Source of the DNA: Bacteroidia bacterium | GTDB lineage: Bacteria > Bacteroidota > Bacteroidia > Flavobacteriales > Flavobacteriaceae | DNA length: 64,000 nt | Reading direction: 5' to 3' | NCBI GenBank assembly: GCA_030431695.1 | Contig: JAUIIU010000003.1 | Location: 13,990-77,989, forward strand | In this document: positions 1 through 64,000 of the stretch, piece after piece | Position numbering within the stretch: position 1 is the stretch's first letter | Layout of the letters: each line of letters opens with the position of its first letter | Notes under the pieces: model-generated | What the model saw: the letters and a program-made list of their open reading frames with translations, nothing else | Database searches by the model: none | What the model was told of the DNA's origin: nothing | Position numbers and translations under genes: made by a program

Positions 1-1
1 T

Positions 2-934
2 CTACACATCATGCCCCCAGTTCTCTAATTCTTCGGGGGTCCATACATCAGGGAAGAAAATTCTCCTCTGGTATTTCGGCAACATATATTTAGCCCAGTC
101 ACTACCTCCGGTAGCTTCTTCGGGTTCATTTCCGTGGTTGAGATATTTAACAGCGGTATTGTAATGGGCCATTACCCATTTGATATTCACTGTCCGGTCG
201 TAATGCCTCATGGCCTTTCTCAATTTCGGGTCTTTTTGAACCGATTCCGGCAAGCTCTTGAACTTAGCGTACAAATTTATGGTATTATATTCTTCCGTAA
301 ACGCGACAAACTCATTTTTATATTTTTCTTCGAATGCTCTGAGCAAATAACTCTTTTTTCCAGTGTTATAGTCCTTGCCAGCTGCCTGCCAATATAAGTG
401 TTCCAGGGCGTGTTCATAAGGAGTGTCGCGATCTATGGTTTCTCTGAAACGCGCATCAATGAGATTGATCAGGTCTGTGGAAGCGAATTCGATCTTTCGG
501 TATTGTGCACTTTGGAATCCACTGGCGGGCGCAAGTGTGTTTCGGAATTTAAGGTATTGTTCCACTTCCATTCCCTCGGTCATGATCTGGAAAGAAGAGG
601 TAAGCATATCAAAATACCGACTGATCCTCAACAATCTGGCCGAAAAGAACTCGACCGTAAGGTTCTCATGATGGGATACCTGCTGTATTTCCCAGAGGAC
701 CATCTTGAATAACAGCTCATTTATCTGGTGGTAGATGATAAAGACCATCTCATCGGGCAGCGTGGTACGTTGTACCTGGAGATTCAGCAGGGCGTCTGTC
801 TGGATATAGTCCCAGTAGGTCATAGGTTCTCCGTAGAGCAATCCTTCAAGGTGGGTATCCAGGTCCTGGCCAATGGCATCGTATTTTTGCTGAAGTTGCT
901 CCAGGAGCTTTTTGGTTTCCGGTTGTATTTCCAT
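2..934 (-). CDS. kynA: tryptophan 2,3-dioxygenase
   Basis: The 310-aa ORF matches the TDO family in length and in conserved stretches (YWDYIQTDALLNLQ, IIYHQINELLFK). Its stop codon lies at 2-4. Confidence 0.85.
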   Translation of the reverse strand: MEIQPETKKLLEQLQQKYDAIGQDLDTHLEGLLYGEPMTYWDYIQTDALLNLQVQRTTLPDEMVFIIYHQINELLFKMVLWEIQQVSHHENLTVEFFSARLLRISRYFDMLTSSFQIMTEGMEVEQYLKFRNTLAPASGFQSAQYRKIEFASTDLINLIDARFRETIDRDTPYEHALEHLYWQAAGKDYNTGKKSYLLRAFEEKYKNEFVAFTEEYNTINLYAKFKSLPESVQKDPKLRKAMRHYDRTVNIKWVMAHYNTAVKYLNHGNEPEEATGGSDWAKYMLPKYQRRIFFPDVWTPEELENWGHDV

Positions 935-943
935 TTATTTCGG

Positions 944-1714
944 TTAGTCTACGACTATTTTAAACGAATGCTGAAGGCCTTTGAATTCTGTTAAGGTAGC
1001 CTTTAACGACCCTACGGCCAGGTCTGCCTTTATCAGGAGTGGTATCTTGTTGTCGTCGTCACTCACCCAAACCGTTAAGCTTTCCTTTTCTTTAAATACC
1101 CTTCCTGCCTGTACATAAGGCCTGAAAATGAGGCAGGGAACTTTCCCAAAGTTAGTTTTTAAGGTTTCCCTACCCAAAAATTTGAGTCGGAATTTATAGT
1201 TCTCCTTGTCGAAGAACATATTCATATCCACCGTATCTCCTTCGGAAATAGTATTGACATCCAGGTTGTTACGCAGGTAATAGAATGCCGAAACCATATC
1301 CTGGGCATCACGCGGGAAGCTTACCGTTTCCTTGGTCTCGTGTTTCTTGTTATGAACCAGCGCCCGGCCCGATTCGTGATCGAAATCGATTTGTATATCC
1401 TTGGTATGACCCCCTTCATCTATTTTCCGAATAAAGCGATATGGGCGGTCATTGTATTTATCAATATAGGATTCGTAATAATCCTCGACCTTGAAAAAAA
1501 GTTTGGACAGTCCCGTGGTCTTCCCTTCCCCCTGCACGTGATACACGCTCCGGCCGTCGAGGTACTTATTATCTACCTGAAGCGTAGCATACCCGGCAGT
1601 TACAAAACCATAATGCACACGAAACTTGAACCACTCACCATCTCCATAGGCCTGTTTCTGGGGGAAAACAGCCGTGATCGAAAAGAATAAAAAAAGCGTT
1701 ACCAGCTTTTTCAT
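944..1714 (-). CDS. secreted DUF3108-like protein
   Basis: It has an N-terminal signal peptide (MKKLVTLFLFFSITAVFPQ). The GEWFKFRVHYGFVTAGYATLQV block resembles DUF3108 proteins. Confidence 0.55.
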   Translation of the reverse strand: MKKLVTLFLFFSITAVFPQKQAYGDGEWFKFRVHYGFVTAGYATLQVDNKYLDGRSVYHVQGEGKTTGLSKLFFKVEDYYESYIDKYNDRPYRFIRKIDEGGHTKDIQIDFDHESGRALVHNKKHETKETVSFPRDAQDMVSAFYYLRNNLDVNTISEGDTVDMNMFFDKENYKFRLKFLGRETLKTNFGKVPCLIFRPYVQAGRVFKEKESLTVWVSDDDNKIPLLIKADLAVGSLKATLTEFKGLQHSFKIVVD

Positions 1715-1764
1715 AGCATAAGTTTTATTAGTTGGTAGTTTCAGTACAACTACAATGCCAAAGC

Positions 1765-1796
1765 AAAAACTCCATCTTTTAGACGATGGAGTTTTT
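1765..1796 (-). terminator. intrinsic terminator downstream of hppD
   Basis: Inverted repeat AAAAACTCCATC / GATGGAGTTTTT with an 8-nt loop. On the minus strand the hairpin is followed by a T-run, and it sits just after the hppD stop at 1810. Confidence 0.6.
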
Positions 1797-1809
1797 ACTA
1801 CGTTACAAC

Positions 1810-2970
1810 TTACAGTGTCCCGCGCATGGCCTGCTCTCTTTCGATCGACTCGAAGAGTGCCTTAAAATTACCCGCACCGAAACCTTTGGCGCCCATCCGC
1901 TGGATGATCTCGTAGAACAGGGTAGGCCTGTCCTCCACCGGTTTTGTAAATATCTGAAGCAGGTATCCTTCTTCATCGGCGTCCACAAGGATCGACAATT
2001 TCTGAAGTTCTTTCAGGTCCTCCTTCATCATCTCCATGTGTTCACCTAAACGTCCGGGGATGTCATCATAGTATGTTTGAGGCGGTGGCGGAAGGAATTC
2101 CACTCCCCTTGCCTTCAATTCGGCAACCGTTCTGATGATGTCATCGGTTGCCAGCGCAAGGTGCTGAACGCCGGAGCCTTCATAGAAATCGAGATATTCT
2201 TCGATCTGCGATCTCTTGATACCTTCGGCAGGTTCGTTGATCGGGAATTTTATACGTCCGTTACCGTTACTCATAACCTTACTCATAAGGGCAGAATATT
2301 CGGTGTGTATCTGCTTGTCGTCAAAGGAAAGGAAATTCACAAATCCCATCACTTCTTCGTACCATTTCACCCAGGTGTTCATTTGTCCCCAGCCAACATT
2401 ACCCACCATATGATCGATATACTTCAGTCCGGTTGGTTCAGGGTTATAATCCGATTCCCATTTTTGGAATCCAGGCAGGAAAATTCCGTTGTAATTCTTC
2501 CTTTCCACAAACATGTGTACGGTTTCACCATAGGTATAGATACCGGCGCGTACCACTTCACCGTGTTCGTCCTGCTCCACAAATGGTTCCATATAGGATT
2601 TAGCACCCCTGGCAGTGGTCTCTTCCCAAGATTTACGCGCGTCGTCCACCCATAGTGCAATCACCTTCACCCCATCTCCATGTTTAACGATATGGTCATT
2701 AATGGGCGATTTACTGTTCAGAGGTGTGGTAAGGACCAGTTTGATCTTGTCCTGCTTCAGCACATAGCTAACCGTATCCCTCGATCCGGTCTCCAGGCCT
2801 TTATAGGCAAAGGACTGAAATCCAAATGCCGTTTTGTAGTAATGCGCAGATTGCTTTGCATTTCCTACATAGAATTCAACATAATCGGTTCCCAACAGTG
2901 GTAAGAAATCCTGGGCTCCTTCGAATATTTTTTCGAGTCCGTAGTCAACGGATTTAACTTCTTTACTCAT
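1810..2970 (-). CDS. hppD: 4-hydroxyphenylpyruvate dioxygenase
   Basis: Full-length similarity to HPPD, including the C-terminal GFGAGNFKALFESIE motif. The ATG at 2970 (MSKEVK...) is preferred over the TTG at 2994. Confidence 0.9.
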   Translation of the reverse strand: MSKEVKSVDYGLEKIFEGAQDFLPLLGTDYVEFYVGNAKQSAHYYKTAFGFQSFAYKGLETGSRDTVSYVLKQDKIKLVLTTPLNSKSPINDHIVKHGDGVKVIALWVDDARKSWEETTARGAKSYMEPFVEQDEHGEVVRAGIYTYGETVHMFVERKNYNGIFLPGFQKWESDYNPEPTGLKYIDHMVGNVGWGQMNTWVKWYEEVMGFVNFLSFDDKQIHTEYSALMSKVMSNGNGRIKFPINEPAEGIKRSQIEEYLDFYEGSGVQHLALATDDIIRTVAELKARGVEFLPPPPQTYYDDIPGRLGEHMEMMKEDLKELQKLSILVDADEEGYLLQIFTKPVEDRPTLFYEIIQRMGAKGFGAGNFKALFESIEREQAMRGTL

Positions 2971-3045
2971 TTTATTCTTGTTTTTGACTTCCAACGTACT
3001 ATGATCTGTGTTTCCGTAGTACTTCGGAAGAAAATTATTGTTAGA

Positions 3046-4203
3046 TTAATCTAGCCACGACTGGAAATAGGTGTCGTCGGCAATCTTCATTGCTTCTTCC
3101 GTAACCTTGAGTGGTTTGAAGGTATCCACCATAACAGCCAGCTCATCGGTCTTTACCTGCCCGATACTTCTTTCGGTTGCACCGGGGTGCGGCCCGTGTG
3201 GGATTCCGGCAGGGTGCAGGGAAATATGTCCCGCGTCGATATCGTTCCTGCTCATAAAATCCCCATCCACATAATACAGCACCTCATCGCTGTCGATGTT
3301 GCTGTGGTTATACGGTGCCGGGATACTTTCGGGGTGATAATCGTACAATCGAGGCACAAAACTGCAAACCACAAAGGCATCAGTCTCAAAGGTCTGATGC
3401 ACCGGTGGCGGTTGATGGATTCGGCCTGTGATCGGTTCGAAATCGTGAATGGAGAAAGCATAGGGGTAGTTATAGCCGTCGTAACCAACAACATCAAAAG
3501 GGTGGGTTGCATAGACCATTTCTATGATCTCGTCCTGTTTCTTGACTTTCATCAGGAACTCACCCTTTTCGTCAAAGGTCTCCAGTTCATCAGGTCTGCG
3601 GATATCACGCTCGCAGAACGGAGAGTGTTCCAACAACTGCCCGAACCAGTTTCGGTAACGTTTGGGCGTGTAAATTGGCCGGTAGGACTCTACGATGAAC
3701 AAACGGTTATCTTCGGTGTCGAAATCGATCTGGTAGATCATTCCTCGCGGGATCAACAAGTAATCCCCGTACTTGAAATCCAGGTTGCCCATAAAGGTCC
3801 TGAGCTTCCCACTACCCTTGTGGACAAAGATCAGTTCGTCGGCGTCCGTATTCTTGTAGAAATACTCCCGAAGCGAATCTTTGGGTGCCGCAAGGATGAT
3901 ATTACAGTCGCTGTTCGTGAGTACAATTTTCCTACTATCAAGGAAATCATTCTCTGCCGGAACCTGGAAGCCCCGGAACCGGTATGATTGCAAATTGTTA
4001 GCCTTGGCGACCTTGGGTGCAACACTGTATTGCTTTTTGATGTCCACCACCTGGGTAGGACGGTGTTCGTGGTACAGGTTACTGTACATCCCGTCAAACC
4101 CGATCGTCCCGAACAACTGTTCAGCATAAAGTGAACCGTCCTTTTTTCGAAACTGTGTGTGGCGTTTAGGAGGTATTTTTCCTAATTTATGATAAAGTGG
4201 CAT
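3046..4203 (-). CDS. hmgA: homogentisate 1,2-dioxygenase
   Basis: The 385-aa ORF has a cupin-type HGD signature (HPAGIPHGPHPG). It lies next to hppD. Confidence 0.9.
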   Translation of the reverse strand: MPLYHKLGKIPPKRHTQFRKKDGSLYAEQLFGTIGFDGMYSNLYHEHRPTQVVDIKKQYSVAPKVAKANNLQSYRFRGFQVPAENDFLDSRKIVLTNSDCNIILAAPKDSLREYFYKNTDADELIFVHKGSGKLRTFMGNLDFKYGDYLLIPRGMIYQIDFDTEDNRLFIVESYRPIYTPKRYRNWFGQLLEHSPFCERDIRRPDELETFDEKGEFLMKVKKQDEIIEMVYATHPFDVVGYDGYNYPYAFSIHDFEPITGRIHQPPPVHQTFETDAFVVCSFVPRLYDYHPESIPAPYNHSNIDSDEVLYYVDGDFMSRNDIDAGHISLHPAGIPHGPHPGATERSIGQVKTDELAVMVDTFKPLKVTEEAMKIADDTYFQSWLD

Positions 4204-4366
4204 GTTAATTCATTTTACGTTAATACTTACTTGAGAGGTAATAAAAACGCATCATTCCGGATTTCTCTTGATCAGGAATTTCAGATAGAGGAGTAAATAT
4301 TTCCAGGTTTTTACAGCCATTGAACAAATATCGGAAATTTTTTAACGCCTTCGGGCGATCTAACTA

Positions 4367-6601
4367 TTAAAAACTGAAGCCGATACGGACATACCACTCA
4401 CTATTGTCGTTCTCCGGTGAATAGGCGTATTTGAGTTCCATCGGACCCAGAAATGTCTCCATTCCATATCCTATCGCATAACCGGTATAATCGATCTCTT
4501 CTATCCACTCACCTGTTTCGAACAACCTGTCACCTACATTGCTGATGTTGGCAGAAACATTCAGGTGATTCTTCCTGGCGAATTCATAGTCCAGGGACAG
4601 GGAACTTTTCAAATAGGTGTCACCCCTCAAACTGAGCGCTTCATAACCGTACAAAGGCACAATGTTATTTATTTGCTGAAATCCATACCCACCAACAAAA
4701 AAGTCCAGTGAGCGGGTATTTCTTCCTCCTATCTTAAAGCCTCCTTCAACAGATGCGAGAAAGGTAAGTTTTCTCGAAAGTCCCTGTGCATAACCAAGGC
4801 TTGCCTTGGCGATCGAAAATTCCTCGAAATTTTCATTGCTTCCATTGGCGATCCCATAAAAGTGAAAATCGCCTTCCATGAAGATCCCCTGCGACGGGAA
4901 GAACGTGTTGTCCAGGGTGTCGTATTTCAGGTACCCGAATACGCCAAAATAGTTGGTATTCTCGAAAATCGTTCGGGGCTCATTATTTTCATCTATCCCA
5001 ATGGTCTCCGATAGATAACGCAACCATTTGTGTTCTACTCCACCCCCTATCAGGAATGTCCTTCGGAACAAGGTCTCCACGTATACCTGGTTTGTAAGAT
5101 CACCGTATTTTAACTGAAGCTCATTGAGCTGCAGGTTTGGCTCTGAGATCATTTCAGGAAGAATGAAGTTTGTACGAACATCCTTTTCAAAAAAACTGTA
5201 GCGGGAATTCAATCCTATGCTCCAGTAGTACCCTTTGTCGATGTAGTAGTTGAAATTGTAACGCAGGTTGTCTCCCACAATGAAATCGAAGGAGGCAATA
5301 TCGTTATTGGTGAACAGGCGCTTTCTAGTGATATTGATCAGTGCGGCAGTCCTGTACAGATCGTCATAATGTGCCCCAAGCCTCAAGAGGTTCCTCGAAT
5401 CGCTCTCGATCAACTCGAAATACAGTTTATGTTTTCCCTCTGCCGTTTCTACCATTCGATAGTTGATATCCTGGAAATTTCCGGTAGCACTTAGGTTATT
5501 AATTCCCTCGTTCAATCTCACATAGGAGATCATATCCGGAACCCTAAGTTTTAGTTTCCCAAGCACATAGGCCCGGGTGTAATTGACATTTCCCGATATT
5601 TCTACACTTTCGATATAAATGGACGATTCTTCGTAAAATTCGGGCTTCCTGCGATCCCGTGGCGACTGTTTCTCCGCCAGTTCGGCCAAACGGGACTCAA
5701 ATCTCCTGGCAGCCTCCTCACCCGCATCGATTATCTTTCGTCCGTCGTCAAAGGAAACGACAGTATACCGATCCATGTTCGGGTTTATGTAGATATCAGT
5801 TTTCTTTCGTTTCTCAACCATGTCCTCAATGGTTCGGTAATTATTTATCTGAACCAATACGTCGAATGCCGAATTGAGCTCCTTTCGGGTCTTGAGTGAA
5901 TCCTGCACGTCCACCCCGATAATGATATCCATCCCTTTGTTCCGAAGTTCCTGAACCGGGTAATTGTTCTTCACACCTCCGTCGATAAGGACCTTATCGT
6001 CAATGATCACCGGACTGAACAATGAAGGGAGCGCACCACTGGCCGAAATAGCCTGGGGCAAATACCCTGTTTCAAGCATGATCGCCTTCCCGGTTTCCAC
6101 ATTTGTCGCCATACAAAAGAACGGAATGGGTAATTTGCTGAAATCGTCTATCGTGCTCACATGGGATGTTAGCCTGGAAAAGAGGTTGTACACATTCTGA
6201 CCCTTCGACAAACCACTTGGAAAACTTACCTTGAACCCGTCGAATGGTAGGGTAACTGCGTATTTGTTGGCCTCCGACTTCTCGTAAAAGGTCTTGGAGG
6301 TCCTGGGTATCTCGTCCTGGATCAATTCGTCGAAATCCAGCTGCTCGAAGATGGAATCCAGTTGATGAGCCGAATAACCCGAAGCATACAATGCCCCGAT
6401 GATCGCGCCCATGCTGGTTCCGCCGATATAATCTATTTCGATACCGCTTTCCTCGATGATCTTCAGGGCACCAATGTGCGCGAGCCCCTTGGCGCCTCCA
6501 CCGGAAAGCACAAGCCCGATCTTGGGATCTTCCGTTTTATCCTGTGCAACAAGGGAAGTCGCAAACATCAACAATACTATGTATAGAAATTTCAGCTTCA
6601 T
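4367..6601 (-). CDS. patatin-like phospholipase with C-terminal Omp85/surface-antigen-like beta-barrel
   Basis: It has a signal peptide and the patatin motifs GGGAKG and GTSMG. The long C-terminal region ends in an aromatic residue (...RIGFSF). Its start overlaps the uvrC stop (ATGA). Confidence 0.8.
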   Translation of the reverse strand: MKLKFLYIVLLMFATSLVAQDKTEDPKIGLVLSGGGAKGLAHIGALKIIEESGIEIDYIGGTSMGAIIGALYASGYSAHQLDSIFEQLDFDELIQDEIPRTSKTFYEKSEANKYAVTLPFDGFKVSFPSGLSKGQNVYNLFSRLTSHVSTIDDFSKLPIPFFCMATNVETGKAIMLETGYLPQAISASGALPSLFSPVIIDDKVLIDGGVKNNYPVQELRNKGMDIIIGVDVQDSLKTRKELNSAFDVLVQINNYRTIEDMVEKRKKTDIYINPNMDRYTVVSFDDGRKIIDAGEEAARRFESRLAELAEKQSPRDRRKPEFYEESSIYIESVEISGNVNYTRAYVLGKLKLRVPDMISYVRLNEGINNLSATGNFQDINYRMVETAEGKHKLYFELIESDSRNLLRLGAHYDDLYRTAALINITRKRLFTNNDIASFDFIVGDNLRYNFNYYIDKGYYWSIGLNSRYSFFEKDVRTNFILPEMISEPNLQLNELQLKYGDLTNQVYVETLFRRTFLIGGGVEHKWLRYLSETIGIDENNEPRTIFENTNYFGVFGYLKYDTLDNTFFPSQGIFMEGDFHFYGIANGSNENFEEFSIAKASLGYAQGLSRKLTFLASVEGGFKIGGRNTRSLDFFVGGYGFQQINNIVPLYGYEALSLRGDTYLKSSLSLDYEFARKNHLNVSANISNVGDRLFETGEWIEEIDYTGYAIGYGMETFLGPMELKYAYSPENDNSEWYVRIGFSF

Positions 6602-8394
6602 TCGATTGATTGATAGTACGTATATATTTTCTTAGCCTTATCCGTACCGATCACTTCGGCCAGTTCTTCAAAGCCAGCCTCAGATATACGCTTACTGCTT
6701 TTAAAGTGTTTCAACAACTGGATCACCGTTTTCTCCCCTATCCCGGGTATGGTTTCCAACTCTGTATTCAACGCATCTTTGCTGCGTTTATTCCTGTGGA
6801 ATTCAATCCCAAACCTGTGAGCTTCATTTCTTAACTGCTGAATGACCTTCAGGGTTTCCGACTTCTTATCCAGATACAGCGGTATCGGGTCGTCCGGGTA
6901 GAACAGTTCCTCCAGCCTTTTTGCGATACCAACAATGGCGATCTTACCTCTCAGATCCAGTTTTTCTAGGCTCTTAAGGGCCGAAGACAACTGTCCTTTC
7001 CCCCCATCTATGATGATAAGTTGTGGCAAGGGTTGCTCTTCTTCCTGCAGTCTTTTGTAGCGGCGATACACTACCTCTTCCATAGAGGCAAAATCGTCCG
7101 GCCCTTCCACGGTTTTTATGTTGAATTTTCGGTAATCCTTTTTGCTGGGTTTGCCGTTCTTGAAAACCACGCAGGCCGCTACAGGATGTGTCCCCTGTAT
7201 ATTACTATTGTCAAAACATTCGATGTGGCGAGGTTCTTCGGTAAGTCGGAGGTCCTTCTTCATCTGGGCCATGATTCGTTTCTCGTGCCTGTCCGGATCA
7301 ACGATCTTGGCCTGTTTGAACTGTTCCATCCTGAAATACTTAGCATTCCTTTCGGAGAGGTCCAGTATCTTTTTCTTATCGCCTAATTTCGGTACCGTAA
7401 CCTTTACACCTTCTTCGGAATTTATTCTGAAGGGAACAAAGATCTCCTTGGATTGCGAATCGAATCGTCGCCGCAATTCAATGGAAGCCAGCTCCAACAG
7501 ATCCTTATCCGTCTCTTCAAGTTTTTTCTTGATCTCCATGGTATGCGACCTTATGATACTTCCGAAGGAAACCTGGAGAAAATTCACATAGGCGTAGCTC
7601 TCATCCGAAACAATGGTGAAAACATCCACATTGCTGATCTTCGGGTTTACAATGGTCGATTTAGCCTGGTAATTCTCAAGTACTTCTATTTTCTCCTTAA
7701 CGCGTTGGGCATCTTCAAAACGCATCTCGGCAGCCAGGTCTTTCATCTGCTTTTTGAACCTGCTAAGAGAATCTTTGAAGTTTCCTTTGATGATATTTCG
7801 GATGGCGTTGATACCTTCGTCATAATCCTCAAGTGATTGCATCCCTTCACATGGTCCAAGACAGTTACCCAGGTGATACTCAAGGCACACCTTGTACTTT
7901 CCCGCCTCGATCTTAGCAGCAGAAAGGTCGTAGTTACAGGTACGTAGCTGGTAAAGCCCTTTGATCAAGTCCAGTAAGGTATGAACAGTCTTCATGCTTG
8001 TATACGGCCCGTAATATTCGCTACCGTCCTTTATTAGTCTTCGAGTGGAAAACACACGTGGGAATCGTTCTTTCTTAATACAGATCCAGGGATAGGATTT
8101 ATCGTCCTTCAGCATCACGTTGTAGCGCGGCTGATATTTCTTGATAAGGTTGTTCTCCAGCAACAGCGCATCCGTTTCGGAAGCAACCACAATATGCTTA
8201 ATGGTAACGATCTTCTTTACAAGCAGACGGGTCCTGGCGTTATCATGCTGTTTCGTAAAGTACGAGGCGACACGTTTTTTCAGGTTCTTCGCCTTTCCCA
8301 CGTACAGCAATTTCCCCTCTTTGTCGTAGTATTGATAAACGCCGGGAGAATTTGGAAGAGTTGAGATCTGAAGTTGTACTGAGGCTTCACCCAT
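6598..8394 (-). CDS. uvrC: excinuclease ABC subunit C
   Basis: It has an N-terminal GIY-YIG domain (GVYQYYDKEGKLLYVGKAKNLKKR) and a C-terminal HhH region, at the typical 598-aa length. Confidence 0.95.
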   Translation of the reverse strand: MGEASVQLQISTLPNSPGVYQYYDKEGKLLYVGKAKNLKKRVASYFTKQHDNARTRLLVKKIVTIKHIVVASETDALLLENNLIKKYQPRYNVMLKDDKSYPWICIKKERFPRVFSTRRLIKDGSEYYGPYTSMKTVHTLLDLIKGLYQLRTCNYDLSAAKIEAGKYKVCLEYHLGNCLGPCEGMQSLEDYDEGINAIRNIIKGNFKDSLSRFKKQMKDLAAEMRFEDAQRVKEKIEVLENYQAKSTIVNPKISNVDVFTIVSDESYAYVNFLQVSFGSIIRSHTMEIKKKLEETDKDLLELASIELRRRFDSQSKEIFVPFRINSEEGVKVTVPKLGDKKKILDLSERNAKYFRMEQFKQAKIVDPDRHEKRIMAQMKKDLRLTEEPRHIECFDNSNIQGTHPVAACVVFKNGKPSKKDYRKFNIKTVEGPDDFASMEEVVYRRYKRLQEEEQPLPQLIIIDGGKGQLSSALKSLEKLDLRGKIAIVGIAKRLEELFYPDDPIPLYLDKKSETLKVIQQLRNEAHRFGIEFHRNKRSKDALNTELETIPGIGEKTVIQLLKHFKSSKRISEAGFEELAEVIGTDKAKKIYTYYQSIE

Positions 8395-8524
8395 GTTATC
8401 AAAGATACTTCTCTAATCGACTCCGGGCAATAGTCATTAGGCAAATTTCCAATTTACGCCCTCGATCAATTTCAAATACCTTGGAATCTAATTTTTGTTA
8501 AATTGCAGTAACTAATTTTCTGAA

Positions 8525-9400
8525 ATGAATATTGCCATCTTATCGCGCAGCGAGAATCTCTACTCTACGCGCAGCCTTTTCAATGCCGGGGCTTCCAGGA
8601 GCCACGCTATGGAGGTCCTCGACCCAACGCGATGCACACAGGCCATAGAGGATGGCAAGCCGGTATTGTATTTCGACGGTGAGTCTGTGGACGACCTGCA
8701 TGCCGTGATCCCGAGAATTGGAGCATCAAATACCTATTTCGGGGCCGCACTTGTGCGTCACTTCCAGTCCATGGGAGTATTCTGCGTGGTTCGTGCCGAA
8801 CCTATCTTACAGTCCAGGAACAAATGGACCTGTAACCAGGTCCTGGCACACGCTAAGATCCCGGTTCCGAAGACGGTTTTAGGTACTTCGGGTGATGTAG
8901 AGCGAATGTTGAGTATTTTCGGGGAGCCGCCGTATATCATAAAAATACTGCAGGGTACTCACGGACAGGGTGTGATCCTCGCCGAGACTTATCATTCAGC
9001 CTTATCTACCGTAGAAACCTTGTTAACGGCAAAGGTGCGATTCGTGATCCAGGAGTTTATAGCCGAGTCCCGTGGTTCGGACCTTCGGGCAATAGTGGTG
9101 GATGGCAAGGTGGTTGGAGCGATGAAGCGTCAGAGCAGGAAAGGGGAATTCAGGTCCAACCTTCACAGAGGGGGTTCTTCCGAAGTAATAAAACTCACCT
9201 ACGCGGAGGAAAACCTGGCATTGAGAGCTGCCAAGGCATTGCGCCTTGGGGTGTGTGGTGTTGATATCTTGCAAAGCAAGCGCGGCCCCCTGGTACTAGA
9301 GGTGAATTCAACGCCTGGACTGGAGGGTATTGAAACAACTACAGGAATTTCCATAGCCGGGCAGGTCATCAGTTATATAGAAAGAAACAATCGCCGATGA
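8525..9400 (+). CDS. RimK-family alpha-L-glutamate ligase (ATP-grasp)
   Basis: RimK-like ATP-grasp blocks are present (IIKILQGTHGQGV, DLRAIVVDGKVVGAMKR, GVDILQSKRGPLVLEVNSTPG). Confidence 0.85.
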   Translation: MNIAILSRSENLYSTRSLFNAGASRSHAMEVLDPTRCTQAIEDGKPVLYFDGESVDDLHAVIPRIGASNTYFGAALVRHFQSMGVFCVVRAEPILQSRNKWTCNQVLAHAKIPVPKTVLGTSGDVERMLSIFGEPPYIIKILQGTHGQGVILAETYHSALSTVETLLTAKVRFVIQEFIAESRGSDLRAIVVDGKVVGAMKRQSRKGEFRSNLHRGGSSEVIKLTYAEENLALRAAKALRLGVCGVDILQSKRGPLVLEVNSTPGLEGIETTTGISIAGQVISYIERNNRR

Positions 9401-10368
9401 AGAGGGTAAAAGCCAAGGACCTGAAATTATTCGAAGAAGTGATCGCTCCAGGTGCGTCCTTAGAACTCAATCTGAGTTTTGCCAAACTGCACACCAATAC
9501 TCCTATCGATGTGCCCATATTTGTAGAAAGGTCTTTGCACAAAGGTCCTACGGTACTTTTTACAGCCGGAATCCACGGCGACGAAGTTAACGGGATCGAG
9601 ATCGTAAGGCAATTAGTGAGCAAGGGGATCAATAAACCCAAGATCGGTACTACGATCTGTATCCCGATCATCAATATATTCGGATTTCTTCAGAAAGTAC
9701 GTGAATTCCCCGACGGCAGGGACCTTAACCGCTCATTTCCCGGCAGCAAAACCGGATCGCTGGCGGCCCAGGTGGCACACAAGCTCATGAATCACATCGT
9801 ACCCAATGTCGATTACTGTATCGATTTTCATACGGGAGGATCCAGTCGGTTCAACGCCCCGCACATACGAGTGGAAAAGGGAGATGACCAACTTAAGGAT
9901 TTGGCAGAGATATTTAATGCGCCATTTATACTTCAGTCTAAAAACCTGAAAAAATCCTTCCGAAACGCCTGTAGGAAACAAGGTGTGCCTATGTTGTTAT
10001 TTGAAGGGGGTAAATCCAATTCCATCGACAATGTTGTGAGCAATACAGGGGTCAATGGTTCTAAAAGGGTGTTAAATCACCTGGGAATGCTGAAATCCAA
10101 ATTCAAGGTGTCAAAACCAAAGCGCAGTTCGGTGACCATCACCAACAGTTCATGGATCCGCGCACATGCCTCGGGTATGTTCAAACCAGCGGTAAAAGTG
10201 GGAAGCCTGGTGAAAAGAGGAGAGGTTATTGGACATATAACCGATCCTTATGGAAAGATCCACTACTGGATTAAATCTACCAATGAAGGCTATGTTTTCA
10301 ATGTGAATGAAGCTCCGCTGGTGTACCAGGGGGATGCCTTGTTTCATATATCTACCAGAGTACTTTAA
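9397..10368 (+). CDS. succinylglutamate desuccinylase/aspartoacylase-family zinc hydrolase
   Basis: The GIHGDEVNG zinc-binding motif and overall layout fit the AstE/AspA family. There is a 4-nt ATGA overlap with the upstream RimK-like gene. Confidence 0.75.
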   Translation: MKRVKAKDLKLFEEVIAPGASLELNLSFAKLHTNTPIDVPIFVERSLHKGPTVLFTAGIHGDEVNGIEIVRQLVSKGINKPKIGTTICIPIINIFGFLQKVREFPDGRDLNRSFPGSKTGSLAAQVAHKLMNHIVPNVDYCIDFHTGGSSRFNAPHIRVEKGDDQLKDLAEIFNAPFILQSKNLKKSFRNACRKQGVPMLLFEGGKSNSIDNVVSNTGVNGSKRVLNHLGMLKSKFKVSKPKRSSVTITNSSWIRAHASGMFKPAVKVGSLVKRGEVIGHITDPYGKIHYWIKSTNEGYVFNVNEAPLVYQGDALFHISTRVL

Positions 10369-10949
10369 TGGATAAGGCGGAAATACGAGAAAAATACAAA
10401 CAACGAAGAAGACAGCTGGACGATTCGGAAATCGATAGTTTCAGTATGGAAATAGCAAATCGTAGCCTTGAACTGGCCATCTGGGATAAGACTTATTATC
10501 ATATTTATCTACCTATCAGGAAGTTCAGAGAGGTCAACACCGAATACTTACTACACATTCTTCAGGGAAAGGACAAAAGTGTGGTTTTGAGCAAATCCGA
10601 CATGAGTACCGGGACAATGAAACATATGCTATTACAGGAAAATACGGTCATTCGTGAAGGGTCGTTCGGAATACCGGAACCTGAGGACGGTATTGAGATC
10701 TCACCGGAGCTTCTGGATGTGGTTTTCGTTCCACTCTTAGCATTTAATAAAGATGGACACAGGGTTGGATATGGAAAAGGGTTTTACGACCGTTTTTTGT
10801 CCGAATGCCGCCGCGACTGCCTGAAAATAGGCCTCTCTTTTTTCGAGACAGAACCTTTTTTTATCCATGAAAACAGGGATTTTCCGATGGATTATTGCAT
10901 TACACCGAAAAAAATCCACTGTTTTAAAAATTCTAACCTATATTTATAA
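10368..10949 (+). CDS. 5-formyltetrahydrofolate cyclo-ligase
   Basis: The 193-aa length and the GYGKGFYDRFL motif are characteristic of the family. Confidence 0.8.
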   Translation: MDKAEIREKYKQRRRQLDDSEIDSFSMEIANRSLELAIWDKTYYHIYLPIRKFREVNTEYLLHILQGKDKSVVLSKSDMSTGTMKHMLLQENTVIREGSFGIPEPEDGIEISPELLDVVFVPLLAFNKDGHRVGYGKGFYDRFLSECRRDCLKIGLSFFETEPFFIHENRDFPMDYCITPKKIHCFKNSNLYL

Positions 10950-10977
10950 CGAATTAATAACCAACTAATTTTAGATT

Positions 10978-11256
10978 ATGGAAACAACTAACAATCAAGC
11001 TGGGACTCCTCCCGATAACAATCTGGTATGGGCAATCATTTGTACAGTACTATGCTGCCTGCCTTTAGGAATCGTGGCTATCATCAAATCTACTAAGGTA
11101 AAAGAATTGTGGATGGCCGGAGACCATGCAGGAGCTCAAAAAGCTGCCGATGACGCTAAAAAATATGCTATCTGGGGTATGGTTGCCGGTGGTGTTGTTA
11201 TACTTCTATACGTTATTTTTGTTGTAGTATTAGGAGTTGCCGGTGGTGGATTCTAA
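10978..11256 (+). CDS. CD225/dispanin-family small membrane protein
   Basis: A two-TM 92-aa protein with the NNLVWAIICTVLCCLPLGIVAIIKS motif typical of the CD225 family. Confidence 0.7.
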   Translation: METTNNQAGTPPDNNLVWAIICTVLCCLPLGIVAIIKSTKVKELWMAGDHAGAQKAADDAKKYAIWGMVAGGVVILLYVIFVVVLGVAGGGF

Positions 11257-11644
11257 GAAGATTATAGTAATCGCCCTCACGATCTTTATTCTTGGGGGCG
11301 GTTTTTTATACTATTACTTCAACAATCCCACTAATAATATTCGCTTTCTCCCCTGTCCCTTTAAACTGCTTTCCGGGTATAATTGCCCCGGATGTGGTTC
11401 ACAACGGGCTATACACCAATTACTTCACCTGGATATCGGAGCTGCTTTCCGTCTAAACCCTCTCTTAGTTCTCTCAATTCCTATTATTCTTTACGGCCTG
11501 GGTACACGAGCGTATAACTACGTTTTCGACAAGTCCCATCGCGTACAGTTCTTTTACAGTAAATGGTTCATTTACAGTTACTTCGGAATAGCTGTCATCT
11601 ACTGGGTTGTTAGAAATCTCTCCATCTACCCCTTCGTAAAATAG
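11237..11644 (+). CDS. DUF2752-like membrane protein
   Basis: It carries a CPFKLLSGYNCPGCGSQRA motif followed by TM helices. It overlaps the CD225 gene end, and a non-ATG start (TTG/GTG) is implied. Confidence 0.6.
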   Translation: MPVVDSKKIIVIALTIFILGGGFLYYYFNNPTNNIRFLPCPFKLLSGYNCPGCGSQRAIHQLLHLDIGAAFRLNPLLVLSIPIILYGLGTRAYNYVFDKSHRVQFFYSKWFIYSYFGIAVIYWVVRNLSIYPFVK

Positions 11645-11726
11645 GCCAGTCACTTTAAATAGTTTTGAAAGAATTATCCTACAATTCGGATATTTTTGCT
11701 ATATTTCGCCCCGTAACGATGATTGA

Positions 11727-12875
11727 ATGAACTTTTTAGCTCAGAAGCGCAGTAAGATACTGTTGCATCATAGTGAAAATCATAGAGCCACGCCCCCGGA
11801 TACAGTTCCTCTCAGAAATTTTTATTACGAGGAAATCGCCAAACTAACAGGCTCGGGAGGTTGGTCCGTGGATTTCCGGGAAAAAAAGACCTTCCTGGAT
11901 GCAGAAGCACGCCGAATCCTTGAAATTCCGAAGGATTACAGCGCGAGCTTGCGTACTTCCCTTGATTTTTATGCCGATGAGTCGAAAGATATGGCAGCTT
12001 CAATGTACTTGGACTGTTCCAATGGACATCCGTTCTGTACTACGCTAAAAATGCAGACCTATTCTAAGAGACAATTCTGGGCAAAGGCCATCGGAAAGCC
12101 TGTTTATGATGACAATAAGGAGATCATAGGGATCCAGGGAGTATTCCAGGACATCTCTTCGGAAAAGAACAAGGAACTGGAACTACTGCGAAGCTTGAAA
12201 CTTATTGAATGCCAGAATGCCAAACTTAACAGCTTCGCGACCATCATTACCAACAGTATGCGATCTCATTCCGGGAACCTGGAAATGACCCTTGAGCTGA
12301 TGAAAGGAGCCTCCAGCCTGGAGGAAAAAGAGGAACTCTGTGAAGGTCTGTACGAGATCTCCGAGAGCATTTCCAATACCATAAATCACCTAACAGAACT
12401 TAGTAGTATTCAGATAACGGCCAAAAGACCACTGGAAACCGTTGATATTCAACAAATACTGGAGAAAGTGAAAAATAAACTCTCCGGCACGCTTTCCAAT
12501 GCCAGGGCCGAGATATTCAGCGATTTCTCCGAGGTTCCTGCTGTAGACTACATTCCATCCTATATGGAAAGCATCCTGGAAAATCTCATTACCAATGCTG
12601 TAAAGTACCGTCACCCGGACCGCAGCCCTGTTATCGAGATCTATTCCATTCTTGAAGAAGACGCTCCCTGCCTGCTGGTCAAAGACAACGGCCTGGGTAT
12701 CGACCTGGAAAAATACGGCGACAGGATCTTCAACATCTACGAATCCTTCCACACCAGTAATAATTCGGAAGGTGTTGGCCTGTTCCTGCTTAGGAATAAG
12801 GTAGAGTCCCTACAGGGCAGCATCTCCGTTCAAAGTGAAGTAAATAAGGGAAGTACGTTCGTAGTGAAATTTTAG
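11727..12875 (+). CDS. sensor histidine kinase (PAS-like + HisKA/HATPase)
   Basis: It has an H-box-like region (NSMRSHSGNL) plus an N-box (ITNAVKY) and G-boxes (DNGLGID, GVGLFL). No response regulator is adjacent. Confidence 0.8.
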   Translation: MNFLAQKRSKILLHHSENHRATPPDTVPLRNFYYEEIAKLTGSGGWSVDFREKKTFLDAEARRILEIPKDYSASLRTSLDFYADESKDMAASMYLDCSNGHPFCTTLKMQTYSKRQFWAKAIGKPVYDDNKEIIGIQGVFQDISSEKNKELELLRSLKLIECQNAKLNSFATIITNSMRSHSGNLEMTLELMKGASSLEEKEELCEGLYEISESISNTINHLTELSSIQITAKRPLETVDIQQILEKVKNKLSGTLSNARAEIFSDFSEVPAVDYIPSYMESILENLITNAVKYRHPDRSPVIEIYSILEEDAPCLLVKDNGLGIDLEKYGDRIFNIYESFHTSNNSEGVGLFLLRNKVESLQGSISVQSEVNKGSTFVVKF

Positions 12876-13504
12876 GGTTGGTTCGCCTTTTTTAACAAGA
12901 CATTTCCTTTTCTGCTCTCCGCCTCAATAAAGAATTTCCCTTGCAGAGATAGTTCATTTACCACATTTCCTTCACCGGATATTCCCCTTCCACCAACATT
13001 AGGCCCGGCATTTACCTGTATATCCCCTAATTCGGTAAATAACCTCGCATCTCCTGTAAATTTATCGAGAAGTATGTTTCCTTCGGAAAGCGATACCTGA
13101 AGTTCCCGGAGTGAACCCGAATGCTCCACTGTGGCCAGGGCAGATCGAACGATAACCACCAGGCCTTCGGGAATATCAAGCTCGGCTTCAAGTGACAACA
13201 CCTTGTGCGCCGCAAGTTTATCGTTGTCCTTCTCAAAGTACGGACCAAATCCGGAAGTAACGGCAAGCATTCGACCCTTCAGGACAGAATTCACGACAAC
13301 AGATTCACTGTACTCCCCTTCAACTCTTGCGGTTAGACTGATATATTCCCCCGGTCCCGAGGAGATCGATATTCGGTATATGGCATCCGAATCGATCAGC
13401 AATGTATCCACCTCGGCCCTGTCCCATTGTTTTTCAATGGTTTTCTGGGCAGATGCCGCGAATACACTCAAGGTGAGTACGATAAAAAGGATACAATTCC
13501 GCAT
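12872..13504 (-). CDS. hypothetical secreted protein
   Basis: A 210-aa ORF with a signal peptide (MRNCILFIVLTLSVFAASAQ). No family was recognised. Confidence 0.45.
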   Translation of the reverse strand: MRNCILFIVLTLSVFAASAQKTIEKQWDRAEVDTLLIDSDAIYRISISSGPGEYISLTARVEGEYSESVVVNSVLKGRMLAVTSGFGPYFEKDNDKLAAHKVLSLEAELDIPEGLVVIVRSALATVEHSGSLRELQVSLSEGNILLDKFTGDARLFTELGDIQVNAGPNVGGRGISGEGNVVNELSLQGKFFIEAESRKGNVLLKKANQP

Positions 13505-13531
13505 AAAAAAACCCCAAATTCAATTTGGGGT
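13505..13531 (-). terminator. intrinsic terminator after the dksA-like gene
   Basis: Inverted repeat ACCCCAAA / TTTGGGGT. On the minus strand it is followed by a run of T (A-run 13505-13510 on the plus strand). Confidence 0.6.
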
Positions 13532-13560
13532 CAAAGTTATGATTAATGGCCGTTACCGGC

Positions 13561-13944
13561 TTATTTCTGCATGTTCTTCGCCTCGATACTGAGCGTGGCA
13601 TGAGGAACAAGCTTCAGGCGTTCCGGGTTGATCAGTTTTCCGGTCACCCGACAAATACCATATGTCTTATTCTCGATACGGATAAGTGCATTCTTCAGAT
13701 CGCGAATGAACTTCTCCTGCCGGATGGCAAGCTGTGACGAAGTTTCCTTACTCATCACCTCGCTCCCTTCGTCGAAGGCCTTGAAGGTAGGCGATGTGTC
13801 GTCGGTACCATTATTACTGTCGTTCTTATACGCACTTTCGATAAGCTCCAGTTGCTCCTGTGCCTTTTCTATCTTTTCCTGGATCAGTTTTCTGAATTCC
13901 TCCAGTTCCTTATCGCTATATCGATTCTTTACTTCCTTAGCCAT
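13561..13944 (-). CDS. DksA/TraR-family regulator
   Basis: A 127-aa protein with coiled-coil-like N-terminal helices and a DksA-like C-terminal region. It sits directly downstream of ileS, an arrangement common in Bacteroidota. Confidence 0.75.
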   Translation of the reverse strand: MAKEVKNRYSDKELEEFRKLIQEKIEKAQEQLELIESAYKNDSNNGTDDTSPTFKAFDEGSEVMSKETSSQLAIRQEKFIRDLKNALIRIENKTYGICRVTGKLINPERLKLVPHATLSIEAKNMQK

Positions 13945-13948
13945 CTTC

Positions 13949-16900
13949 TTAATGTTTTTTAATTTCTAATCTGGTTACTACATCGTCGAAAGCAATTTCC
14001 GTTCCATTTGCTACTTCGCTTTCAAACTGAAGCACCTCTGTTAATGTTTCTTGTTTTATATAGTCCAGGTTCTCTGCCACTGCCGGTTGCAACTGATCAT
14101 CATTCTGAATGGTGATCTCAACCCTGTCGGTAACTTCGAATCCTGAATCTTTTCGTATGTTCTGAATGCGGTTTACCAGCTCCCTGGCGATCCCCTCATT
14201 CCTTAATTTTGGCGTGATGGTCACATCGAGTGCCACCGTCATACCGTCGGCACTGGCTACCAGCCAGCCTTCAATATCCTGCGAACTTATAAGAACATCA
14301 TCGAGTGTTAATGTAATGCTTTTTTCATTAACCAACACTGATATTTCACCGTCTTTTTCAAGTTGTGAGATCTCTTCCTGCCCGAAGGTGTTGATCACCT
14401 GGGCAACTGCTTTCATATCCTTTCCGAAATGCGGCCCGAGCTTCTTAAAATTCGGTTTTATTTGCTTCACCAGGATTCCCGATCCTTCATCGATCAGTTC
14501 TATCTCCTTCACATTCACTTCGGAACGGATCAAATCCGAAACAGCCTCGATGGCATGTTTTTCGGAAGCTTCCAACACAGGGATCATGATCTTCTGAAGG
14601 GGTTGGCGCACTTTGATCCTTTCGCGCTGTCTCAACGACAAAACAAGGGAACTTATTGTCTGTGCACGGTGCATCTTCTTTTCAAGGTCCCTATCGACAT
14701 AAGACGCATCAGCAACCGGAAAGTTACTCAGGTGGACCGAATTTTTACCTTCGTGTACCACACCCGAGGTAAGATCCTTGTACATTCTGTCCATAAAGAA
14801 GGGTGCAATTGGCGCAGCAAGCCTGGTCACCACTTCAAGACAATTATACAGGGTCTGGTAAGCAGAGATCTTATCCTCACCATAACTTCCCTTCCAGTAA
14901 CGTCTCCTGCTCAAACGAACAAACCAGTTACTCAGGTAGTCTTGCACAAATATTGAAATAGCCCTGGCTGCCTTCGTCGGTTCGTAATCGGCATAGGCAT
15001 CATCCACTTTTTGGATAAGGGTATGCAATTCCGAAAGTATCCATCGGTCGATCTCCGGCCTTTTGTTCAATGGGATGTCGTCTTCGGCATAATCAAACCC
15101 GTCGAGATTGGCATACAGACTGAAGAAACTGTAGGTGTTGTAAAGTGTTCCGAAGAATTTATTCCGAACCTCCGCTATCCCCGCACTATCGAACTTCAGG
15201 TTATCCCATGGGTTCGCATTACTTATCATATACCAACGGGTCGCATCCGGGCCATATTCCTTCAGGGTATCGAAAGGATCCACGGCATTACCCAATCTTT
15301 TGGACATTTTCTGCCCGTCCTTATCGAGAACCAGCCCGTTACTCACCACGTTCTTGTATGCAATATCATCGAAGATCATGGTTGCAATGGCGTGCAGGGT
15401 ATAGAACCAGCCACGTGTCTGATCCACACCTTCCGCGATAAAATCTGCCTTTCGCCATGTTTTTTCAACTTTTTCCTTGTTCTCGAACGGATAGTGCCAT
15501 TGGGCGTAGGGCATACTCCCACTGTCGAACCACACATCGATGAGGTCGGCCTCGCGTTTCATGGGTTTGCCCGAATCAGAGACCAGGACTATCTCATCCA
15601 CAATATTCTTGTGAAGATCGGCCTTTTCGTAGTTCTCTTCGGAATAGTTACCGATCTCAAAATCTTCGAACAGCACTTTGTCCATGAAACCGGCTTTAAC
15701 CGACTTATGCATTTCGGTTTCCAGTTCCTCTATACTTCCGATACATTTGGCCTCCTTACCATCTTCCGTGCGCCATATCGGTAGCGGGATCCCCCAATAG
15801 CGGGATCGCGACAGGTTCCAGTCGTTGGCGTTGGCCAGCCAGTTCCCGAAACGTCCTTCCCCGGTAGCTTTTGGCTTCCAGTTGATCTTCTGATTCAGCT
15901 CGAACATCCTGTCCTTGAATTCCGTCACCTTGATGAACCAGGAATCAAGCGGGTAGTAAAGGATCGGTTTATCGGTACGCCAGCAGTTCGGGTAGCTGTG
16001 TACATATTTTTCAACCTTGAAGGCTTTATTCTCTATCTTCAGTTTGATGGCCAGTTCTACATCGACACTCTTCTCCGGGGCTTCATTGTTGTCATAATAC
16101 TCGTTCTTCACATATTTCCCCGCAAATTCGTCCATCTCCGGCCTGAATCTTCCCTGCAGGTCGACTAGCGGCACCAGGTTGTCATTTTCGTCCATTACGA
16201 GCATGGGAGGAACTTCGGGAGTCGCTTCCTTGGCTACCTTGGCATCATCTGCACCAAAAGTAGGAGCAGTGTGTACGATACCCGTTCCATCTTCAGTTGT
16301 CACAAAGTCTCCCGTGATCACACGGAAGGCATTTTCGGGATTATCGTGAGGCAAGGCATAAGGCAGCAGTTGCTCATATCCAATACCCTCCAGGTCACTC
16401 CCTTTGAATTCCTTCAGAATAAAATAAGGGATCTTCTTTGCTCCTTCTTCGTAAGTAGCCAGGTCGGATTCATTCTCCGCTTCCACAAATTTCCCTCCGA
16501 ATTGATACCCGACAAGATTCTTCGCCAGGACAACATTGATCGGCTCGAAGGTGTACTGGTTGAATGATTTCACCAACACATAATCGATCTTCGGACCAAC
16601 GGTAAGCGCTGTATTGCTTGGTAAGGTCCAGGGAGTGGTCGTCCAGGCAAGGAAATGCACATCTCCGTATCCTTTCAGGAAATCGGGCAGTGTTTCGCCC
16701 TTAGCCCTGAATTGTGCCACCACGGTAGTATCTGTCACATCCTGGTAGGTTCCCGGCATGTTGAGCTCGTGTGAACTCAGCCCGGTACCCGCCTTGGGCG
16801 AATAAGGCTGGATGGTATATCCCTTGTACAGCAGGTCCTTCTCCCATATCTGTTTAAGGATCCACCATACGGTTTCCATGTATTTCGACTTATAGGTGAT

Positions 16901-17350
16901 GTACGGATCGTCCATATCCACCCAGTAACCATAACTTTCTGTAACTCTGTTCCAAACGTCAGTATACCGCATCACCGCCTTTTTACAGGCTTCGTTGTAT
17001 TCTTCAACTGTGATCTTCGTCCCGATATCCTCTTTGGTGATCCCCAGTTCCTTTTCAACACCCAGTTCGATAGGCAGGCCATGGGTATCCCAACCAGCTT
17101 TCCGGTCTACTTTAAATCCTTTTTGAGTTTTGTATCGGCAAAATATATCCTTGATCGAGCGGGCCATCACGTGGTGAATACCCGGCAATCCGTTTGCAGA
17201 CGGCGGCCCTTCAAAGAACACAAATGTTTCGGCACCCTCGCGAATGGCAATACTCTCTTCGAAGATCTTTTCGTCTTTCCAGAAATCGAGTATTTCTTCC
17301 GCCAGTTGTGGAAGGTTCAGTCCTTTGTATTCCTTAAAATTCTTACTCAT
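13949..17350 (-). CDS. ileS: isoleucine--tRNA ligase
   Basis: The 1133-aa ORF has the class I HIGH-type motif (PSANGLPGIHH) and KMSKR. Confidence 0.97.
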   Translation of the reverse strand: MSKNFKEYKGLNLPQLAEEILDFWKDEKIFEESIAIREGAETFVFFEGPPSANGLPGIHHVMARSIKDIFCRYKTQKGFKVDRKAGWDTHGLPIELGVEKELGITKEDIGTKITVEEYNEACKKAVMRYTDVWNRVTESYGYWVDMDDPYITYKSKYMETVWWILKQIWEKDLLYKGYTIQPYSPKAGTGLSSHELNMPGTYQDVTDTTVVAQFRAKGETLPDFLKGYGDVHFLAWTTTPWTLPSNTALTVGPKIDYVLVKSFNQYTFEPINVVLAKNLVGYQFGGKFVEAENESDLATYEEGAKKIPYFILKEFKGSDLEGIGYEQLLPYALPHDNPENAFRVITGDFVTTEDGTGIVHTAPTFGADDAKVAKEATPEVPPMLVMDENDNLVPLVDLQGRFRPEMDEFAGKYVKNEYYDNNEAPEKSVDVELAIKLKIENKAFKVEKYVHSYPNCWRTDKPILYYPLDSWFIKVTEFKDRMFELNQKINWKPKATGEGRFGNWLANANDWNLSRSRYWGIPLPIWRTEDGKEAKCIGSIEELETEMHKSVKAGFMDKVLFEDFEIGNYSEENYEKADLHKNIVDEIVLVSDSGKPMKREADLIDVWFDSGSMPYAQWHYPFENKEKVEKTWRKADFIAEGVDQTRGWFYTLHAIATMIFDDIAYKNVVSNGLVLDKDGQKMSKRLGNAVDPFDTLKEYGPDATRWYMISNANPWDNLKFDSAGIAEVRNKFFGTLYNTYSFFSLYANLDGFDYAEDDIPLNKRPEIDRWILSELHTLIQKVDDAYADYEPTKAARAISIFVQDYLSNWFVRLSRRRYWKGSYGEDKISAYQTLYNCLEVVTRLAAPIAPFFMDRMYKDLTSGVVHEGKNSVHLSNFPVADASYVDRDLEKKMHRAQTISSLVLSLRQRERIKVRQPLQKIMIPVLEASEKHAIEAVSDLIRSEVNVKEIELIDEGSGILVKQIKPNFKKLGPHFGKDMKAVAQVINTFGQEEISQLEKDGEISVLVNEKSITLTLDDVLISSQDIEGWLVASADGMTVALDVTITPKLRNEGIARELVNRIQNIRKDSGFEVTDRVEITIQNDDQLQPAVAENLDYIKQETLTEVLQFESEVANGTEIAFDDVVTRLEIKKH

Positions 17351-17474
17351 AAGCTCTTGCCCTTCAATAAGGACGCGAAATTACGGAATTTTGCATTAAA
17401 ATTCCACCTGTTTTGCCCTGATGTAAGTCAAACTTCAAAAAGTCATATCTTTATCTGAACCAACCGTCATTCCC

Positions 17475-18404
17475 TTGAAAAGAATACTGCTACTGTTAGT
17501 CCTGTCCACACTGCCCCTGTCGGCACAGAATTATGTGGACCTGCTCCGAATCGGCTACGGCCAGACCTTCAATAATGATTTTGAGAATAGCCCCAACAGC
17601 ACCCAGGTAAAGTCCTTTGAGGCAGACCTTACCTTTCCGGTTCCTTTGAGCGACAACAACGTGCTGATCACCGGGGGTTCGTTCAGCAGGAACAACCTGC
17701 AGTTATTTCCGGATGCCGACTTCACCAGCCTCCTCAGCACCACACTGAAAGCCGGGCTGGCCACTACCTACAATGAGAAATGGAGCAGTACAATTGTGTT
17801 ACTTCCGAAGATCGCTTCAGACTATAAGAACATCAGCGGAGATGATTTTTACGTAGGTGGTTTCGCCTTGCTGAAACTAAAGAAATCGGACAATCTCATT
17901 TACCGATTTGGTGCTTACGGATCTACGGAAGCCTTCGGCTTCTTCTCTACACCTATCTTCGGCTGGTATTATTTAAGTCCGAACGGTCGCTTCGAAATGG
18001 ACATGTCACTGCCTATATCGGGTGATATCAACTACTGTATGGGTGCGACGACCATTGGCATGGATTACTTCGGAATAGGCCGTAGTTTCAACATTACCGA
18101 AACGAATGCCCCGGATGTTTACGTCGACCTCAGCTCACTTGAATTTGCCAGTTACGTTCAGTTCAACACCCTGGGTAACAGTGTGCTGCTCAGGGCCAAA
18201 TTCGGATATGCGAGTAATGATTACGAAGTGTATCAACAAGGAGAGAAGATTGACCTGGGGATCTCGGCCTTCAGCTTCGGAGATGATCGTATGCAATTGA
18301 ATCCTACCATCAGCGGCGGATTATTTCTTAAATTTGAAGCAATCTACCGTTTTCGCCTGACAAGCGATTCCGAAGAAATCGACTCCCCGACTGAAGACAA
18401 TTAA
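17475..18404 (+). CDS. predicted outer-membrane beta-barrel protein
   Basis: It has a signal peptide and an alternating beta-strand-like pattern. A TTG start is implied, and the family was not recognised. Confidence 0.45.
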   Translation: MKRILLLLVLSTLPLSAQNYVDLLRIGYGQTFNNDFENSPNSTQVKSFEADLTFPVPLSDNNVLITGGSFSRNNLQLFPDADFTSLLSTTLKAGLATTYNEKWSSTIVLLPKIASDYKNISGDDFYVGGFALLKLKKSDNLIYRFGAYGSTEAFGFFSTPIFGWYYLSPNGRFEMDMSLPISGDINYCMGATTIGMDYFGIGRSFNITETNAPDVYVDLSSLEFASYVQFNTLGNSVLLRAKFGYASNDYEVYQQGEKIDLGISAFSFGDDRMQLNPTISGGLFLKFEAIYRFRLTSDSEEIDSPTEDN

Positions 18405-18407
18405 CAC

Positions 18408-18758
18408 ATGGAACGTTTATGCCCGGAATGTGGCGAGAAGATCATTGGTCGCTCCGACAAGAAGTTTTGCAGCGATGCCTGCCGTAATTCCTTTAACAAT
18501 GCGCTGAACAAGGACAGTAAGAACCTGGTTCGCAATATCAATAATAGACTGAGGAAGAACTACCGTATCCTCGAGTCTCTGAACTCTAAGGACAAAACCA
18601 AGGTGCGAAAGGAAACGCTCTTGAAGCAGGGTTTCAACTTCGTTTACTTCACAAGTGAATACGTGACAAAGACCGGTTCGGTATACAAATACGTGTACGA
18701 CCAGGGCTACCTGCCATTGGACAACGACTGGTTTTTACTGGTAAAAAAAGATTCTTAG
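18408..18758 (+). CDS. hypothetical zinc-ribbon protein
   Basis: It has an N-terminal CPECGEKIIGRSDKKFCSDAC zinc-ribbon-like motif and a basic region. Confidence 0.5.
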   Translation: MERLCPECGEKIIGRSDKKFCSDACRNSFNNALNKDSKNLVRNINNRLRKNYRILESLNSKDKTKVRKETLLKQGFNFVYFTSEYVTKTGSVYKYVYDQGYLPLDNDWFLLVKKDS

Positions 18759-18762
18759 GAAA

Positions 18763-19227
18763 TTATTTCCAATTCCTCCCCTTGAGTTGGAGGGCGGCTT
18801 TGAGCACGTCCTTCTGACTAATCTGTCCAACCAGTTTCCCATCCTCGACTATAGGGAAACGGCGGTGTTTAGATGTAAGGAATTTATCCGCTGCGTCGAA
18901 GACATTCATATTCCCGTCTATGGTCTCCACGTTGGTCGCCATATGCTGTTCCACCTTGAAGTCCTGCAGAGGTTGATTATAGTACCTGCTGTTACTGATC
19001 TGTTTCATACAGTCTCCTTCGGAAATGATCCCGACAAGTTCATTCTTATCGTTCACCACCGGCCCACCGGAGATCCGTTTGCGAATTAGCGTATTCATCA
19101 CCTCCAAAACCGACTGGTTTGGGCGAAAAGTGATCAGGTTGGTCGTCATATAATCAGACACCTTGATATTCTCTGAAGATCCTTTCTGGGGCTTGGCTCT
19201 TTTCCCGATATAACTTTTGATACTCAT
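18763..19227 (-). CDS. CBS domain-containing protein
   Basis: It contains a tandem CBS pair (VVNDKNELVGIISEGD, IVEDGKLVGQISQKD). The ATG at 19227 is preferred over the upstream TTG. Confidence 0.8.
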   Translation of the reverse strand: MSIKSYIGKRAKPQKGSSENIKVSDYMTTNLITFRPNQSVLEVMNTLIRKRISGGPVVNDKNELVGIISEGDCMKQISNSRYYNQPLQDFKVEQHMATNVETIDGNMNVFDAADKFLTSKHRRFPIVEDGKLVGQISQKDVLKAALQLKGRNWK

Positions 19228-19333
19228 GATTGTTAGGCGTTTGTTTCTCTTAAATATAGTAAAAACCAATGAATTGCCTTTGTAATATTTTCTTACACTA
19301 AAAATTGTAACTTTAAAACGATATTACCGCTTT

Positions 19334-21751
19334 ATGAAACAACTCTCCGCCCTACTGTCCTTTTTGCTGATCATCTGGATCGCTTATTACAGTTTTTCAT
19401 CTTTAATGCCTTCGGAAGGCACCCCGGCCAGTACCCCGGATACCGAATTCTCCACCGAGCGTGCCCTTTCGACACTGAAGAAAATATCCGAAGCCCCGCA
19501 TTTTCACGCAAACGAGGAACATCGAAGGGTTCGGGAGATCCTTATTTCGGAACTGAAACAATTGGGACTCGAGGTTGAGACACAGAAAGGATATGTTTTA
19601 AGTCCGCACTGGGGATCTGTGCAAGAAGGAGATTCGCTGGTGAAATATTCGGCCGGGTACCATATGGACCAGCCGGTAAATATCATGGCAAGGATCCAAG
19701 GAAGCGGAAACGGCAAGGCGCTTGTATTGTTGTCCCACTACGACAGTGCCAAGGTGCCTTCTTTCGGGGCCAGTGATGCCGGCAGTGGCATAGTTACCAT
19801 CCTGGAAAGCCTGAGGGCGTATCTGGCAAACGACGAACAACCAAAAAATGATATCATTGTGCTCTTCACAGATGCTGAAGAGATAGGCCTGGACGGTGCC
19901 AAGCTGTTTGTCAATGAACACCCCTGGGCCAAAGACTCTGCCCTGGTACTGAACTTCGAAGCACGAGGCAGCGGCGGCCCCAGCAATATGATCCTGGAAA
20001 CGAACGGGGGAAATGAGAATCTAGTGAAAGCCTTCGTAGCCGCAGACACTGAATACCCTGTTGCTTCTTCACTGATGTACAGCATTTATAAAATGCTCCC
20101 CAATGATACGGATTCGACCATTTTTCGTGAAGACGGGGATATAGACAGTTTCTTTTTCGCCTTTATAGACGATCATTTCGACTACCACACGGCTGGTGAC
20201 AATATTGATAATCTCGACGTGGAAACCCTGCAACACCAGGGCAGCTATCTGCTTCCGCTCATCCACTATTTTGCCGATGCCGATCTTGAAAATCTCAAGG
20301 CTGAAGCCGATCATGTCTATGTGAATGTTCCGTTGTTCAAAATGATCCATTATCCTTTCAGTTGGATCCTTCCGTTGCTAATCGTGGCGGTTGTGCTGTA
20401 CCTTGTGCTCATATTCTACGGATTCAAGGAAGACGTTATCACGGGAAAAGCTGTTGGGCATGGCTTCATCGCCTTGTTCACCTCCCTGATCCTCTGTGGG
20501 GTCTTAGGCTATTTCGGCTGGAAAATAATACTTTCACTCTACCCACAGTACAACGAGATCCAGCATGGATTCACCTATAATGGCCACAGCTATATCGCTT
20601 TCTTTTTCCTGATCTCCCTGGGCATCACTATTGGAGTATTCAGAAGGTTTGGAAAAGAACAGCATATTGCTGGGCTTTATGTTGCACCGCTCACCCTCTG
20701 GCTGCTGATCAATGTGGTCGTCTATGTGATACTTCAGGGAGCGGGATATTTTATCATCCCTGTATTCTTCGGCCTGATATCACTTTGGGTTCTGATCCGC
20801 CAGGAACACCCTAATTTACTGTTGCTGACAATTTTAGCGGCACCAGCGATCCTCTTGTTCGCGCCTTTGATCCAATTCTTCCCCGTGGGGCTGGGTATGG
20901 GGTCAGTAGTGATCAGTTGTGTATTTACTGTCCTGGTTTTCGGGCTAATCTATTCCATTGCCGGACGATTCCAGTTTAAGCGAATCGTTTCCATCCTATG
21001 CCTTGTCATTGGGGTGATCTACTTCTTCCAGGCGCACAACCGGCGAAACTTTACCGTTGACCGCAAAAAGCCAAACAGTCTGGTATTTTACCAAAACGCA
21101 GATGCGAATAAATCGTATTGGGTGACCTATGACGAAATGCTCGACGACTGGACCCGTGGTTATCTCGGAGAAGATCCGAAACCCGCTTCAGAATTTATCG
21201 AACCGGCAGCCGGAAGTAAGTACAATACTTCCTTCAGTTATGCGGTGGAAACAAGTGTGAAGGAGATCACACCTTTTGATGTCCGACTCGAAGCAGATTC
21301 CATCGAAGGTAGTGAGCGAAGGGTATCATTCACCATTCTTCCAAAGCGTGAAGTTACCGAACTGTTCATCTTTGCAGATACCTCCAACACCTATACCAGT
21401 CTGCGTTTCAACGGAAACGAGGCGACAGTTAACAAAAAGGGGGAAGTCCATGCCAACGAGCTCAACAAGCGCCTGCTTCGATACTATCTGTCCGAAGGTG
21501 ATTCGCTCAATATTTCATATAGTACCACCAAAAAGGAGGATTTTGACTTTACGGTGATGGAATATTCATTCGATCTGCTCAACCATCCACAGTTCACGAT
21601 CAACAAACGACCTTCGCATATGATGCCCAAGCCTTTTGTGAACACTGATGCCATCGTAATAAGAAGAACCATTCGTATTAACGAGCTGAAAAAAGCCCTT
21701 GAAGACGAGTTAATAATTGAAACGGAAGAAGAAATAAACACCGATGAGTAA
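19334..21751 (+). CDS. membrane-anchored M28-family peptidase
   Basis: An M28 aminopeptidase core (HYDSAKVPSFGASDAGSG, FTDAEEIGLDGA) is followed by multiple TM helices. Confidence 0.8.
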   Translation: MKQLSALLSFLLIIWIAYYSFSSLMPSEGTPASTPDTEFSTERALSTLKKISEAPHFHANEEHRRVREILISELKQLGLEVETQKGYVLSPHWGSVQEGDSLVKYSAGYHMDQPVNIMARIQGSGNGKALVLLSHYDSAKVPSFGASDAGSGIVTILESLRAYLANDEQPKNDIIVLFTDAEEIGLDGAKLFVNEHPWAKDSALVLNFEARGSGGPSNMILETNGGNENLVKAFVAADTEYPVASSLMYSIYKMLPNDTDSTIFREDGDIDSFFFAFIDDHFDYHTAGDNIDNLDVETLQHQGSYLLPLIHYFADADLENLKAEADHVYVNVPLFKMIHYPFSWILPLLIVAVVLYLVLIFYGFKEDVITGKAVGHGFIALFTSLILCGVLGYFGWKIILSLYPQYNEIQHGFTYNGHSYIAFFFLISLGITIGVFRRFGKEQHIAGLYVAPLTLWLLINVVVYVILQGAGYFIIPVFFGLISLWVLIRQEHPNLLLLTILAAPAILLFAPLIQFFPVGLGMGSVVISCVFTVLVFGLIYSIAGRFQFKRIVSILCLVIGVIYFFQAHNRRNFTVDRKKPNSLVFYQNADANKSYWVTYDEMLDDWTRGYLGEDPKPASEFIEPAAGSKYNTSFSYAVETSVKEITPFDVRLEADSIEGSERRVSFTILPKREVTELFIFADTSNTYTSLRFNGNEATVNKKGEVHANELNKRLLRYYLSEGDSLNISYSTTKKEDFDFTVMEYSFDLLNHPQFTINKRPSHMMPKPFVNTDAIVIRRTIRINELKKALEDELIIETEEEINTDE

Positions 21752-22550
21752 GACCATAGCCATAGCGGGAATGGGATGGCTGGGACTGGCCCTCGCGAGT
21801 CATCTGAAAATGCTGGGATATTCGGTGAAAGGTTCTGTGACAGGAGAGGAGAAGGCGACCGACCTGCGTAGAAACGGCTTCCATACTACCACCATGGTCA
21901 TTACTGAATCCGGGATCATCGGGCCTGTTGAAGCGTTACTTGCAGATACAGATTGCCTTGTCATCATGATCCCTCCCGGGCTCAGGCGGCAATCGGGTTC
22001 GGATTTTGTTCTGAAAATGTCTTATTTACTCTCCGCTGTAGAGGCTTCAGAAGTGAGAAATGTGATCCTGGTAAGCAGTACGTCGGTTTACGGAGATGAC
22101 CAGGGGCGAGTTACCGAACAGGATGTTCCCAGGCCCGAAACCCAGGCCGGCAAGCAACTTTTACAGGTAGAGCAACTATTCTTTACTTCGGAAAAGATCG
22201 ACGCCACAATAGTTCGATTCGGCGGATTATTTGGCGGAAGCAGGCAGCCTGTACGCTACCTGGCCGGCAGAACCGATCTAAACAACGGTGATGCGCCGGT
22301 TAACCTCATTCACAGGGCAGATTGTGTAGGTGTCCTGACAGAGATCATCAAACAGGAAGCTTTCGGGCATATCTTCAATGCCGTACTTCCTTCCCACCCC
22401 ATGAAAAGAGAATACTACAGGAATGTAGCTGCACAACTCGACCTTGTTCCACCAAAGTATGCCACAGGGGATTCCGAAGAAGTTTTCAAGCAGGTGGATT
22501 CCATAAACCTGGACAGCGTCCTGAACTATTCCTTCAAACACAAATTATAA
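21744..22550 (+). CDS. NAD(P)-binding Rossmann-fold protein (epimerase/SDR-like)
   Basis: It has an N-terminal IAIAGMGWLG glycine-rich loop. It overlaps the end of the upstream gene by 8 nt. Confidence 0.65.
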   Translation: MSKTIAIAGMGWLGLALASHLKMLGYSVKGSVTGEEKATDLRRNGFHTTTMVITESGIIGPVEALLADTDCLVIMIPPGLRRQSGSDFVLKMSYLLSAVEASEVRNVILVSSTSVYGDDQGRVTEQDVPRPETQAGKQLLQVEQLFFTSEKIDATIVRFGGLFGGSRQPVRYLAGRTDLNNGDAPVNLIHRADCVGVLTEIIKQEAFGHIFNAVLPSHPMKREYYRNVAAQLDLVPPKYATGDSEEVFKQVDSINLDSVLNYSFKHKL

Positions 22551-22551
22551 A

Positions 22552-22573
22552 AAAGGAGCCCGAAGGCTCCTTT
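22552..22573. terminator. bidirectional terminator hairpin between convergent genes
   Basis: AAAGGAGCC-cgaa-GGCTCCTTT is flanked by A/T runs. It lies between the stops at 22550 (+) and 22580 (-). Confidence 0.65.
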
Positions 22574-22579
22574 CATATT

Positions 22580-24649
22580 TTACCAGATTCGTACCCGGTC
22601 TTCGGGTGCCAGCCACATGCCGTCACCTTCTTTTATATCGAATGCTTCAAAGAATGCATCGACATTCATCAGGGGTTGAGTAGCCCTGTATCGCCCCGGA
22701 GAGTGTGGGTCTGTCTTAATTTGTTCGCGTGTGTACTTTTCGGTTTGTTTTGTTCTCCAAACCGTTGCCCAACTCATGAAGAATCTCTGTTCAGGAGTAA
22801 AACCGTCAATGTTCTCCGGTCTTCCATTTTCAGCATAGAAACGCTGCAATCCATCATAAGCACCCAGGATACCACCAAGGTCACCAATATTCTCACCAAG
22901 GGTGAATTTCCCGTTGATGAACACACTGTCCAGCACTTCAATATTGTCGTACTGCTGGGCCAGTTTGGAACCGCGTGCTGTGAATTCAGTTAGATCATTT
23001 TCTGTCCACCAGTTCACCAGGTTCCCGTCGCCGTCGAATCTTGATCCACTGTCATCGAAGGCGTGAGATATCTCATGGCCGATCACAGCACCGATCCCGC
23101 CGTAGTTTACAGCCTCGTCTGCTTTGTAATCGTAGAACGGAGGCTGAAGAATTGCCGCAGGAAATACGATCTCGTTGTTGAACGGCTGGAAATAAGCATT
23201 CACGGTTTGAGGTGACATTCCCCATTCGGTACGGTCCACCGGCTCGTTCACACGATCCAGGTTGTCCTTTAACTGCCATTCGCCAACGGCTATCATATTC
23301 TCGAAGTAACCATTTTCAGGATTAACGTTCATCGAAGAATAATCCTTCCACTTATCCGGATACCCGATCTTCACGGTAAATTTATCGAGCTTCTGGATAG
23401 CCTTGGTCTTGGTGCTGTCGCTCATCCAATCCAGTGCACGAATACGGTCTTTGTAGGCAGCGATCACGTTGGAGATCATCAGTTCTGCCTTTTCCTTAGC
23501 CTCAGGCGGGAATTTCTCGTCAACGTAAAGCTTCCCGAGGGCTTCACCAACAGTACCGTTTACAGTAGCGAGTGCGCGCTCATCGGCAGGACGTTGTTTT
23601 TTGGCTCCACGGAGCGTTTTGGAATAAAAATCCCAGTTTGCTTCATCGATCTCGGTGGTAAGAAAACCAGCTGCGCTATTCAGGGTTGCCCAACGAGTAA
23701 CGGTCTTCCAGGTTTCGATATCGCCCTCTTCCATTACCTGCTTCATAACATTCATATAGGCGGGTTGCATAACTAGTACTGTGTCCACTTCCTTGGTTAC
23801 ACCAAGGTCTTTGAGTGCCTGTTTCCACTGGATCTGCGGAACCATAGCTTGCAGCTGATCCATAGATCGTGGGTTATTGAAATTCCTGAAATCCCTTCTG
23901 GCAACCTTGTCCAGTCGTGGTTCTGCCAGTCGGGTTTCGAAAGCCAGAATAGTTTCGGCCTGTGCTCGTGCGTCTTCCTCGGAATCTCCTAGAAACTGAA
24001 GCATACGTGTGATGTGATCCTTATAATGAGTCCGAATCTCTTTAGATGCTTCGTCCTGGTTGGTGTAATAATCACGGTCTGGCAATCCCAGTCCGCCGGG
24101 AATCACGTACCCGGAATTCATAGCACTGTTGCTGGGGTTGGAGAATGCCGCAAAACCAAAGAAAGGTTGTGACACCGTAACTGCTTCCTGCGTCATCAGG
24201 TTTTGATATTCCTCTACTGACGAAACAGCGGCGATCTTATCGAGTATGGGTTGAAGTGGCGCAATTCCCCTTTCGTTACGGGCAACAGTATCCAGTTCCG
24301 ACTCGAAGATCATCATAGCCTTCGCCTGGTCGGTATCGGGGCTGTATTTACCGCTCTCCTTTGCATTCGCAAGGATATCCAGCACATCCAAATCCGTACT
24401 TTTCCGAAGTACCATAAAGCCTCCCCATCGAACCTGGTCGTCCGGGATCTCTGTATTCTTCATCCAGGTACCGTTTACGTAGTTGTAGAAATCGTTTTTC
24501 GGACTAACAGTAGTGTCCATGTTGGCCAGGATCAGTCCGTGAGGGCCGTCATCTTCCATTGCCATCTTACCATCCTTATCGGCGCAGGCCGCTACGGCAA
24601 CCGCAAGAATCACAGTTGCAAGAATGGTTTTAAAATAGTTGGTTTTCAT
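22580..24649 (-). CDS. M13-family metalloendopeptidase (PepO/neprilysin-like)
   Basis: It has the HEISH zinc motif (VIGHEISHAFDD), the typical ~690-aa length, and a lipoprotein-like signal peptide. Confidence 0.9.
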   Translation of the reverse strand: MKTNYFKTILATVILAVAVAACADKDGKMAMEDDGPHGLILANMDTTVSPKNDFYNYVNGTWMKNTEIPDDQVRWGGFMVLRKSTDLDVLDILANAKESGKYSPDTDQAKAMMIFESELDTVARNERGIAPLQPILDKIAAVSSVEEYQNLMTQEAVTVSQPFFGFAAFSNPSNSAMNSGYVIPGGLGLPDRDYYTNQDEASKEIRTHYKDHITRMLQFLGDSEEDARAQAETILAFETRLAEPRLDKVARRDFRNFNNPRSMDQLQAMVPQIQWKQALKDLGVTKEVDTVLVMQPAYMNVMKQVMEEGDIETWKTVTRWATLNSAAGFLTTEIDEANWDFYSKTLRGAKKQRPADERALATVNGTVGEALGKLYVDEKFPPEAKEKAELMISNVIAAYKDRIRALDWMSDSTKTKAIQKLDKFTVKIGYPDKWKDYSSMNVNPENGYFENMIAVGEWQLKDNLDRVNEPVDRTEWGMSPQTVNAYFQPFNNEIVFPAAILQPPFYDYKADEAVNYGGIGAVIGHEISHAFDDSGSRFDGDGNLVNWWTENDLTEFTARGSKLAQQYDNIEVLDSVFINGKFTLGENIGDLGGILGAYDGLQRFYAENGRPENIDGFTPEQRFFMSWATVWRTKQTEKYTREQIKTDPHSPGRYRATQPLMNVDAFFEAFDIKEGDGMWLAPEDRVRIW

Positions 24650-24722
24650 TTTATTCGTGTTTTTAGTGATTACAGGCGTAAACGCCTGTGGTATTTGTAG
24701 TGATATTTGAAATTTGTTACAG

Positions 24723-25334
24723 TTAATTATCCTGATCTTCTAATTCTGACTGGTACACAGAATCCAGGAATCGTTGTTGTTTCTCAAGTTCTTTTTCTTC
24801 ATCTTCCCGACGCTCCTGGTTGATCCGGTCCTTCGCAAGTTTCTCGTTGATCTGGTTCATGAAATGAGAACCTGCCATGTTGAGTTCACGCACGTAGGAC
24901 TCGATGATAGCAGTATCCGGACGAGATTTTCGAACTTCCTGGTCGAGTAGTCGCACCCTGGTATCAACGATCAGCAGACGTGAACGAATGGGTTTGGAAT
25001 CCAGGGTGTCCGGTATGGTCTTCGACAGAGAATCCGTAAAGAGGATAAGACGTTCGGTCTTTGCTTTTATTTCTGAAGCGGTAGCACCATTTATGGATCC
25101 AAGTGCAGTACGAAGATCTTCAAAAACGGGCCAGTTGGTAACTACGTTTTCGGCACCGTTGATTAGCTGAGGGAGCTGTGTGGTAGTTTCACCGTAAGTC
25201 CTGGTAAGTTCCTGAACAGGAACAACCTCTTCCTCAGTATTTGTTTCGGTACTGTCACAAGAGCTGTACCATGGTGCAAAGAGCACCAGCACTAACGCGC
25301 TGACTATCGTCCAGTTTGACTTCATTTGTGGCAA
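24723..25334 (-). CDS. hypothetical lipoprotein
   Basis: It has a signal peptide with a lipobox-like Cys (APWYSSCDS). The family was not recognised. Confidence 0.45.
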   Translation of the reverse strand: MPQMKSNWTIVSALVLVLFAPWYSSCDSTETNTEEEVVPVQELTRTYGETTTQLPQLINGAENVVTNWPVFEDLRTALGSINGATASEIKAKTERLILFTDSLSKTIPDTLDSKPIRSRLLIVDTRVRLLDQEVRKSRPDTAIIESYVRELNMAGSHFMNQINEKLAKDRINQERREDEEKELEKQQRFLDSVYQSELEDQDN

Positions 25335-25423
25335 AGATAAAGTTCTCCGGTAAAATTACTCGTTGGCCATTAAAAGTTTTAGAATGGAATATGATTATAT
25401 TTACCCCAACATCCGAAATTCAT

Positions 25424-26386
25424 ATGAAAAAACGCATTCTGATCATTGGTGCCAGTGGGCAGATAGGCTCTGAGCTAACGGAGCGATTACGCAAAGTTTA
25501 TGCTCCGCACAAAGTAATTGCCAGCGACATTCGTGAAGGGGACTCCGCCCTTATGGAAAGCGGCCCGTTCGAGATCCTGGATGCAATGGATTACCATGCT
25601 ATTGAGGATATAGTGATCAACTACGAGATCTCCGAGGTTTATCTTATGGCAGCTATGCTCTCGGCAACGGCGGAGAAATTCCCAATGAAGGCCTGGAACC
25701 TGAATATGACCTCACTTTTCAATGTACTGAACCTCGCCAAGGAGGGTAAGATCGAAAAAGTATTCTGGCCTTCCAGCATTGCGGTTTTCGGGCCTACGAC
25801 ACCAAAAGTGAATACCCCGCAAAATACCATTACCGAACCTTCGACAGTTTACGGTATCAGCAAACTGACAGGTGAACGCTGGTGCGAGTATTACCACAAG
25901 CGATATGGTGTAGATGTACGAAGCCTTAGGTACCCGGGATTGATTAGTTATAAAACGCTGCCGGGTGGTGGAACTACCGACTATGCCGTGGAGATCTACC
26001 ACAAGGCAATCAAGCATAAGCGTTATATTTCTTTTTTGAATGAAGGAACCGTTCTTCCGATGATGTTCATGGACGATGCTATCAATGCCACGATTGGAAT
26101 CATGGAGGCCAACCCTGATGAAGTAAAAATCCGAAGTGCATATAATTTGTCGGCCATAAGTTTCGGCCCCGAAGATATTGCGGCATCCATCCGAAAGCAT
26201 ATTCCTGATTTCGAGATCGTATATCAACCTGATTTCAGGCAGGATATTGCCGATTCATGGCCAAACAGCATGGACGATTCCCAGGCCCGTGAAGATTGGG
26301 GTTGGGCGCATACGTACGACCTGGATGAAATGACCGAGGAGATGTTAGAAAATCTTCAGGGGAATTTACAGGATAAATCCGAATAG
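25424..26386 (+). CDS. NAD-dependent epimerase/dehydratase family, SDR-type L-threonine 3-dehydrogenase-like
   Basis: It has the Rossmann motif IIGASGQIGSEL and a YxxxK motif (YGISK). The ATG at 25424 is preferred, because the longer ORF start would overlap the divergent upstream gene. Confidence 0.65.
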   Translation: MKKRILIIGASGQIGSELTERLRKVYAPHKVIASDIREGDSALMESGPFEILDAMDYHAIEDIVINYEISEVYLMAAMLSATAEKFPMKAWNLNMTSLFNVLNLAKEGKIEKVFWPSSIAVFGPTTPKVNTPQNTITEPSTVYGISKLTGERWCEYYHKRYGVDVRSLRYPGLISYKTLPGGGTTDYAVEIYHKAIKHKRYISFLNEGTVLPMMFMDDAINATIGIMEANPDEVKIRSAYNLSAISFGPEDIAASIRKHIPDFEIVYQPDFRQDIADSWPNSMDDSQAREDWGWAHTYDLDEMTEEMLENLQGNLQDKSE

Positions 26387-26455
26387 CAATTGCCTCCCAT
26401 ACGCTCGTTGGACCTGCCGCATTTCTGTGCTTCGCACAGTTGCGGTGCTACTTTG

Positions 26456-26527
26456 TAGCCCCGGCAAGAATCGAACTTGCATCTAAAGTTTAGGAAACTT
26501 CTATTCTATCCATTGAACTACGGGGCC
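26456..26527 (-). tRNA. tRNA-Arg (anticodon CCT)
   Basis: The hand-folded cloverleaf is GGCCCCG/CGGGGCT acceptor, GAAGT/ACTTT anticodon stem, TTCCTAA loop, and GCAAG-TTCGATT-CTTGC T-arm. Confidence 0.9.
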
Positions 26528-26573
26528 GAAAAGGAAGACAAAAATAATGTAATTATTCAGAAACAGGAAAGGA

Positions 26574-27320
26574 TTATTCTATGCTGTTCACCTGAATATT
26601 CTCGTTTTCAATTACCGATAGCAGTTCCAGTTCTCCCTTTTCAAACAAACCCGGAAGGCTGTCCAGGGGAGTTAACTTATCGGACGGTTTATAGTTTCGG
26701 TAGTCCTGGAACAGGATGTTATCAATTCGTTTCTTGCCAAAAGCCTCTCGGAAACGCACTCCTCCTCCTTCCGTAAGGTAGGAATAGGCCAGGTAATCGA
26801 TCTCGAAGGATTCGGTATTGATCCAATACCTGAATTCGTCTTCAAAATCAACACCTCCGCCCTCCTGGCGAAATGTCACTTTCAAAGTGTGATACTCCTG
26901 TGCCTTGATCGTCGTGGTCCCCTTGTATTCCTTCTGAACAGCAGGGTCGTTGAGCACCAGGGGAAGCTGGAAGAAGTAAAGCACCGAATTGACCGAATTA
27001 CTGTAGTTGGTAGCCATGGAATCTATCACGTTCACGACTCGATCGTTCACATATCTCGAATAGCCGTTTTTACTATGGAGCCGGTCCTCAATCGTATCTT
27101 TTCGCCTGGTGTATTCATACAAGGTTCTGTCGCGGTAAAGAGTGTAACTATGGTCCCGGAAATCAAAGCTGATCTTCTTTCCGTAGAAGTTTTCAGTACC
27201 ATGAGAGTCTATAGTATGAATCAGTAAGGAACTGGCATCTGTAACAGAGGACTTTTCTCCGCAAGAAAATAGGTTAAGCAACAGTAATAAAAGCAGAAGG
27301 TATTTAGAGGTGTGTTTCAA
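26574..27320 (-). CDS. hypothetical lipoprotein
   Basis: It has a signal peptide with a lipobox-like LFSCGE. The family was not recognised. Confidence 0.45.
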   Translation of the reverse strand: MKHTSKYLLLLLLLLNLFSCGEKSSVTDASSLLIHTIDSHGTENFYGKKISFDFRDHSYTLYRDRTLYEYTRRKDTIEDRLHSKNGYSRYVNDRVVNVIDSMATNYSNSVNSVLYFFQLPLVLNDPAVQKEYKGTTTIKAQEYHTLKVTFRQEGGGVDFEDEFRYWINTESFEIDYLAYSYLTEGGGVRFREAFGKKRIDNILFQDYRNYKPSDKLTPLDSLPGLFEKGELELLSVIENENIQVNSIE

Positions 27321-27460
27321 AATAAAACATTTAGACCGGTAGTCGGTATATGCAAGATAACATTACTGAAATTAACATCAAGATCGCTACTCGATCCTTT
27401 TCTACGACAATCCAACGCTATTTTTTTATAATTTTAGAACCACATCAAAGGAATTCCTAA

Positions 27461-28525
27461 TTGTCTCTGGACTTCATCAATATTATTCCGCTTATAATAA
27501 TTTTCCAAAGCACGCTATTTGGGATTGTCCTGCTTTCACATAAAGGCAAAAAGCGTAGCAGCAATTATTTACTCGCGAGTTTTCTATTATTGCTGGCCGT
27601 ACAATTCGGATTAATCCTTTTGCGTAATGTTTATGTGATTGAGCGGTTGTACGACATAATGAACGTATTCGGGCTGCTCTATGGCCCGGTTTTATATCTG
27701 TATTCAGCGTCACTAATCTTCAGCGATTTTAAATTCAAACCAAAGTTTCTGCTGCATTTTATACCCGCGGTAATTGTACTTGTCACCTGGTTTTTTGACT
27801 TTACTTTCAATCCGTATACCCAAAATATAATGTACGTTCTGATCGTTTCCTACATTGGGTATTCCATATATCGCATATTAAATTACCGGAGAGTGCTGAA
27901 GAACACCACGGCTGTTCAACATACCGATCTCAAATGGCTACAATGGATACTTATTGTCTTTGCGATCATCTTGTGCTTTGATATAGTGGAATACCTGTTT
28001 CAAGAGATTAAAGTAGTTTTCGGAATCACCCTGGTTCATATAATGGTATTGATCATGGTCAACTGGATCTTCTACAAAGGATTGAAGCAGCCACAATTAT
28101 TCCAGGGAGTAAGTACAAGGGACCAGTCGATAAGTGATGAAATCGTCCATAACAAGGTTCAACAAACCCACGTAGAGGACGCGACAAAAGAAGAACTCAA
28201 CACTATAATTGAGTTGTTTAATACTGAAAAACCTTATACGGACCTGGGTGTTTCGTTGAGCAGTTTAGCCGAACAGCTGGGGATGTCGGACAGAAGGCTC
28301 TCGCAGATAATAAATCACCATTTTCAGAAGAACTTCATGACATTTATCAATGATTACAGGATCGATTTTGCAAAACACCGCCTGGAGAATCCAGTAGATC
28401 CTAAAGAAACCATACTGGAAGTCATGTACGATGTGGGTTTTAATTCCAAATCATCATTCAACACGCTATTCAAAAAGAATACCGGCCTCACCCCTTCAGA
28501 ATACAAGAAAAAATTCAGTTCATAA
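27461..28525 (+). CDS. AraC-family transcriptional regulator with N-terminal multi-TM domain
   Basis: About 200 aa of hydrophobic helices precede a C-terminal AraC-type double HTH (DVGFNSKSSFNTLFKKNTGLTPSEY). A TTG start is implied. Confidence 0.8.
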   Translation: MSLDFINIIPLIIIFQSTLFGIVLLSHKGKKRSSNYLLASFLLLLAVQFGLILLRNVYVIERLYDIMNVFGLLYGPVLYLYSASLIFSDFKFKPKFLLHFIPAVIVLVTWFFDFTFNPYTQNIMYVLIVSYIGYSIYRILNYRRVLKNTTAVQHTDLKWLQWILIVFAIILCFDIVEYLFQEIKVVFGITLVHIMVLIMVNWIFYKGLKQPQLFQGVSTRDQSISDEIVHNKVQQTHVEDATKEELNTIIELFNTEKPYTDLGVSLSSLAEQLGMSDRRLSQIINHHFQKNFMTFINDYRIDFAKHRLENPVDPKETILEVMYDVGFNSKSSFNTLFKKNTGLTPSEYKKKFSS

Positions 28526-28527
28526 AG

Positions 28528-28569
28528 GCGTTCGAATTCACGTAGGCTTATAAATTCGAACGCTTTTCC
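28528..28569 (+). terminator. intrinsic terminator after the AraC gene
   Basis: Perfect 11-bp inverted repeat GCGTTCGAATT / AATTCGAACGC with a 14-nt loop, followed by TTTTCC. Confidence 0.6.
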
Positions 28570-28633
28570 TTGCTTCAAATACGTTTGAATACACGAATTC
28601 AGACGACCGGCGAAAGTTTATCTCATTCTTTTG
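28552..28633 (+). promoter_or_regulatory. conserved promoter-proximal element, copy A
   Basis: 50 of 61 positions are identical by hand alignment to 37417-37477. A TTCTTTTG box follows at 28626-28633, 28 nt before the ATG at 28661. The element contains the palindrome TTCAAAtacgTTTGAA. Confidence 0.55.
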
Positions 28634-28660
28634 TAACCATCATTATTCGAATTGAGTGTT

Positions 28661-30292
28661 ATGAAGGACAACAACTATATCAGGATCGCTTCGGTCTCTG
28701 CCCTTGAAGATAAAAAACCAACTTACGCCCTGGCGAGGAGTATTGACCTGGTGATCGTGAAACACGACTCGGGCATCTCTGTTCTTTATGGAAGATGTCA
28801 TCACAGAGGGGCTTTGCTGGCCGATGGATATATAGAAGGGGCAAATCTTATTTGTGGTTTACACAATTGGGATTACCGATACGACACGGGGATCAGTTCC
28901 TACAATAACGAAGAACGACTACATAAATTCAAGGAATACATCAAAGGCGATGATCTCTGCGTAGATGAAGGTGAGATCATAGCGTTCGAGCAAGAATTCC
29001 CTCAACCTTTCAACCGTGACGTATACCTCGGTGCTTTCGCCGATACCCATCCTGAGGAAACTGAACCTTACACCCACTATATCAAGGAATTAGCTCAAAA
29101 TGGACTGACAAAGATCGGGAAACATGGCTTTTCGGCTTCCATGGGTGTTGAACGTAACTCTCTTCCCAAATGGAATGATATTCAATTCTTACCAGCTCAA
29201 ATCGCCCGTCGACCCTTGCTTGATGATGAGGCAGTTGACACACGTGTTGTAATTGGCTCCGGCGCCAGAAAGCCACTGGTGCTGGAAATGCCATTGTTTG
29301 TTTCCGATATGAGCTTCGGTGCTTTGTCACGCGAAGCTAAGGTCGCTCTTTCAAAAGGAGCAGAAATGGCGGGAACCGGGATATGTTCAGGCGAAGGCGG
29401 CATGCTTCCCGAAGAGCATGCAAACAATTCGCGGTATTTCTACGAGCTGGCCTCTGCTCAATTTGGATTTAGCTGGGATAAGCTGGATAATGTTCAGGCC
29501 TTTCATTTTAAAGGCGGGCAAGGTGCTAAAACCGGAACCGGAGGTCACCTGCCCGGAAGCAAGGTGAGTGCCGAGATCGCAAGTGTCAGGGGACTAAAGA
29601 AAGGAGAAGCAGCTATCTCACCCGCCGCCTTCGAACATCTGAAAACTGTAACAGACTTCAGATCATTTGCGGAGAAAGTTAGAACCCGAACAGGCGGCAT
29701 TCCAATTGGTTTTAAAATCGCAGCTAGTCATATTGAAAAAGATTTGCAGTTCGCCCTGGATGTGGGAGTGGACTACATTATTCTTGACGGACGAGGAGGG
29801 GGTACCGGATCGGCACCTACTATCCTGAGGGACAACATTAATGTCCCCACCATCCCGGCACTGGCCAGAGCCAGGGACTACCTGGATAAAGTTGGGGCGT
29901 CTGATGTTACACTGGTTATTACCGGAGGATTGCGAATAGCCGAGGATTTTGCCAAAGCCCTGATGCTTGGAGCAGATGCCATCGCTGTGTCCAATTCGGC
30001 TTTACAGGCCATAGGGTGCCTGGGTATGCGAGCCTGTGGCAGTAACAATTGTCCGGTTGGGATTGCTACGCAGAAAGAGTCACTTCGGAAGCGCCTTATT
30101 ATTGCTTCTTCAGCAAAACAACTCTGCAACTTCTTCGGTGCAACGAACGAGCTGATCAAAGTAATATCCAGAGCCTGTGGCTACAACGACATATCCCTGT
30201 TCAATGAAACCGACCTAACCACCTGTAACCATGATATACACTTACTAACAGGCATTCAATATGCCGGAATCACCAAGCTATGTTCGAGATAA
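28661..30292 (+). CDS. Rieske [2Fe-2S] domain fused to glutamate-synthase-like FMN domain
   Basis: The N-terminus has CHH-x16-CGLH (Rieske CxH...CxxH). The C-terminal region resembles the GltB FMN/central domain (GGEGG-like, GAKTGTGGHLPG, DGRGGGTG). Confidence 0.75.
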   Translation: MKDNNYIRIASVSALEDKKPTYALARSIDLVIVKHDSGISVLYGRCHHRGALLADGYIEGANLICGLHNWDYRYDTGISSYNNEERLHKFKEYIKGDDLCVDEGEIIAFEQEFPQPFNRDVYLGAFADTHPEETEPYTHYIKELAQNGLTKIGKHGFSASMGVERNSLPKWNDIQFLPAQIARRPLLDDEAVDTRVVIGSGARKPLVLEMPLFVSDMSFGALSREAKVALSKGAEMAGTGICSGEGGMLPEEHANNSRYFYELASAQFGFSWDKLDNVQAFHFKGGQGAKTGTGGHLPGSKVSAEIASVRGLKKGEAAISPAAFEHLKTVTDFRSFAEKVRTRTGGIPIGFKIAASHIEKDLQFALDVGVDYIILDGRGGGTGSAPTILRDNINVPTIPALARARDYLDKVGASDVTLVITGGLRIAEDFAKALMLGADAIAVSNSALQAIGCLGMRACGSNNCPVGIATQKESLRKRLIIASSAKQLCNFFGATNELIKVISRACGYNDISLFNETDLTTCNHDIHLLTGIQYAGITKLCSR

Positions 30293-31512
30293 TAATTGGA
30301 ATAATAGCAATAGCGGCGTTGATGAGTTTCATCAATGCAAGAATGTTGAAGTTACCTGAAACTATTGGAGTGATGATCCTATCCATTGGTGTATCATTAT
30401 TCCTGGGGGCTTCCTACTTTTTCCATCATAGTGTGTTCATTCAAATTTGCCATATCGTCGATCAGATAGAATTTCGGGAAATACTTTTCGACTTCTTACT
30501 GGGAGTTTTGCTATTTGCCGGAGCCATTCATGTGGACCTGAATTATTTACTCAAACAAAGGTTGTCGGTCACACTTTATGCAACCCTGGGTGTGATCCTA
30601 TCCACATTTCTGATAGGCTCCTTGTTCTACTATCTTACACAAAGTTTCGGCCTGCCGGTGGACTATCTCTACTGTCTTGTATTCGGAGCCCTGATATCTC
30701 CTACCGACCCGGTTGCCGTGCTGGCAATCCTCAGGAAGGTAAATGCCCCAAAAAACACCGAGATAAAAATAGTAGGAGAATCCCTATTCAACGACGGCGT
30801 GGGGATTGTGGTTTTCCTGTCCATTTACTCACTCGCAACCATGATGCAGGAGTTTGAGATCTCAAGTATCGTTCGGGAATTCACTTTTGAGGCCGGAGGA
30901 GGTATCCTAATGGGCATTTTATTAGGTTTTCTTGGAAGAAAATTGATTCGGTTGGTTGTTTCCGAACCAATTATCGCTGTACATATCTCGCTGGCGATCG
31001 TGTTGGGCGGGTATAGTCTGTCTTCATGGTTTCACGTGTCCGGGGCTCTTGCAATGGTAGTTGCAGGATTGATCATGGGTCAGGGAATTAGCCAGGAAGA
31101 GAACACAGGAAAACTTAAACAGCATATGGGCATATTTTGGGATGTTTTGGACGAAATCTTCAATGCAGTACTCTTTGTCCTGATTGGGATGGAAGTCATC
31201 TCACTGAAATTCGAATTTCTATATGTGCCGGTTTCCATTATATCGATCATCATCGTCCTTCTATCTAGATATGTTGTGATATATGTCCTTGATCTTGTCT
31301 TGCCAGGACATCAGAAGGCAGGAAGAAAAGAAAGAAAAATACTCACCTGGGGGGGACTTAGGGGAGGAATTTCCATTGCCCTGGCGTTGACATTACCGGA
31401 AAGTGAACTCCGGGACACCATAGTATTTACAACCTACGTGGTTGTGGTCTTTTCAATCGTCGTGCAGGGGCTTACTATTGAAAAACTACTCCTAAAAACC
31501 TATAAACAGTAG
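30280..31512 (+). CDS. Na+/H+ (cation:proton) antiporter, CPA1-like
   Basis: A polytopic membrane protein with the ISPTDPVAV motif typical of NhaP/CPA1 exchangers. Confidence 0.75.
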   Translation: MFEIIIGIIAIAALMSFINARMLKLPETIGVMILSIGVSLFLGASYFFHHSVFIQICHIVDQIEFREILFDFLLGVLLFAGAIHVDLNYLLKQRLSVTLYATLGVILSTFLIGSLFYYLTQSFGLPVDYLYCLVFGALISPTDPVAVLAILRKVNAPKNTEIKIVGESLFNDGVGIVVFLSIYSLATMMQEFEISSIVREFTFEAGGGILMGILLGFLGRKLIRLVVSEPIIAVHISLAIVLGGYSLSSWFHVSGALAMVVAGLIMGQGISQEENTGKLKQHMGIFWDVLDEIFNAVLFVLIGMEVISLKFEFLYVPVSIISIIIVLLSRYVVIYVLDLVLPGHQKAGRKERKILTWGGLRGGISIALALTLPESELRDTIVFTTYVVVVFSIVVQGLTIEKLLLKTYKQ

Positions 31513-31514
31513 TC

Positions 31515-33464
31515 ATGAAAAAGAAAGTGATTTGGCATAAGGTGCTAAGCAACAAAAAACTACTCCCGGAAGGCAGGGTGAAATCGGTTACGGCCAAGCA
31601 TCATGATATCTGCCTGACACACGTGAAGGGAGTTTTCTCAGCACTCGACAACAAATGCCCGCATCAGGGCGGACCCCTTGGCGAAGGATCCATAGAGAAC
31701 GGACATCTTCGCTGCCCCTGGCACGGTTGGGATTTCGATCCTTGTACGGGAAAAGCTCCTGGCGGATTTGAAGACGGGGTAAAAACGTATCAGGTGAAAG
31801 AGGAGGATGGTGCTATTTACGTTGGTCTTGAAGAAGAGAAGCCCCGGGAAGAAACGGTTTCGGATGTGATGATGGAAACCATGGTGAATTGGGGAATCAA
31901 CACTGTTTTCGGGATGGTTGGTCATAGCAATCTCGGAGTTGCAGACGCCATGAAACGATTAGAAGAAAAAGGAAAATTGAAATACTTCGGGATCCGGCAC
32001 GAAGGTGCTGCCTCCTTTGCCGCGTCAGGCTATGCAAAACTTACGGGGAAGCCTGCAGCATGCTTCGGGATCGCCGGTCCGGGAGCCACGAACATGTACA
32101 CAGGGATGTGGGATGCAAAAGTTGATCGCGTACCGCTCCTGGCACTTTCCGGACAGGTAAACACTCAAGTTCTGGGAACCGGTGCCTTCCAGGAAGTAGA
32201 CCTGGTAAGGGCTTTTGACTATGTTTCGGAATTCAATCATGCTGTACATGCCAACTCCAACCATTCGGAGCTGATGGCCCTGGCCGTAAAACACAGTATC
32301 GTAAAACGTGAGGTCGCACACCTAACCTTTCCAGATGAGGTAGCATTCAGTAAAAAAGCTGAAGAGTCGCAACCTCAAACACCTGAAAACCGAATCACAC
32401 CTTTCAATATCAGTCCTCCAAAGGAAATGACGGCCAAAGCGATCGGGCTTATCAAAAATTCCAGTCGCCCTGTCATTATTGTTGGCCATGGCGCACGTTT
32501 CAGCATGCAAAGTATTATTTCTTTTGCTGAAAGTCTTGACTGTCCTGTAATTACCACATTTAAAGCAAAGGGGCAGATCTCGGATCAGCACCCTCTCAGC
32601 TGTGGTGTACTGGGAAGAAGCGGAACGCCCATCGCTTCCTGGTTCATGAACGAGAGTGACCTCATCATCGTATTCGGGGCTTCATTTTCCAATCATACCG
32701 GGATCACTCCGAAAAAACCGATCATCCAGGTGGATTTCGATCCAATGGCCCTTAGCAAATTTCACAAGGTCGATGTCGCTCTCTGGGGGGAGATCTCCGA
32801 AACCGTAGACCTGCTGTCTCGCTGTCTAAAGGATGAAATAACTACTGAATCCCAACAGGAAGAAATAGCAAAACGATGGTCTATCTGGAGAGCCGAAAAA
32901 TCGAACAGGCTGCGAGACAACAGTAAGCTTGGACTGAGTTCAATTGCCGTTGTAGATGCCATGAGCCAGGTTGTCGAAGACGATGCTGTGATCGCCGTTG
33001 ATGTTGGCAACAACACCTATTCCTTCGGAAGATATTTTGAAACGAAACAGCAAACCATACTAATGTCGGGTTACCTGGGCTCAATCGGGTTTGCCCTTCC
33101 TGCCGCAATGGGCGCCTGGGCTGCGCAAGGCCATGAGCGTGCTATTTGGTCCTTTTCCGGGGACGGCGGCCTGGGGCAGTACCTGTCGGAACTGACTACT
33201 TTGGTGAAATACAGCATGAATATCAAGCATGTAGTGTTGAATAATTCCGAACTGGGAAAGATCTCCAAGGAACAAAGGGCTGCCCAAGTGGATGTTTGGC
33301 ATACCTCGCTTCACAATCCCAGTTTCGCCGATTTTGCTAATAATTGCGGTGTCCTGGGTATAAAGGTAACCCGTGCCGAAGAGCTTGCCCCAGCATTGGA
33401 AAAGCTAAAAGCTCACCAGGGACCCGGGCTCCTGGAAATAATTACGGATCCTTCCCTGATCTAA
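31515..33464 (+). CDS. Rieske [2Fe-2S] domain fused to thiamine-diphosphate enzyme (pyruvate oxidase/acetolactate synthase-like)
   Basis: The N-terminus has CPH-x17-CPWH. It is followed by TPP-enzyme N, central and C domains, including the GDGG TPP-binding motif (SFSGDGGLGQY...NNSELG). Confidence 0.75.
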   Translation: MKKKVIWHKVLSNKKLLPEGRVKSVTAKHHDICLTHVKGVFSALDNKCPHQGGPLGEGSIENGHLRCPWHGWDFDPCTGKAPGGFEDGVKTYQVKEEDGAIYVGLEEEKPREETVSDVMMETMVNWGINTVFGMVGHSNLGVADAMKRLEEKGKLKYFGIRHEGAASFAASGYAKLTGKPAACFGIAGPGATNMYTGMWDAKVDRVPLLALSGQVNTQVLGTGAFQEVDLVRAFDYVSEFNHAVHANSNHSELMALAVKHSIVKREVAHLTFPDEVAFSKKAEESQPQTPENRITPFNISPPKEMTAKAIGLIKNSSRPVIIVGHGARFSMQSIISFAESLDCPVITTFKAKGQISDQHPLSCGVLGRSGTPIASWFMNESDLIIVFGASFSNHTGITPKKPIIQVDFDPMALSKFHKVDVALWGEISETVDLLSRCLKDEITTESQQEEIAKRWSIWRAEKSNRLRDNSKLGLSSIAVVDAMSQVVEDDAVIAVDVGNNTYSFGRYFETKQQTILMSGYLGSIGFALPAAMGAWAAQGHERAIWSFSGDGGLGQYLSELTTLVKYSMNIKHVVLNNSELGKISKEQRAAQVDVWHTSLHNPSFADFANNCGVLGIKVTRAEELAPALEKLKAHQGPGLLEIITDPSLI

Positions 33465-33467
33465 TAA

Positions 33468-34103
33468 ATGCAAATTATGAAAACTATTGTCCTGCTCATC
33501 ACAAATTGTGTCCTGCTGTACTTTCTGGCTGGATTTGTCTTCGGAATTTACTTCCTGTTAATCGGGGCTCCCAGAATCGATCCCTTGTTGAAAAACAGCA
33601 AATGGGCAGTTCGAATACTCCTACTTCCGGGAGTAATAGCAGCCTGGCCATTTTTCCTTCGGAAAATGATAAACCCAGCAGAAACAGGCACTATGAATAA
33701 CCAACTACGTAAAGTTCATAGACATGTTTGGATTGCGATAGTCATTATCATGCCGATCGTCCTATTCCTGTGCATCAGAGATGTTGATTTCAGCAATAAA
33801 AACTTCAGCAACATACAATCGCAACAACTGCCTGTAACTACGGAAAACTTAATTGCAAATACCGACAAACTATCAGTTCAGCTTCTAGAGGCAGAGAACA
33901 CATTGATCATGGTACTCAACCTGAAAACGCCATTTAAAAACCCATCCACAAGTCTGTACATTTTGCAGAATGGCACAAAAGGCAAGTTCCTGGGGCAACT
34001 GAACAGTCTTGGAATATACAGGTTTGATCTTTCAAAGGTACCCGAAGGGATCATCTGTTACGACACAATAAAAGATGAAATAATAACCAAAATTGAATTC
34101 TGA
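33468..34103 (+). CDS. hypothetical membrane protein
   Basis: A 211-aa ORF with predicted TM helices in the N-terminal half. It is packed tightly inside the operon. Confidence 0.45.
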   Translation: MQIMKTIVLLITNCVLLYFLAGFVFGIYFLLIGAPRIDPLLKNSKWAVRILLLPGVIAAWPFFLRKMINPAETGTMNNQLRKVHRHVWIAIVIIMPIVLFLCIRDVDFSNKNFSNIQSQQLPVTTENLIANTDKLSVQLLEAENTLIMVLNLKTPFKNPSTSLYILQNGTKGKFLGQLNSLGIYRFDLSKVPEGIICYDTIKDEIITKIEF

Positions 34104-35137
34104 TGGGACTCGAATACAAATTTGTGCTATGGAACAGGTACAAAAAGAAATACGATCTGGTAATTGCAGGTTTCTCGATAATCTTCTTACTTCTCTTCGC
34201 GGGTATTACCCTTATCGTCAATAGAGAAACAACTGTTGAAACCTTGGTGATAAGAGGGTTCGGGATACTGGCTGTGGTAATGCTTCACCTCATCCTGGTC
34301 ATCGGCCCATTGTGCAGGCTACAGCCAAAGTTTCTCCCTATACTCTACAACCGAAGACATCTGGGTGTAAGTATGTTCCTGGCTGCACTGGTTCATGGAG
34401 GGTTTTCCATCTTCCAGTTTCACGCCCTGGGAGATACATTTCCTATCTATTCGATCTTTACTTCCAACCTGGATTATTTTTCCTTGTCGAATTTTCCTTT
34501 CCAGGTTCTGGGATTCTTTGCATTGCTCATTCTTTTCTCTATGGCAGCTACAAGTCATGATTTCTTCCTGGCGAACCTGTCTGCCGTAACGTGGAAACGA
34601 CTTCACATGATGGTATATGTAGCCTATGTTCTGATCCTGCTTCACGTAGTACTGGGTGCATTTCAGCAGGAAACATCACTGTTCACAATTATAGTACTCG
34701 GTCTTGGATTCGTTTTAGTGGTTTTACTTCACTTGCTATCCGCCAGACAGGAATTGAGAGCAGATAAAATTCAAAGTGTTGAAACGGAAGGCTGGTTTAG
34801 AGTGTGCGAAGTTGATGAAATAGAGGATGACCGCGCCAAGATTTTCACTTTGAATAAGGAGCGCGTGGCCATTTTCAAATACGAAAACAAGCTATCGGCC
34901 ATACACAATGTCTGTAAGCACCAGGGTGGGCCATTGGGTGAAGGAAAGATCATTGACGGCTGCATCACCTGCCCATGGCATGGTTATCAGTACCTGCCTA
35001 AAAATGGACAGTCACCTCCTCCTTATACTGAAAAAGTTGCCACTTATGATCTCAAGCTGGTTGGCAGCACAGTTTTCATCGATCCTAACGCCCATGCCGA
35101 AGGAACCGAAGTAGAACCTCTAATCATAACAAAATGA
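34103..35137 (+). CDS. ferric-reductase-like (b-haem) transmembrane domain fused to Rieske [2Fe-2S] domain
   Basis: About six TM helices carry conserved His pairs (LVHGGFSIFQFH, YVLILLHVV). The C-terminus has CKH-x17-CPWH. Confidence 0.7.
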   Translation: MGLEYKFVLWNRYKKKYDLVIAGFSIIFLLLFAGITLIVNRETTVETLVIRGFGILAVVMLHLILVIGPLCRLQPKFLPILYNRRHLGVSMFLAALVHGGFSIFQFHALGDTFPIYSIFTSNLDYFSLSNFPFQVLGFFALLILFSMAATSHDFFLANLSAVTWKRLHMMVYVAYVLILLHVVLGAFQQETSLFTIIVLGLGFVLVVLLHLLSARQELRADKIQSVETEGWFRVCEVDEIEDDRAKIFTLNKERVAIFKYENKLSAIHNVCKHQGGPLGEGKIIDGCITCPWHGYQYLPKNGQSPPPYTEKVATYDLKLVGSTVFIDPNAHAEGTEVEPLIITK

Positions 35138-35928
35138 AAAAACAGGACGAATTCTTTGTGCCTTATATAAGCGAAAGTTTGGGCAGCAAAACAAAAAAGG
35201 CAATTCGCAGATTAGTATGGACAATACTTTTCGCAATAATAGTAATAGCCGGCGTGTTCGCTTTTACCCAAAAACCTTTTAAAAATGGCTCATTTGAACT
35301 TACCAGCGAGACGCGGTTAACGGGAGTTTTCCATGAAAACCCCTACCCCATGTTACGGGTGAAAGTGGCGGATGATTCGTACAAGAATATCCTGCTACTC
35401 GGATTTGGGAAGTCAAGTGTGAATCCCTACCTCGCTGTTATTCGAAAAGATTTTGAGACACTGGCAGGAAAGGAACTAGCCATAGAAGGCAACCTGATCT
35501 ACTACAACGGAAAAACACTTGTCCAAATCACCTCCGAAGAAAAAATCAAAGTAATGGGGAATTCTGACCCTAACATTCTTCCCAAAAAAGAAAAAGTTGG
35601 AAAAGTCACGCTCACAGGGGAGATCATAGACCCAAAATGCTATTTCGGGGTGATGAAGCCAGGATATGGCAAAATCCACAGGAGTTGCGCTGTTCGGTGC
35701 ATCTCAGGTGGAATTCCCCCTGTTCTTGCAGCAACCGATAGCAATCACAATCTCCACTACTATTTGATCACAGATATGGTTGGAGGAGCAATACACGAGA
35801 GCATCCTGCCATATGTTGGAAAGCCCGCGGAAATTACCGGGATTGTCGAAACGTATGAAGACTGGCAGTTTTTGAGGATCAACGTCGAAGACATCAGGGA
35901 AACAGGCGAGGCTTCACTCATTTATTAA
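35134..35928 (+). CDS. hypothetical membrane-anchored protein
   Basis: It has one N-terminal TM helix and a Cys-containing C-terminal block (DPKCYFG...HRSCAVRCISGG). There is a 4-nt overlap with the upstream gene. Confidence 0.45.
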   Translation: MKKQDEFFVPYISESLGSKTKKAIRRLVWTILFAIIVIAGVFAFTQKPFKNGSFELTSETRLTGVFHENPYPMLRVKVADDSYKNILLLGFGKSSVNPYLAVIRKDFETLAGKELAIEGNLIYYNGKTLVQITSEEKIKVMGNSDPNILPKKEKVGKVTLTGEIIDPKCYFGVMKPGYGKIHRSCAVRCISGGIPPVLAATDSNHNLHYYLITDMVGGAIHESILPYVGKPAEITGIVETYEDWQFLRINVEDIRETGEASLIY

Positions 35929-35948
35929 CGATCAAAAAACAGATTATC

Positions 35949-37373
35949 ATGAAAAAGTCAGTCTTTAATCTTATCCTGCTGGTAGTAATTTTCCATTCAT
36001 CAGCAGTATTGCCCCAGGTCGAGGAAAAGTATTCTGAAACACAGATCATTGGGGATCTGATCGTAGCGATCAATGCTGAAGATTCAGCAGCTTTGGATGA
36101 ATTCATTCTGAAATACGTGAAAAACAAAGACGGAGCGTCTTTTACAAAGAGTCGAATGGAACGTTTTATGGTAATCACCGGAGGAGTAGATTACAAAGGA
36201 ATCTACGATTCCGAAAATCCTGTCGACAATGAAACCATCTTGAAGGTCAAAGGTAAAAATTACAACCTGCCGCGCACCCTTTTCCTCGTTTACGAAAGTA
36301 GTTTGAAGCAATCCCTTCGCGAAGTGGATTTCGGATTGTATCGAAAGGTCGATCAGCCAATCAGCGAAGAGTCCATGTTACAGGAGGTAAAGGTGCTTAT
36401 GGAAAATCTGTCCGAAAAGGACCTGTTTTCCGGAGCCGTCCTGATCGCTAAAAAGGATAGTATACTATACACCCGAGCGGTGGGGGAGGCATCCAAACGC
36501 TTTCATGTTGATAACCGAACCGACACGAAGTTCAACCTTGGATCTATGAACAAGATGTTTACTTCCCTGGCTATAATGAAAATGGTGGAAAAAGAGCAAT
36601 TGGGCCTGGATGAAACCATAGATAAGTATCTGGACGAAAGTTGGCTTCCAAAGGCGATTACGGAAAAGGTTACCATTAGGCACCTGCTATCGCATTCCAG
36701 TGGCTTGGGAAGTTATTTTAACCCAACGTTCTTCGGAAGTTCTAGGGATAAATTTATAAGCCTGCAAGACTATAAACCGTTGATATCAAATGAAACACTT
36801 GCCTTTGTGCCTGGAGAACGTTTCCAGTACAGTAATACAGGAATGTTCCTGCTTGGAGTGATCCTCGAAAAGGTAAGTGGCAAGGATTATTACAGATTTG
36901 TTCGTGAAGAGATATTCGAGCCGGTTGGCATGGAGAATACAGACTCATACCGTATGGACCATCCGGTTGAAAACCTGGCGATAGGGTATTCGAAAGCCGA
37001 CAATGAACTTGGATACGAGAACAATATCCTCAAACACGTACTTCGTGGCGGCCCGGCAGGAGGTGGATTCTCTACGGTTGAAGATCTTCACAAATATGCC
37101 CTGGCCCTTACGAATGAGAAAATTGTAGGCAAAACACTACTCGAAATGATGTGGAACGATTACTACAACACAAATAACTACGGTTATGGGTTTAAGGTAG
37201 AGGACTACGACAATGAAAAAGTGGTAGGTCATTCCGGTGGTTTCTACGGAATAAGTGCCGATCTGTCCATATTTACCCGAAGCGGCTATATCGCGGTAGT
37301 ACTTTCGAACTATGAAGGCGGTGAGCAGGTGGCTCATAAATTCACACATATGCTCTTAAGTGTAGCTGATTAA
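35949..37373 (+). CDS. serine hydrolase (beta-lactamase/PBP4-like family)
   Basis: It has a signal peptide, the SxxK motif (SMNK) and a YSN motif (QYSNTG). Confidence 0.8.
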   Translation: MKKSVFNLILLVVIFHSSAVLPQVEEKYSETQIIGDLIVAINAEDSAALDEFILKYVKNKDGASFTKSRMERFMVITGGVDYKGIYDSENPVDNETILKVKGKNYNLPRTLFLVYESSLKQSLREVDFGLYRKVDQPISEESMLQEVKVLMENLSEKDLFSGAVLIAKKDSILYTRAVGEASKRFHVDNRTDTKFNLGSMNKMFTSLAIMKMVEKEQLGLDETIDKYLDESWLPKAITEKVTIRHLLSHSSGLGSYFNPTFFGSSRDKFISLQDYKPLISNETLAFVPGERFQYSNTGMFLLGVILEKVSGKDYYRFVREEIFEPVGMENTDSYRMDHPVENLAIGYSKADNELGYENNILKHVLRGGPAGGGFSTVEDLHKYALALTNEKIVGKTLLEMMWNDYYNTNNYGYGFKVEDYDNEKVVGHSGGFYGISADLSIFTRSGYIAVVLSNYEGGEQVAHKFTHMLLSVAD

Positions 37374-37416
37374 TCTCAGAAATTAACGATCTGCAGGTTT
37401 TGATTCATGCTATAAT

Positions 37417-37498
37417 AAATCCGAACTCTTTTCCCTGTTTTCAATGCGTTTGAAAACACGAATTCAAACGACTGGTGGTCTTTTTTGCCTTTCGTTTG
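37417..37498 (+). promoter_or_regulatory. conserved promoter-proximal element, copy B
   Basis: It aligns to 28552-28612 at 50 of 61 positions. A TTCGTTTG box at 37491-37498 lies 27 nt before the ATG at 37525. Confidence 0.55.
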
Positions 37499-37524
37499 TA
37501 GTGTCAAATTAAAATCTAACAATT

Positions 37525-38037
37525 ATGATCTTAACAGCAGTACAAGTTCATCTGGAAAAAGTAAAAACTTTATGTGCCGACCTTTCGGATGAGCAATTCG
37601 CATCAAAATTGAAGGTGCTCAATGGTTCATCCATAGGCGCACACGTTCGGCACATTATTGAATTCTACAACTGCCTGCTTGAGTTTGACTATCGGAGAAC
37701 GGTTAGCTATGACAATAGAAAGCGGGACAAATCATTGGAAAACAGTAAGTACAAAAGTATCAACAACATAGAAAAGATCCTTAATGCAATAGATGGTGTT
37801 GAAGATTTCGAACTCAGGGTTTTATCCGACTATTCCATTTTCGGAGAAAACGAATCCATATCATTGGCTTCCACCTTCTACCGGGAACTTGCGTTCAATA
37901 TCGAGCATACCATTCATCACCTGGCGTTGATAAAGATCGGGGTACAGGCAATGGACACTACAATTCCACTGGATGAGAACTTCGGGTATGCCCCATCCAC
38001 CATCCGAAATAATTACCAGAAGCTATGTGTACAGTAA
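37525..38037 (+). CDS. DinB/YfiT-like four-helix-bundle protein
   Basis: A 170-aa protein with a His-containing helix pattern (HVRHIIEFY, EHTIHHL). Confidence 0.55.
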   Translation: MILTAVQVHLEKVKTLCADLSDEQFASKLKVLNGSSIGAHVRHIIEFYNCLLEFDYRRTVSYDNRKRDKSLENSKYKSINNIEKILNAIDGVEDFELRVLSDYSIFGENESISLASTFYRELAFNIEHTIHHLALIKIGVQAMDTTIPLDENFGYAPSTIRNNYQKLCVQ

Positions 38038-38723
38038 GCTATATCCCGAAGGAGAATGGTTTCATTCTTACCTCGAACCGGGATGAAAGTCCGCTTAGGG
38101 TTACTCGTCTCCCAATGGAAGAGGTTCTAGCGAATGGTACTAAGATCATATTCCCTCAGGATGCCAGTAAGGGTGGAAGTTGGATTGCTATGGATGAATA
38201 CGGGCGTGCTGCCTGTTTACTCAACGGAGCCTTTCAGAATCACAAGAAGCAGGATAAATACCGGGCGAGTCGAGGTAAGATCGTGATCGCAGCTTTTGAG
38301 GCTGAAAGTTTTGAAAGTTTCCTTTCTGATCTCAGCCTTGAAAATATTGAACCGTTCACTCTGTTGCTCGTTAGTTCGGGGAAACTACAAACCTTGGTAT
38401 GGGACGGAGACCGAAAACATATGAGCGACCTAGCTACGGATACTCCGCATCTGTGGTCCTCCTCCACTTTGTACAGCCGGGAACAGCATACTGCAAAACT
38501 CGAATTCTTTGTCAATTCACTTGGCATGAACAAGACTACAGAATCCGGTATCTTAAAAATACACGGCAGCGAAAAAGACACACCATTTATCCTTCGGGAG
38601 GATAATATCAGTACGGTTAGTATTACTCAGCTGTCATTCAATGGAAAACAACGAAAAATTACATACATACTTAAAAAGAAGCGCAATGAAGAATTTATTT
38701 CTATACCTATTCATCCTAGCTAG
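38025..38723 (+). CDS. NRDE-family (TANGO2-like) protein
   Basis: It starts MCT... and has the SNRDE motif (LTSNRDE), with the typical ~230-aa length. Confidence 0.75.
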   Translation: MCTVSYIPKENGFILTSNRDESPLRVTRLPMEEVLANGTKIIFPQDASKGGSWIAMDEYGRAACLLNGAFQNHKKQDKYRASRGKIVIAAFEAESFESFLSDLSLENIEPFTLLLVSSGKLQTLVWDGDRKHMSDLATDTPHLWSSSTLYSREQHTAKLEFFVNSLGMNKTTESGILKIHGSEKDTPFILREDNISTVSITQLSFNGKQRKITYILKKKRNEEFISIPIHPS

Positions 38724-39159
38724 TTTCGGCTTTGCCCGGGCACAAGCAACAATCGATGTCAAACAATACACAAATCACGAAAACGGCCTGGCGTTGGAAG
38801 GGTTTGATGCTGTAAGTTATTTCTCGGGAAACCCTGTGGAAGGAAAATCAACTTTTTCGTTCACCCACCTGGGAATTAGGTACCAATTCAGCAATAAAAA
38901 AAACCTGGACACCTTTAAAATTGATCCTGAAAAGTACATCCCGGTCTACGGTGGCTGGTGTGCATACGCCATGGCAGATAGCGGCACGTTGGTGAGCGTG
39001 GACCCGGAAACGTATAAGATCGTTGATGGTAAACTCTATTTGTTCTACAACCAGTATTTCAACAATACTTTAAAAAAATGGAACCGGAAGGAGTCCGAAT
39101 ACCTCAAGTCGGCCCAACTCAACTGGAAGAAATACATAAAATCCTTACGTCATGAATAG
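38686..39159 (+). CDS. YHS-domain secreted protein
   Basis: A signal peptide begins at the internal ATG at 38686 (MKNLFLYLFILASFGFARAQ). It carries DAVSYF and YQFS blocks typical of YHS-like proteins. Confidence 0.6.
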   Translation: MKNLFLYLFILASFGFARAQATIDVKQYTNHENGLALEGFDAVSYFSGNPVEGKSTFSFTHLGIRYQFSNKKNLDTFKIDPEKYIPVYGGWCAYAMADSGTLVSVDPETYKIVDGKLYLFYNQYFNNTLKKWNRKESEYLKSAQLNWKKYIKSLRHE

Positions 39160-39550
39160 AAAAGCGAGTTATTATATGGAGAGATCTGCGGCCATCATTG
39201 CCGCGATCATATTATTGCAAACCTTGTTCTTTAAGTTCACCGCTCACCCCGATAGTGTTTACATATTCACAACTATAGGCGGGGAGCCATATACGAGGAT
39301 AGTATCAGGAATTGTGGAATTGATCATAAGTTTTCTGCTATTGTTCTCAAGAACGTCGATATACGGTGCACTACTTGGCGCGCTAATCATGCTAGGAGCC
39401 ATGGGTTCGCACATTTTTTTACTCGGAATTGAAGTGAACGGCGACAATGGAACACTGTTCATTCTAGCCGTAGTTGCATTCTTGTGTTGTTGCTATATTA
39501 TTTATCTGAAATCGAACCAACTCAGCAAACACTTTAAAACCCAAAGATGA
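39152..39550 (+). CDS. DoxX-like small membrane protein
   Basis: A 132-aa protein with four predicted TM helices. It overlaps the upstream gene by 8 nt. Confidence 0.5.
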   Translation: MNRKASYYMERSAAIIAAIILLQTLFFKFTAHPDSVYIFTTIGGEPYTRIVSGIVELIISFLLLFSRTSIYGALLGALIMLGAMGSHIFLLGIEVNGDNGTLFILAVVAFLCCCYIIYLKSNQLSKHFKTQR

Positions 39551-40587
39551 AACGGTTGTTGTCCAAAAGATGGTACATTAAGTTAAGCAATTGGGAATAC
39601 TGGCCTATGTGGATATATTATATTCCCGTGTGGATTCAGCATTTTTGGTTATCCTTGAAGGTAGGTAATTTGTTCTTCTTCTTAAGAACCAATCCCGCCA
39701 TAGACGGATTTATCCTGAGTGATTCCAAATACAGAACCCTTCAGCTCGTCCCCAACGAGTGTAAACCGAAAACAATCTACGTAAAAAAGGATAGTCGGCC
39801 TGGGGACATTCTGGATGAAATCGCCAAATGCGAAATTATATTCCCGGTCATTCTTAAACCCGACATAGGTTTCCGAGGGATCAGTGTAAAGAAAATAGAC
39901 AACGAACAAGAACTCGCAGAATCTCTCAAGAAATTAAAAGTGAACCATATCATACAGGAGTTTGTGGATGATGAACTGGAGATCGGATTGTTTTACTACA
40001 GGTTACCCGACAGTAACAAAGGAGTGATCCCTTCCCTTACCATAAAAAAATTCCTAAGCGTTGCTGGTGACGGCAGTAGTACCCTGGGACAATTGATCGA
40101 AGGAAACCCGAGAGCGGTTCTTCACCAGGAGAAGTTGAGGAAAAGATTCAAGGCCAGATGGAATCATATTCTTCCGGCAAATAAAATCATGATCCTTGAC
40201 CGAATCGGAAATCATAATAAAGGAACTGAGTTCAGGAATGGTAATCATCTTATTGATGAAGAACTCATATCCATTTTTGATGACCTCAGCCACAAAATGG
40301 AAGGATTCTATTTCGGGCGCTTCGACATTAAAACTCCTTCCCTGGAAGCGCTTAAAAGAGATCACAACTACAAGATACTGGAAGTTAACGGGGTTGGTGG
40401 AGAACCAACCCACATCTACGATCCTGGCACTCCGTTTTTCAGTGTTTGGAAGGATCTCTGCGCCGTCTGGCGGGTTGCAGCAAAGATATCGAAGATCAAT
40501 TTCCGAAATGGTGAAGCAAAGCCAACATTCAGGGAAGCCCATGCCAAGTGGTCTTCATATACCCAATATAGGACCATGTTACGCTAA
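39547..40587 (+). CDS. ATP-grasp domain protein
   Basis: It has ATP-grasp-like blocks (FPVILKPDIGFRGISV, IIQEFV, ILEVNGVGGEP). There is a 4-nt overlap with the upstream gene. Confidence 0.6.
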   Translation: MKRLLSKRWYIKLSNWEYWPMWIYYIPVWIQHFWLSLKVGNLFFFLRTNPAIDGFILSDSKYRTLQLVPNECKPKTIYVKKDSRPGDILDEIAKCEIIFPVILKPDIGFRGISVKKIDNEQELAESLKKLKVNHIIQEFVDDELEIGLFYYRLPDSNKGVIPSLTIKKFLSVAGDGSSTLGQLIEGNPRAVLHQEKLRKRFKARWNHILPANKIMILDRIGNHNKGTEFRNGNHLIDEELISIFDDLSHKMEGFYFGRFDIKTPSLEALKRDHNYKILEVNGVGGEPTHIYDPGTPFFSVWKDLCAVWRVAAKISKINFRNGEAKPTFREAHAKWSSYTQYRTMLR

Positions 40588-40691
40588 CTATGGTTAACAG
40601 ATAGATATAACTGTTTTTGACCCAAATTCTTAACTGACATATATCATGGTCTGAATACAAGAGGGGCTTAACTTTGCTAAAAACTCAATTT

Positions 40692-42086
40692 ATGAACCTT
40701 CCCTACGCCGAACCCTACAAGACCAAAATGGTGGAATACATCAAACCTTCCACTCTCGAGGAACGCAAGAAATGGATAGCCGAAGCCCACTATAACCTGT
40801 TTAACTTAACATCGGACAAAGTCTTCATTGACCTGCTCACCGATTCGGGGACAGGGGCCATGAGTGATAAACAATGGGCCGAAATGATGCTGGGCGATGA
40901 AAGCTATGCGGGATCGCAGTCTTACCTAAAGTTAAAGGATGTCGTGGAACGGATCACCGGCTTCCCGTTCTTTCTACCTACTCACCAGGGGCGTGCCGCG
41001 GAGAATGTGTTGTTTTCGGTACTTGTAAAAGAAGGAGATGTCGTCCCCGGCAATGCGCATTTCGACACCACCAAGGGACATATCGAATTCCGTAAGGCTA
41101 CTGCCCTCGACTGTACCATTGATGAAGCTTTCGACACCATCATACATCATCCCTTCAAAGGGAATATCGATACAGCCAAACTTGAGGACGCATTCAGTAA
41201 CAACCCGAATGAAAGGATACCCTTCGTGGTTCTTACCGTGACCTGTAACACCGCGGGAGGGCAACCGGTATCAATGGAGAATATCAAAGAAGTCTCAAGG
41301 ATCTGCAAAAAATACAATACCCCATTGATCATCGATGCTGCACGTTTTGCTGAAAATGCCTATTTCATCAAGATCAGGGAAAAAGGGTATGAAGATAAAT
41401 CCATCAAGGAGATCTCAAGAGAATTGTTCTCCTATGCCGATGGAATGACCATGAGTGCCAAAAAAGACGGCCTCGTAAATATGGGTGGGTTTATAGCCCT
41501 TCGTGATGAAGAACTCTATAAACAAGCTACCGTGTTCAATATCATGTATGAAGGTTTCCTGACCTACGGCGGGATGAACGGACGCGATATGGGTGCCCTT
41601 GCTGTTGGTCTGGACGAAGCAACTGAATTCGATTACCTGGAGACCCGGATAAACCAGGTTGCCTTCCTGGGTGAGCAACTGGTTAAACACGGAATACCGG
41701 TAATTCAGCCTTTTGGCGGTCACGCAATTTTCCTTGATGCGAATAAATTTGTTCCCACAATTCCCCGAGATGAATACCGGGCACAGGCACTGGCTATCGA
41801 ACTCTATATTGAAGGAGGTATCAGGGGTGTTGAAATAGGCACCATCCTGGCCGACAGGGATCCGTTTACGCACAAAAACCGCTATCCCGAACTCGAACTG
41901 GTACGACTCGCCATCCCCCGAAGGACCTACTCACTGAACCATATGCGCTATATCGCCGCAGTATTGAAGAAGATCTACGACACCCGGGACCAGGCGAAAA
42001 GAGGGTATAGAATTGTGGATGAAGCGCCAATCATGCGACATTTTACGGTGAAGTTGGAGAAGATTAGCCCCGAACCAACAAAGTAA
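40692..42086 (+). CDS. beta-eliminating lyase, tryptophanase/tyrosine phenol-lyase family
   Basis: The PLP-lysine block MSAKKDGLVNMGGF and the ~465-aa length fit the family. The ATG at 40692 is preferred over the TTG at 40674. TnaA versus TPL cannot be decided by eye. Confidence 0.85.
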   Translation: MNLPYAEPYKTKMVEYIKPSTLEERKKWIAEAHYNLFNLTSDKVFIDLLTDSGTGAMSDKQWAEMMLGDESYAGSQSYLKLKDVVERITGFPFFLPTHQGRAAENVLFSVLVKEGDVVPGNAHFDTTKGHIEFRKATALDCTIDEAFDTIIHHPFKGNIDTAKLEDAFSNNPNERIPFVVLTVTCNTAGGQPVSMENIKEVSRICKKYNTPLIIDAARFAENAYFIKIREKGYEDKSIKEISRELFSYADGMTMSAKKDGLVNMGGFIALRDEELYKQATVFNIMYEGFLTYGGMNGRDMGALAVGLDEATEFDYLETRINQVAFLGEQLVKHGIPVIQPFGGHAIFLDANKFVPTIPRDEYRAQALAIELYIEGGIRGVEIGTILADRDPFTHKNRYPELELVRLAIPRRTYSLNHMRYIAAVLKKIYDTRDQAKRGYRIVDEAPIMRHFTVKLEKISPEPTK

Positions 42087-42255
42087 ACGGCATCTTCGGT
42101 AACAGGAACTTAGAAATCCGGAACAATTGAGGTGTGTAGCAAATGGGATCGTTCCCAGGGGCTGGCAATGTATTTTAGGTTGAATATGTAACATTTCTCC
42201 AAACATCTAATCTTTAGAGTATTAGTTGTATTCCGATTTCAACCAACCATTTAAC

Positions 42256-43179
42256 ATGGAAAAATTTATATATGCATTCATACATCTTGGACTGCCCCTA
42301 TTATTACTCATTGAATTTATAGTTCGCCGATCCACGACCAAAGCCGGACTGATAGTAAGAAGCTTGTTATACTTTCTTATACTTATATTTTTATTCCAAT
42401 GGGGACAATGGGCTATAGTAGGAAGTTATTATTTGCGGTATGTTGTTTTACTATTTGCCGTCATGATCCTTATTTGGGGATATAAAAGATCGAAAATTAT
42501 ACGCACGCACAAGTCGAAGACTACCTGGAAAAATGTCCTGATCGTGATATCAGGAATTATGGTCGTATTCTTGATTTATATGAATATTTCAGCATTACTT
42601 GGAAAAAGTTATCCTGCGGGTGGTGTGGAACTTGAATTTCCATTGAAGAACGGTGACTATTATATATCCTCCGGCGGAAGTAAAAAGATCATAAATAATC
42701 ATATGAGATCATTTCCAAATGCCCAGGAATTTGCTGTTGACATAAATAAACTAGGGCGGTTAAAGGGCGTTTCAAAGCACTTATTGTCATCGAAAAGGGA
42801 GGATCACCACATTTTCGGGGATACGGTCTATTGCCCTTGTGATGGTGAGATAATATCCACAAAATCGGACATACGGGATAACGAGGCCGGAAGTATGGAC
42901 GTTAGATCTGAAGACGGTACAGGAAACTTTGTGGAAATCAAATGTGATCAGGATGTGATTGTCTTCATTCCACATTTGAAAATGAACTCCATAATGGTTT
43001 CTGATAACACAAGGGTCCCAACCGGCAAACCACTTGGCCTGGTGGGCCTTTCCGGCTTTACACAGGAACCTCATCTTCATCTTCAGGCGGCCAGGTATAA
43101 AACAGATTCAACCTTAGTTGGAATTCCAATAATCTTTAAAGGCAGGACGCTATCGAGAAATGATCTTTTTAAGAATTAG
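42256..43179 (+). CDS. membrane-anchored M23-family peptidase
   Basis: N-terminal TM helices are followed by a C-terminal LytM-type block (GLVGLSGFTQEPHLHLQ). Confidence 0.7.
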   Translation: MEKFIYAFIHLGLPLLLLIEFIVRRSTTKAGLIVRSLLYFLILIFLFQWGQWAIVGSYYLRYVVLLFAVMILIWGYKRSKIIRTHKSKTTWKNVLIVISGIMVVFLIYMNISALLGKSYPAGGVELEFPLKNGDYYISSGGSKKIINNHMRSFPNAQEFAVDINKLGRLKGVSKHLLSSKREDHHIFGDTVYCPCDGEIISTKSDIRDNEAGSMDVRSEDGTGNFVEIKCDQDVIVFIPHLKMNSIMVSDNTRVPTGKPLGLVGLSGFTQEPHLHLQAARYKTDSTLVGIPIIFKGRTLSRNDLFKN

Positions 43180-43275
43180 GTGAAAAAATAGGTCACATAT
43201 GGGTAAAATCCTAGGTAAATTTTATTTAGATTGAATTAAGATAACTACTTTTGCCCTTCTTGATCTACTTCAGCA

Positions 43276-43449
43276 TTGGGTAAAAAGAAAGATTTACAAC
43301 TTAAAAAAGAACGCCTGGTTCGTATTAGAACCAATGGGTGCTGTGTTGCTGGGAAATGTAAGTCCAAATGCTGCAAGAAATACAAGAAATCTGAAGCCAA
43401 ACGCTGTAAAAAATGCCCTTGTTTCGATCTGCTGAAGAAAGTTGCCTAG
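43276..43449 (+). CDS. small Lys/Cys-rich protein (57 aa), not in the ORF track
   Basis: A TTG-initiated frame encodes MGKKKDLQLKKERLVRIRTNGCCVAGKCKSKCCKKYKKSEAKRCKKCPCFDLLKKVA. A TACTTTTG (TAnnTTTG-like) box lies just upstream. Coding status is not proven. Confidence 0.4.
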   Translation: MGKKKDLQLKKERLVRIRTNGCCVAGKCKSKCCKKYKKSEAKRCKKCPCFDLLKKVA

Positions 43450-43459
43450 CATCAGCATA

Positions 43460-44293
43460 TTAAAAGCTTTTTCTACATAAAGAACTTCCTTTGGAGCGCC
43501 ATTTGCCCCATTTCCAAATTATAGATGTCGCGAACAGAAAAACTCCATTAAAGATTAAGAGAAACCCAATAAGTGATGGCCAGGTATCGAAGGTCACCCG
43601 GTCCAATACGACGAGTATACTCTGACCCTCGCCTTGGCTGGATATCAAATGACGTGTGGCCCAATTATTCCCCAAATGGAGTCCAATCGGGAAGAACAAA
43701 GTACGAGATCTTAGTAAGGCTGTTGCAAAGAATAAATGCCCAACTGGAATGCTCATAAGTAAAATTACAAGATGTCCCGAATTGCTAATAACCGACTCAT
43801 CAGCGATATGGATTAAAGTAAAAAGTACTGAGAAAACGATGTTTGCAACAACCACATTAGAAATTGCTATGGTCTTTTTAAAAAGATAGCCTCGAAAAAG
43901 AAGTTCTTCTACAGCAACCGTCGGAAGGATAAAGTATAAAGAATTGATGATTGCCCGATAATCAACAACACTACTAAAAATAATCGTTTCTCCTGTATAA
44001 AAGGCTCTGGCAAAACTTGCTACTAAAAAGACAATAACACCTAAGAAAAGGCCGAAGAATATAAAAGAAACGTTTCTTAGCGTTAGGTTTAATCCGATTG
44101 CTTCCAGCTTTTTTTTATCTAGTTTGAACAGAAACCAGGTTACCAGGAATAATGAGATGGCAGAGACATATGGAAAGTATTGTTTCAAAGTCGGTCCATC
44201 GATCAAGGTACTGAGCATTAATGCCAGGGCAAACAATAGTATAGCGACCACATAACGGGATGTGACAGGAAATTGATTCAGTAAATACATCAT
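43460..44293 (-). CDS. CPBP-family intramembrane protease (CAAX/Abi-like)
   Basis: A polytopic protein with EELLFRGYLF and a downstream His motif (LFTLIH). Confidence 0.75.
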   Translation of the reverse strand: MMYLLNQFPVTSRYVVAILLFALALMLSTLIDGPTLKQYFPYVSAISLFLVTWFLFKLDKKKLEAIGLNLTLRNVSFIFFGLFLGVIVFLVASFARAFYTGETIIFSSVVDYRAIINSLYFILPTVAVEELLFRGYLFKKTIAISNVVVANIVFSVLFTLIHIADESVISNSGHLVILLMSIPVGHLFFATALLRSRTLFFPIGLHLGNNWATRHLISSQGEGQSILVVLDRVTFDTWPSLIGFLLIFNGVFLFATSIIWKWGKWRSKGSSLCRKSF

Positions 44294-45006
44294 TCTATAT
44301 CTCTCTTTTTATCTGAAACTCTTATTATTCCTTTCCGAAGCATCAAATTCAGTAGGATCAATGTCATAACAGTTGGGAATAAACCTCTGAAAAAGGCATA
44401 AAATGACTCTGCGGGTTCTCCGAGGTCGACACGGGAGATTTCAGCAAACAACAACTCACCGTAGGGCTGCGATTCGTAAAAGCAAGACATTAACAAATTA
44501 TAACCCAGGTGCAGTCCAAGACCGAGGTATATTGATTTCGTCTTGTAGAACGCATAGGCCCACACATAGCCAGTGAACCCAGTGATAAGAATAACATAGC
44601 CTATCAGCACCCAACGTTCATTCGTCATGCCGTAGGAAAACACATGGTAGACACCGAAAAAAACTGCCGAGATCAAAATAGCCCATTTTGGCCCCAGGCG
44701 ATGTATGAGAATATAAAGAATTGCTCCTCTGAATATAAGATCTTCGGTTAGTGCCGAACGGAGATGGTATACAAATGCATCAACTAAGGGGCGAATACGA
44801 AAGCCCGAGAACTGCCATTTAATCGATTTGAGTTGGGTCTCGATGAATATCAGCATCAAACAGAACACAACGATCATGACCAGGCCGATCGCGAACTGTA
44901 CAAGGTGGTTTTTACCGGGGAATATCCCGATTGCGTTTAAGTTCTTCTTCTCTATTAGGAACAATAGTCCCCATGAGATTAATAGTATGACTAGTAATCC
45001 GATCAT
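44290..45006 (-). CDS. CPBP-family intramembrane protease (CAAX/Abi-like)
   Basis: A polytopic protein with TEDLIFRGAILY and FGVYH motifs. It has a 4-nt overlap with the downstream paralogue. Confidence 0.75.
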   Translation of the reverse strand: MIGLLVILLISWGLLFLIEKKNLNAIGIFPGKNHLVQFAIGLVMIVVFCLMLIFIETQLKSIKWQFSGFRIRPLVDAFVYHLRSALTEDLIFRGAILYILIHRLGPKWAILISAVFFGVYHVFSYGMTNERWVLIGYVILITGFTGYVWAYAFYKTKSIYLGLGLHLGYNLLMSCFYESQPYGELLFAEISRVDLGEPAESFYAFFRGLFPTVMTLILLNLMLRKGIIRVSDKKRDIE

Positions 45007-45030
45007 TGTATTAAGTATTTAAAAGTTATA

Positions 45031-45597
45031 CTAGGGTCTGGGTTTCAGAAATGGAATTGACAAAGGATAATAACAAGTGCCTGATTCCAGGGCCGATAAA
45101 GTATTTTTAATGCTGAAGAATAACCCTATCAGAAAAATTACCCCGGTCACTATGAAGTTGTATCCCGGGATCGCAAAAAAGAGTAAGAGGGAAAGAACTA
45201 ACAGCAGGCTGATGGTACTATGAAAATTGATCACCGCCCGTCCATGTTGGTCATACTTCTGATTGTCATCCGCTTTGTTGATCCATATTATAATGGGGAA
45301 TAAAAGGTTTGCAAAGGGAATGATCAATCCAAAGAAAGGAGAAGAATGAAGCAAAAGCATCCATTTTCGTTTGACGGGTTCTTCTTTTGGGTCCTGTAAT
45401 ACGATCAGGTCCTCTACCTCCACTTCCAATCCTACAGCCAGGAGCTTAATGGTTTGTAAATGGGGTTGCACTTCTCCTTTTTCTATACGTTGGATAGTGC
45501 GTACACCTACTGTGGTTCTTTCAGCAAGTTCATCCTGGGTATATCCTTTTAATTTGCGCTGGTAAAGTAGATTTTCTTGTAATGTCGGTCGTTTCAT
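45031..45597 (-). CDS. XRE-family HTH regulator fused to a C-terminal membrane domain
   Basis: The N-terminal HTH (LKGYTQDELAERTTVGVRTIQRIEKGE) is followed by about three TM helices. Confidence 0.75.
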   Translation of the reverse strand: MKRPTLQENLLYQRKLKGYTQDELAERTTVGVRTIQRIEKGEVQPHLQTIKLLAVGLEVEVEDLIVLQDPKEEPVKRKWMLLLHSSPFFGLIIPFANLLFPIIIWINKADDNQKYDQHGRAVINFHSTISLLLVLSLLLFFAIPGYNFIVTGVIFLIGLFFSIKNTLSALESGTCYYPLSIPFLKPRP

Positions 45598-45655
45598 TTC
45601 ACGATGATTGATGATGCAAATGTATAACGTACCAATGGTTTTTTACACGCCATTT

Positions 45656-45674
45656 AAATGTCACCTAAATGTCA
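45656..45674. promoter_or_regulatory. direct-repeat operator candidate AAATGTCA x2
   Basis: AAATGTCA occurs at 45656-45663 and 45667-45674, 11 nt apart. The pair lies 59-77 nt upstream of the XRE gene start. Confidence 0.35.
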
Positions 45675-45785
45675 TTTCCTTTGTTTACGGGCTTTTGCAG
45701 CTAAAAGGATGGGGCAGTTTAACGAATTTATAAAAAATATGAATGGAAAGGCAGTAAGGGGAGTTCGAGTACAGCAGTCCTTTAG

Positions 45786-45813
45786 ATAAAAAAATCTGGT
45801 CTTCGACCGGATT
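45786..45813 (-). terminator. orphaned intrinsic terminator next to the tRNA-Asn 3' fragment
   Basis: On the minus strand, AAUCCGGUC-GAA-GACCAGAUU (one mismatch) is followed by U7. It begins 8 nt after the duplicated tRNA 3' segment. Confidence 0.6.
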
Positions 45814-45821
45814 CTGATTAA

Positions 45822-45838
45822 GCTCCTCCAGCTGGACT
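45822..45838. repeat. island boundary repeat (attL-like), displaced tRNA-Asn 3' end
   Basis: GCTCCTCCAGCTGGACT is identical to 61868-61884. Confidence 0.8.
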
Positions 45839-46195
45839 TCCTCCTACTCCGCCTTTGGCGGATTCGGCGGATAAACTTCTCGTCCAGATTTTTCCCATGC
45901 AAAAAGCCCCTCACTTTCGTGAGAGGCCTGTCGTCGCTTCGCTCCCCCTAATATTGTTTTGTCGAACCACTTTCATGAGGAGTTGATGAGGTTTGCCGCA
46001 ATTTATGACAACATAATGCCAACGTTCTAGTGCTCCTGTTTTATCGCAAGATGTCACCAAGCATCGAGTGGATATTCCTGTATTGTCATTAAAAATGTCA
46101 TCTTATGCCAAGTTGGCACTTAAAATCTCTATTGTTTTCACATTTTTAGTCGATTTCAGGTTTGGCAACATAATTGACACTCTAATTCTTAAAAT

Positions 46196-47167
46196 ATGTT
46201 GAATATGGCAACAAATAAACAAGAATACCTACAAACTGTACTCGAAACGCACCGCATGTCACACGTTGAAGATTTGGTGAATAAATTCAAGTCAAAGAGA
46301 GATGAAGTCAAAGACGCCTTAACCTCACATTACGGTTCACAAATCTACAGTCCATTTGATTCTGGCTCCTTCAAAAAACACACCGCTATAAACACCAAGT
46401 TTGATTTAGACGTTGTAGTACCCGTCAAGCGGGACTCATTTGACACACTCGACAAGATGTTCGATAGCTTCTATGACTTCCTCAGTGATGAATTTGGAGA
46501 GAACGCAACAGTAAGGAAACAAACCGTTTCAATCGGAATCATCTTTGAAGAAGACAGCGATGGTGACGTAATTAGTCTGGATATTGTTCCAGGGCGAGAG
46601 CTAAGTCAAGACCAATATTCCAATGATAAAAAGCTCAATCTGTTCGTGAGCAGCGACTATGGTATTTTTTCCAGTAGCACCTATATCCAAACAAATATTC
46701 AAGCCCAAATTGACCACATCAAAGCCAAAGACAACGAACGAAAAATTATTCGTCTATTGAAAATTTGGAACAATAATGACGGCAAAGAATTTAAGTCCTT
46801 CCTCTTGGAACTAATTACCATAAAAGCCTTTGATACTGAAGATATCTCCGGGAATCTATGGGAAAAACTGCAACAAGTGATGACCTATATAAAAGACAAC
46901 GTAACAAATGATAGCTTCAAATTAATTGACCCAGGAAACAGTAACAATGATTTAATGGACACTTTAACAAGTTGGGGTAGAACCAATCTCTCAAGTCGAA
47001 TGGGAACAATGCTTGATAGAATCGAGAGCAATAGCGACAATATAAAAGGGTATTTCCCGACCAATTCAGATTTTGAAGAAGAAGATAAATCCTCTAGCAG
47101 TGGCTACGGAGTAAAAACCGGAGCAGCGGCATTTTCAACACCCCCGGACAACCAACGATTTGGATAG
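46196..47167 (+). CDS. CD-NTase-like nucleotidyltransferase (CBASS cyclase)
   Basis: It has a Pol-beta NTase signature (GSFKKHTAINTKFDLDVVV), a third acidic residue in SLDIVPG, and an LLKIW helix block. The C-terminal tail ends ...NQRFG. Confidence 0.75.
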   Translation: MLNMATNKQEYLQTVLETHRMSHVEDLVNKFKSKRDEVKDALTSHYGSQIYSPFDSGSFKKHTAINTKFDLDVVVPVKRDSFDTLDKMFDSFYDFLSDEFGENATVRKQTVSIGIIFEEDSDGDVISLDIVPGRELSQDQYSNDKKLNLFVSSDYGIFSSSTYIQTNIQAQIDHIKAKDNERKIIRLLKIWNNNDGKEFKSFLLELITIKAFDTEDISGNLWEKLQQVMTYIKDNVTNDSFKLIDPGNSNNDLMDTLTSWGRTNLSSRMGTMLDRIESNSDNIKGYFPTNSDFEEEDKSSSSGYGVKTGAAAFSTPPDNQRFG

Positions 47168-48820
47168 ATGGGATTTTTGCAGGACGTAACTAAGCTCATC
47201 AGCGATATACCTTTTGTTGAAAAGGCATACGACTTTGAAGAAGAAGAACTCCTAATAAAAGGCAAAGTTAAGCTTTCCATTGAGGAGCTGCCACACCCCT
47301 TAGAATTTGATGTCGAAGTCTTTAAATGCTATCCGCTCAAGAATTATGACTCAGAATCAATAAAGTTCAAAAGCTTAGACCTTATTGAATACAAACACGT
47401 GATGGGAGATGGTTCAATTTGCGTTCATACAGCACATCATACGAATTTAAAATCCAAATTGAATTATGATTTCATCTCTCTAAAGAACTGGATTCTTAAA
47501 TACTATGTGGGCAAAGAAAAAGATGACCACTATGAGCATATTATTGTTGACGAAAAGTTAGTTCATAATCAATACTGGTCCTATCAATTTACCGACATAG
47601 AGCAATCATTTGAAAAAGGAGAGTTCGGTGAGGTAACGATAAGCCCTCTTCTTCCCATTGGAACATTTAGAGGTGCCCGTATTTCCAATCACATCATACA
47701 GAGTTTTATTAGAAATAATGGTGAGAAATTAGATTGTAAATGGAGTCAGCTTTATAAACAGTTTAATATTACCAATTCTGGGTGTTATGTTTTTATAGAG
47801 TCTCCACCTGCAAACCATGGAAAATTCATTTATACAAAATGGTCTGATTTGCAGGACCATCTCCCTCTACAATTTTTAACATTCCTACTCGAATTTCAAA
47901 AGAAGTTCATTAAAGATAGAGGGAAAATCTTTCCTTTATTTATTGGATATAATACCGATGATTCTAATATTCACTGGCAAGTAGCTTTACTAGAACTGGG
48001 GAACTTTCCTGTAATGGGTTATAGAATGCCTAGTGGAAAATGGGAAATGATACTTAAGCATGATATGGAAATTGATTGGGGCTTAACAAGGAATTCTTCA
48101 TTCGATTATTTTTTTGGAAGGGGTTCTTTTTCGAAGCACATTACTGAGAAGAAAATACTTATTATTGGTGTTGGTGCAGTCGGCAGTATGGTCGCAAAGA
48201 CTCTCACAAGATGCGGCTGCAAATTCATAGACATTGCTGACAGTGACATCAAAGAACCTGAGAACATTTGTCGTTCTGAATATCAGTTTAATTTCGGTTT
48301 GGGTGATAAGACTGAAGAACTCAGAATTATACTTGGTACTATCTCACCCTTCGTTGAAACCAACGTTGTCGACAAAGACTATTTTCAAGGGATTATTAAA
48401 CTATTCCACAAAGAGAAGGGAAGCAAATTAAATTTTGAGAAAAGCTTAAATGACTACGACTTAGTCTTTGATTGTACTACTGATAACGACTTGATGTACG
48501 CACTAGACTCTCTGGATTTGAAATGTGCTTTAATAAACCTCTCAATAACCAACTTTGCTAATGAGTTGGTCTGTGCATTCTATCCAAACATATATAATTT
48601 CGTAATGAATCAATTCAATAATGTTCTGGATAATGATACAACCGATTTATATAATCCGACTGGTTGCTGGAGTCCAACCTTCAAAGCTTCTTATAATGAC
48701 ATTGCATTGTTGGTGCACAAGGCTTTAAGTCGAATAAATAGCCTCTATGATTCAGGAGCAAGAAAGAATAATTTTGTGATAGAGGGTTCCGGGTCAGACC
48801 TAAAAGTTATCGAGTTTTGA
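47168..48820 (+). CDS. Cap2-like E2/E1 fusion protein
   Basis: The N-terminal half has an E2-like Cys (GDGSICVH). The C-terminal half is ThiF/E1-like (IIGVGAVGSMVAKTL, DSDIKEPENICRSEY) with a candidate catalytic Cys (PTGCWSPTF). It starts right after the cyclase stop. Confidence 0.8.
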   Translation: MGFLQDVTKLISDIPFVEKAYDFEEEELLIKGKVKLSIEELPHPLEFDVEVFKCYPLKNYDSESIKFKSLDLIEYKHVMGDGSICVHTAHHTNLKSKLNYDFISLKNWILKYYVGKEKDDHYEHIIVDEKLVHNQYWSYQFTDIEQSFEKGEFGEVTISPLLPIGTFRGARISNHIIQSFIRNNGEKLDCKWSQLYKQFNITNSGCYVFIESPPANHGKFIYTKWSDLQDHLPLQFLTFLLEFQKKFIKDRGKIFPLFIGYNTDDSNIHWQVALLELGNFPVMGYRMPSGKWEMILKHDMEIDWGLTRNSSFDYFFGRGSFSKHITEKKILIIGVGAVGSMVAKTLTRCGCKFIDIADSDIKEPENICRSEYQFNFGLGDKTEELRIILGTISPFVETNVVDKDYFQGIIKLFHKEKGSKLNFEKSLNDYDLVFDCTTDNDLMYALDSLDLKCALINLSITNFANELVCAFYPNIYNFVMNQFNNVLDNDTTDLYNPTGCWSPTFKASYNDIALLVHKALSRINSLYDSGARKNNFVIEGSGSDLKVIEF

Positions 48821-49281
48821 GATTCTTCAATAAACATAGAAACGTTGAACTAATAATTAGCCAAGAATTAATTGATGAAATTGGCATCGTTGGTGTTGAA
48901 CATTTCCCAAATGAATTTGGCGGTTTTTTGACGGGTAGGTACTCCGATGATTATAATACCCTGTTCATAAATGATTTCGTTCTTCCGAAAGCATCCAAAG
49001 GAAGTAGGTTTCAGTTCGTGAGACGTTCTAAAGGAATGAAGAAATTTTTCAGAAAATTATTCCAGAGCAAAAAAGAATATTATGTTGGAGAATGGCATAC
49101 ACATCCAAATGGTAGTACCCAATTTAGCAGCACTGATTTAAACGCAATGATGGAAATTGAATCAGCTCCAAGTGTAAAAATTAAGAATCCCGTGCTACTA
49201 ATTCTAAGTGTCACCAACAAAAAACTTGACAACGCCACCTTTTATATATACGACAATAAAAAACTACTACCTTATGAGTAA
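48817..49281 (+). CDS. Cap3-like JAB/JAMM isopeptidase
   Basis: It carries EFGGFL plus an exact HxHx7Sx2D motif (HTHPNGSTQFSSTD). Its TTG start overlaps the Cap2 stop (TTGA). Confidence 0.8.
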   Translation: MRFFNKHRNVELIISQELIDEIGIVGVEHFPNEFGGFLTGRYSDDYNTLFINDFVLPKASKGSRFQFVRRSKGMKKFFRKLFQSKKEYYVGEWHTHPNGSTQFSSTDLNAMMEIESAPSVKIKNPVLLILSVTNKKLDNATFYIYDNKKLLPYE

Positions 49282-50098
49282 AATAGATATAAAACTACTA
49301 TTTGCTGGACTTCAAAAGCAAATGGTCGCCCAATTGAACACGAATAGAGAATTCATTACACATCCGGGTTCAAAAGGTGATTCATTAGAGAATGCATGGA
49401 TTGAATGGCTGAGAACATATTTACCAAACAGATATAACGTTGACAAAGCGATTGTTATTGATTCTGAAGGAAATACAAGTCATCAGATGGATATAGTGAT
49501 TTATGACAATTGGTATACTCCATTTATATTTACGCAAAATGGATTTCATTATATACCTGCCGAAGGAGTATATGCTGTTTTTGAAGTAAAACCAGACATC
49601 AAGGGTAATGTTGGCGATAAAAACTACATTGAATATTCTGCTGAAAAAATTGAAAGTGTTAGGATTCTAAAAAGAAAAGCCGCTGGATTTATAAATGGTG
49701 GAGTCCCACATGGTCCGAGACCCTTAACCAAAATTATTGGTGGTATTCTTTGCAGTACGAATTCATACACTCGAACGAACAACAGTACTATTAAAACACA
49801 CATCCAAAATCAAACACAACTTAAGACTATTGATTTAGGGTGTATAGCTGATTATGGTAGTTTTTATGTCGATTATACTCCAAATAACGAAATAACTAAT
49901 CCAGGTTATAAAGCCTATTTAGATTTTTATAACGCCAGAAAATTCAAGAGCTTAAAGTTTAGCAAAGCAGATAATTCGATGGTTACTTTCTTCTTCCAGC
50001 TAACAAGATATTTACAGCAAGCTATTGGAACAATTCCAGCAATTAACTTGAAGGAATATTTGGATAGTATCGGTGAGAAACTAGATGAAGAAATTTAA
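49274..50098 (+). CDS. NucC-like restriction-endonuclease-fold effector
   Basis: It has HPGSKGDSLENAWIEWLRTYLPNRY and then MD-x30-EVK, the same spacing as the ID-x30-EAK active-site motif reported for NucC. The ATG at 49274 overlaps the Cap3 stop (ATGAGTAA). Confidence 0.65.
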   Translation: MSKIDIKLLFAGLQKQMVAQLNTNREFITHPGSKGDSLENAWIEWLRTYLPNRYNVDKAIVIDSEGNTSHQMDIVIYDNWYTPFIFTQNGFHYIPAEGVYAVFEVKPDIKGNVGDKNYIEYSAEKIESVRILKRKAAGFINGGVPHGPRPLTKIIGGILCSTNSYTRTNNSTIKTHIQNQTQLKTIDLGCIADYGSFYVDYTPNNEITNPGYKAYLDFYNARKFKSLKFSKADNSMVTFFFQLTRYLQQAIGTIPAINLKEYLDSIGEKLDEEI

Positions 50099-50148
50099 TA
50101 TTATTATTCCAATTACTTCTTTGTAAATTAGAGCATTAGACAAACAAT

Positions 50149-50469
50149 ATGGAAAAACAGATACGCTCTTTATTAATATCAAAACTTGGAGAATATCATA
50201 GTAATTTTACTGTTCCTTATTATAATGATGAGATTCTAAAGGTATTAGCCTTCAACCCAATAGAATTCGAGTGGAAAGACGACCTTGAGAATATTGGCGG
50301 TAATGTTTCATTCATATGCCTTGTAAAGGGAAAAATAAAAGGAATCACTTCCAGAAAAAGGACATACTCATTCTCCTTTTCAGGCGTCTCAGCTATAATG
50401 GAAGGAACAAAAGTTACAGACCTTAATTTGGAAAATATGAATATTACATCATATAATAGACAGGATTAA
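50149..50469 (+). CDS. hypothetical protein (106 aa)
   Basis: An ORF 50 nt downstream of the NucC-like gene. No family was recognised. Confidence 0.4.
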   Translation: MEKQIRSLLISKLGEYHSNFTVPYYNDEILKVLAFNPIEFEWKDDLENIGGNVSFICLVKGKIKGITSRKRTYSFSFSGVSAIMEGTKVTDLNLENMNITSYNRQD

Positions 50470-50484
50470 GTTCGTGATGACATT

Positions 50485-50955
50485 CTATCTATTTTCGATT
50501 AGATTTGACTTAATCCAATCAGCGTAGTACCTTAAAAAAGGTAGTAACTCGTTGGATTCAAATTTTGCCACTTGGACCACCTGACCATTACTATTTCTAG
50601 TAAACACAATCTCATCGACTAGAAAGTCATCCGTATTTGAAATTATTTCAAAGCTCCCGTGGGCTATTGAGTTACGTAAATCACGTATCAAATCTCTGAA
50701 ATTCCTGTAGCGCTTATTGATAAATGAATTAACCAAACCCATTTGCTTAAGAAGTTCCGTGGTAATGATTGGATTAGGAATATGACTAAAAACCGTCTCC
50801 TTAGGAATCACAATAATACCCAATAAGCAATTCAATAGGAGCGTATAATTATACTGTTGCTCGAAAGGGTATTTATGAAGAATTGATTCGTATTGTGCTA
50901 TTAGCTTCATTGTTCTGTCAATGAAATCATGCTCTATATCTTTATAATTTCCCAT
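50485..50955 (-). CDS. HEPN-motif protein (Abi-like)
   Basis: A 156-aa all-helical-looking protein with an Rx4H motif in RDLRNSIAHGSF, as in the RNxxAH of AbiD/F-type HEPN domains. Confidence 0.55.
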   Translation of the reverse strand: MGNYKDIEHDFIDRTMKLIAQYESILHKYPFEQQYNYTLLLNCLLGIIVIPKETVFSHIPNPIITTELLKQMGLVNSFINKRYRNFRDLIRDLRNSIAHGSFEIISNTDDFLVDEIVFTRNSNGQVVQVAKFESNELLPFLRYYADWIKSNLIENR

Positions 50956-51047
50956 TTATATTGCTTTATCTTAAAACTTAAATAACCATTTCAAAGATAA
51001 AGCAATTAGTTTACGGAATAATAAACACAAAGTGATTCCCTCATCTA

Positions 51048-51203
51048 TTAATTCGAAGCCATGTGCCGCTGCCAGCTCTTCACATCATACATGGACTCGA
51101 TAATTCGTTTTGCTGCCGATGGTGATGTAGCCTCACACGAAACTGAAATATAATGTCCCCCGGATTTGAGCCAAATAGCTCCTTTGTAAGTTTGTGTTGT
51201 CAT
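51048..51203 (-). CDS. possible small ORF (51 aa) coupled to the resolvase
   Basis: The ATG lies 2 nt after the resolvase stop. It encodes MTTQTYKGAIWLKSGGHYISVSCEATSPSAAKRIIESMYDVKSWQRHMASN. It falls below the ORF-track cutoff and is unverified. Confidence 0.3.
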   Translation of the reverse strand: MTTQTYKGAIWLKSGGHYISVSCEATSPSAAKRIIESMYDVKSWQRHMASN

Positions 51204-51205
51204 AA

Positions 51206-51808
51206 TTATAATGTTTGCTCTTTTAAAGCTCTTTTAACCCTCTGGGCTGTTCCTAGACTCACACCACCCAATGCAGCTGCACGCCTCAAGGATTCACCAT
51301 TTTCAAGCTCGGTGGCTACTTTCTTGTACTTCTTCAAGAATTCTTCAGTAGACATACGGGAGCCGTATAAGCGACCATTATAAACCCCTTTGGCTTTGGC
51401 TATCTCGATGCCTTGACGCTGCCTCTCAAGCATATTATTACGCTCCATCTCACTCACGTTACCCAGTACCGACACAATCATCTTGAATATTGGGTTCTGT
51501 TTTCCGTCAACCATAGAAAACATACCTATATTTTCCACATAAAGCTTGACGCTGTTTTCGGTTAGGAATTCGCAGACGGTTAGGATGTCTAGTATGTTTC
51601 TTCCAATACGGTCAATTGATAAGACATGTACTTCATCGATTCTACCTTGTTTAATCCTGTCAATCAATTTCTTGCCCTGAGGTCTTTCGAAAAACGATAT
51701 TGCACCACTAATCCTATCTACATACACCTTATCGAATTCAGACTCATTCTTCTCCTGTCTGGAAGTATTTTGTTCTACGGTTGATACCCTAACGTATTTG
51801 ACTTTCAT
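51206..51808 (-). CDS. small serine recombinase (resolvase/invertase family)
   Basis: It starts MKVKYVRVSTVEQNTSRQ with the catalytic Ser motif and has a C-terminal HTH (GGVSLGTAQRV). The ATG at 51808 is preferred. Confidence 0.85.
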   Translation of the reverse strand: MKVKYVRVSTVEQNTSRQEKNESEFDKVYVDRISGAISFFERPQGKKLIDRIKQGRIDEVHVLSIDRIGRNILDILTVCEFLTENSVKLYVENIGMFSMVDGKQNPIFKMIVSVLGNVSEMERNNMLERQRQGIEIAKAKGVYNGRLYGSRMSTEEFLKKYKKVATELENGESLRRAAALGGVSLGTAQRVKRALKEQTL

Positions 51809-51834
51809 AATTTCATTTCTATACATCAAATATA

Positions 51835-51866
51835 GTGTATTATATTAGGGTGGCAAAATAATACAC
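51835..51866. promoter_or_regulatory. res-like recombinase binding site
   Basis: GTGTATTAT-n14-ATAATACAC is a 9-bp inverted repeat 27 nt upstream of the resolvase start. Related half-sites occur at 51924-51938 (ATACAC-ttc-GTGTAT) and 52003-52010. Confidence 0.5.
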
Positions 51867-52235
51867 ATAAAAACCAGGTATTTAGCTGAAATTACTGTGC
51901 CCAAATCTTGTATGCTCCAATTAATACACTTCGTGTATATACAGTCCCTATTTCACTCTCCGAAATTTGCTGGAAAAATTTTGAACACCTCCGACCTTTT
52001 GTATATACACATCGCATTTCGGTCAATTGAAAGGGCGGATACGGGAACGAGATTTTTCAATTGTGTTTATAGATAGCTTTTGAAGACAGGTCGGACGGTC
52101 ATAGCCGTTCGCATTCAAAAACACCAAGTCAACCGAAGTATAGACTGTGACTCACGTGCTTGGGTAGTGTAAAGAGGTACCTTAAAAGCAGCCTTTTCGT
52201 TGATTCTTGCATATTTATAGACAAACAATTTTATC

Positions 52236-52397
52236 ATGGCAAAACTACCAACAACTGAAAACACCGAAATCTTTATAATGAGAATGACCCCAGCCTTGAA
52301 ACAGAAGCTGAATGAACTAGCTAAGAGAAGTAAATATGGGGGTAATGCATCTTCTGCAGTAAGGGTTTTGATTGAGTCAGCGTATCTAGATTTTTGA
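52236..52397 (+). CDS. ribbon-helix-helix (CopG/MobC-like) small protein, 53 aa
   Basis: It encodes MAKLPTTENTEIFIMRMTPALKQKLNELAKRSKYGGNASSAVRVLIESAYLDF, with a beta-strand then two helices, the typical RHH pattern. It is preferred over the antisense 96-aa ORF. Confidence 0.55.
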   Translation: MAKLPTTENTEIFIMRMTPALKQKLNELAKRSKYGGNASSAVRVLIESAYLDF

Positions 52398-52854
52398 GCT
52401 ACCAAAAAAAACTCAAATTTATAATTCTCATTATTAGATGGTTACAAATAATTTCGAATATTTTTTCGACTTTTTTAATGTATAGACATATTTATATATA
52501 ACAACCGTAAACAGTTTTATGATGGTCAGCATCACGACCTAGGTCAAATGAAGGTGGTGTACATATTCGGATTGCAAAGGGCAACATTAAGCGGGCGGAG
52601 GCTCAGGCACTTAAGTTGGTAATCTGGTGTGTGGTTGATAGGAACTTAGCCGATTCAATCTGAAAGGGTACCGCCAAGGTATTGGACCCGAATGCCCCAC
52701 GTAGTATGTCGGTTTGGTTCTGCGAAGAACGAGTTCTAGGTACTACGGTCAGAACAGTTCCTATATAAAAATGTAGGAGAGATTTTTTGGAACTAAGTAC
52801 GATGGATGATAGGACCACTTAACGGTGGATGTATGGAAGTAGACATAAATCATC

Positions 52855-52890
52855 TCTATACCTTTTTAGGGGGTATGGGGGTGATTTTTT
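52855..52890 (+). terminator. possible intrinsic terminator ending a non-coding transcript
   Basis: The stem UCUAUACC / GGUAUGGG includes 2 G-U pairs and has a 9-nt loop. T6 occurs at 52885-52890 after a short spacer. Confidence 0.35.
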
Positions 52891-53102
52891 GTTTCATTGG
52901 ACTCCTGGAACCTCCTTCCGTTGGATAGGAAGAGAGACATATAAATTATTACCTAGGGAACATAAAAACTACAATAGATGGGTATAGAAAGTATATTAGA
53001 ATCAACTAACTGAAATACCAAGAACTTATAGGTATTTCGACTGGTCTTTACTGCTTTTGTCTATAATTTCTTCTGTTATAATATTGATTTTATATTCATT
53101 AG

Positions 53103-53849
53103 TCATATAACTTGTATCCACTTATTTGAACTTATAACCGGAGTATATTCTACAAATTCACCTCTCTGAGATTCAAAGTCTTCATCATCAACACTGAAAC
53201 ATTCGACATTAACCTTCAATTTATCACATACGGACCTAATTTGCCTACTCAAAGATTCTTTATCCATTCTATTGAGCCAATAATTCCAATACTTTTTATT
53301 AGCGACCAACAATAATTTAGGTGATTCATGATTTGCCATGAAGCTCCATTCAAACTTTTTAAATCCATCGTGGTGAACATCATGTCTATCTAAAGCATCA
53401 TGGTTGCAACGGATATAGTAGTAATACATCAATAATTCAATAACACCATAAATTGGACGGTTTGATTTGGAACTATTGCTGTATTTCAATTCACAAATTA
53501 CAGGTACATCGTCTGATGTCATTCCAATAAGGTCTAGACATAGTCGTCTAGAACTTTTGTTTAGAACTACTGGAAGTTCGAAATCCAACCATTGAACTTC
53601 TGTTTTCGTTCTTCCATGGTCAATCACTGCTTTCTGGCAATTAAAAATTGCTCTTTGGAGTGCTTTCTCTGTTATGTCTTTTATTATAATAGACGGAGTC
53701 CCTGGATTGGTTGGATGTTCAATTGACTCATTATCTTCATTTTCAAGTGTTGCTTTTAACTTTCCTAAATCATTCCAATCAGAGTTATCAATATAATCAA
53801 TTATGTGTCCTTTAAATTGTTCATTTGTAATTCTCGAAATCATAATCAA
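53103..53849 (-). CDS. PD-(D/E)xK nuclease-fold protein, uncharacterised
   Basis: CLDLIGMTSDDVPVICELKY gives D-x12-ExK preceded by a beta-strand. It lies 32 nt downstream of hsdR on the same strand. Confidence 0.5.
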   Translation of the reverse strand: MIMISRITNEQFKGHIIDYIDNSDWNDLGKLKATLENEDNESIEHPTNPGTPSIIIKDITEKALQRAIFNCQKAVIDHGRTKTEVQWLDFELPVVLNKSSRRLCLDLIGMTSDDVPVICELKYSNSSKSNRPIYGVIELLMYYYYIRCNHDALDRHDVHHDGFKKFEWSFMANHESPKLLLVANKKYWNYWLNRMDKESLSRQIRSVCDKLKVNVECFSVDDEDFESQRGEFVEYTPVISSNKWIQVI

Positions 53850-53881
53850 CCTGTTACGAATAAATTCTCATAATCCTTTTA

Positions 53882-56236
53882 CTAACTCGCCTCACCACCG
53901 TAGAGGTGCTCTTGGAATCCTATGAAAGTCTCTCTTATGGATTTGATATCACCAAGCTCGTGTTTGGCGTCAGCTAAGGCTTTGTATTTAAGTTCTAATA
54001 GGTCTGGAAGTTTCGCATCATCCAACTCGTCCACACCTTCTTTAACGTATTGCTCCAACACGAAGTTCAGGAACTCTTGTTGCTTTGGGTTGTAATCACC
54101 CAATTTGATTTTAGCCTTATCGGCTCGGTCTAATCTTGGAACCATGCTTTTATGATAAGCTACGTAGTTAAGCACATCGTATAAGTCGCTTTCCTCTCCA
54201 TGTACCAGCTTACGTAAATCTTCAAGCTGTGCATGGGTATATCCTTTCTCATTCAGTTCTTCCAATAGCTTCTTTCTGGTAGACGGTAGACTCCAAAGCT
54301 TTCTAAGCTCATCTTCACTTCGGAATAGTGCTGGTAAATCTCCAAACAATTGGTCCAAGAACTCTTGAGCAGATATCGGTGTACCATGCGGACTCCAGAA
54401 GGAAGTCTTTATCATGCTGTCGATTTCTCTGACCTTGTTATCGGACAACTTAACCTTTATCATCTTCTTGGGTGGTTCATCACAAAAACAGGGGTCATTG
54501 TCACAAATCTCACAGTAGGTTGGCTCATGTATCTCATTTGGCTTGCCGTCCCCCCTGGTGTATTCTCTTGGTGGTTCTGGTTCAATCGGTTCACCATCCC
54601 ACTCTGGGTCTTTGAAATGGTCATGGGCATTGACGAAATCGAAAACGGTGAAATACTCCTTGCCGTCAAATAGACGTGTTCCACGTCCCACAATTTGTTT
54701 AAACTCCACCATCGACTTCACAGGTCGTAGGAGCACTATGTTCCTCAATTCAGGGGCATCAACTCCAGTGCTCAGTTTCCTCGATGTTGTCAAGATAGTG
54801 GGGATACTCTTTTCGTTATCCTGAAAATCCCGCAGGTGCTTTTCTCCAATCTTTCCGTCATCTGCCGTTACCCTATGGCAGTAATTCACGTTATTACTGT
54901 CTGAGTATTGATTGATGAGGTCCCGAATCGCAGCCGCATGAACTTGTGTCGCACAGAACACCAAAGTCTTCTGATTCTGGTTAATGATATTCAAGAATGT
55001 TTTGACCCTAAACTCTTCCCGTGCTTTGATTTCGATAATACGATTGAAATCTTCCTCAGTATAGGTGCGTCCTACCTCAACCTCGCCTGTTTCGACATCA
55101 TCATCTTCGGTATATTCATACTCATCAATTGTTGTTGTGATTTCCTTGACCTTGAAGGGTGTAAGGAATCCATCATTGATACCTTCCTTGAGTGCATAGA
55201 TGTAAACCGGGTCACCAAAATACTTGTAGGTATCACCATTAACGTCCCGTTTTGGTGTAGCGGTCAGACCGAGTTGAACCGCTGGACTGAAATACTCCAT
55301 GATTGCTCTCCAAGAGCTTTCATCATTAGCACCACCACGGTGACACTCATCAATAATTATAAAGTCAAAGAAGTCTTTAGGGTATTCTCCAAAGTTGGGA
55401 GAATCATCTGGACCAGACATGAAGGTCTGGAAAATGGTAAAGAAAATATTGCCATTTTTTGGAACCTTGCCTCGCTTTCTGATTTCATCTGGTGCGATAC
55501 GGACCAGAGCGTCCTCTTCAAAGGCACTAAAGGAATTGAATGCTTGGTCGGCAAGGATGTTTCTATCGGCTAAGAACAGTATTCTGGGGCTACGCTGCCC
55601 ATCTCGTCTTAGGTTCCACTTGGCATGGAACAACTTCCATGAAATTTGGAAAGCGATAGCCGTCTTACCCGTACCAGTAGCTAAAGTCAGCAGGATTCGG
55701 TCTTTTTTATCAGCAACAGCCTCTAGCACCTTGGTAATGGCATTGTCTTGGTAGTAACGAGCCTGCCAAGTACCCCCACGGTCCTCAAATGGTACCGAAA
55801 ATAACCGTTCTTTCCAATCAGCAATTTCTTTTTTATACTCTTCAATCGGTGGTGGATAAGTCTTTTCCCAAAGTTCATCGGGTGTAGGGTATCGGGCAAC
55901 ATCACCCTCAACACCCTCATCCATATCAACCTCATAAATCTGTAACCCATTAGTGGCATAGGTGTATCTGATATTCAATCGGTCAGCATAATCCTTAGCC
56001 TGCCCTAGACCATCGGTGTAATAAGCATCACGCTTTTTGGCTTCTATTACCGCAAGCTTGCGATTCTTGTAAATGAGCACATAATCGGCTCTGAGTTGTG
56101 AGTAGTTCCTAACCCCAGGCTTCTCTTTGTTTGTAATTGGAAACTCCTTATACACCCTAGAACCTTCCACATCACCCCAACCTGCTTCTCGAAGAGCTGG
56201 TTCAATTAGATGATATTGGGTTTGGGATTCGTTCAT
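53882..56236 (-). CDS. hsdR: type I restriction enzyme R subunit
   Basis: It has the N-terminal HsdR nuclease motif (ADYVLIY...VIEAKK), helicase motif I (ATGTGKT), a DECH box and a C-terminal EcoEI-type region. Confidence 0.92.
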   Translation of the reverse strand: MNESQTQYHLIEPALREAGWGDVEGSRVYKEFPITNKEKPGVRNYSQLRADYVLIYKNRKLAVIEAKKRDAYYTDGLGQAKDYADRLNIRYTYATNGLQIYEVDMDEGVEGDVARYPTPDELWEKTYPPPIEEYKKEIADWKERLFSVPFEDRGGTWQARYYQDNAITKVLEAVADKKDRILLTLATGTGKTAIAFQISWKLFHAKWNLRRDGQRSPRILFLADRNILADQAFNSFSAFEEDALVRIAPDEIRKRGKVPKNGNIFFTIFQTFMSGPDDSPNFGEYPKDFFDFIIIDECHRGGANDESSWRAIMEYFSPAVQLGLTATPKRDVNGDTYKYFGDPVYIYALKEGINDGFLTPFKVKEITTTIDEYEYTEDDDVETGEVEVGRTYTEEDFNRIIEIKAREEFRVKTFLNIINQNQKTLVFCATQVHAAAIRDLINQYSDSNNVNYCHRVTADDGKIGEKHLRDFQDNEKSIPTILTTSRKLSTGVDAPELRNIVLLRPVKSMVEFKQIVGRGTRLFDGKEYFTVFDFVNAHDHFKDPEWDGEPIEPEPPREYTRGDGKPNEIHEPTYCEICDNDPCFCDEPPKKMIKVKLSDNKVREIDSMIKTSFWSPHGTPISAQEFLDQLFGDLPALFRSEDELRKLWSLPSTRKKLLEELNEKGYTHAQLEDLRKLVHGEESDLYDVLNYVAYHKSMVPRLDRADKAKIKLGDYNPKQQEFLNFVLEQYVKEGVDELDDAKLPDLLELKYKALADAKHELGDIKSIRETFIGFQEHLYGGEAS

Positions 56237-57060
56237 TTAGTGGATATTAAATAGTTTTTGACCAGAGTCCAAATCTCATTCCTCACCTCATTCGACATCG
56301 CCTGGGTATAGTATGGTACGCTCCCGAACGGATATCCAAATAAAGTTCCCGTATATCCAAAAGCTCTGCGATTGGTGGTTTCGTCAAATACCTCAATTCG
56401 TTTTCGCTGCTTCCAATCATCACCTAAGCGATGAGGTTTCCCTATCATCAAAATCCATGGTGGGGTGATTTTACGGATGTACTCTTCAAAAAGTGGTCTA
56501 CTAAGGTCTATCGCATTATCGGGTAGGCTATTTACATCTGGGCTTCTAAAAAAGCACGCATTGGTGTAATTTAGGTTTTCAATTTCCTCCCCAAAATGCC
56601 AATCAATGTAGGTTCGGCAATGATTGATAAATGACCAATCCCTTTCCTTATACTTTGGTGGGTGAGTGGACTGTGCGTTGATGTCATTTCCACCCCAGTT
56701 TATACCAAAGAAAACCCCCGCACCTTTTTGTATAGGGGTATCGCAGATGGCATAATTCCAGTTTTTTCCTTCAAGCCTTAATCCATTACTGGGGTCTTCA
56801 AAAACAGTAGCGGTCTTGTCAAGTAAATCGTAAAAGATAATGTCCTCATCATTTAGGTGGTCCAATTTCAACTCAAGGGACTTGACTTCGCTTCTTGATA
56901 TGCCCCGCTCCTTCAATAGCCTAGAAACATCATCGCCAATATCTTTTAAAGCAAGGTCATAGGTGTTATTGTGGGTTGTTCCAATATGCCCAAGTAAAAC
57001 TGGAATTTCCTTGCCATTCTTTAGCTTGACATTATACGTGTAGCGGGTTAATTGACTCAC
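56233..57060 (-). CDS. uncharacterised protein embedded between hsdS and hsdR, with weak UDG-superfamily-like motif order
   Basis: Its GTG start overlaps the hsdS stop (GTGA), and its stop overlaps the hsdR start (ATGA). The motifs VFFGINWGG, YTNACFFRSP, WILMIGK and GSVPYYT occur in the order seen in MUG/TDG-type glycosylases. This is a by-eye comparison only. Confidence 0.6.
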   Translation of the reverse strand: MSQLTRYTYNVKLKNGKEIPVLLGHIGTTHNNTYDLALKDIGDDVSRLLKERGISRSEVKSLELKLDHLNDEDIIFYDLLDKTATVFEDPSNGLRLEGKNWNYAICDTPIQKGAGVFFGINWGGNDINAQSTHPPKYKERDWSFINHCRTYIDWHFGEEIENLNYTNACFFRSPDVNSLPDNAIDLSRPLFEEYIRKITPPWILMIGKPHRLGDDWKQRKRIEVFDETTNRRAFGYTGTLFGYPFGSVPYYTQAMSNEVRNEIWTLVKNYLISTK

Positions 57061-58259
57061 ACCTCAACCTCCTTTCCTGTTAACTCACCTGCCAAAGCTT
57101 TTTGTAGGATGGATTTTTTGAGTTCTCGTATATTTTCAATCCTTTTTTTATTAAAATCTATAGAATTATGAGTCAACTCATGCATCTTATGATGCAGTTC
57201 TACGAACTTAGTTTGCTCTTGTATAGTTGGACATGGAACCTTTATTGACTTAAGTATTTTAACTCCTGGCACATTTGGTTGCGCTGCTCCACCAGCCGCC
57301 CTAAAAATCAAATCTTGAAATATTTTACTCCTAATCCAAATAATAAGAAAATCATTCAACATTTGATTTGGTTTAGTTGACAGCTTAAGTAATGCTTGAT
57401 TAATTATTCCAGCTGGTGCATTCGGTGGCACCTCTGAAATGCGTCCAAGAGTAACCCCAGAACAACTCATCAGCAAATCCCCAGACTTAACTTTAAACCT
57501 CTGCATTTCTTGAAATTTTTCCTCATCTATAAAATATCTCAAGGCATCATAATCATTATGAATAGCTTGCTTCTGTTCATATACCGCATATCCCGATTCA
57601 ACAAACATTGATTTTTTTAAGCTTCCACCAAATGGTCCACGTGTGAAGTCGCATATCTCACCCCAATTGACTTCATGCCAGTTGGCACTTTGAATAGTTT
57701 TGAAGGTCCAATTCTCATACAACTCCATTGCGTTTTCAATATTACGCTCAATATTGGCTTTCGCTTTGTCAATAGCTTCAAAGGCTTGGTCCAAAACGCC
57801 TACAATTTGCTCTTGTTCAGCAACTGGGGGAATTGGAATTTCGAAGTCAAATATATCCGCCTTGCTGAATCCATTTTGCGCAGACCTATCCGAAACATTC
57901 GCCAACGGTTTTTGAAAAAGAGGTGATGTCAAGTAGTATAGGTAATACCTTCTAACCAGTAATTCCTCATTAGGTGTGACTTTCATCAAAGCAACATTAT
58001 ATGCGCCCGATTTGCCCGTACATATTTTCCCGACTGACGCACCATACCTTCCTAACAAAATGTCATTGTGTTGACAGACCCTGTTTTTTTCAGATATAGG
58101 AATGTAAGCTGCCTTATTATCACTTTTAAAATCCCGAATTTGTAACAATCGAACATAACCTTCTTGCGGCTCAGACTTGAAGGTAGATTTCGGTGGTTGA
58201 CTTCCGCCTTGCATGTCAGTCACCTCCCCCAATTTACTATTTATCCAACCTTCTCTCAT
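57057..58259 (-). CDS. hsdS: type I R-M specificity subunit
   Basis: It has two target-recognition halves separated by conserved coiled-coil spacers (PPVAEQEQIV, TIQEQTKFV), at 400 aa. Confidence 0.9.
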   Translation of the reverse strand: MREGWINSKLGEVTDMQGGSQPPKSTFKSEPQEGYVRLLQIRDFKSDNKAAYIPISEKNRVCQHNDILLGRYGASVGKICTGKSGAYNVALMKVTPNEELLVRRYYLYYLTSPLFQKPLANVSDRSAQNGFSKADIFDFEIPIPPVAEQEQIVGVLDQAFEAIDKAKANIERNIENAMELYENWTFKTIQSANWHEVNWGEICDFTRGPFGGSLKKSMFVESGYAVYEQKQAIHNDYDALRYFIDEEKFQEMQRFKVKSGDLLMSCSGVTLGRISEVPPNAPAGIINQALLKLSTKPNQMLNDFLIIWIRSKIFQDLIFRAAGGAAQPNVPGVKILKSIKVPCPTIQEQTKFVELHHKMHELTHNSIDFNKKRIENIRELKKSILQKALAGELTGKEVEV

Positions 58260-59710
58260 ATCAATTCTTTAATTGATTCGAGAATTGAGTTGGTCTCTGA
58301 GTTTAATCTCTCCATTTCAGACAATATCTCTTCAGGGACTCTTAACGGTGCTTCCTCTGGCATGTTCGGATTCTTAACGCTAAGGTCAATGGTCTTAACA
58401 TCCACATTTGACACTTTCAAGTTCCAAGAACGTTCGGTTTCGGGTTTGTCTTTATAGCTATCCAAAAACTCTTTAAGGTCCTCATCGTTTAATGGACTGG
58501 TTTTACCTAAGCTGCGTTCTGGATTCAATTGATAATACCAGATATTCTTAGTAGGCTCCCCTTTCTGGAAAAATAGCACTATTGTCTTTACCCCGGTGCT
58601 GGTAAATGCTCCCTGAGGTAGCTCAAGAACTGTAAACAGGTCACAGCTTTCAATTAAGTATTCTCTCAAGGCAATAGCAGCATTGTCTGTATTGCTTAGG
58701 AAAGTGTTCTTGATTACGATAGCAGCACGTCCACCCGCTTTGAGGTTCTTAATGAAGTGCTGCAAGAATAGGAAAGCGGTTTCACCTGTCTTGATATCAA
58801 AATTCTGCTGTACTTCTTTACGTTCCTTACCACCAAAGGGTGGATTGGCAAGAATTACATGGTAACGGTTTTTCTCTTGGACATCCCTAATGTTTTCAGC
58901 TAGCGTATTGGTGTGGATGATATTTGGAGCCTCGATACCGTGCAATATCATATTCATGATACCAATCACATACGCTAAGTTCTTTTTTTCCTTACCAAAG
59001 AGAGTATTCTCCTGCAAGGTGATGAGGTTGTCGGTGGTCTTTTCCATACGCTCGTACATGTAATCATACGCCTCGCAGAGAAAGCCACAAGAACCCGCTG
59101 CACCGTCATAAACCTTCTCACCTATCTTTGGGTCGATTACGTCTATCATCGCTCTAATAAGCGGTCTTGGCGTATAATACTGCCCTCCATTGCGCCCAGC
59201 ATTACCCATATTCTTAATCTTGGACTCATACAGGTCAGAAAGCTCGTGCTTATCCTTGGATGAACGGAATGGTAAAGCGTCTGCATACTCCAGTATGTCT
59301 CTTAGGATATACCCGCTTTGAATCTTGTTCTTAAGCTCAGAGAAGATTTCACCAATCTTGTATTCGATGGTTTGCGGGTTTTCTGCCGTTTGCTTGAATC
59401 CTGACAGGTATGGAAAAAGCTTCTGGTCTACGAATTCGATGAGGTCTGGACCTGTCATCGCTTTGTGGTGGTCAAGTTGGTTGTCTGTACCCTTGGGCAT
59501 CGCCCACACTTCCCATCGGTATTCGGGGGCGATGATATGATGGTATTCCAGACCCTTGAGTTCGGCTTCATCTCGTTTATCTTGCTCAAGGTCGTCCAGA
59601 TATTTTAGGAACAACACCCACGAGGTCTGACCTATATAGTCTAACTCGCTATCGGCACCAGCATCTTTGTATAAGAGGTCATCTATGTTTTTAAATGTGT
59701 TTTCGAACAT
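58256..59710 (-). CDS. hsdM: type I R-M N6-adenine DNA methyltransferase subunit
   Basis: It has an N-terminal HsdM domain, motif I (DGAAGSCGFL) and motif IV (NPPFGG). Confidence 0.92.
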   Translation of the reverse strand: MFENTFKNIDDLLYKDAGADSELDYIGQTSWVLFLKYLDDLEQDKRDEAELKGLEYHHIIAPEYRWEVWAMPKGTDNQLDHHKAMTGPDLIEFVDQKLFPYLSGFKQTAENPQTIEYKIGEIFSELKNKIQSGYILRDILEYADALPFRSSKDKHELSDLYESKIKNMGNAGRNGGQYYTPRPLIRAMIDVIDPKIGEKVYDGAAGSCGFLCEAYDYMYERMEKTTDNLITLQENTLFGKEKKNLAYVIGIMNMILHGIEAPNIIHTNTLAENIRDVQEKNRYHVILANPPFGGKERKEVQQNFDIKTGETAFLFLQHFIKNLKAGGRAAIVIKNTFLSNTDNAAIALREYLIESCDLFTVLELPQGAFTSTGVKTIVLFFQKGEPTKNIWYYQLNPERSLGKTSPLNDEDLKEFLDSYKDKPETERSWNLKVSNVDVKTIDLSVKNPNMPEEAPLRVPEEILSEMERLNSETNSILESIKELI

Positions 59711-59739
59711 CTATTCAATATCGTATTGGTTCAATCCTG

Positions 59740-59756
59740 CAAATAACAAATTGAAG
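59740..59756. repeat. 17-nt direct repeat, copy 1 (CAAATAACAAATTGAAG)
   Basis: Identical to 59961-59977. It lies 30 nt upstream of the hsdM start. Confidence 0.7.
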
Positions 59757-59960
59757 CTATTAATCAAATTTTAAGTGAGCGGGGAGTAACGATATAAAGA
59801 TATAATAAAGCAGGAAAATTCCCCGGTTTTTGGTGTTTAGATAAAATTTTTTGAAAAAAGTTGGGAAAAAACTTGTATTTCGGTGCCCTTGTGTAGTATA
59901 ATTGCTCAAACAAGACTTAGGAGCCACTCTTTGGCAATCTTGAAATAACATACTTCAGCC

Positions 59961-59977
59961 CAAATAACAAATTGAAG
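59961..59977. repeat. 17-nt direct repeat, copy 2 (CAAATAACAAATTGAAG)
   Basis: Identical to 59740-59756. Confidence 0.7.
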
Positions 59978-60227
59978 ATTGGGGCAAAATTTTATGACTA
60001 ATTAGCACCCCGCTAAAAGTCAATTCTTATTTAAACACAGTTTAAATTTTTCAGCCTGGAAAGCGGTCACGTTTTCGAGTGATTTGCACCTGGCATTTTG
60101 GTGTTCAGTTGAGCACCCTACAACTCAATGTATACTACAAATACTTGAGTTCCTGTCGACAGACGGGAAACAATAACACACCTCATCACTCCCAGAAAAA
60201 ATCGGAGGAACAGAGTGATAAGCGAAA

Positions 60228-60359
60228 ATGCTAAGTATTACAAAATGTAAAATGATTTTAAATCGAAATGGAATAAAATACACTAACGAAGAGGTGGAGC
60301 AAATTAGGCTCTTCCTTTATAACATCGCTGAAATTCAGCAAAAACAAAATATTATATAA
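60228..60359 (+). CDS. possible small ORF (43 aa) directly upstream of the integrase
   Basis: It encodes MLSITKCKMILNRNGIKYTNEEVEQIRLFLYNIAEIQQKQNII, and its stop lies 2 nt before the integrase ATG. It is unverified. Confidence 0.25.
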   Translation: MLSITKCKMILNRNGIKYTNEEVEQIRLFLYNIAEIQQKQNII

Positions 60360-60361
60360 TC

Positions 60362-61903
60362 ATGAAAACTATTTTATACACCAGGGTTAGCACTGATGAA
60401 CAAGCTAACAAAGGACATGGTAGGGACTACCAAAAAGAAGTCCTAAGAAGGTACTGCCAAGTAAATAACTATGAAGTGATTGCAGAATTCGAAGAAGACC
60501 ACTCAGCAAAAAATTTTAATCGTCCTGAATGGAAAAAACTTGAGCTATTTGTAAAAGCCAACAAAAAATCGATAGACAAGGTCATATTTACGAAATGGGA
60601 CAGGTTTTCAAGAGACATATACAATGCTCTTGACAAAATAAAATCCTTTCAAAAATGGGGAATTGAATTAAATGCAGCTGAACAGACTTTGGACCTGTCC
60701 AATCCAGACAATAAACTCATGTTATCGGTTTATCTAACGGTGCCGGAGGTAGAGAATGATAAAATCTCCCAGAGAACAAGAAGCGGGATGTATAAAGCTG
60801 CGAAGGATGGAGCTTGGATTGGTCGAGTTCCATATGGATATGAACGTCATCATTTTGGCAAGTTTGCATCATTGAAACCCAACGAAGAATCTAAATTAGT
60901 GCAGGATGCTTTCTATGAAGTATCTCTGGGCTTACTACCATGTGAAGAGATAAGACGGAAATTCGAGCAAAGGGGTTATAGCGGGGTTAAACAGTCTTTT
61001 TTAAACCTCTTGCGAAATAAGGTATACCTTGGTATGACTAAGGTTCCCAAATATGATAACGATGAGGCGTTTTGGATTGATGGTTTGCATAATGCAATCA
61101 TTGATGTGCCTACCTTCAATAAGGTCCAAGCTATACTCGAAGGAAAAAATAGGGCTGCTAAACCTCCATCTATAATCAACGAAGCAATGCCCTTAAGAGG
61201 TTTTCTTGAGTGTGAATACTGTAAGGGTAATTTAACGGGCAGTATTTCAAAAGGTAATGGGGGGCAGTATGGGTATTATCACTGCCGAAGAAATTGTAAG
61301 AATCGCATTCCCACAACTTTGGTCCATGAGATGTTCGATGAATCGATTCTAAGCGATTTCATCGTAAATGATAATGTATTAGAACTATACAAAGAAGTTC
61401 TATTGGATATTCAAAAAACCAAACTAGGGAGTAAGTCCAAAACTGAGAACAACTCAAAGAAAATGATTGACGAACTTTCCAAAAAAATTGAGAGTGCTGA
61501 AGACAAATACATCAATGGGGAACTAAGCCAGGATGTGTTTAAAAGAATCATAAGTAGATATGAAAAAGAAAGAATGTCCTTGAAGGCTGATTACACAGAA
61601 ATTAAGGAATCCAAAGGTCTTTCAGTCAAAGCCATAGAAAAGGCTGTGGACGGGCTTAAGAACATCCCTAAACTCTATAAAAACGGTTCGTATGACACAA
61701 AGGTTCAACTACTTGGTTTGATAATCCCCAAAAAACTGATTATTTCAAAAAATGGATGTCGAACCAAGGAAAAGAATGTGGTTGTGGAGCTTCTCACTAG
61801 GGTTAATAAGGTCTCCCAGAGGGCGGGCACAAAAAAAGCCATCATTTCTGACGGCTTGTCTAATATGGCTCCTCCAGCTGGACTCGAACCAGCGACACCC
61901 TGA
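60362..61903 (+). CDS. large serine recombinase (island integrase candidate)
   Basis: It has an N-terminal resolvase domain (YTRVSTDEQ), a recombinase domain, a zinc ribbon (CEYCKGNLTG...YYHCRRNC) and a coiled-coil region. The last 12 codons are tRNA-Asn sequence. Confidence 0.88.
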   Translation: MKTILYTRVSTDEQANKGHGRDYQKEVLRRYCQVNNYEVIAEFEEDHSAKNFNRPEWKKLELFVKANKKSIDKVIFTKWDRFSRDIYNALDKIKSFQKWGIELNAAEQTLDLSNPDNKLMLSVYLTVPEVENDKISQRTRSGMYKAAKDGAWIGRVPYGYERHHFGKFASLKPNEESKLVQDAFYEVSLGLLPCEEIRRKFEQRGYSGVKQSFLNLLRNKVYLGMTKVPKYDNDEAFWIDGLHNAIIDVPTFNKVQAILEGKNRAAKPPSIINEAMPLRGFLECEYCKGNLTGSISKGNGGQYGYYHCRRNCKNRIPTTLVHEMFDESILSDFIVNDNVLELYKEVLLDIQKTKLGSKSKTENNSKKMIDELSKKIESAEDKYINGELSQDVFKRIISRYEKERMSLKADYTEIKESKGLSVKAIEKAVDGLKNIPKLYKNGSYDTKVQLLGLIIPKKLIISKNGCRTKEKNVVVELLTRVNKVSQRAGTKKAIISDGLSNMAPPAGLEPATP

Positions 61904-61942
61904 TTAACAGTCAGGTGCTCTAACCAACTGAGCTATGGAGGA
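61866..61942 (-). tRNA. tRNA-Asn (anticodon GTT), CCA encoded
   Basis: The hand-folded cloverleaf is TCCTCCA/TGGAGGA acceptor, GCTC/GAGC D-stem, CCTGA-CTGTTAA-TCAGG anticodon arm and GCTGG-TTCGAGT-CCAGC T-arm. Confidence 0.92.
61868..61884. repeat. island boundary repeat (attR-like) inside tRNA-Asn
   Basis: GCTCCTCCAGCTGGACT is identical to 45822-45838. It covers tRNA positions from the T-loop to the first C of the CCA. Confidence 0.8.
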
Positions 61943-62021
61943 TTATTTCCATCTATATTCCTTATCTGAACTCTCGTTCAACCAACCATTTTGCCGGAAA
62001 CTTATGAGCTCAGTTCTGAGC

Positions 62022-62041
62022 CCTGCCTGCCGGCAGGCAGG
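62022..62041. terminator. perfect 20-bp palindrome, probable terminator hairpin downstream of rseP
   Basis: CCTGCCTGCCGGCAGGCAGG lies between the rseP stop and the tRNA-Asn 5' end. There is no clear T-run. Confidence 0.35.
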
Positions 62042-62120
62042 TATGGAGGAATGGTTATCGCTTAAAGCGGACGCAAATATAAATTTTTTTTAAGTGTCGC
62101 AAAAAAGAAAAAGTATTTTT

Positions 62121-63440
62121 TTACTGGAACAGCCAGCGATATATATCATTCCCGTTTGCGAACAGAACAAGTGCGATCAATAAGAAGAATCCGATCATCT
62201 GCGCATACTCAAGAAATTTATCCCCCGGCTTACGCCCTGTCACCATCTCATATAGTAAAAATGCCACATGACCCCCGTCCAGCGCAGGGATCGGCAGTAC
62301 GTTCATAAAGGCAAGTATGATAGAGATCAGGGCGGTAGTATGCCAGAAAGCTACCCAACTCCAGGTGGAGGGAAATAAATTCCCAATGGCACCGAAACCA
62401 CCAACCTGTGTGGCTCCCTTCGCCGTAAACACATATTTGAATTGCTTCACATAATCCCTCAGGATGCTGTATCCATACCCGATACCCCTTGAAAAACTCT
62501 CTCCGAACCCATACGTTAAATGGGTGCGCCCTACCTGTGTACGATCATAATCAACCCCGATCTGCCCCTTTTCATTCGGCTTCACATCAATTGAGATCGC
62601 CTCCCCGTTTCGCGAAACCACGATGGTACTTACCGAATCCTTTTTCTTCTTTACTTCGGAACTTAATTCATGGTAGTATTCAATAGGTTTCCCATTCACA
62701 CTAAGAACCCTGTCGCCATTTTGGAAACCGGCAGCAATTGCAGGGTAATCCGCGATCACGGTATCAAGTACCGGCTGCAGCAATGGCACGAATGGCTCTA
62801 TGACATCCGAATCGAACATGATCGATCCTATGTCCTCCGGCAAACTTACAGATTCCACGGTTCCGTCCGCATGCCGCACTTCCACAGCACGAACATCCCT
62901 CAATAATAATTCCTTGTTTATATCCGAAACGTCCTTGAATTCCTCTCCGTTCACACTGAGGATCTGGTCCCCATCCCTGAACCCGTATTGCTCGAACGAT
63001 TCCTCTACGGCAAATCCATTTGGCATGTCCTTGTTCGTAGTGATGTATTCACCGTGGAAGTACATGATCCCGATATAGATCAGCATTCCTACGATGATAT
63101 TCACCGTAACCCCTCCCAGCATTATGATCAATCGCTGCCAGGCCGGTTTGGTTCGAAATTCCCAGGGTTGAGGTGGTTGTGCCATCTGCTCCTTGTCCAT
63201 ACTCTCATCGATCATCCCCGATATCTTCACATAACCTCCCAACGGTAGCCATCCGATCCCGTAAACGGTCTCTCCGATCTTCTTCTTGAACAGAGCGAAT
63301 TTCACATCGAAGAACAAAAAGAACTTCTCCACCCGGGTCTTGAATATCTTCGCAGGTATAAAATGCCCCAGTTCGTGTAGTACGATCAACAGGGATAAAC
63401 TAAGAATAAGCTGAATGGCCTTAACGGCAAATGGACTCAT
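62121..63440 (-). CDS. rseP: RIP metalloprotease RseP (site-2 protease)
   Basis: It has an HELGHF zinc motif in the first TM helix, PDZ-like central repeats and a C-terminal LPIPALDGG motif. Confidence 0.9.
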   Translation of the reverse strand: MSPFAVKAIQLILSLSLLIVLHELGHFIPAKIFKTRVEKFFLFFDVKFALFKKKIGETVYGIGWLPLGGYVKISGMIDESMDKEQMAQPPQPWEFRTKPAWQRLIIMLGGVTVNIIVGMLIYIGIMYFHGEYITTNKDMPNGFAVEESFEQYGFRDGDQILSVNGEEFKDVSDINKELLLRDVRAVEVRHADGTVESVSLPEDIGSIMFDSDVIEPFVPLLQPVLDTVIADYPAIAAGFQNGDRVLSVNGKPIEYYHELSSEVKKKKDSVSTIVVSRNGEAISIDVKPNEKGQIGVDYDRTQVGRTHLTYGFGESFSRGIGYGYSILRDYVKQFKYVFTAKGATQVGGFGAIGNLFPSTWSWVAFWHTTALISIILAFMNVLPIPALDGGHVAFLLYEMVTGRKPGDKFLEYAQMIGFFLLIALVLFANGNDIYRWLFQ

Positions 63441-63578
63441 ATAGCAACAAAATTGAGGACAAAAGTAACCTTTTAGGGCTTCTTATGAAAATAATTACAA
63501 AACGCGGTGTCAGTCTTACAAAATATTTAACTGTTACAGCATGGACATTCCTTATTCCAGTTGTAATTTTGCACCATC

Positions 63579-64000
63579 ATGCTGAAATTTTTCGCCAAAT
63601 ATAAGTTCTTCGGAATCGTCCTGTTGGTCTTATCCGCCATTATCATCACTGTAATGTACCAGGCCCTGGACCCGAAGAAAGTGCTGCCTGTTTACCAACC
63701 GGATGATGTTACCGCCGAACTGGTGGACAGCACCGTACAGCATGTACGGAAATACCACACTATAGCCAACTTCAGCCTTACCAACCAGAATGGTAAGACC
63801 GTAACCCAGCATAACTACGATGACAAGATCTATGTGGCAGATTTCTTCTTTACTACTTGTCAGACCATCTGCCCGATCATGACCGATCATATGGTCGAGA
63901 TCCAGGAAAAGCTGAAGAACGACAGCGAAGTTTTGTTACTATCACACAGTGTAACCCCTGAAATCGACAGTGTCGCCCAACTGAAGAAATACGCTGTCGA
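63579..64000 (+). CDS. SCO1/SenC-family thioredoxin-like protein (3' truncated by the window end)
   Basis: Manual translation from the ATG at 63579 gives a TM anchor followed by FFFTTCQTICP (the CxxxC motif). The frame is open to the window end, and the ORF is absent from the ORF track. Confidence 0.75.
   Translation, partial: MLKFFAKYKFFGIVLLVLSAIIITVMYQALDPKKVLPVYQPDDVTAELVDSTVQHVRKYHTIANFSLTNQNGKTVTQHNYDDKIYVADFFFTTCQTICPIMTDHMVEIQEKLKNDSEVLLLSHSVTPEIDSVAQLKKYAV

Follow-up and report, generated by a model that had tools for sequence, protein, structure and literature searches.

Results

Gene content of the locus

The window, i.e. the whole stretch of 64,000 nucleotides analysed here, harbours an intact tRNA-Asn(GTT) gene adjoined by an interval of anti-phage genes and two serine recombinases (Table 1). 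Rfam detects two tRNAs in the window and nothing else; the tRNA-Asn is identical to that of Marixanthomonas (L001). Its composition marks the interval as foreign and AT-rich: the GC content is 0.383, the core flanks having 0.461 and 0.455, and the tetranucleotide distance is 0.32-0.43, core windows giving 0.11-0.13. A preliminary description of this DNA had called the interval more AT-rich than its flanks, and the GC and tetranucleotide check agrees (38% vs 46% GC).

The same description had listed CBASS, HEPN, type I restriction-modification (R-M) and recombinase genes as cargo, all of which are recovered by Pfam and PADLOC. The four CBASS genes are contiguous on one strand and constitute a type II CBASS operon (PADLOC: Cyclase 8.3e-84, E1-E2 4.6e-209, JAB 4.3e-50, NucC effector 2.4e-90). 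HsdR, HsdS and HsdM of the type I R-M system occur together (PADLOC: REase_I 2.5e-125, Specificity_I 8.2e-44; Pfam: N6_Mtase 4.9e-61, HsdM_N, EcoEI_R_C), and HsdR and HsdM share 79-86% identity with their counterparts in the related elements L082 and L085. The 248-aa protein downstream of hsdR has no match in Pfam, NCBIfam or PADLOC. Among the scanned interval ORFs there is no tyrosine recombinase (PF00589), both recombinases being of the serine type, and there are no virion, relaxase or type IV secretion domains. As no transfer, replication or packaging genes are recognisable in the element, it may be immobile alone.

Table 1. Features of the tRNA-Asn locus (window coordinates)
Feature	Position	Strand	Basis
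Weak hairpin and U7 after the left 17-mer copy	45786-45813	-	-8.4 kcal/mol, z -0.36, C.A mismatch
Pre-existing pseudo-unit outside the element: GGACGAGAAGTTTATCC (45869-45885), stem-loop, 17-nt tRNA-Asn 3' copy (45822-45838)	45822-45885	-	relatives
Pre-insertion tRNA-Asn terminator, hairpin 45906-45929 and U5, today stranded at the element's far end	45901-45929	-	-21.3 kcal/mol, z -3.15
attR, true left end: 9-mer GCTCCCCCT (45941-45949) and conserved P' arm AATATTGTTTTGTCGAACC... (45950-45996)	45941-45996		homology with L082, L085, L086
Type II CBASS operon: CD-NTase 46196-47167, Cap2 E1/E2 47168-48820, Cap3 JAB 48817-49281, NucC endonuclease 49208-50098	46196-50098	+	PADLOC
HEPN-domain protein, pEK499_p136 family	50485-50955	-	Pfam PF18736 2.4e-32
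Small serine recombinase, resolvase/invertase type, 207 aa; second backbone gene	51206-51829	-	Pfam Resolvase 3.3e-25
248-aa protein downstream of hsdR	53103-53849	-	ORF
Type I R-M operon: hsdM 58256-59710, hsdS 57057-58259, 275-aa gene 56233-57060, hsdR 53882-56236	53882-59710	-	PADLOC and Pfam
43-aa ORF directly upstream of the LSR; conserved backbone gene	60228-60359	+	ORF list
Large serine recombinase (LSR), 513 aa; ORF crosses attL, stop codon inside the tRNA gene	60362-61903	+	Pfam, homologues
Attachment-site P arm; read on the tRNA strand, putative element-supplied intrinsic terminator, stem-loop 61836-61857 then U run	61826-61867	-	terminator scan, folding
tRNA-Asn(GTT), intact, integration target	61866-61942	-	ARAGORN; Rfam RF00005, 72 bits
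Probable attL crossover region GCTCC, tRNA positions about 70-74	61868-61872		attL/attR alignments

The large serine recombinase and the backbone

Pfam matches point to a resolvase-type catalytic domain in the LSR (Resolvase PF00239, 5.6e-28, residues 4-152), followed by a recombinase domain (PF07508, 1.2e-8, 35.6 bits, above the cut-off) and by a zinc ribbon (Zn_ribbon_recom PF13408, 3.5e-5), the last being marginal with 24.5 bits, just below the curated cut-off of 25.3. A CxxC...CxxxxC pattern can be read in the sequence, and many of the closest homologues have precomputed PF13408 matches. Residues 6-14 read YTRVSTDEQ, and the protein matches serine-recombinase catalytic domains in the PDB. 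The same 513-aa sequence is recorded as P0001, from a single contig. The LSRs obtained from phage and plasmid collections are all distant, with no more than 29% identity; an IMG/VR scan with the LSR gave one distant match of 24% identity and no relatives, and a scan with the P'-arm pattern gave two loci with neither an LSR homologue nor a tRNA.

Directly upstream of the LSR, the 43-aa ORF is found at the same position in eight of nine related elements (54-83% identity), the match in L127 being weak (41%, E 0.02). It may encode a directionality factor or regulator. Homologues of the small serine recombinase are present in L082, L083, L085, L086, L123, L126 and L127. The backbone consists of the 43-aa ORF, the LSR with its attP and the small serine recombinase, and the cargo differs between relatives: CBASS with R-M, DarTG with R-M, type ISP R-M, or ThsB-TIR.

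Attachment sites of related elements

Relatives are integrated in tRNA-Asn (L082, L083, L123/124, L125, L126, L127) and in tRNA-Leu(CAA) (L084), and in every integrated relative the LSR reads into the tRNA. L086, a 12,750-bp metagenome contig (k141), has a terminal overlap of 141 bp and is therefore a 12.6-kb circle; L085 is circularly permuted likewise. The attachment site of the related elements consists of GCTCCCCCT and then the conserved arm AATATTGTTTTGTCGAACC. In the circular contig the attP reads GCTCCCCCT|GATATAGTTTTGTCGAACC, and the same junction of GCTCCCCCT and P' arm forms the attR of the window, where the 9-mer corresponds to the 3' end of the common-type tRNA-Asn as carried in attP. 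Positions 45948-45996 are 90% identical over 49 nt to the attR of L082, and the window attR matches the attP of L085 at 100% over 22 nt; this evidence comprises two attP and two attR junctions. No attR was found within the 10-kb flanks of L083, L084, L123, L125, L126 and L127. An encoded CCA after the tRNA was considered as a mark of island-supplied 3' ends and rejected, as it is absent in L123, L125 and L086.

At the opposite end, attL switches at GCTCC from the P arm to host-type tRNA sequence (TCCAGCTGG). GCTCC is followed by host-type TCCA in attL and by element-type CCCT in attR. The block of identity between attL and attR measures 5 nt (GCTCC) in the window and 9 nt in L082, lengths compatible with LSR junctions. 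By homology, the crossover would thus fall within the final 5 nt of the tRNA, GCTCC, and up to 5 nt of the tRNA-Asn end (GGAGC) may derive from the element. Because the integrase is a large serine recombinase, the replaced tRNA segment would be at most 5 nt and not the 17 nt that had been proposed.

The proposal of 17 nt goes back to the 17-mer GCTCCTCCAGCTGGACT, which, as the preliminary description stated, occurs exactly twice in the window (45822-45838 and 61868-61884); there are no further matches in the window at up to two mismatches (chance expectation 0.01). The right copy is the T-loop-to-3' end of the tRNA-Asn, whose intactness on the minus strand ARAGORN and Rfam bear out. On this basis an island in the tRNA 3' end had been proposed. 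Read as recombination of the tyrosine-integrase kind across a 17-bp core common to attP and the tRNA, this model has the island extend from 45822/45839 to 61884, with 17 nt of the tRNA replaced and a terminator at 45786-45813 stranded; the repaired site would then read ...GGATTCTGATTAA-GCTCCTCCAGCTGGACT-CGAACC, and the circle would contain 45839-45940. The exact two-copy direct repeat, the loose likeness of the 9 bases before each copy (85% over 26 nt) and the hairpin with U7 after the left copy fit such a model. However, the interval encodes no tyrosine integrase, and the attP of the family has the LSR tail immediately followed by GCTCCCCCT and the P' arm, which in the window lie at 45941-45996 and not at 45839. 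Moreover, island-free relatives carry a unit of tRNA 3' copy and terminator after tRNA-Asn, and the hairpin at 45786-45813 folds no better than shuffled sequence. We regard this model as very improbable, and the homology of attP and attR moves the recombination site from the 17-mer to 45941-45996, with the crossover in GCTCC.

Instead, 45941-61872 probably constitutes a 15.9-kb integrative element with anti-phage systems, inserted at the extreme 3' end of tRNA-Asn(GTT) with the LSR as its integrase. The idea of an island in the tRNA-Asn 3' end thereby stands in so far as the element is discrete and foreign, provides what now follows the tRNA and leaves an older terminator stranded, whereas its boundary lies 119 bp further in.

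The left flank: an older repeat unit and the stranded terminator

The left 17-mer sits in a unit of 111-119 bp composed of a terminator, GGCGAGAAGYYTRTCC, the tRNA-Asn 3' copy and a second terminator. The unit follows tRNA-Asn in L018, L023, L024, L025 and L028, all of them free of an LSR element (no island within 10 kb), and L024 carries 4.5 tandem copies. All nine occurrences of the pseudo-unit in 1.86 Mb are located just after tRNA-Asn. The 17-mer, 119 bp further out than the element's end, is part of this older repeat unit at the locus. We also considered the pseudo-unit as a structured RNA and rejected this, since shuffled sequences fold as well as the copies in relatives.

As island-free relatives also show the 17-mer unit behind tRNA-Asn, it is the strong hairpin at 45901-45929, and not the one at 45786-45813, that the insertion left stranded as a terminator. 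The former lies 11 nt after the displaced GGAGC, a layout that is also seen after tRNA-Asn in about 58 relatives. The hairpin with U7 at 45786-45813, formerly taken for the native terminator, does exist, but it is weak and receives no call in the terminator scan.

Concerning the empty site, 80 related loci contain 61 tRNA-Asn genes downstream of RseP, none with an LSR within 10 kb. In relatives without an LSR within this distance, tRNA-Asn is directly followed by a hairpin and a T run. Identity to the best relatives reaches only about 75%, and homology to the region at 45.8 kb is lacking in their downstream flanks. Exact-sequence look-ups of the flanking HTH-DUF4870 and RseP proteins gave no match, and a metagenome scan with HTH-DUF4870 reached at most 76% identity, with a tRNA in none of 34 loci; neither approach turned up DNA of the same species. 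L032 (Gilvibacter sediminis), the only relative with HTH-DUF4870 and CAAX genes near tRNA-Asn, was rejected as an empty site, as two unrelated large genes intervene.

The LSR tail is antisense to the tRNA and its terminator

The P-arm bases encode the LSR residues KKAIISDGLSNM on the plus strand, and the LSR codons KKAIISDGL, read antisense, make up the new terminator of the tRNA. This P-arm terminator is matched by the terminator scan and folds with -13.9 kcal/mol (z -4.66). Each of the six elements folded has an equivalent hairpin with a U run (z -2.4 to -5.5), and the P-arm hairpin of L084 shows compensatory stem changes. The antisense relation between LSR tail and tRNA is supported by codon complementarity at the peptide level, and a tRNA-antisense C-terminal peptide is found in 107 of the 120 closest LSR homologues. 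Within the LSR clade, G[FLIVM]EP occurs in the last 40 aa of 95 of 142 full-length representatives clustered at 50% identity, in 73 distinct contexts, the background being 0.007 per 40 aa; at E<=1e-30 the clade counts 855 representative clusters. This suggests a whole clade of tRNA-targeting serine integrases, with at least 95 clusters at 50% identity bearing the signature.

As for selection on the tail of the excised form, the three closest pairs show 3-6 synonymous vs 4-5 non-synonymous in-frame codon changes, a weak signal; there were 0 synonymous changes both in the one-base-shifted frame and in the script's unshifted register.

Could the small serine recombinase be the integrase, the LSR having another role? 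A small resolvase is present in most elements examined, and there is a precedent in the Ralstonia phage phiRSM, whose resolvase-like serine recombinase integrates at the 3' end of tRNA-Ser with 13 bp of that end as attP (PMC4471427). The phiRSM enzyme is of the small resolvase/invertase type and belongs to a betaproteobacterial inovirus, whereas the window holds a 513-aa LSR with attP in its gene, in a Flavobacteriaceae defence island. The small recombinases vary in position and orientation among the elements and are only 32-38% identical between elements with the same attachment site; the attP lies physically within the LSR gene, and the LSR tail tracks the target tRNA, Asn vs Leu. An integrase role of the small enzyme hence appears extremely unlikely, and the LSR is our candidate.

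Proposed integration mechanism

In the circular form, attP would lie inside the last ~30 LSR codons in the order P arm, GCTCCCCCT, P' arm AATATTGTTTTGTCGAACC; a ~60-bp attP would correspond to 61840-61872 joined to 45946-45996. Following the standard LSR mechanism, LSR dimers would bind attP and an attB made up of the downstream terminator flank and the acceptor and T arm of the tRNA, reconstructed as ...GGCCTGTCGTCGCTTC-GCTCC-TCCAGCTGGACTCGAACC. Strand exchange would take place at a dinucleotide of GCTCC. Once the element is integrated, the LSR ORF would end in antisense tRNA sequence, and the tRNA would retain its own acceptor stem, receiving from the element at most 5 nt and a new intrinsic terminator, with its former terminator (45901-45929) left behind at attR. 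The excised-form LSR is predicted to have 531 aa with the tail NIVLSNHFHEELMRFAAIYDNIMPTF, as compared to 513 aa when integrated; only the last 8-26 codons would be exchanged. Upon excision by the LSR, the circle junction should read ...GGCTTGTCTAATATG-GCTCC-CCCTAATATTGTTTTGTCGAACC and the repaired site ...GAGAGGCCTGTCGTCGCTTC-GCTCC-TCCAGCTGGACTCGAACC.

The mobility of the window copy, as well as the way in which the element moves between cells, is what we infer. The copy could instead be a fixed fossil that arrived with its flank by homologous recombination, or an old integration unable to excise, its LSR inactive or domesticated. Protein look-ups and the metagenome scan found neither a same-species empty site nor a circular junction of the window element, the element has no transfer genes, the 9-mer of attR is of another host's tRNA type, and only one contig is recorded as a source of the element's protein. 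Against this, LSR, 43-aa ORF, P arm and P' arm are all intact and conserved, and close relatives occur both in circular form and, bearing different cargo, at the same site in other genera, the RseP-tRNA-Asn site being reused in three other lineages. The mismatches in GCTCC|TCCA vs GCTCC|CCCT also fit site-specific crossover and not homologous replacement. We therefore judge a fossil to be improbable and favour site-specific integration by the LSR.

A wider proposal, which we put forward as speculative and on the whole rather doubtful, would be that this large, diverse and mostly Flavobacteriia clade is specialised for tRNA 3' ends, with attP in the enzyme's own last codons and the same DNA coding for the C-terminus on one strand and for the tRNA's replacement terminator on the other. 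Integration would then replace a conserved ~26-aa tail (NIVLSN.F.EEL.RFA...) by a short one antisense to the tRNA, and this swap might tell the enzyme whether it is free or integrated and, with the 43-aa ORF, help to set direction.

Discussion

Tyrosine integrases classically insert into tRNA genes. Serine integrases are mostly portrayed as cutting into protein-coding genes, and according to a standard reference none was known to target tRNA genes. Our literature search brought up no account of large serine recombinases with a tRNA gene as target. With the known large serine integrases of temperate phages and mobile elements (TP901-1 Int, phiC31, Bxb1, A118, CcrA/B, XisF) the window LSR shares the domain order, the short block of junction identity and the adjacency of gene and attP. 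It differs from them in sequence, staying far under every NCBIfam equivalog cut-off (XisF, 108 bits vs 375), in its target, a tRNA 3' end and not a protein-coding gene, and in the location of attP in the enzyme's own 3' coding end.

The anatomy resembles that of Islander-type tRNA islands. An intact tRNA-Asn at one end, a displaced direct fragment GCTCC(CCCT) at the other (45941-45949) and the LSR between them are all present, and integrase adjoining the tRNA, accessory cargo and foreign composition are likewise shared. Islander-type islands, however, use tyrosine integrases, while the window recombinase is of the serine type, and the displaced fragment matches only 5 nt of the tRNA (9 nt of the common tRNA type) instead of the usual 15-50 nt core. 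In SSV1-type archaeal integrases, which are tyrosine recombinases of archaeal viruses, attP is also located in the int gene and integration partitions the gene mid-way. There, too, the attachment site lies in the recombinase ORF and integration alters the product, whereas in the window only the last codons would be exchanged. Vibrio phage defence elements (PDEs), mobile defence islands as cited in PMC12595487, similarly combine a small recombinase-bearing backbone, interchangeable anti-phage cargo and a fixed chromosomal site, but differ in phylum, recombinase class and target site.

The geometry of the clade, with attP in the gene, the predicted crossover in the last 5 tRNA nt and a terminator antisense to the enzyme's tail, is fixed and unusual, and would explain insertion into divergent tRNA-Asn variants without damage. 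An LSR ending in G-[LIVF]-E-P offers a simple sequence signature for mapping such islands, and serine integrases with a conserved tRNA end as natural attB could provide useful landing sites in Bacteroidota. For the source genome, the island boundary is corrected by 119 bp and the real stranded terminator is identified.

Island and integrase

According to the preliminary description, tRNA-Asn carries in its 3' end a defence island bounded by a 17-mer. An island does indeed exist at this position. As had been noted, the interval is AT-rich (38.3% GC vs 46.1% and 45.5% for the core on either side) and differs from the core by a tetranucleotide distance of 0.32-0.43, as compared to 0.11-0.13 for core windows. 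The cargo is also as described, with CBASS, HEPN and type I restriction-modification (R-M) genes and two recombinases, both of the serine type. The 17-mer GCTCCTCCAGCTGGACT indeed occurs in two exact copies, the right one being the 3' end of an intact tRNA-Asn(GTT) (ARAGORN; Rfam 72 bits), and no further copy with <=2 mismatches is found in the window (0.01 expected by chance). The island as such is ordinary; of interest are its recombinase family and the architecture of its junctions.

Features of the tRNA-Asn locus and its island
Feature	Position	Strand	Remarks
tRNA-Arg	26455-26527		far end of the 35-kb stretch reaching tRNA-Asn
Weak hairpin + U7	45786-45813		outermost hairpin
Left 17-mer copy	45822-45838
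17-nt copy to GGACGAGAAGTTTATCC	45822-45885	-
Pseudo-unit	45822-45940
Strong hairpin + U5	45901-45929	-	terminator stranded by insertion
attR junction	45941-45996		far-side end of element
Element	45941/45946 to 61867/61872		15,927 bp
Small serine recombinase	51206-51829		recurs among elements
248-aa protein	53103-53849	-	no family match; appended to type I R-M operon
275-aa protein	56233-57060	-	no family match; embedded in type I R-M operon
43-aa ORF, MLSITKCKMILNRNGIKYTNEEVEQIRLFLYNIAEIQQKQNII	60228-60359	+	directly upstream of LSR
Large serine recombinase (LSR), 513 aa	60362-61903		Resolvase, Recombinase and Zn-ribbon domains
tRNA-Asn(GTT)	61866-61942	-	intact
Right 17-mer copy	61868-61884
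RseP-type M50 peptidase	62121-63440		flank gene; places window in Flavobacteriaceae

The integrase class differs from the first reading. The island interval contains no tyrosine integrase; its integrase is a large serine recombinase (LSR) which is at most 29% identical to phage or plasmid LSRs and has no NCBIfam equivalog match. The LSR ORF crosses the repeat and stops inside the tRNA gene, so that it ends with the residues APPAGLEPATP, encoded by the tRNA in antisense. A tRNA-antisense C-terminal peptide, e.g. APPLGLEPRTL or VPGAGVEPARFPTGV, is present in 107 of the 120 closest LSR homologs. The motif G[FLIVM]EP, which is the T loop in antisense, lies within the last 40 residues of 95 out of 142 LSR-clade representatives (full-length, chosen from clusters at 50% identity, sharing 31-50% with the query LSR), in 73 distinct contexts and one constant reading frame, against a background rate of 0.007 per 40 residues. 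The tRNA-antisense tail is a family trait of the LSR. The DNA of nine family members confirms this arrangement, and in each placed element the LSR reads into a tRNA: tRNA-Asn hosts seven (L082, L083, L123/124, L125, L126, L127) and tRNA-Leu(CAA) one (L084). L084 (8472-9047) and L125 (8138-8713) each have, about 1-1.5 kb upstream of their LSR gene, a 191-aa gene with a Phage_integrase domain, which is absent from the window.

According to reviews, serine-recombinase elements interrupt protein-coding genes and have very short repeats (PMC5704250), and in a 2026 survey RNA targets are favoured by tyrosine, not serine, integrases (PMC13626063). The one confirmed precedent for tRNA-targeting by a serine recombinase is phage phiRSM, whose small resolvase-like integrase targets the tRNA-Ser 3' end (PMC4471427). 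Our literature searches gave no account of large serine recombinases that target tRNA genes; large island databases may hold unremarked cases.

The locus in related genomes

The window RseP matches best that of Marixanthomonas spongiae (74%) and is about 70% identical to those of Aequorivita and Jejudonia. Among 80 related loci around RseP homologs, 61 have tRNA-Asn downstream of RseP, 58 of these without an encoded CCA and nearly all with a hairpin and T run about 5-25 nt after the tRNA. A homolog of the island recombinase within 10 kb was found in none of the 80. In three relatives (L002, L005, L056) RseP and tRNA-Asn, in L002 with tRNA-Arg(CCT) next, precede a series of genes homologous to those at 25316-26386 to 18763-19269 of the window. 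The two tRNAs, tRNA-Asn and tRNA-Arg(CCT), are near each other in these three and in L008 (199 bp apart in L002) and 35 kb apart in the window. From the gene order of the relatives it follows that the whole 35 kb between them is variable, the island being its tRNA-proximal 16 kb. Searches with flanking proteins found no same-species DNA for a true empty site.

The rest of the gap (26455-61942) is filled by a 19.3-kb block (26528-45821), mildly deviant in composition (GC 0.43, tetranucleotide distance 0.16-0.22) and without a mobility gene. It encodes an AraC regulator, Rieske/glutamate-synthase-like and TPP enzymes, a Na+/H+ exchanger, a beta-lactamase-family protein, a tryptophanase-like lyase, an M23 peptidase, two CAAX proteases and an HTH-DUF4870 protein.

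Element ends and crossover

The related element L086 is a k141 metagenome contig of 12,750 bp that ends in the same 141 bp with which it starts, a hallmark of a 12.6-kb circle; its LSR reads across ...GGCTTGTCCATTATC-GCTCCCCCT-GATATAGTTTTGTCGAACC.... The related element L085, permuted in the same way, carries GCTCCCCCT-AATATTGTTTTGTCGAACC. In Gaetbulibacter, a related 11-kb island (L082) occupies the same RseP-tRNA-Asn site, and its distal junction joins ...GCTCCCCCT to AATATTGTTTTGTCGAACC.... The window counterpart of this junction aligns with L082 at 90% identity over 49 nt and with L085 at 100% over 22 nt. In the window, the tRNA-side junction attL reads P arm-GCTCC-TCCAGCTGG and is of host tRNA type, whereas attR reads flank-GCTCC-CCCT-P' arm and is of element type; this places the crossover inside GCTCC, the five bases with which the tRNA gene ends. 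Thus the 17-mer is neither the boundary of the island nor the recombination core. The attP resembles the common tRNA-Asn (GCTCCCCCT); the tRNA variant of the window genome is GCTCCTCCA. Since the crossover is so far 3', the tRNA keeps its own acceptor stem intact, which explains how an element with a common-type attP could enter a variant-tRNA host.

Outside attR, L082 retains at 150-290 a remnant of about 100 bp of an LSR gene tail including its terminator hairpin; this site was therefore occupied earlier by an older element, now largely gone.

A pseudo-unit outside attR

Outward from attR, the minus strand begins with AGGGGGAGC and an 11-nt spacer, continues with the strong hairpin and U5 (-21.3 kcal/mol, z -3.15), GGACGAGAAGTTTATCC, a stem-loop and the 17-nt tRNA-3' copy, and ends with the weak hairpin and U7. 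The latter had been taken for the native tRNA terminator stranded by the insertion. It exists but is weak (C.A mismatch, -8.4 kcal/mol, z -0.36), receives no call from a terminator scan and is not the stranded terminator, which is the strong hairpin. In four relatives (L018, L023, L025, L028) tRNA-Asn is likewise followed by a terminator, GGCGAGAAGYYTRTCC..., an own tRNA-Asn 3'-end copy and a second terminator, and Christiangramia sabulilitoris (L024) has 4.5 tandem 111-bp copies of the unit after tRNA-Asn (11603-12107). None of these five has an LSR element within 10 kb. As island-free relatives share the layout, the left 17-mer is older than the element and sits outside it, at a distance of 119 bp.

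The pseudo-unit motif occurs nine times in 1.86 Mb, each time just after tRNA-Asn. In several genera the unit measures 111-119 bp and consists of about 18 nt of the tRNA-Asn 3' end, a terminator and then GGCGAGAAGYYTRTCC...; its tRNA-like part is similar to the tRNA variant of its own host, exactly so in some genomes. No conserved RNA fold was found for the repeated unit. The unit could be a scar left by a different integrative element with a T-loop-to-3'-end core, or could have arisen by local tandem duplication. In nine further relatives (L030, L031, L034, L045, L050, L058, L063, L071, L007) a doubled motif, GGTACAACATAGGTACAACA or GGTTAAACATAGGTTAAAC, comes after the terminator of tRNA-Asn, which suggests another kind of integrative element using the same tRNA-Asn.

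Dual coding and proposed recombination

In each of the six elements folded, the P arm gives on the tRNA strand a hairpin of 9-13 bp and, after it, U5-U7 (z -2.4 to -5.5), with compensatory stem changes in L084 (AAGCUGUCA/UGACAGCUU vs AAGCCAUCA/UGAUGGCUU). The opposite strand of this hairpin encodes the conserved peptide KKAIISDGL. For 97 of 119 tails, exact reverse complementarity is possible in the two codon pairs of the stem; counted by distinct tail type, 14/18 are complementary vs a mean of 4.8 after shuffling. By this overlap the element carries a replacement terminator for the tRNA within its integrase gene. The free-form LSR of the window is predicted to have 531 aa and the tail NIVLSNHFHEELMRFAAIYDNIMPTF, kept in L082, L085 and L086. 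Synonymous to non-synonymous changes in this tail are 4:4, 6:5 and 3:4 in frame vs 0:7, 0:9 and 0:6 when shifted by one base, a small sample that hints at some synonymous excess.

Following established LSR biochemistry, the circular element would pair attP with attB, which in the window would comprise the terminator flank and the tRNA 3' end, and strand exchange at a dinucleotide in GCTCC would give attL and attR as seen. The B arm preceding GCTCC, GGCCTGTCGTCGCTTC in the window and GGCTTTGTCTAACTGT in Aequorivita-type genomes, is in both cases similar to the P arm (GGCTTGTCTAATATG before GCTCC). The P'-arm motif GTCGAACC is similar to CTCGAACC of the tRNA, but lies about 7 bp farther from the crossover. 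In other LSRs, the offset of the zinc-ribbon-domain motif tells attP from attB, of which the present offset is reminiscent.

The motif TGTCGAACC, similar to the T arm of the tRNA read in antisense (CTCGAACC), has two directly oriented copies in the window (61757-61765, 45960-45968) and at the same positions in L082, L085 and L086. One copy, encoding CRT, is part of the LSR ORF and precedes the crossover by about 110 bp; the other belongs to the P' arm and follows the crossover at about 15-20 bp.

Backbone and cargo

Three genes are found repeatedly among the elements: the LSR, the 43-aa ORF and the small serine recombinase. The 43-aa ORF has no family match and is found at the same position in eight of nine related elements (54-83% identical; the match in L127 is weak). 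In L084, of the tRNA-Leu clade, it is 58% identical vs only 44% for the LSR. The scanned ORFs of the element include no virion, relaxase or secretion genes. The window cargo consists of a type II CBASS operon (CD-NTase, Cap2, Cap3, NucC), a HEPN protein and a type I R-M operon; L082 carries type I R-M, DUF2971 and DUF3800, L085 DarTG and type I R-M, L123 a type ISP enzyme, and L126 ThsB-TIR, Nmad2 and nucleotide-modification genes. The DUF3800 gene of L082 stands where the window has the 275-aa gene.

A 1.27-kb stretch of the island (51830-53102) is without a long ORF. Within it, a 53-aa ORF (52236-52397, plus strand) looks ribbon-helix-helix-like by eye, with no Pfam/NCBIfam match and no homolog in the other elements. 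Between hsdM and the LSR, in an intergenic region partly kept in L082 and L123, there is an exact 17-nt direct repeat, CAAATAACAAATTGAAG, with copies at 59740-59756 and 59961-59977, 221 bp apart.

Follow-up and report, generated by a model that had tools for sequence, protein, structure and literature searches.

The hsdM-hsdS-X-hsdR operon and its genomic island

The window analysed here is a stretch of 64,000 nucleotides from contig JAUIIU010000003.1 of a Bacteroidia bacterium, and its minus strand carries a type I restriction-modification (R-M) operon with an additional gene, X, between hsdS and hsdR (Table 1). The order hsdM-hsdS-X-hsdR, proposed in the original prediction, was borne out by the open reading frames (ORFs), Pfam, PADLOC, and a check of the junctions, and the 4-nt overlaps claimed with it are exact. 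The hsdS start overlaps the hsdM stop in ATGA, the GTG start of X overlaps the hsdS stop in GTGA, and the TGA stop of X overlaps the hsdR start in ATGA. The host type I system is intact, with full-length HsdM, HsdS (two TRDs), and HsdR according to Pfam and PADLOC. HsdR matches the Pfam domains ResIII (2.1e-38), EcoEI_R_C (1.8e-29), Helicase_C, and HSDR_N_2, and the PADLOC model REase_I (2.5e-125). A Shine-Dalgarno-like AAGGAGG lies 8 nt upstream of the GTG of X. A chance ORF is ruled out, as homologues of X reach E=7.8e-78 and their alignments start at residue 1; X is therefore a real gene.

Upstream of hsdM, two exact copies of the 17-mer CTTCAATTTGTTATTTG were found where 0.04 matches are expected by chance. 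The repeat was not found in the other X loci compared, and it could be a putative regulatory element of the operon. A scan of the operon for sigma-70 promoters and terminators gave counts equal to those of shuffled sequences, which would fit a host from the Bacteroidota with non-sigma-70 promoters.

The operon lies on a genomic island whose edges are marked by a 17-nt direct repeat of the tRNA-Asn 3' end (45822-45838 and 61868-61884). A large serine recombinase is encoded inside the island (60362-61903), and a type II CBASS system is located on the same island (46196-50098).

Table 1. Features of the operon, of gene X, and of the surrounding island (positions in the window)
Feature	Position	Strand	Evidence
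Low-GC genomic island of ~16 kb carrying hsdM-hsdS-X-hsdR	45822..61942	.	Flanking tRNA-Asn repeat, recombinase, CBASS
hsdR, restriction/translocase subunit, 784 aa, EcoEI-like C-terminal domain	53882..56236	-	Pfam and PADLOC
Gene X, 275 aa, UDG-superfamily fold, candidate antiviral DNA glycosylase	56233..57060	-	ORF, junctions, homologues, fold, profile links
X conserved UDG-like core, residues 69-275	56236..56856	-	Alignments; found in all family members
X motif B position, SVPYYT	56305..56322	-	Alignments, conservation
X segment LNYTNACFFRSP	56539..56574	-	HMM alignments to 4zbx, hhalign to family-4 MSA, conservation
X strand beta1 and putative motif A, VFFG-INWGG	56689..56715	-	AF2 strand 116-119, conservation, local hhalign to Brig1
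X accessory N-terminal domain, residues 1-68 (beta-hairpin, helix, strand)	56857..57060	-	In a subset of homologues only
hsdS, specificity subunit, 400 aa, two target-recognition halves	57057..58259	-	Pfam Methylase_S in two stretches; PADLOC Specificity_I
hsdM, type I R-M methyltransferase, 484 aa	58256..59710	-	Pfam N6_Mtase 4.9e-61 and HsdM_N; PADLOC MTase_I 1.7e-153, full length
Repeat region upstream of hsdM, 17-mer	59740..59977	-	Two exact copies, 59740-59756 and 59961-59977

Fold, motifs, and relationships of the X protein

The X family belongs to the UDG superfamily by fold and profile similarity. X alone has no match in Pfam, NCBIfam, PADLOC, PHROGs, or the PDB (phmmer). When its AF2 model (pLDDT 81.6, pTM 0.74) was compared with the PDB by Foldseek, UDG-superfamily enzymes made up 49 of the best 50 matches, with the family 4 UDG 4zby at the top (E=6.3e-5) and TDG, UdgX, SMUG1, and MUG also found, at modest TM-scores of about 0.35-0.58. 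In the viral structure library BFVD, phage UDGs rank first. The profile of the 140-member family (alignment A2) matches the Sulfolobus tokodaii family-4 UDG 4zbx at E=1.4e-6, Pfam UDG (PF03167) is matched singly by 34 of the 140 relatives (best 4.5e-6), and local hhalign of the family against the family-4 UDG alignment gives E=8.9e-4. In the global hhalign, the C-terminal two thirds are convincingly aligned with family 4, and motif A is not. The UDG fold had been a guess from motif order in the original prediction, with structure comparison set beforehand as its test; Foldseek, the family profile, and the Pfam matches of relatives uphold it.

X consists of an accessory N-terminal domain and the conserved core. 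An N-terminal extension had been foreseen and is present, but it measures ~68 aa and not ~100 aa, because residues 69-110 (a helix and the invariant WN[YF]AICDTPI) are part of the core common to all homologues of ~210 aa. The N-terminal domain is poorly conserved in alignments, its separate AF2 model has a pLDDT of 69, and Foldseek found nothing significant for it in the PDB (best E=0.31). It is absent from the embedded X copies of three other loci (L001, L002, and L026), and it is an optional domain whose presence does not correlate with embedding in R-M operons.

The four peptides that had suggested a UDG are all found in X: VFFGINWGG (116-124), YTNACFFRSP (165-174), WILMIGK (202-208), and GSVPYYT (246-252). 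Profile alignments support the UDG equivalence of the last three, and the AF2 strand and the Brig1 alignment support that of GINWGG. In motif A, G119 is kept in 138 of the 140 relatives, N121 in 135, and W122 and G123 in 130 each. N121 is positioned as the catalytic Asn of MUG/TDG GINPG, SMUG1 GMNPG, and Brig1 GLNPG, and is probably its equivalent; this assignment relies on position, because the hhalign alignment of motif A to family 4 was unreliable. N167 (138/140) falls on the Asn with which family-4 UDG reads the base (YITN), R172/P174 on KCRPP, and F144 on the Phe of GRPF. In the HMM alignments and the family-4 hhalign, ILMIGK aligns with IIVPLGA and the P-H-P of the family with FHPA. The family thus mixes a motif A of the MUG/SMUG/Brig type (G-[ILF]-N-W-G) with N..R.P and HP motifs of the family-4 type. 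G119, N121, W122, G123, N167, F171, R172, P249, and H250 are listed as each kept in 130-138 of the 140 relatives, a conservation pattern that would be expected of an enzyme.

The copy in the window departs from this pattern at three near-invariant positions (D183A, H250Y, and P251Y). The motif B consensus of the family is [LV]-P-H-P (H250 in 132/140, P251 in 128/140), where the window copy has Tyr-Tyr; a Tyr at position 250 recurs in 5 of the 140 members. Because of these substitutions, the allele in the window might be weakened or retargeted.

Among the known families, X resembles family 4 UDG (UdgA; 4zbx/4zby, 1ui0, 1vk2) most closely in both profile and fold. The two have in common the x-T-N-x4-R-x-P segment, the beta3-G, and, at the level of the X family, the beta4-H-P of motif B, whose His is missing from the window copy. 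However, X lacks the four Fe-S cysteines of family 4; its only conserved cysteines, C106 and C169, do not correspond to the Fe-S ligands of 1ui0 or 4zbx in the alignments. Its motif A is G-I-N-W-G in place of G-E-[AG]-P-G, and it has the WN[YF]AICDTPI segment and a beta-hairpin insertion as extras. An assignment to family 4 proper was rejected owing to the missing cysteines and the different motif A. The Asn-type motif A is shared with families 2 and 3 (MUG/TDG GINPG, SMUG1 GMNPG), and TDG, MUG, and SMUG1 are among the best fold matches. Family 2 was nevertheless rejected, as its motif B NPSGLS differs from that of X and a comparison with E. coli MUG gave no significant match (hhalign with A1, the alignment used for the locus scan, E=0.56, with a manually entered MUG sequence).

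Distribution and gene neighbourhoods of the family

Homologues of X are rare: searches of 5.8 billion and 1.84 billion proteins yielded 14 clusters (at 90% identity) and 264 representatives, respectively, and a second profile search gained almost no further proteins. They are concentrated in marine and soil Bacteroidota. A tblastn search of phage and plasmid collections gave no match. Neither Pfam nor NCBIfam nor PADLOC contains a model for the family, and no homologue of X was found in PADLOC.

The neighbourhood survey called for by the original prediction shows a strong association of the homologues with R-M and defence genes. X follows hsdS directly at seven loci (the window, L001, L002-4, L020, L023, L025, and L026), which form one orthologous operon family and do not represent seven independent events. 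Other type I systems adjoin homologues at L010/11, L017, and L030, a type III R-M system is near at L005, and Shedu at L012. WYL regulators are found at L006, L013, L021, L027, L028, and L030. Housekeeping or DNA-repair neighbours, found for some homologues, are PolA with Asparaginase_2 (L009/L029), MetRS (L016), and imuB/dnaE2-like genes (L035). In two embedded loci, genes intervene between X and hsdR, namely a trypsin-like gene in L002 and Mrr_cat with a trypsin-like gene in L026. Across the operons X is 43-50% identical, whereas HsdM is 78-81% and HsdR 75-86% identical. Such faster divergence is typical of arms-race components, and X may be one of them.

Two further observations concern the neighbours of X outside the window. 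A PAD_porph enzyme is a recurrent neighbour of homologues in other loci. A distant, N-terminally fused subfamily is located beside Nmad3 and DUF2779 on an integrase-bearing element.

A candidate antiviral glycosylase and its alternatives

Brig1 is an antiviral DNA glycosylase for alpha-glucosyl-5hmC, and its closest solved structure is 4ZBY (PMC11078745). Like X, it has a UDG-superfamily fold related most closely to the S. tokodaii family-4 UDG, and both are small single proteins encoded in defence islands beside R-M or BREX genes. Brig1 has the motif A G-L-N-P-G where X has G-I-N-W-G, and reads its cytosine derivative with Glu147 (PMC11078745), to which Asn167 of X is equivalent. The X family shows no significant similarity to Brig1 (hhalign E=0.11 over 15 columns, blastp E=3.2, with a Brig1 sequence taken from the supplement of the paper and possibly containing OCR errors), and within that non-significant hhalign alignment the motif A of X is paired with LVLGLNPG. 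Brig1 has not been reported inside a type I operon, unlike X.

Brig2, from Vibrio integron cassettes, is a UDG-like defence against thymidine-modified phages (10.1101/2025.10.29.685425). Compared by description, it shares with X a UDG-like fold in defence and homologues in Bacteroidota and mobile AT-rich regions, and a uracil-type target would suit the base-reading Asn of X. Brig3-BapA combines a 5hmC glycosylase, with a fold described as AAG-like/UDG-superfamily and the key residue D127, with a deglucosylating helper (10.64898/2026.02.25.707755). Again by description, its catalytic Asn N50 in an N-P-S loop is analogous to N121. Brig3 is paired with its accessory enzyme in an operon; X pairs recurrently with PAD_porph elsewhere, and the copy in the window has no helper.

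Accessory defence genes between hsd genes are known from other systems. TgvAB is an autonomous system embedded in type I R-M that targets hypermodified phage DNA independently of the host R-M (10.1101/2024.04.04.588119), and DarTG2, likewise autonomous, is embedded at the hsdS-hsdR junction (PMC12255303), as is PrrC in EcoprrI. These differ from the glycosylase fold of X in being a GmrSD-like nuclease, an ADP-ribosyltransferase toxin-antitoxin, and an anticodon nuclease, respectively. PrrC, unlike X, is found almost only with type I R-M systems; moreover, PrrC has ABC-ATPase-like regulatory and anticodon-nuclease domains, neither of which Pfam finds in X. A homology of X to PrrC was rejected, as they share no domains.

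The recurrence of this rare UDG-fold family beside restriction and anti-phage genes makes X most likely a new member of the antiviral DNA glycosylases. We give a probability of about 55% to the reading that X is a stand-alone, Brig-like antiviral glycosylase forming a complementary layer inside the type I operon, a role suggested by genomic association and embedding. X would scan DNA and flip a non-canonical base into a UDG-type pocket formed by the stacking aromatic F144, the base-reading N167, the water-positioning N121 of G-I-N-W-G, and motif B, with His in the family and Tyr in the window copy. It would then hydrolyse the N-glycosidic bond, and the resulting abasic sites would block replication of the invading genome. 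Host DNA would be spared because the target base is absent from it. Since Asn, and not the Glu of Brig1, is the base-reading residue, uracil, a 5-substituted uracil, or hypoxanthine/xanthine is a more probable target than a cytosine derivative. The 4-nt overlaps may provide translational coupling, so that X is always produced along with the Hsd subunits, with X probably acting independently of them. In this way the operon would act on unmodified DNA through type I restriction and also on phages with modified bases that evade restriction.

X may instead be a catalytically dead binder of DNA, a modified base, or a protein, serving as a reader or a DNA-mimic decoy, which is an unlikely reading but the best placed of the alternatives. 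The window copy lacks D183 and the His-Pro of motif B, and both UDGs (by Ugi, p56, and SAUGI) and type I R-M enzymes (by Ocr and ArdA) are classic targets of DNA mimics. In contrast, N121, N167, F171, R172, and H250 are near-invariant across the family and resemble an active site, and the Tyr can still donate a hydrogen bond. MUG/TDG enzymes also work without the motif-B His, so its absence from X does not exclude activity. DNA-mimic binding by X is unsupported by the data.

Also unlikely, and ranked next, is an ordinary DNA-repair glycosylase for uracil, hypoxanthine, or mismatches that hitch-hikes in mobile DNA. The UDG fold with a uracil-type Asn and the few homologues beside PolA (L009) or imuB/dnaE2-like genes (L035) would agree with repair. 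On the other hand, the family is very thinly and unevenly distributed (14 clusters; 264 representatives), is found mostly on islands and beside defence genes, and has no NCBIfam model. X itself scores below the Pfam cutoff for UDG, and it changes fast from one operon to the next while the rest of the operon is conserved.

The analogy to PrrC drawn in the original prediction is divided by these results. A strict role, in which X is a guarded effector or sensor on the Hsd complex that is triggered when a phage anti-restriction protein disables restriction, is distinctly improbable, whereas the looser idea of a back-up layer fits. The same operon position, the translational coupling at both junctions, and the retention of X directly after hsdS in seven orthologous operons speak for the strict role. 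However, homologues occur without hsd genes, beside Shedu, WYL, type III R-M, or housekeeping genes, and neither an NTPase nor a regulatory domain is found in X, which leaves the strict role unsupported. The intervening genes before hsdR in L002 and L026 and an optional N-terminal domain that does not track with embedding also argue against it, and X diverges far faster than HsdM and HsdR, unlike a tight co-evolving complex. A more speculative wiring of X to the type I enzyme, in which X traps or senses anti-restriction proteins that mimic DNA, or stays as a roadblock on the abasic sites it has made and so triggers HsdR cleavage on modified phage DNA, is very improbable; if true, it would be a new cooperation of base excision and ATP-driven restriction. 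Least probable is that X is a base-exchange or glycosylase step of a pathway installing a DNA modification, as hinted by PAD_porph and by the nucleotide-modification-associated domain Nmad3 with DUF2779, since no such partner is present in the operon of the window, its methyltransferase is a standard HsdM, and the Nmad3 link is limited to the distant subfamily.

The literature searched mentions no type I R-M operon with a UDG-fold gene inside it, so that the combination is plausibly new, although other modification-dependent defences in type I R-M, such as TgvAB and DarTG2, are already known. Antiviral DNA glycosylases have been recognised only in 2024-2026, with each new family leading to a different phage base modification, and phages of marine and soil Bacteroidota are known to carry unusual bases. 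The repeated presence of PAD_porph beside homologues hints that the family may work with a helper enzyme, as Brig3 does with BapA. If active, X would represent a fourth UDG-fold defence lineage and a clean case of R-M and a modification-dependent back-up in one transcription unit, and it could become a tool for mapping a modified base.

Gene X, its operon and its island

The type I restriction-modification (R-M) operon was predicted to run hsdM-hsdS-X-hsdR with start/stop overlaps, and reading of the ORFs and junctions on the minus strand bears this out: ATGA joins hsdM to hsdS, GTGA joins hsdS to X, and ATGA joins X to hsdR. An AAGGAGG element lies 8 nt upstream of the GTG start of X. The type I subunits are complete according to Pfam and PADLOC, and HsdR carries an EcoEI-type C-terminal domain. 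The four peptide motifs quoted for X were all found, at residues 116-124, 165-174, 202-208 and 246-252. By sequence comparison X is a real gene, with homologues to E=7.8e-78 that align from residue 1.

Downstream, a 248-aa ORF on the same strand begins 33 nt past the end of hsdR and could be an additional operon member. Searches of Pfam, NCBIfam, PADLOC and PDB gave no match for it. The ORF is not conserved after hsdR in the homologous loci L001 or L002, and contains a D...E-L-K stretch (VICELKY) that looks by eye like PD-(D/E)xK nucleases. Upstream of hsdM, CTTCAATTTGTTATTTG occurs in two exact copies 221 nt apart, where chance predicts 0.04 matches, and may serve as an operator or promoter element; the repeat was not found in the other loci.

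The operon lies on a low-GC island at tRNA-Asn, where GC falls from about 0.46 outside to 0.35-0.41 inside. The 17-nt sequence GCTCCTCCAGCTGGACT, the 3' end of tRNA-Asn, brackets the island as a direct repeat. The tRNA overlaps in its 3' half with a large serine recombinase. It also carries a complete type II CBASS with strong PADLOC matches. Between CBASS and the R-M operon are two ORFs and a small serine resolvase, all three without a PADLOC match. A sister island in L002 shares the recombinase and the hsd operon, with DarT/Macro cargo instead of CBASS; X is therefore carried by a modular mobile defence island.

Coordinates of features in the window and in loci with X homologues
Sequence	Feature	Position	Strand	Remark
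Window	Island	45822-61942		~16 kb
Window	Direct repeat copies	45822; 61868
Window	Type II CBASS	46196-50098	+
Window	CBASS cyclase	46196-47167	+	PADLOC
Window	CBASS E1/E2, Cap2-like	47168-48820	+	PADLOC
Window	CBASS JAB, Cap3-like	48817-49281	+	PADLOC
Window	CBASS NucC-type endonuclease effector	49208-50098	+	PADLOC
Window	Region between CBASS and R-M operon	50149-51829
Window	ORF	50149-50469	+	106 aa
Window	ORF	50485-50955	-	156 aa
Window	Small serine resolvase	51206-51829	-	207 aa
Window	ORF after hsdR	53103-53849	-	248 aa
Window	hsdR	56236..53882	-	784 aa
Window	X	57060..56233	-	275 aa, GTG start
Window	hsdS	58259..57057	-	400 aa
Window	hsdM	59710..58256	-	484 aa
Window	Repeat copies upstream of hsdM	59740-59756; 59961-59977	-
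Window	Large serine recombinase	60362-61903
L002	Cargo after X	10642-11670
L006	PAD_porph	5408-6457
L009	Asparaginase_2, X, PolA	8921-13869
L017	PAD_porph	8955-9803
L021	Fused X subfamily	6064-9468
L026	Cargo after X	8633-10385
L029	Asparaginase_2 and X	542-2424
L030	PAD_porph	3-596
L035	X and IMS cassette	2296-7785
L036	PAD_porph	2150-3004

Fold and active site of the X family

Searches of Pfam, NCBIfam, PADLOC, PHROGs and PDB sequences with X alone found no match. Its family is rare, with 14 clusters (90% identity) among 5.8 billion proteins, and an exhaustive HMM search of 1.84 billion found 264 representatives (50% identity), of which 57 fall below 1e-30. An AlphaFold2 model built from the 14-sequence alignment reached a mean pLDDT of 81.6 and a pTM of 0.74. 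The UDG-like fold that had been guessed by eye held up: 49 of the top 50 Foldseek matches in PDB are UDG-superfamily enzymes, the profile of the 140-member family alignment matches the family-4 UDG structure 4zbx (E=1.4e-6), and 34 of the 140 members individually reach Pfam UDG (PF03167). The Foldseek matches include S. tokodaii family-4 UDG (E=6.3e-5), human TDG, UdgX, SMUG1, MUG, and the Thermus and Thermotoga UDGs, and a search of a viral structure library placed phage UDGs at the top. Because of the Foldseek, profile and PF03167 matches, the predicted UDG fold of X is well supported.

The N-terminal extension was put at ~100 aa, but the accessory part is ~68 aa, as residues 69-110 belong to the core even in ~210-aa homologues. 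Residues 1-68 form a beta-hairpin, a helix and a strand, are poorly conserved, have a pLDDT of 69 in a model of their own, and have no significant structural neighbour (best E=0.31). The window copy, the homologous proteins P0002-P0005 and P0015 of L009 have this domain. The copies embedded in L001, L002 and L026 lack it, so it is not an adaptor that explains R-M embedding.

For the active site, family-4 sequences were taken from PDB alignments, and the T. thermophilus query was 100% identical to 1ui0. HMM/hhalign alignment pairs F144 with the base-stacking Phe of GRPF, N167 with the base-reading Asn of YITN, R172/P174 with KCRPP, ILMIGK with IIVPLGA, and the family's [LV]-P-H-P with FHPA of motif B. 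Motif A of the family was not aligned with that of family 4 by hhalign. Every UDG has motif A directly after one strand, and in the model the corresponding strand, 116-119 (VFFG), leads directly into I-N-W-G-G. The sole segment that hhalign aligned with Brig1, an antiviral DNA glycosylase, sets ...LI-G-x-N-W-G against ...LVLGLNPG. This motif A resembles GINPG of MUG/TDG, GMNPG of SMUG1 and GLNPG of Brig1. From these alignments, the X family appears to be a hybrid of an Asn-type motif A and family-4-type central and C-terminal motifs, without the Fe-S cysteine quartet. Brig3 likewise has an Asn-type motif A, N50-P51-S52 (10.64898/2026.02.25.707755).

The conservation pattern among the 140 relatives is enzyme-like: G119 (138/140), N121 (135), W122 (130), G123 (130), N167 (138), C169 (128), F171 (136), R172 (137), D183 (131), P200 (139), P249 (138), H250 (132), P251 (128) and W264 (130). 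In the window copy, A183, Y250 and Y251 replace the family D, H and P, so this allele may be retargeted or weakened; Tyr at 250 also occurs in four other members, and the consensus-like homologue P0006 retains H250. MUG/TDG enzymes function without the motif-B His, and the predicted activity of the window copy is thus compatible with its loss. That X is a non-catalytic reader or decoy is considered unlikely.

Genomic context of the homologues

The survey covered around 30 loci, drawn from metagenomes and reference genomes and belonging mainly to Flavobacteriaceae and other Bacteroidota. X stands immediately after hsdS in the window, L001, L002-4, L020, L023, L025 and L026, in most cases overlapping it by 4 nt. 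These embedded operons are orthologous, with HsdM 78-81% and HsdR 75-86% identical to those of the window and X only 43-50%; X is evolving far faster than its enzymatic partners. Between X and hsdR, L002 has a trypsin-like protease gene and L026 has an Mrr_cat endonuclease and a trypsin-like protease; this added cargo indicates that the hsdS-hsdR gap is an insertion hotspot.

Independent associations with other type I systems occur as well. HsdM is 24% identical in L010/L011, where X lies upstream and adjoins an integrase, and 47% in L017, where X is ~6 kb downstream in a same-strand cluster; L030 has X near another type I system. X is near type III Mod/Res in L005, and Shedu is directly upstream of it in L012. 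WYL-domain regulators (BrxR/CapW-like) occur within one or two genes of X in L006, L013, L021, L027, L028 and L030, accompanied by AAA-Peptidase_M41 proteins in L006 and L013 and by PIF1/AAA_30 helicases and a 1031-aa N6_Mtase fusion protein in L027 and L028, the helicase being present in L030 as well. In L021 and L022, a distant subfamily (e.g. P0126, 368 aa) has a ~150-200-aa N-terminal domain without family assignment fused to the X-like core. In L021 it lies beside Nmad3 and DUF2779 genes on an integrase-bearing element with a WYL regulator. A role of X as a step in a DNA-modification pathway is improbable.

In L006, L017 and L036, X has a gene for PAD_porph (agmatine/peptidyl-arginine deiminase-like) beside it; in L030 the distance between the two is ~7 kb. 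The PAD lineages are only ~30% identical across cases. A [~420 aa]-PAD-X cassette is conserved in L017/L036 (about 70% identical), and L006 has a divergent X-PAD pair (PAD about 30% identical). As a speculation, PAD_porph might be a helper enzyme, as BapA is for Brig3.

A minority of homologues have housekeeping or repair neighbours. Asparaginase_2 directly precedes X, with a 4-nt overlap in L029; in L009, X stands between Asparaginase_2 and PolA; MetRS is the neighbour in L016; and L035 has X in divergent orientation to an IMS (Y-family polymerase) gene and a 1073-aa gene, which resemble an imuB/dnaE2 cassette. That X is a hitch-hiking repair UDG is given a low probability only. The idea of X as a defence partner is supported by type I hsd genes at about 10 of ~23 informative loci, by the other defence contexts and by the mobile island. 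This frequency is far above the expectation for a random gene, estimated below a few per cent; because the embedded cases go back to a single operon family, the independent associations number about three or four.

Predicted role and relation to known systems

The best-supported reading, from sequence and analogy, makes X an autonomous DNA glycosylase of the UDG superfamily that has been recruited for defence. In invading DNA, X would flip out a non-canonical base and remove it, leaving abasic sites. Since X would be co-translated with the Hsd subunits, one operon could handle unmodified DNA via type I restriction and, via X, phages with modified bases that evade restriction. The same logic was shown experimentally for TgvAB in a V. 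cholerae type I system (10.1101/2024.04.04.588119) and has been suggested for Brig1 beside BREX/R-M (PMC11078745). Asn is the predicted base-reading residue of X, as in uracil-specific UDGs, whereas Brig1 has Glu for a cytosine derivative; we infer that the target is of the uracil, 5-substituted uracil or hypoxanthine/xanthine type.

X was ruled out as a member of the Brig1 family, to which it has no significant similarity and from which its base-reading residue differs, as a family-4 UDG proper (no Fe-S ligands, different motif A) and as MUG/TDG. It is set beside Brig2 and Brig3 by their published descriptions. PrrC and DarTG2 are established cases of defence genes embedded between hsdS and hsdR (PMC12255303), and embedding has also been shown for TgvAB and in the 'guilt-by-embedding' survey, whose main text mentions no glycosylase (10.1101/2024.01.29.577857). 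The original prediction drew on PrrC for an R-M-linked back-up or sensor function; a PrrC-like guard of the R-M complex was not supported, and such a role has little probability. Among the systems named in a figure legend on DefensePredictor is an NMAD+UDG system, predicted and unvalidated (PMC13092281), which, as described there, resembles the fused X subfamily beside Nmad3.

By analogy, X would be a Brig-like antiviral glycosylase whose gene sits inside an R-M operon, like those of other accessory defences. The arrangement is not a new principle and is no great surprise to a 2026 specialist; the X family is a well-defined, unannotated candidate family.

Follow-up and report, generated by a model that had tools for sequence, protein, structure and literature searches.

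A defence island at the 3' end of a tRNA-Asn gene in Flavobacteriaceae and its large serine recombinase

Integrative islands and their integrases

Islands at the 3' ends of tRNA genes are usually credited only to tyrosine integrases, and serine-family integrases were not known to target tRNA genes (Hudson et al. 2015, PMC4383910). Tools that assume only tyrosine integrases at tRNA genes (PMC4383910) would miss or mis-assign an island of the kind described below. The closest published precedent is DsiB, a CcrB-like serine integrase of the ssrA islands of Dehalococcoides (McMurdie et al. 2011, PMC3146451). Like the enzyme studied here, DsiB is a large serine recombinase (LSR) of about 500-540 aa encoded on an integrative island, and at its 3' end the gene invariably extends across the att site, with the stop codon outside the element (PMC3146451). 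However, DsiB targets the tmRNA gene (ssrA) in Chloroflexota, whereas the target here is tRNA-Asn. Furthermore, dsiB belongs to a fixed six-gene module in which it stands beside the gene of the small recombinase DsiA, and the dsiB-dsiA module adjoins attL; in our case the partner is a 43-aa ORF, and a small invertase gene lies 9 kb from the LSR gene. No att-arm or motif analysis has been published for DsiB.

Phage-type LSRs (Listeria A118/LI, phiC31, Bxb1, SPbeta SprA) have the same domain order and a short core, and they share the 5-bp rule for the zinc-ribbon motif (PMC3783163). Unlike our LSR, they integrate into protein-coding or intergenic sites, and the int gene does not contain attP. 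An attP within the integrase gene, with the protein altered or split on integration, is described for Mx8 IntP/IntX and SSV1-type integrases, as summarized in PMC4383910. However, both types belong to the tyrosine recombinases, whose chemistry is unrelated to that of our LSR and whose att sites share long identities, and SSV-type integration splits the gene in two, whereas our LSR appears to swap a short tail. The layout at the tRNA 3' end, the displaced tRNA fragment and the restored tRNA are also features of Islander-type islands, and here too the intact tRNA gene and the displaced fragment lie at opposite ends of the island, but no tyrosine recombinase gene was found on it. The 10K island of Riemerella (PMC6764341) likewise carries defence and other cargo in a Bacteroidota host. 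Islander-type and Riemerella islands encode a tyrosine integrase and have long direct repeats (for Riemerella, 53 bp; PMC6764341), in contrast to the 8-bp core found here. Type II ICEs of Elizabethkingia at tRNA-Leu(CAA) were reported without an integrase (10.1101/402107). Literature searches brought up no study of serine integrases that target tRNA genes in Bacteroidota.

Structure of the island

The window (the whole stretch of DNA analysed, 64,000 nucleotides from a bacterium of the Flavobacteriaceae) contains an element with genes for type II CBASS, a HEPN gene, a small invertase, type I restriction-modification, the 43-aa ORF and the LSR (Table 1). Taken as a whole, it is very likely that the element's own LSR placed this 15.9-kb mobile anti-phage defence island at the extreme 3' end of tRNA-Asn. 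No transfer genes were found in the element, and for four unknown ORFs of the island Pfam and PHROGs yielded nothing usable.

Table 1. Features of the island and its ends (positions in the window; basis, the evidence used for the assignment).
Feature	Position	Strand	Basis
Native downstream flank of the tRNA gene, with its original weak hairpin terminator	45786..45821	-	G001 comparison, folding
Displaced 17-nt tRNA-Asn 3' fragment	45822..45838		Repeat search, same-genus comparison
102-nt scar of an older insertion, resembling an LSR 3' end	45839..45940		Same-genus comparison
attL common core GCTCCCCC of the present element	45941..45948		attP-form relatives
Present integrative element, 15,927 bp	45946..61872		attP-form relatives, ORF annotation
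P' arm (about 45949-45970; TCGAACCA at +22..29), continuing as detached coding tail	45949..46030	+	Seven elements
Putative excised-form LSR tail, NIVLSNHFHEELMRFAAIYDNIMPTF and stop	45950-46030	+	Seven elements share arm and tail
Type II CBASS: cyclase, E1-E2/Cap2, JAB/Cap3, NucC-type endonuclease effector	46196..50098	+	Annotation
Small serine recombinase, invertase type, 207 aa; cargo or accessory	51206..51829	-	Annotation
Type I restriction-modification: hsdR, one unknown ORF, hsdS, hsdM	53882..59710	-	Annotation
Conserved 43-aa ORF, its end 2 nt upstream of the LSR start	60228..60359	+	Homologues, complex model
LSR (integrase), integrated form, 513 aa	60362..61903	+	Pfam domains, PHROG, fold of a relative
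P arm of attP/attR in the final LSR codons (KKAIISDGLSNM)	61830..61867		Terminator prediction, folding energy
Intact tRNA-Asn(GTT), 3' end including encoded CCA rebuilt by the element	61866..61942	-	tRNA call, same-genus comparison
attR common core GCTCCTCC, crossover within GCTCC (61868-61872)	61868..61875		Comparison with relatives
B' arm, the tRNA T-arm, TCGAACCA at +17..24 from the first core base	61876..61895		Sequence comparison

The first-pass annotation had called the att-adjacent gene a 513-aa LSR, and the domain searches bear this out. The ORF has a PHROG integrase match (5e-76), and its residues 4-152 correspond to Pfam Resolvase (5.6e-28), the N-terminal catalytic domain with the serine nucleophile in YxRVS. 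The Pfam Recombinase domain (DBD1, 1.2e-8) and Zn_ribbon_recom (DBD2) are present as well, the latter with 24.5 bits, slightly below the cut-off of 25.3. In alignments of 30 and 70 sequences, R8, S10, T11 and D12 are invariant (the first rows carry them), as are the zinc-ribbon cysteines C284, C287 and C308, while C312 is nearly so; all family-invariant residues are retained in the LSR of the window. Matches in a PDB sequence search (down to 1e-19) were confined to the catalytic domain. The AF2 model of a relative in the attP form (P0006, mean pLDDT 83.7) has the canonical LSR fold with coiled coil, i.e., strands at residues 282-317 followed by long helices at 337-384 and 390-416. Residues 482-512, the linker before the tail, have pLDDT below 50 and are predicted to be disordered. 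The tail itself is helical with pLDDT of about 40-50 and no docking position, and the model is therefore silent on its function.

At the right end, the tRNA-Asn gene lies antisense under the end of the LSR ORF, which extends 38 nt into it (ORF end 61903, tRNA 61866..61942). The last 12 codons (APPAGLEPATP and stop) are therefore read from tRNA antisense, and the frame does run through the 17-nt repeat, as had been noticed earlier. The tRNA gene is 98.7-100% identical to its counterpart in five same-genus genomes; longer alignments including the LSR-derived flank gave 96.5% (G004) and 88.4% (G005), and identity to G002 is about 82-90%. The native tRNA-Asn gene of G001 has no encoded CCA. The minus strand of the P arm forms a hairpin with a T-run (terminator-like site 61857-61836; -14.2 kcal/mol, z -4.35), which, judged by sequence and folding, appears to be a replacement terminator for tRNA-Asn. 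The protein stretch encoded by the P arm is predicted to be disordered.

The tRNA repeat reported for both island ends is real: the 17-mer GCTCCTCCAGCTGGACT has exactly two copies (45822-45838 and 61868-61884), with 0.01 matches expected in shuffles even if 2 mismatches are allowed. In the same-genus genome G001, the flank corresponding to 45789-45821 is joined straight to the tRNA (empty site), which shows that what lies from one 17-mer to the other was genuinely inserted. The left 17-mer, however, marks the outer boundary of an older scar rather than the working attL. This 102-nt scar bears its own minus-strand hairpin and T-run, and the same module also adjoins tRNA-Asn in G002, G003 and G005.

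Attachment sites and the two forms of the recombinase

Position 45838 had been proposed as the left junction, and it had to be rejected. No relative joins there; the attP-form relatives all join at the GCTCC core, and in L101, L102 and L022 the 3' end of the LSR gene continues into sequence matching the window from 45946 on, not from 45839. The predicted extension of roughly 50 codons past 45838 does exist as an open frame (48 codons), but at a junction that the element does not use. Instead, the attL core GCTCCCCC (45941-45948) pairs with GCTCCTCC (61868-61875), giving an 8-bp common core, GCTCCYCC, to which the present element's own repeat is limited. Core position 6 differs (T/C) between the sites, and crossover therefore occurs inside GCTCC. 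The B arm of attL is the older scar, not the native flank. The arms P and P' of attP are only loosely symmetric, and symmetry analysis gave inconsistent spacings. The palindrome TCCAGCTGGA, suggested earlier as a dimer-binding core, is indeed present inside the repeat, but we rejected it in this role: it is ordinary tRNA T-stem/acceptor sequence, lies on the right side of the crossover and does not occur in attP. It is also absent from other tRNA targets of the LSR family.

The attP junction is directly visible in L102, where the LSR gene runs into the P' arm. L102 is a metagenome contig of 12,750 bp with a 141-nt terminal overlap, the same as the k-mer, and is therefore circular (12.6 kb). 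In L101, a relative of the window's island, the order is circularly permuted: LSR, P' arm, cargo, hsdRSM. The arm GCTCCCCCT(A/G)ATAT(T/A)GTTTTGTCGAACC is common to seven elements; in three of these, the site is a plain attL with a native terminator in front of it. A scan of 401 family genomes for the exact pattern, which is no census, returned 3 matches and with them three useful attL sites; the matches are few because the pattern is too strict. Beside tRNA-Asn in six relatives, the P' arm was absent within 20 kb (up to 5 mismatches), a search that stopped short of the far end of the G004 island.

As the LSR frame crosses the att site, the C-terminus differs between the integrated and excised states, in agreement with the first-pass annotation. 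The excised form would have 531 aa vs 513 aa in the integrated form, with a conserved tail of 26 residues beginning NIVLSNHFHEELMRFA, read in a different frame from the sequence after 45838. Past the core, the frame stays open for 18-30 codons in all seven elements. Over tail codons 8-19, identity by codon position is 0.78, 0.86 and 0.54, i.e., third positions vary most, and dN/dS is about 0.5 (a weak estimate, from 12 codons in 7 related sequences); beyond these codons identity drops to 0.37.

In the right-hand arms, on which the comparison was made, the motif TCGAACCA starts at +22 in P' and at +17 in B', exactly 5 bp further out in attP. In the tRNA-Leu(CAA) subfamily, TCGAAC is shifted by the same 5 bp (L040 vs L041). 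According to Rutherford et al. 2013, the motif of the zinc-ribbon domain lies 5 bp nearer the centre in attB than in attP (PMC3783163). The shift of TCGAACCA matches this rule, and a short core with a 5-bp-shifted outer motif is the site layout of LSRs.

We thus propose that attP lies inside the last LSR codons, with the P arm KKAIISDGLSNM, the core GCTCCYCC and a P' arm extending the frame by 26 residues, and that attB is made up of the discriminator and acceptor end of the tRNA together with its T-arm. Strand exchange between attP and attB, presumably catalyzed by the LSR of the window, would take place inside GCTCC. Integration would rebuild the tRNA, supply the encoded CCA and a terminator, and swap the natural enzyme tail for 8 tRNA-read residues (531 aa to 513 aa). 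The zinc-ribbon domain probably reads the T-loop motif TCGAACCA, and attP and attB would be told apart by its position, 5 bp nearer the core in attB than in the attP mimic. The T-loop is common to tRNAs, which may explain the spread of the family over at least 16 tRNA species. For excision, the 43-aa protein is probably required, acting on the base of the coiled coil as a directionality factor. In the strain of the window, the element may have become fixed.

The recombinase family, alternative readings and the upstream ORF

The overlap with tRNA is found throughout the family. Among the nearest homologues (about 40-66% identity), 111 of 120 have tRNA-antisense tails, and an antisense tRNA lies under the ORF end at 59 of 80 genome loci from Flavobacteriales, Cytophagales, Chitinophagales, Sphingobacteriales and Bacteroidales (16 tRNA species). 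If the homologues had ended well before the att site, the read-through would have been fortuitous; nearly all of them run into a tRNA. Targets cluster on the LSR tree yet change often (35 switches vs 52.8 in shuffles), and the integrated-form tails, 8 to more than 40 residues long, vary with the tRNA target. The LSR of G004 is only 35% identical to that of the window, yet the last 33 nt are nearly the same, which suggests constraint at the DNA level. By these comparisons, tRNA read-through is a trait of a large Bacteroidota LSR family, which is common across the phylum and brings defence systems (here type II CBASS and type I restriction-modification) into a tRNA hot spot. With such simple site rules (8-bp core, 5-bp-shifted T-loop motif), the family could readily supply serine integrases whose natural landing pads exist in almost all bacteria.

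Alternatively, the island might owe its insertion to a tyrosine integrase that acted in trans or has since been lost and that used the 17-nt identity; the LSR would then be a passenger, either an invertase or a resolvase. Direct repeats of tRNA sequence, here of 17 nt, are the classic mark of such enzymes, and a second, small serine recombinase is encoded in the island. In line with the first-pass annotation, no tyrosine recombinase match was obtained among island ORFs of at least 70 aa; the genome-wide search that it had called for (six-frame, PF00589, whole assembly) did reveal three, on contigs C2, C14 and C100, but none on the contig of the island. We regard this origin as highly improbable: the 17-mer bounds the older scar, not the present element, relatives of the LSR lie at tRNA ends in 59 of 80 loci, the attP junction is carried by the LSR gene in a circular contig, and the core has only 8 bp with the LSR-type 5-bp motif shift. 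The proposal that the LSR rather than a tyrosine integrase serves this tRNA-targeting island is thus supported. As for the small invertase, it occurs in the window, L101 and L102 with only 33-37% identity among them, and none was found in the fetched 20 kb of the G004 island; a conserved partner similar to DsiA/CcrA is therefore unsupported.

What the tail swap means for the enzyme is a separate matter. The position of attP at the gene end may be a neutral by-product of the adjacency of P arm, terminator and tRNA-restoring sequence, both tails being dispensable. The linker 482-512 is predicted to be disordered while its sequence doubles as terminator and DNA site, and the last 33 nt are nearly conserved in G004 despite 35% protein identity. 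However, third-position variation with kept residues is seen in tail codons 8-19, beyond the 24-nt DNA site, and the frame is open after the core in all seven elements, so that we hold this explanation to be just short of an even chance. A bolder idea is that the swap is a switch, the 531-aa form being competent for integration and the 513-aa form biased to excision or inactive, by which the element would sense its own state. The tail is kept as coding sequence in seven elements, the tail of the tRNA-Leu subfamily has a similar (F/Y)xEEL motif, and the layout with attP in the ORF is retained family-wide. The same idea was raised for DsiB by McMurdie et al. 2011, who raised the question of whether full function might be confined to the circular form (PMC3146451), and the C-terminus of Mx8 IntP is altered on integration (Tojo et al. 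1996, as cited in PMC4383910). Nevertheless, such a switch seems doubtful to us, as the fold gives low confidence and no docking site for the tail, the tails of the integrated form vary freely from one tRNA target to the next, there is a candidate for a separate directionality factor, and known LSRs work without such a tail. Note that the switch would extend integration by the element's own LSR rather than oppose it. The family offers a clean test case for the question whether a recombinase can sense its own integration state via its tail. In the broadest reading, which we consider rather unlikely in its entirety, a very large, undescribed serine-integrase family of Bacteroidota reads the universal tRNA T-loop with its zinc ribbon, hops between tRNAs and senses its integration state by the tail swap; the sensor would be a conserved helix while the element is a free circle and a stub encoded by the tRNA once it is in the chromosome, helping to set directionality together with the 43-aa partner.

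In 48 of 82 loci, a homologue of the 43-aa ORF is located immediately upstream of the LSR gene; searches of Pfam and PHROGs gave no family for this ORF. The complex model of the LSR with the 43-aa protein scored 0.69, vs 0.02 for the best of 3 controls. Of 80 solved complexes, 58 came up to this mark, as did 2 of the 110 mismatched pairs; the calibration holds only roughly (own alignments), and some blind neighbour pairs pass too. Verified directionality factors, which are small and diverse in fold, bind the junction of DBD2 and the coiled coil (PMC12286644). The 43-aa protein is a candidate recombination directionality factor or accessory protein, and a new one that can be tested. At least 94% of the contacts were in common between the runs (partner pLDDT at least 81), and the predicted contacts involve LSR residues 336-350, 424-453 and 473-484, at the base of the coiled coil.

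Recombinase gene, tRNA and attP junction

The island is a tRNA-targeting serine-integrase integrative element whose attP lies within the gene of its own large serine recombinase (LSR). The 513-aa LSR contains Resolvase, Recombinase and Zn_ribbon_recom domains and is encoded by one copy in the whole genome. ARAGORN detects tRNA-Asn(GTT) on the opposite strand, and the last 12 LSR codons plus the stop are therefore tRNA antisense, in agreement with the first-pass annotation, which had the frame crossing the repeat into a tRNA. The same annotation saw no tyrosine recombinase on the island, and none is there: a six-frame PF00589 search found three in the assembly, every one on other contigs. A tyrosine recombinase gene on contig C100 of this genome (16381-16878) has tRNA-like matches within 3 kb (17447-17503, 19469-19519); together they may form a separate classical tRNA island.

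The 17-mer GCTCCTCCAGCTGGACT has two copies and no other (0.01 matches expected from shuffles). In the same-genus genome G001, the window flank 45789-45821 is fused straight to an identical tRNA-Asn, so the segment between the 17-mers is a true insertion. The main point of the first-pass interpretation stands; its left junction (45838) and its palindrome do not. In three relatives, the LSR 3' end is followed by GCTCCCCC and then TAATATTGTTTTGTCGAACC: L101, the window island circularly permuted (LSR, short arm, DarT/Macro cargo, small invertase, hsdR/S/M); L102, whose 12,750 bp have a 141-nt terminal overlap equal to the assembly k-mer and thus represent a 12.6-kb circle; and L022, a tandem copy. 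A few homologues correspondingly end differently (APPNIVLSNQFNEELMRFASLSEI and similar). The window copy of this P' arm begins at 45949, not 45839, and in three more Flavobacteriaceae genomes this arm forms a plain attL, with a native terminator before it. At core position 6, the T or C goes with the right-hand arm in every product, which places strand exchange inside GCTCC.

The stretch of 102 nt from the 17-mer to the attL core resembles an LSR 3' end, has its own hairpin and T-run, and is the same module of roughly 100 nt that is present between tRNA fragments in at least one copy in the same-genus genomes G002, G003 and G005. This stretch is probably the scar of an earlier insertion, with the 17-mer as its outer boundary. 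All these modules have tRNA 3' fragments on their flanks, and each combines the motif GATAAACTTCTCG with two hairpins, one small and one terminator-like. Their appearance suggests scars of serine-integrase elements stacked on one another or, possibly, miniature derivatives that are non-autonomous.

Features of the island, its surroundings and related loci (window positions unless a locus is named)
Feature	Position (strand)	Remark
17-mer	45822-45838; 61868-61884	
attL core	45941-45948	GCTCCCCC
attR core	61868-61875	GCTCCTCC
Element	45946-61872	15,927 bp
LSR gene	60362-61903 (+)	
tRNA-Asn(GTT)	61866-61942 (-)	
43-aa ORF	60228-60359	ends 2 nt ahead of LSR start
Type II CBASS, between 17-mers	46196-50098	cyclase, E1-E2, JAB, NucC-type effector
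HEPN gene, between 17-mers		
Type I restriction-modification system, between 17-mers		
Invertase-type serine recombinase, between 17-mers	51206-51829 (-)	207 aa
Direct repeat, hsdM-LSR intergenic	59740-59756; 59961-59977	CAAATAACAAATTGAAG, exact, 17 nt
Modules of ~100 nt 3' of tRNA-Asn	45839-45940; L018 (G002) 19552-19897; L017 (G005) 15792-15936; L016 (G003) 653-714	
Variable segment	40586-45881	5.3 kb
Second tRNA gene, tRNA-Arg(CCT)	26455-26527 (-)	

Logic of the att sites

The 8-mer TCGAACCA (antisense tRNA T-loop) begins at +17 in the tRNA arm, counted from the first core base, and an identical 8-mer begins at +22 in the P' arm, where it is kept in 7/7 arms. The tRNA-Leu(CAA) subfamily has the same 5-bp shift, with TCGAAC at +17 (attR, locus L040) vs +22 (attP-like, locus L041) from GTAC. 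In the Listeria integrase, the zinc-ribbon-domain motif lies 5 bp nearer the centre in attB than in attP, and this shift is the basis of attP/attB discrimination (Rutherford et al. 2013, PMC3783163). The palindrome previously proposed as dimer-binding core is tRNA sequence between the core and the T-loop motif and lacks an attP counterpart.

The P arm consists of the final LSR codons; its minus strand reads as a 9-bp hairpin (-14.2 kcal/mol, z -4.35) and T-run directly after the tRNA, so that the element supplies a new tRNA terminator together with an encoded CCA. The native tRNA-Asn gene is without encoded CCA.

Two protein forms and a family-wide read-through

The predicted change of the C-terminus between integrated and excised states is supported by the frame joined at the core, which gives a 531-aa protein ending in APP-NIVLSNHFHEELMRFAAIYDNIMPTF instead of APP-AGLEPATP. 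Comparison of seven elements shows 97% DNA identity over tail codons 1-7, which are the binding arm; in the next 12, residues are kept and third positions vary (identity 0.78/0.86/0.54 by codon position, dN/dS about 0.5); beyond these, identity drops to 0.37. This gives modest evidence that the excised-form tail is translated and selected. The AF2 model of P0006, an attP-form relative, is a canonical LSR (mean pLDDT 83.7) with a disordered linker (residues 482-512) and a low-confidence, undocked tail helix.

If the read-through were fortuitous, homologues should stop before the att site. Nearly all run into tRNA-antisense tails: of the 120 closest database homologues, mostly 513-520 aa long and about 40-66% identical, 111 fit a simple tail pattern of antisense T-loop and acceptor sequence (e.g., APPLGLEPRTL, APPAGLEPATL, VPGAGVEPARFPTGV). 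As tRNA read-through is thus family-wide, this counts against a fortuitous origin. Antisense tRNA underlies the ORF end in 59 of 80 loci of relatives (33-61% identity; overlap usually 35-50 nt), with 16 tRNA species targeted in Flavobacteriales, Cytophagales, Chitinophagales, Sphingobacteriales and Bacteroidales; the remaining loci are mostly contig-end cuts, tRNA-fragment ends or attP-like forms. An LSR tree from which the tails were left out shows clustering of targets but frequent switches (35 changes vs 52.8 in shuffles), and it places the window LSR in a well-supported tRNA-Asn clade. Relatives, among them those with the ~100-nt modules, mark this tRNA-Asn as a heavily used insertion site; in same-genus genome G004 it is read into by a 35%-identical LSR, with a CBASS-like operon 15 kb off. 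Two LSR-like genes lie in the G004 island (L019), separated by about 2 kb (15250-16416 and 18399-19940; 23% and 35% identical to the window LSR), and the last 33 nt of the tRNA-proximal one are nearly the same as in the window LSR. In an Antarcticibacterium MAG (L021/L022, contig CAZWSP010000003.1), two LSR copies in the same orientation, about 25 kb apart and identical across the 455 residues compared, differ in their ends: one runs into a tRNA-type tail where the contig stops, the other into a P' arm. The arrangement suggests two elements arrayed in tandem at a single tRNA.

The LSR family is large, and our literature search found no description of a tRNA-targeting LSR family in Bacteroidota. 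The closest precedent is DsiB of Dehalococcoides, a CcrB-like serine integrase of tmRNA islands, whereas the window LSR targets a tRNA. The dsiB 3' end always overlaps attL, and the question whether dsiB is complete only on the circle has been raised (McMurdie et al. 2011, PMC3146451). Elizabethkingia type II ICEs at tRNA-Leu(CAA) are reported to be mostly without integrase, with serine recombinases in a few (10.1101/402107); they may carry the same LSR family, overlooked.

Candidate partner protein and cargo

An HMM search detected homologues of the 43-aa ORF just ahead of the LSR gene in 48 of 82 loci. They share the motif CKKILNKNG..Y(T/S)DEE..IR..LY..AEI, and the ORF has no family match in Pfam or PHROG. 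Its complex model with the full LSR scored 0.69, vs 0.02 for the best of three controls, with at least 94% contact agreement between runs and partner pLDDT of at least 81; the mark for such models is reached by 58/80 solved complexes and 2/110 mismatched pairs, counts that are only rough because own alignments were used. In the model, the LSR is contacted at residues 336-350, where the first coiled-coil helix begins, and at 424-453 and 473-484. For verified directionality factors, binding is reported at the DBD2-coiled-coil junction (PMC12286644). The 43-aa protein is a candidate directionality factor, with chances that we consider about even.

The CBASS is complete (PADLOC: cyclase 8e-84, E1-E2 5e-209, JAB 4e-50; NucC-type endonuclease effector 2e-90, Pfam name DUF6602). 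L101 carries DarT/Macro where the window has its CBASS, which makes this end of the element a slot for exchangeable cargo. The small invertase-type recombinases (205-207 aa) of the window, L101 (3676-4299) and L102 (6224-6841) share only 33-37% identity; multimer resolution, an inversion switch or a passenger state are candidate roles. The repeat-containing hsdM-LSR intergenic region shows partial conservation in L101 and may have a regulatory role. Adjoining the island is a second variable segment with an HTH-DUF4870 gene and a pair of CAAX-protease-like genes. Neither G005 nor G003 has this segment; there, the tRNA-proximal module directly adjoins the gene that ends near 40585.
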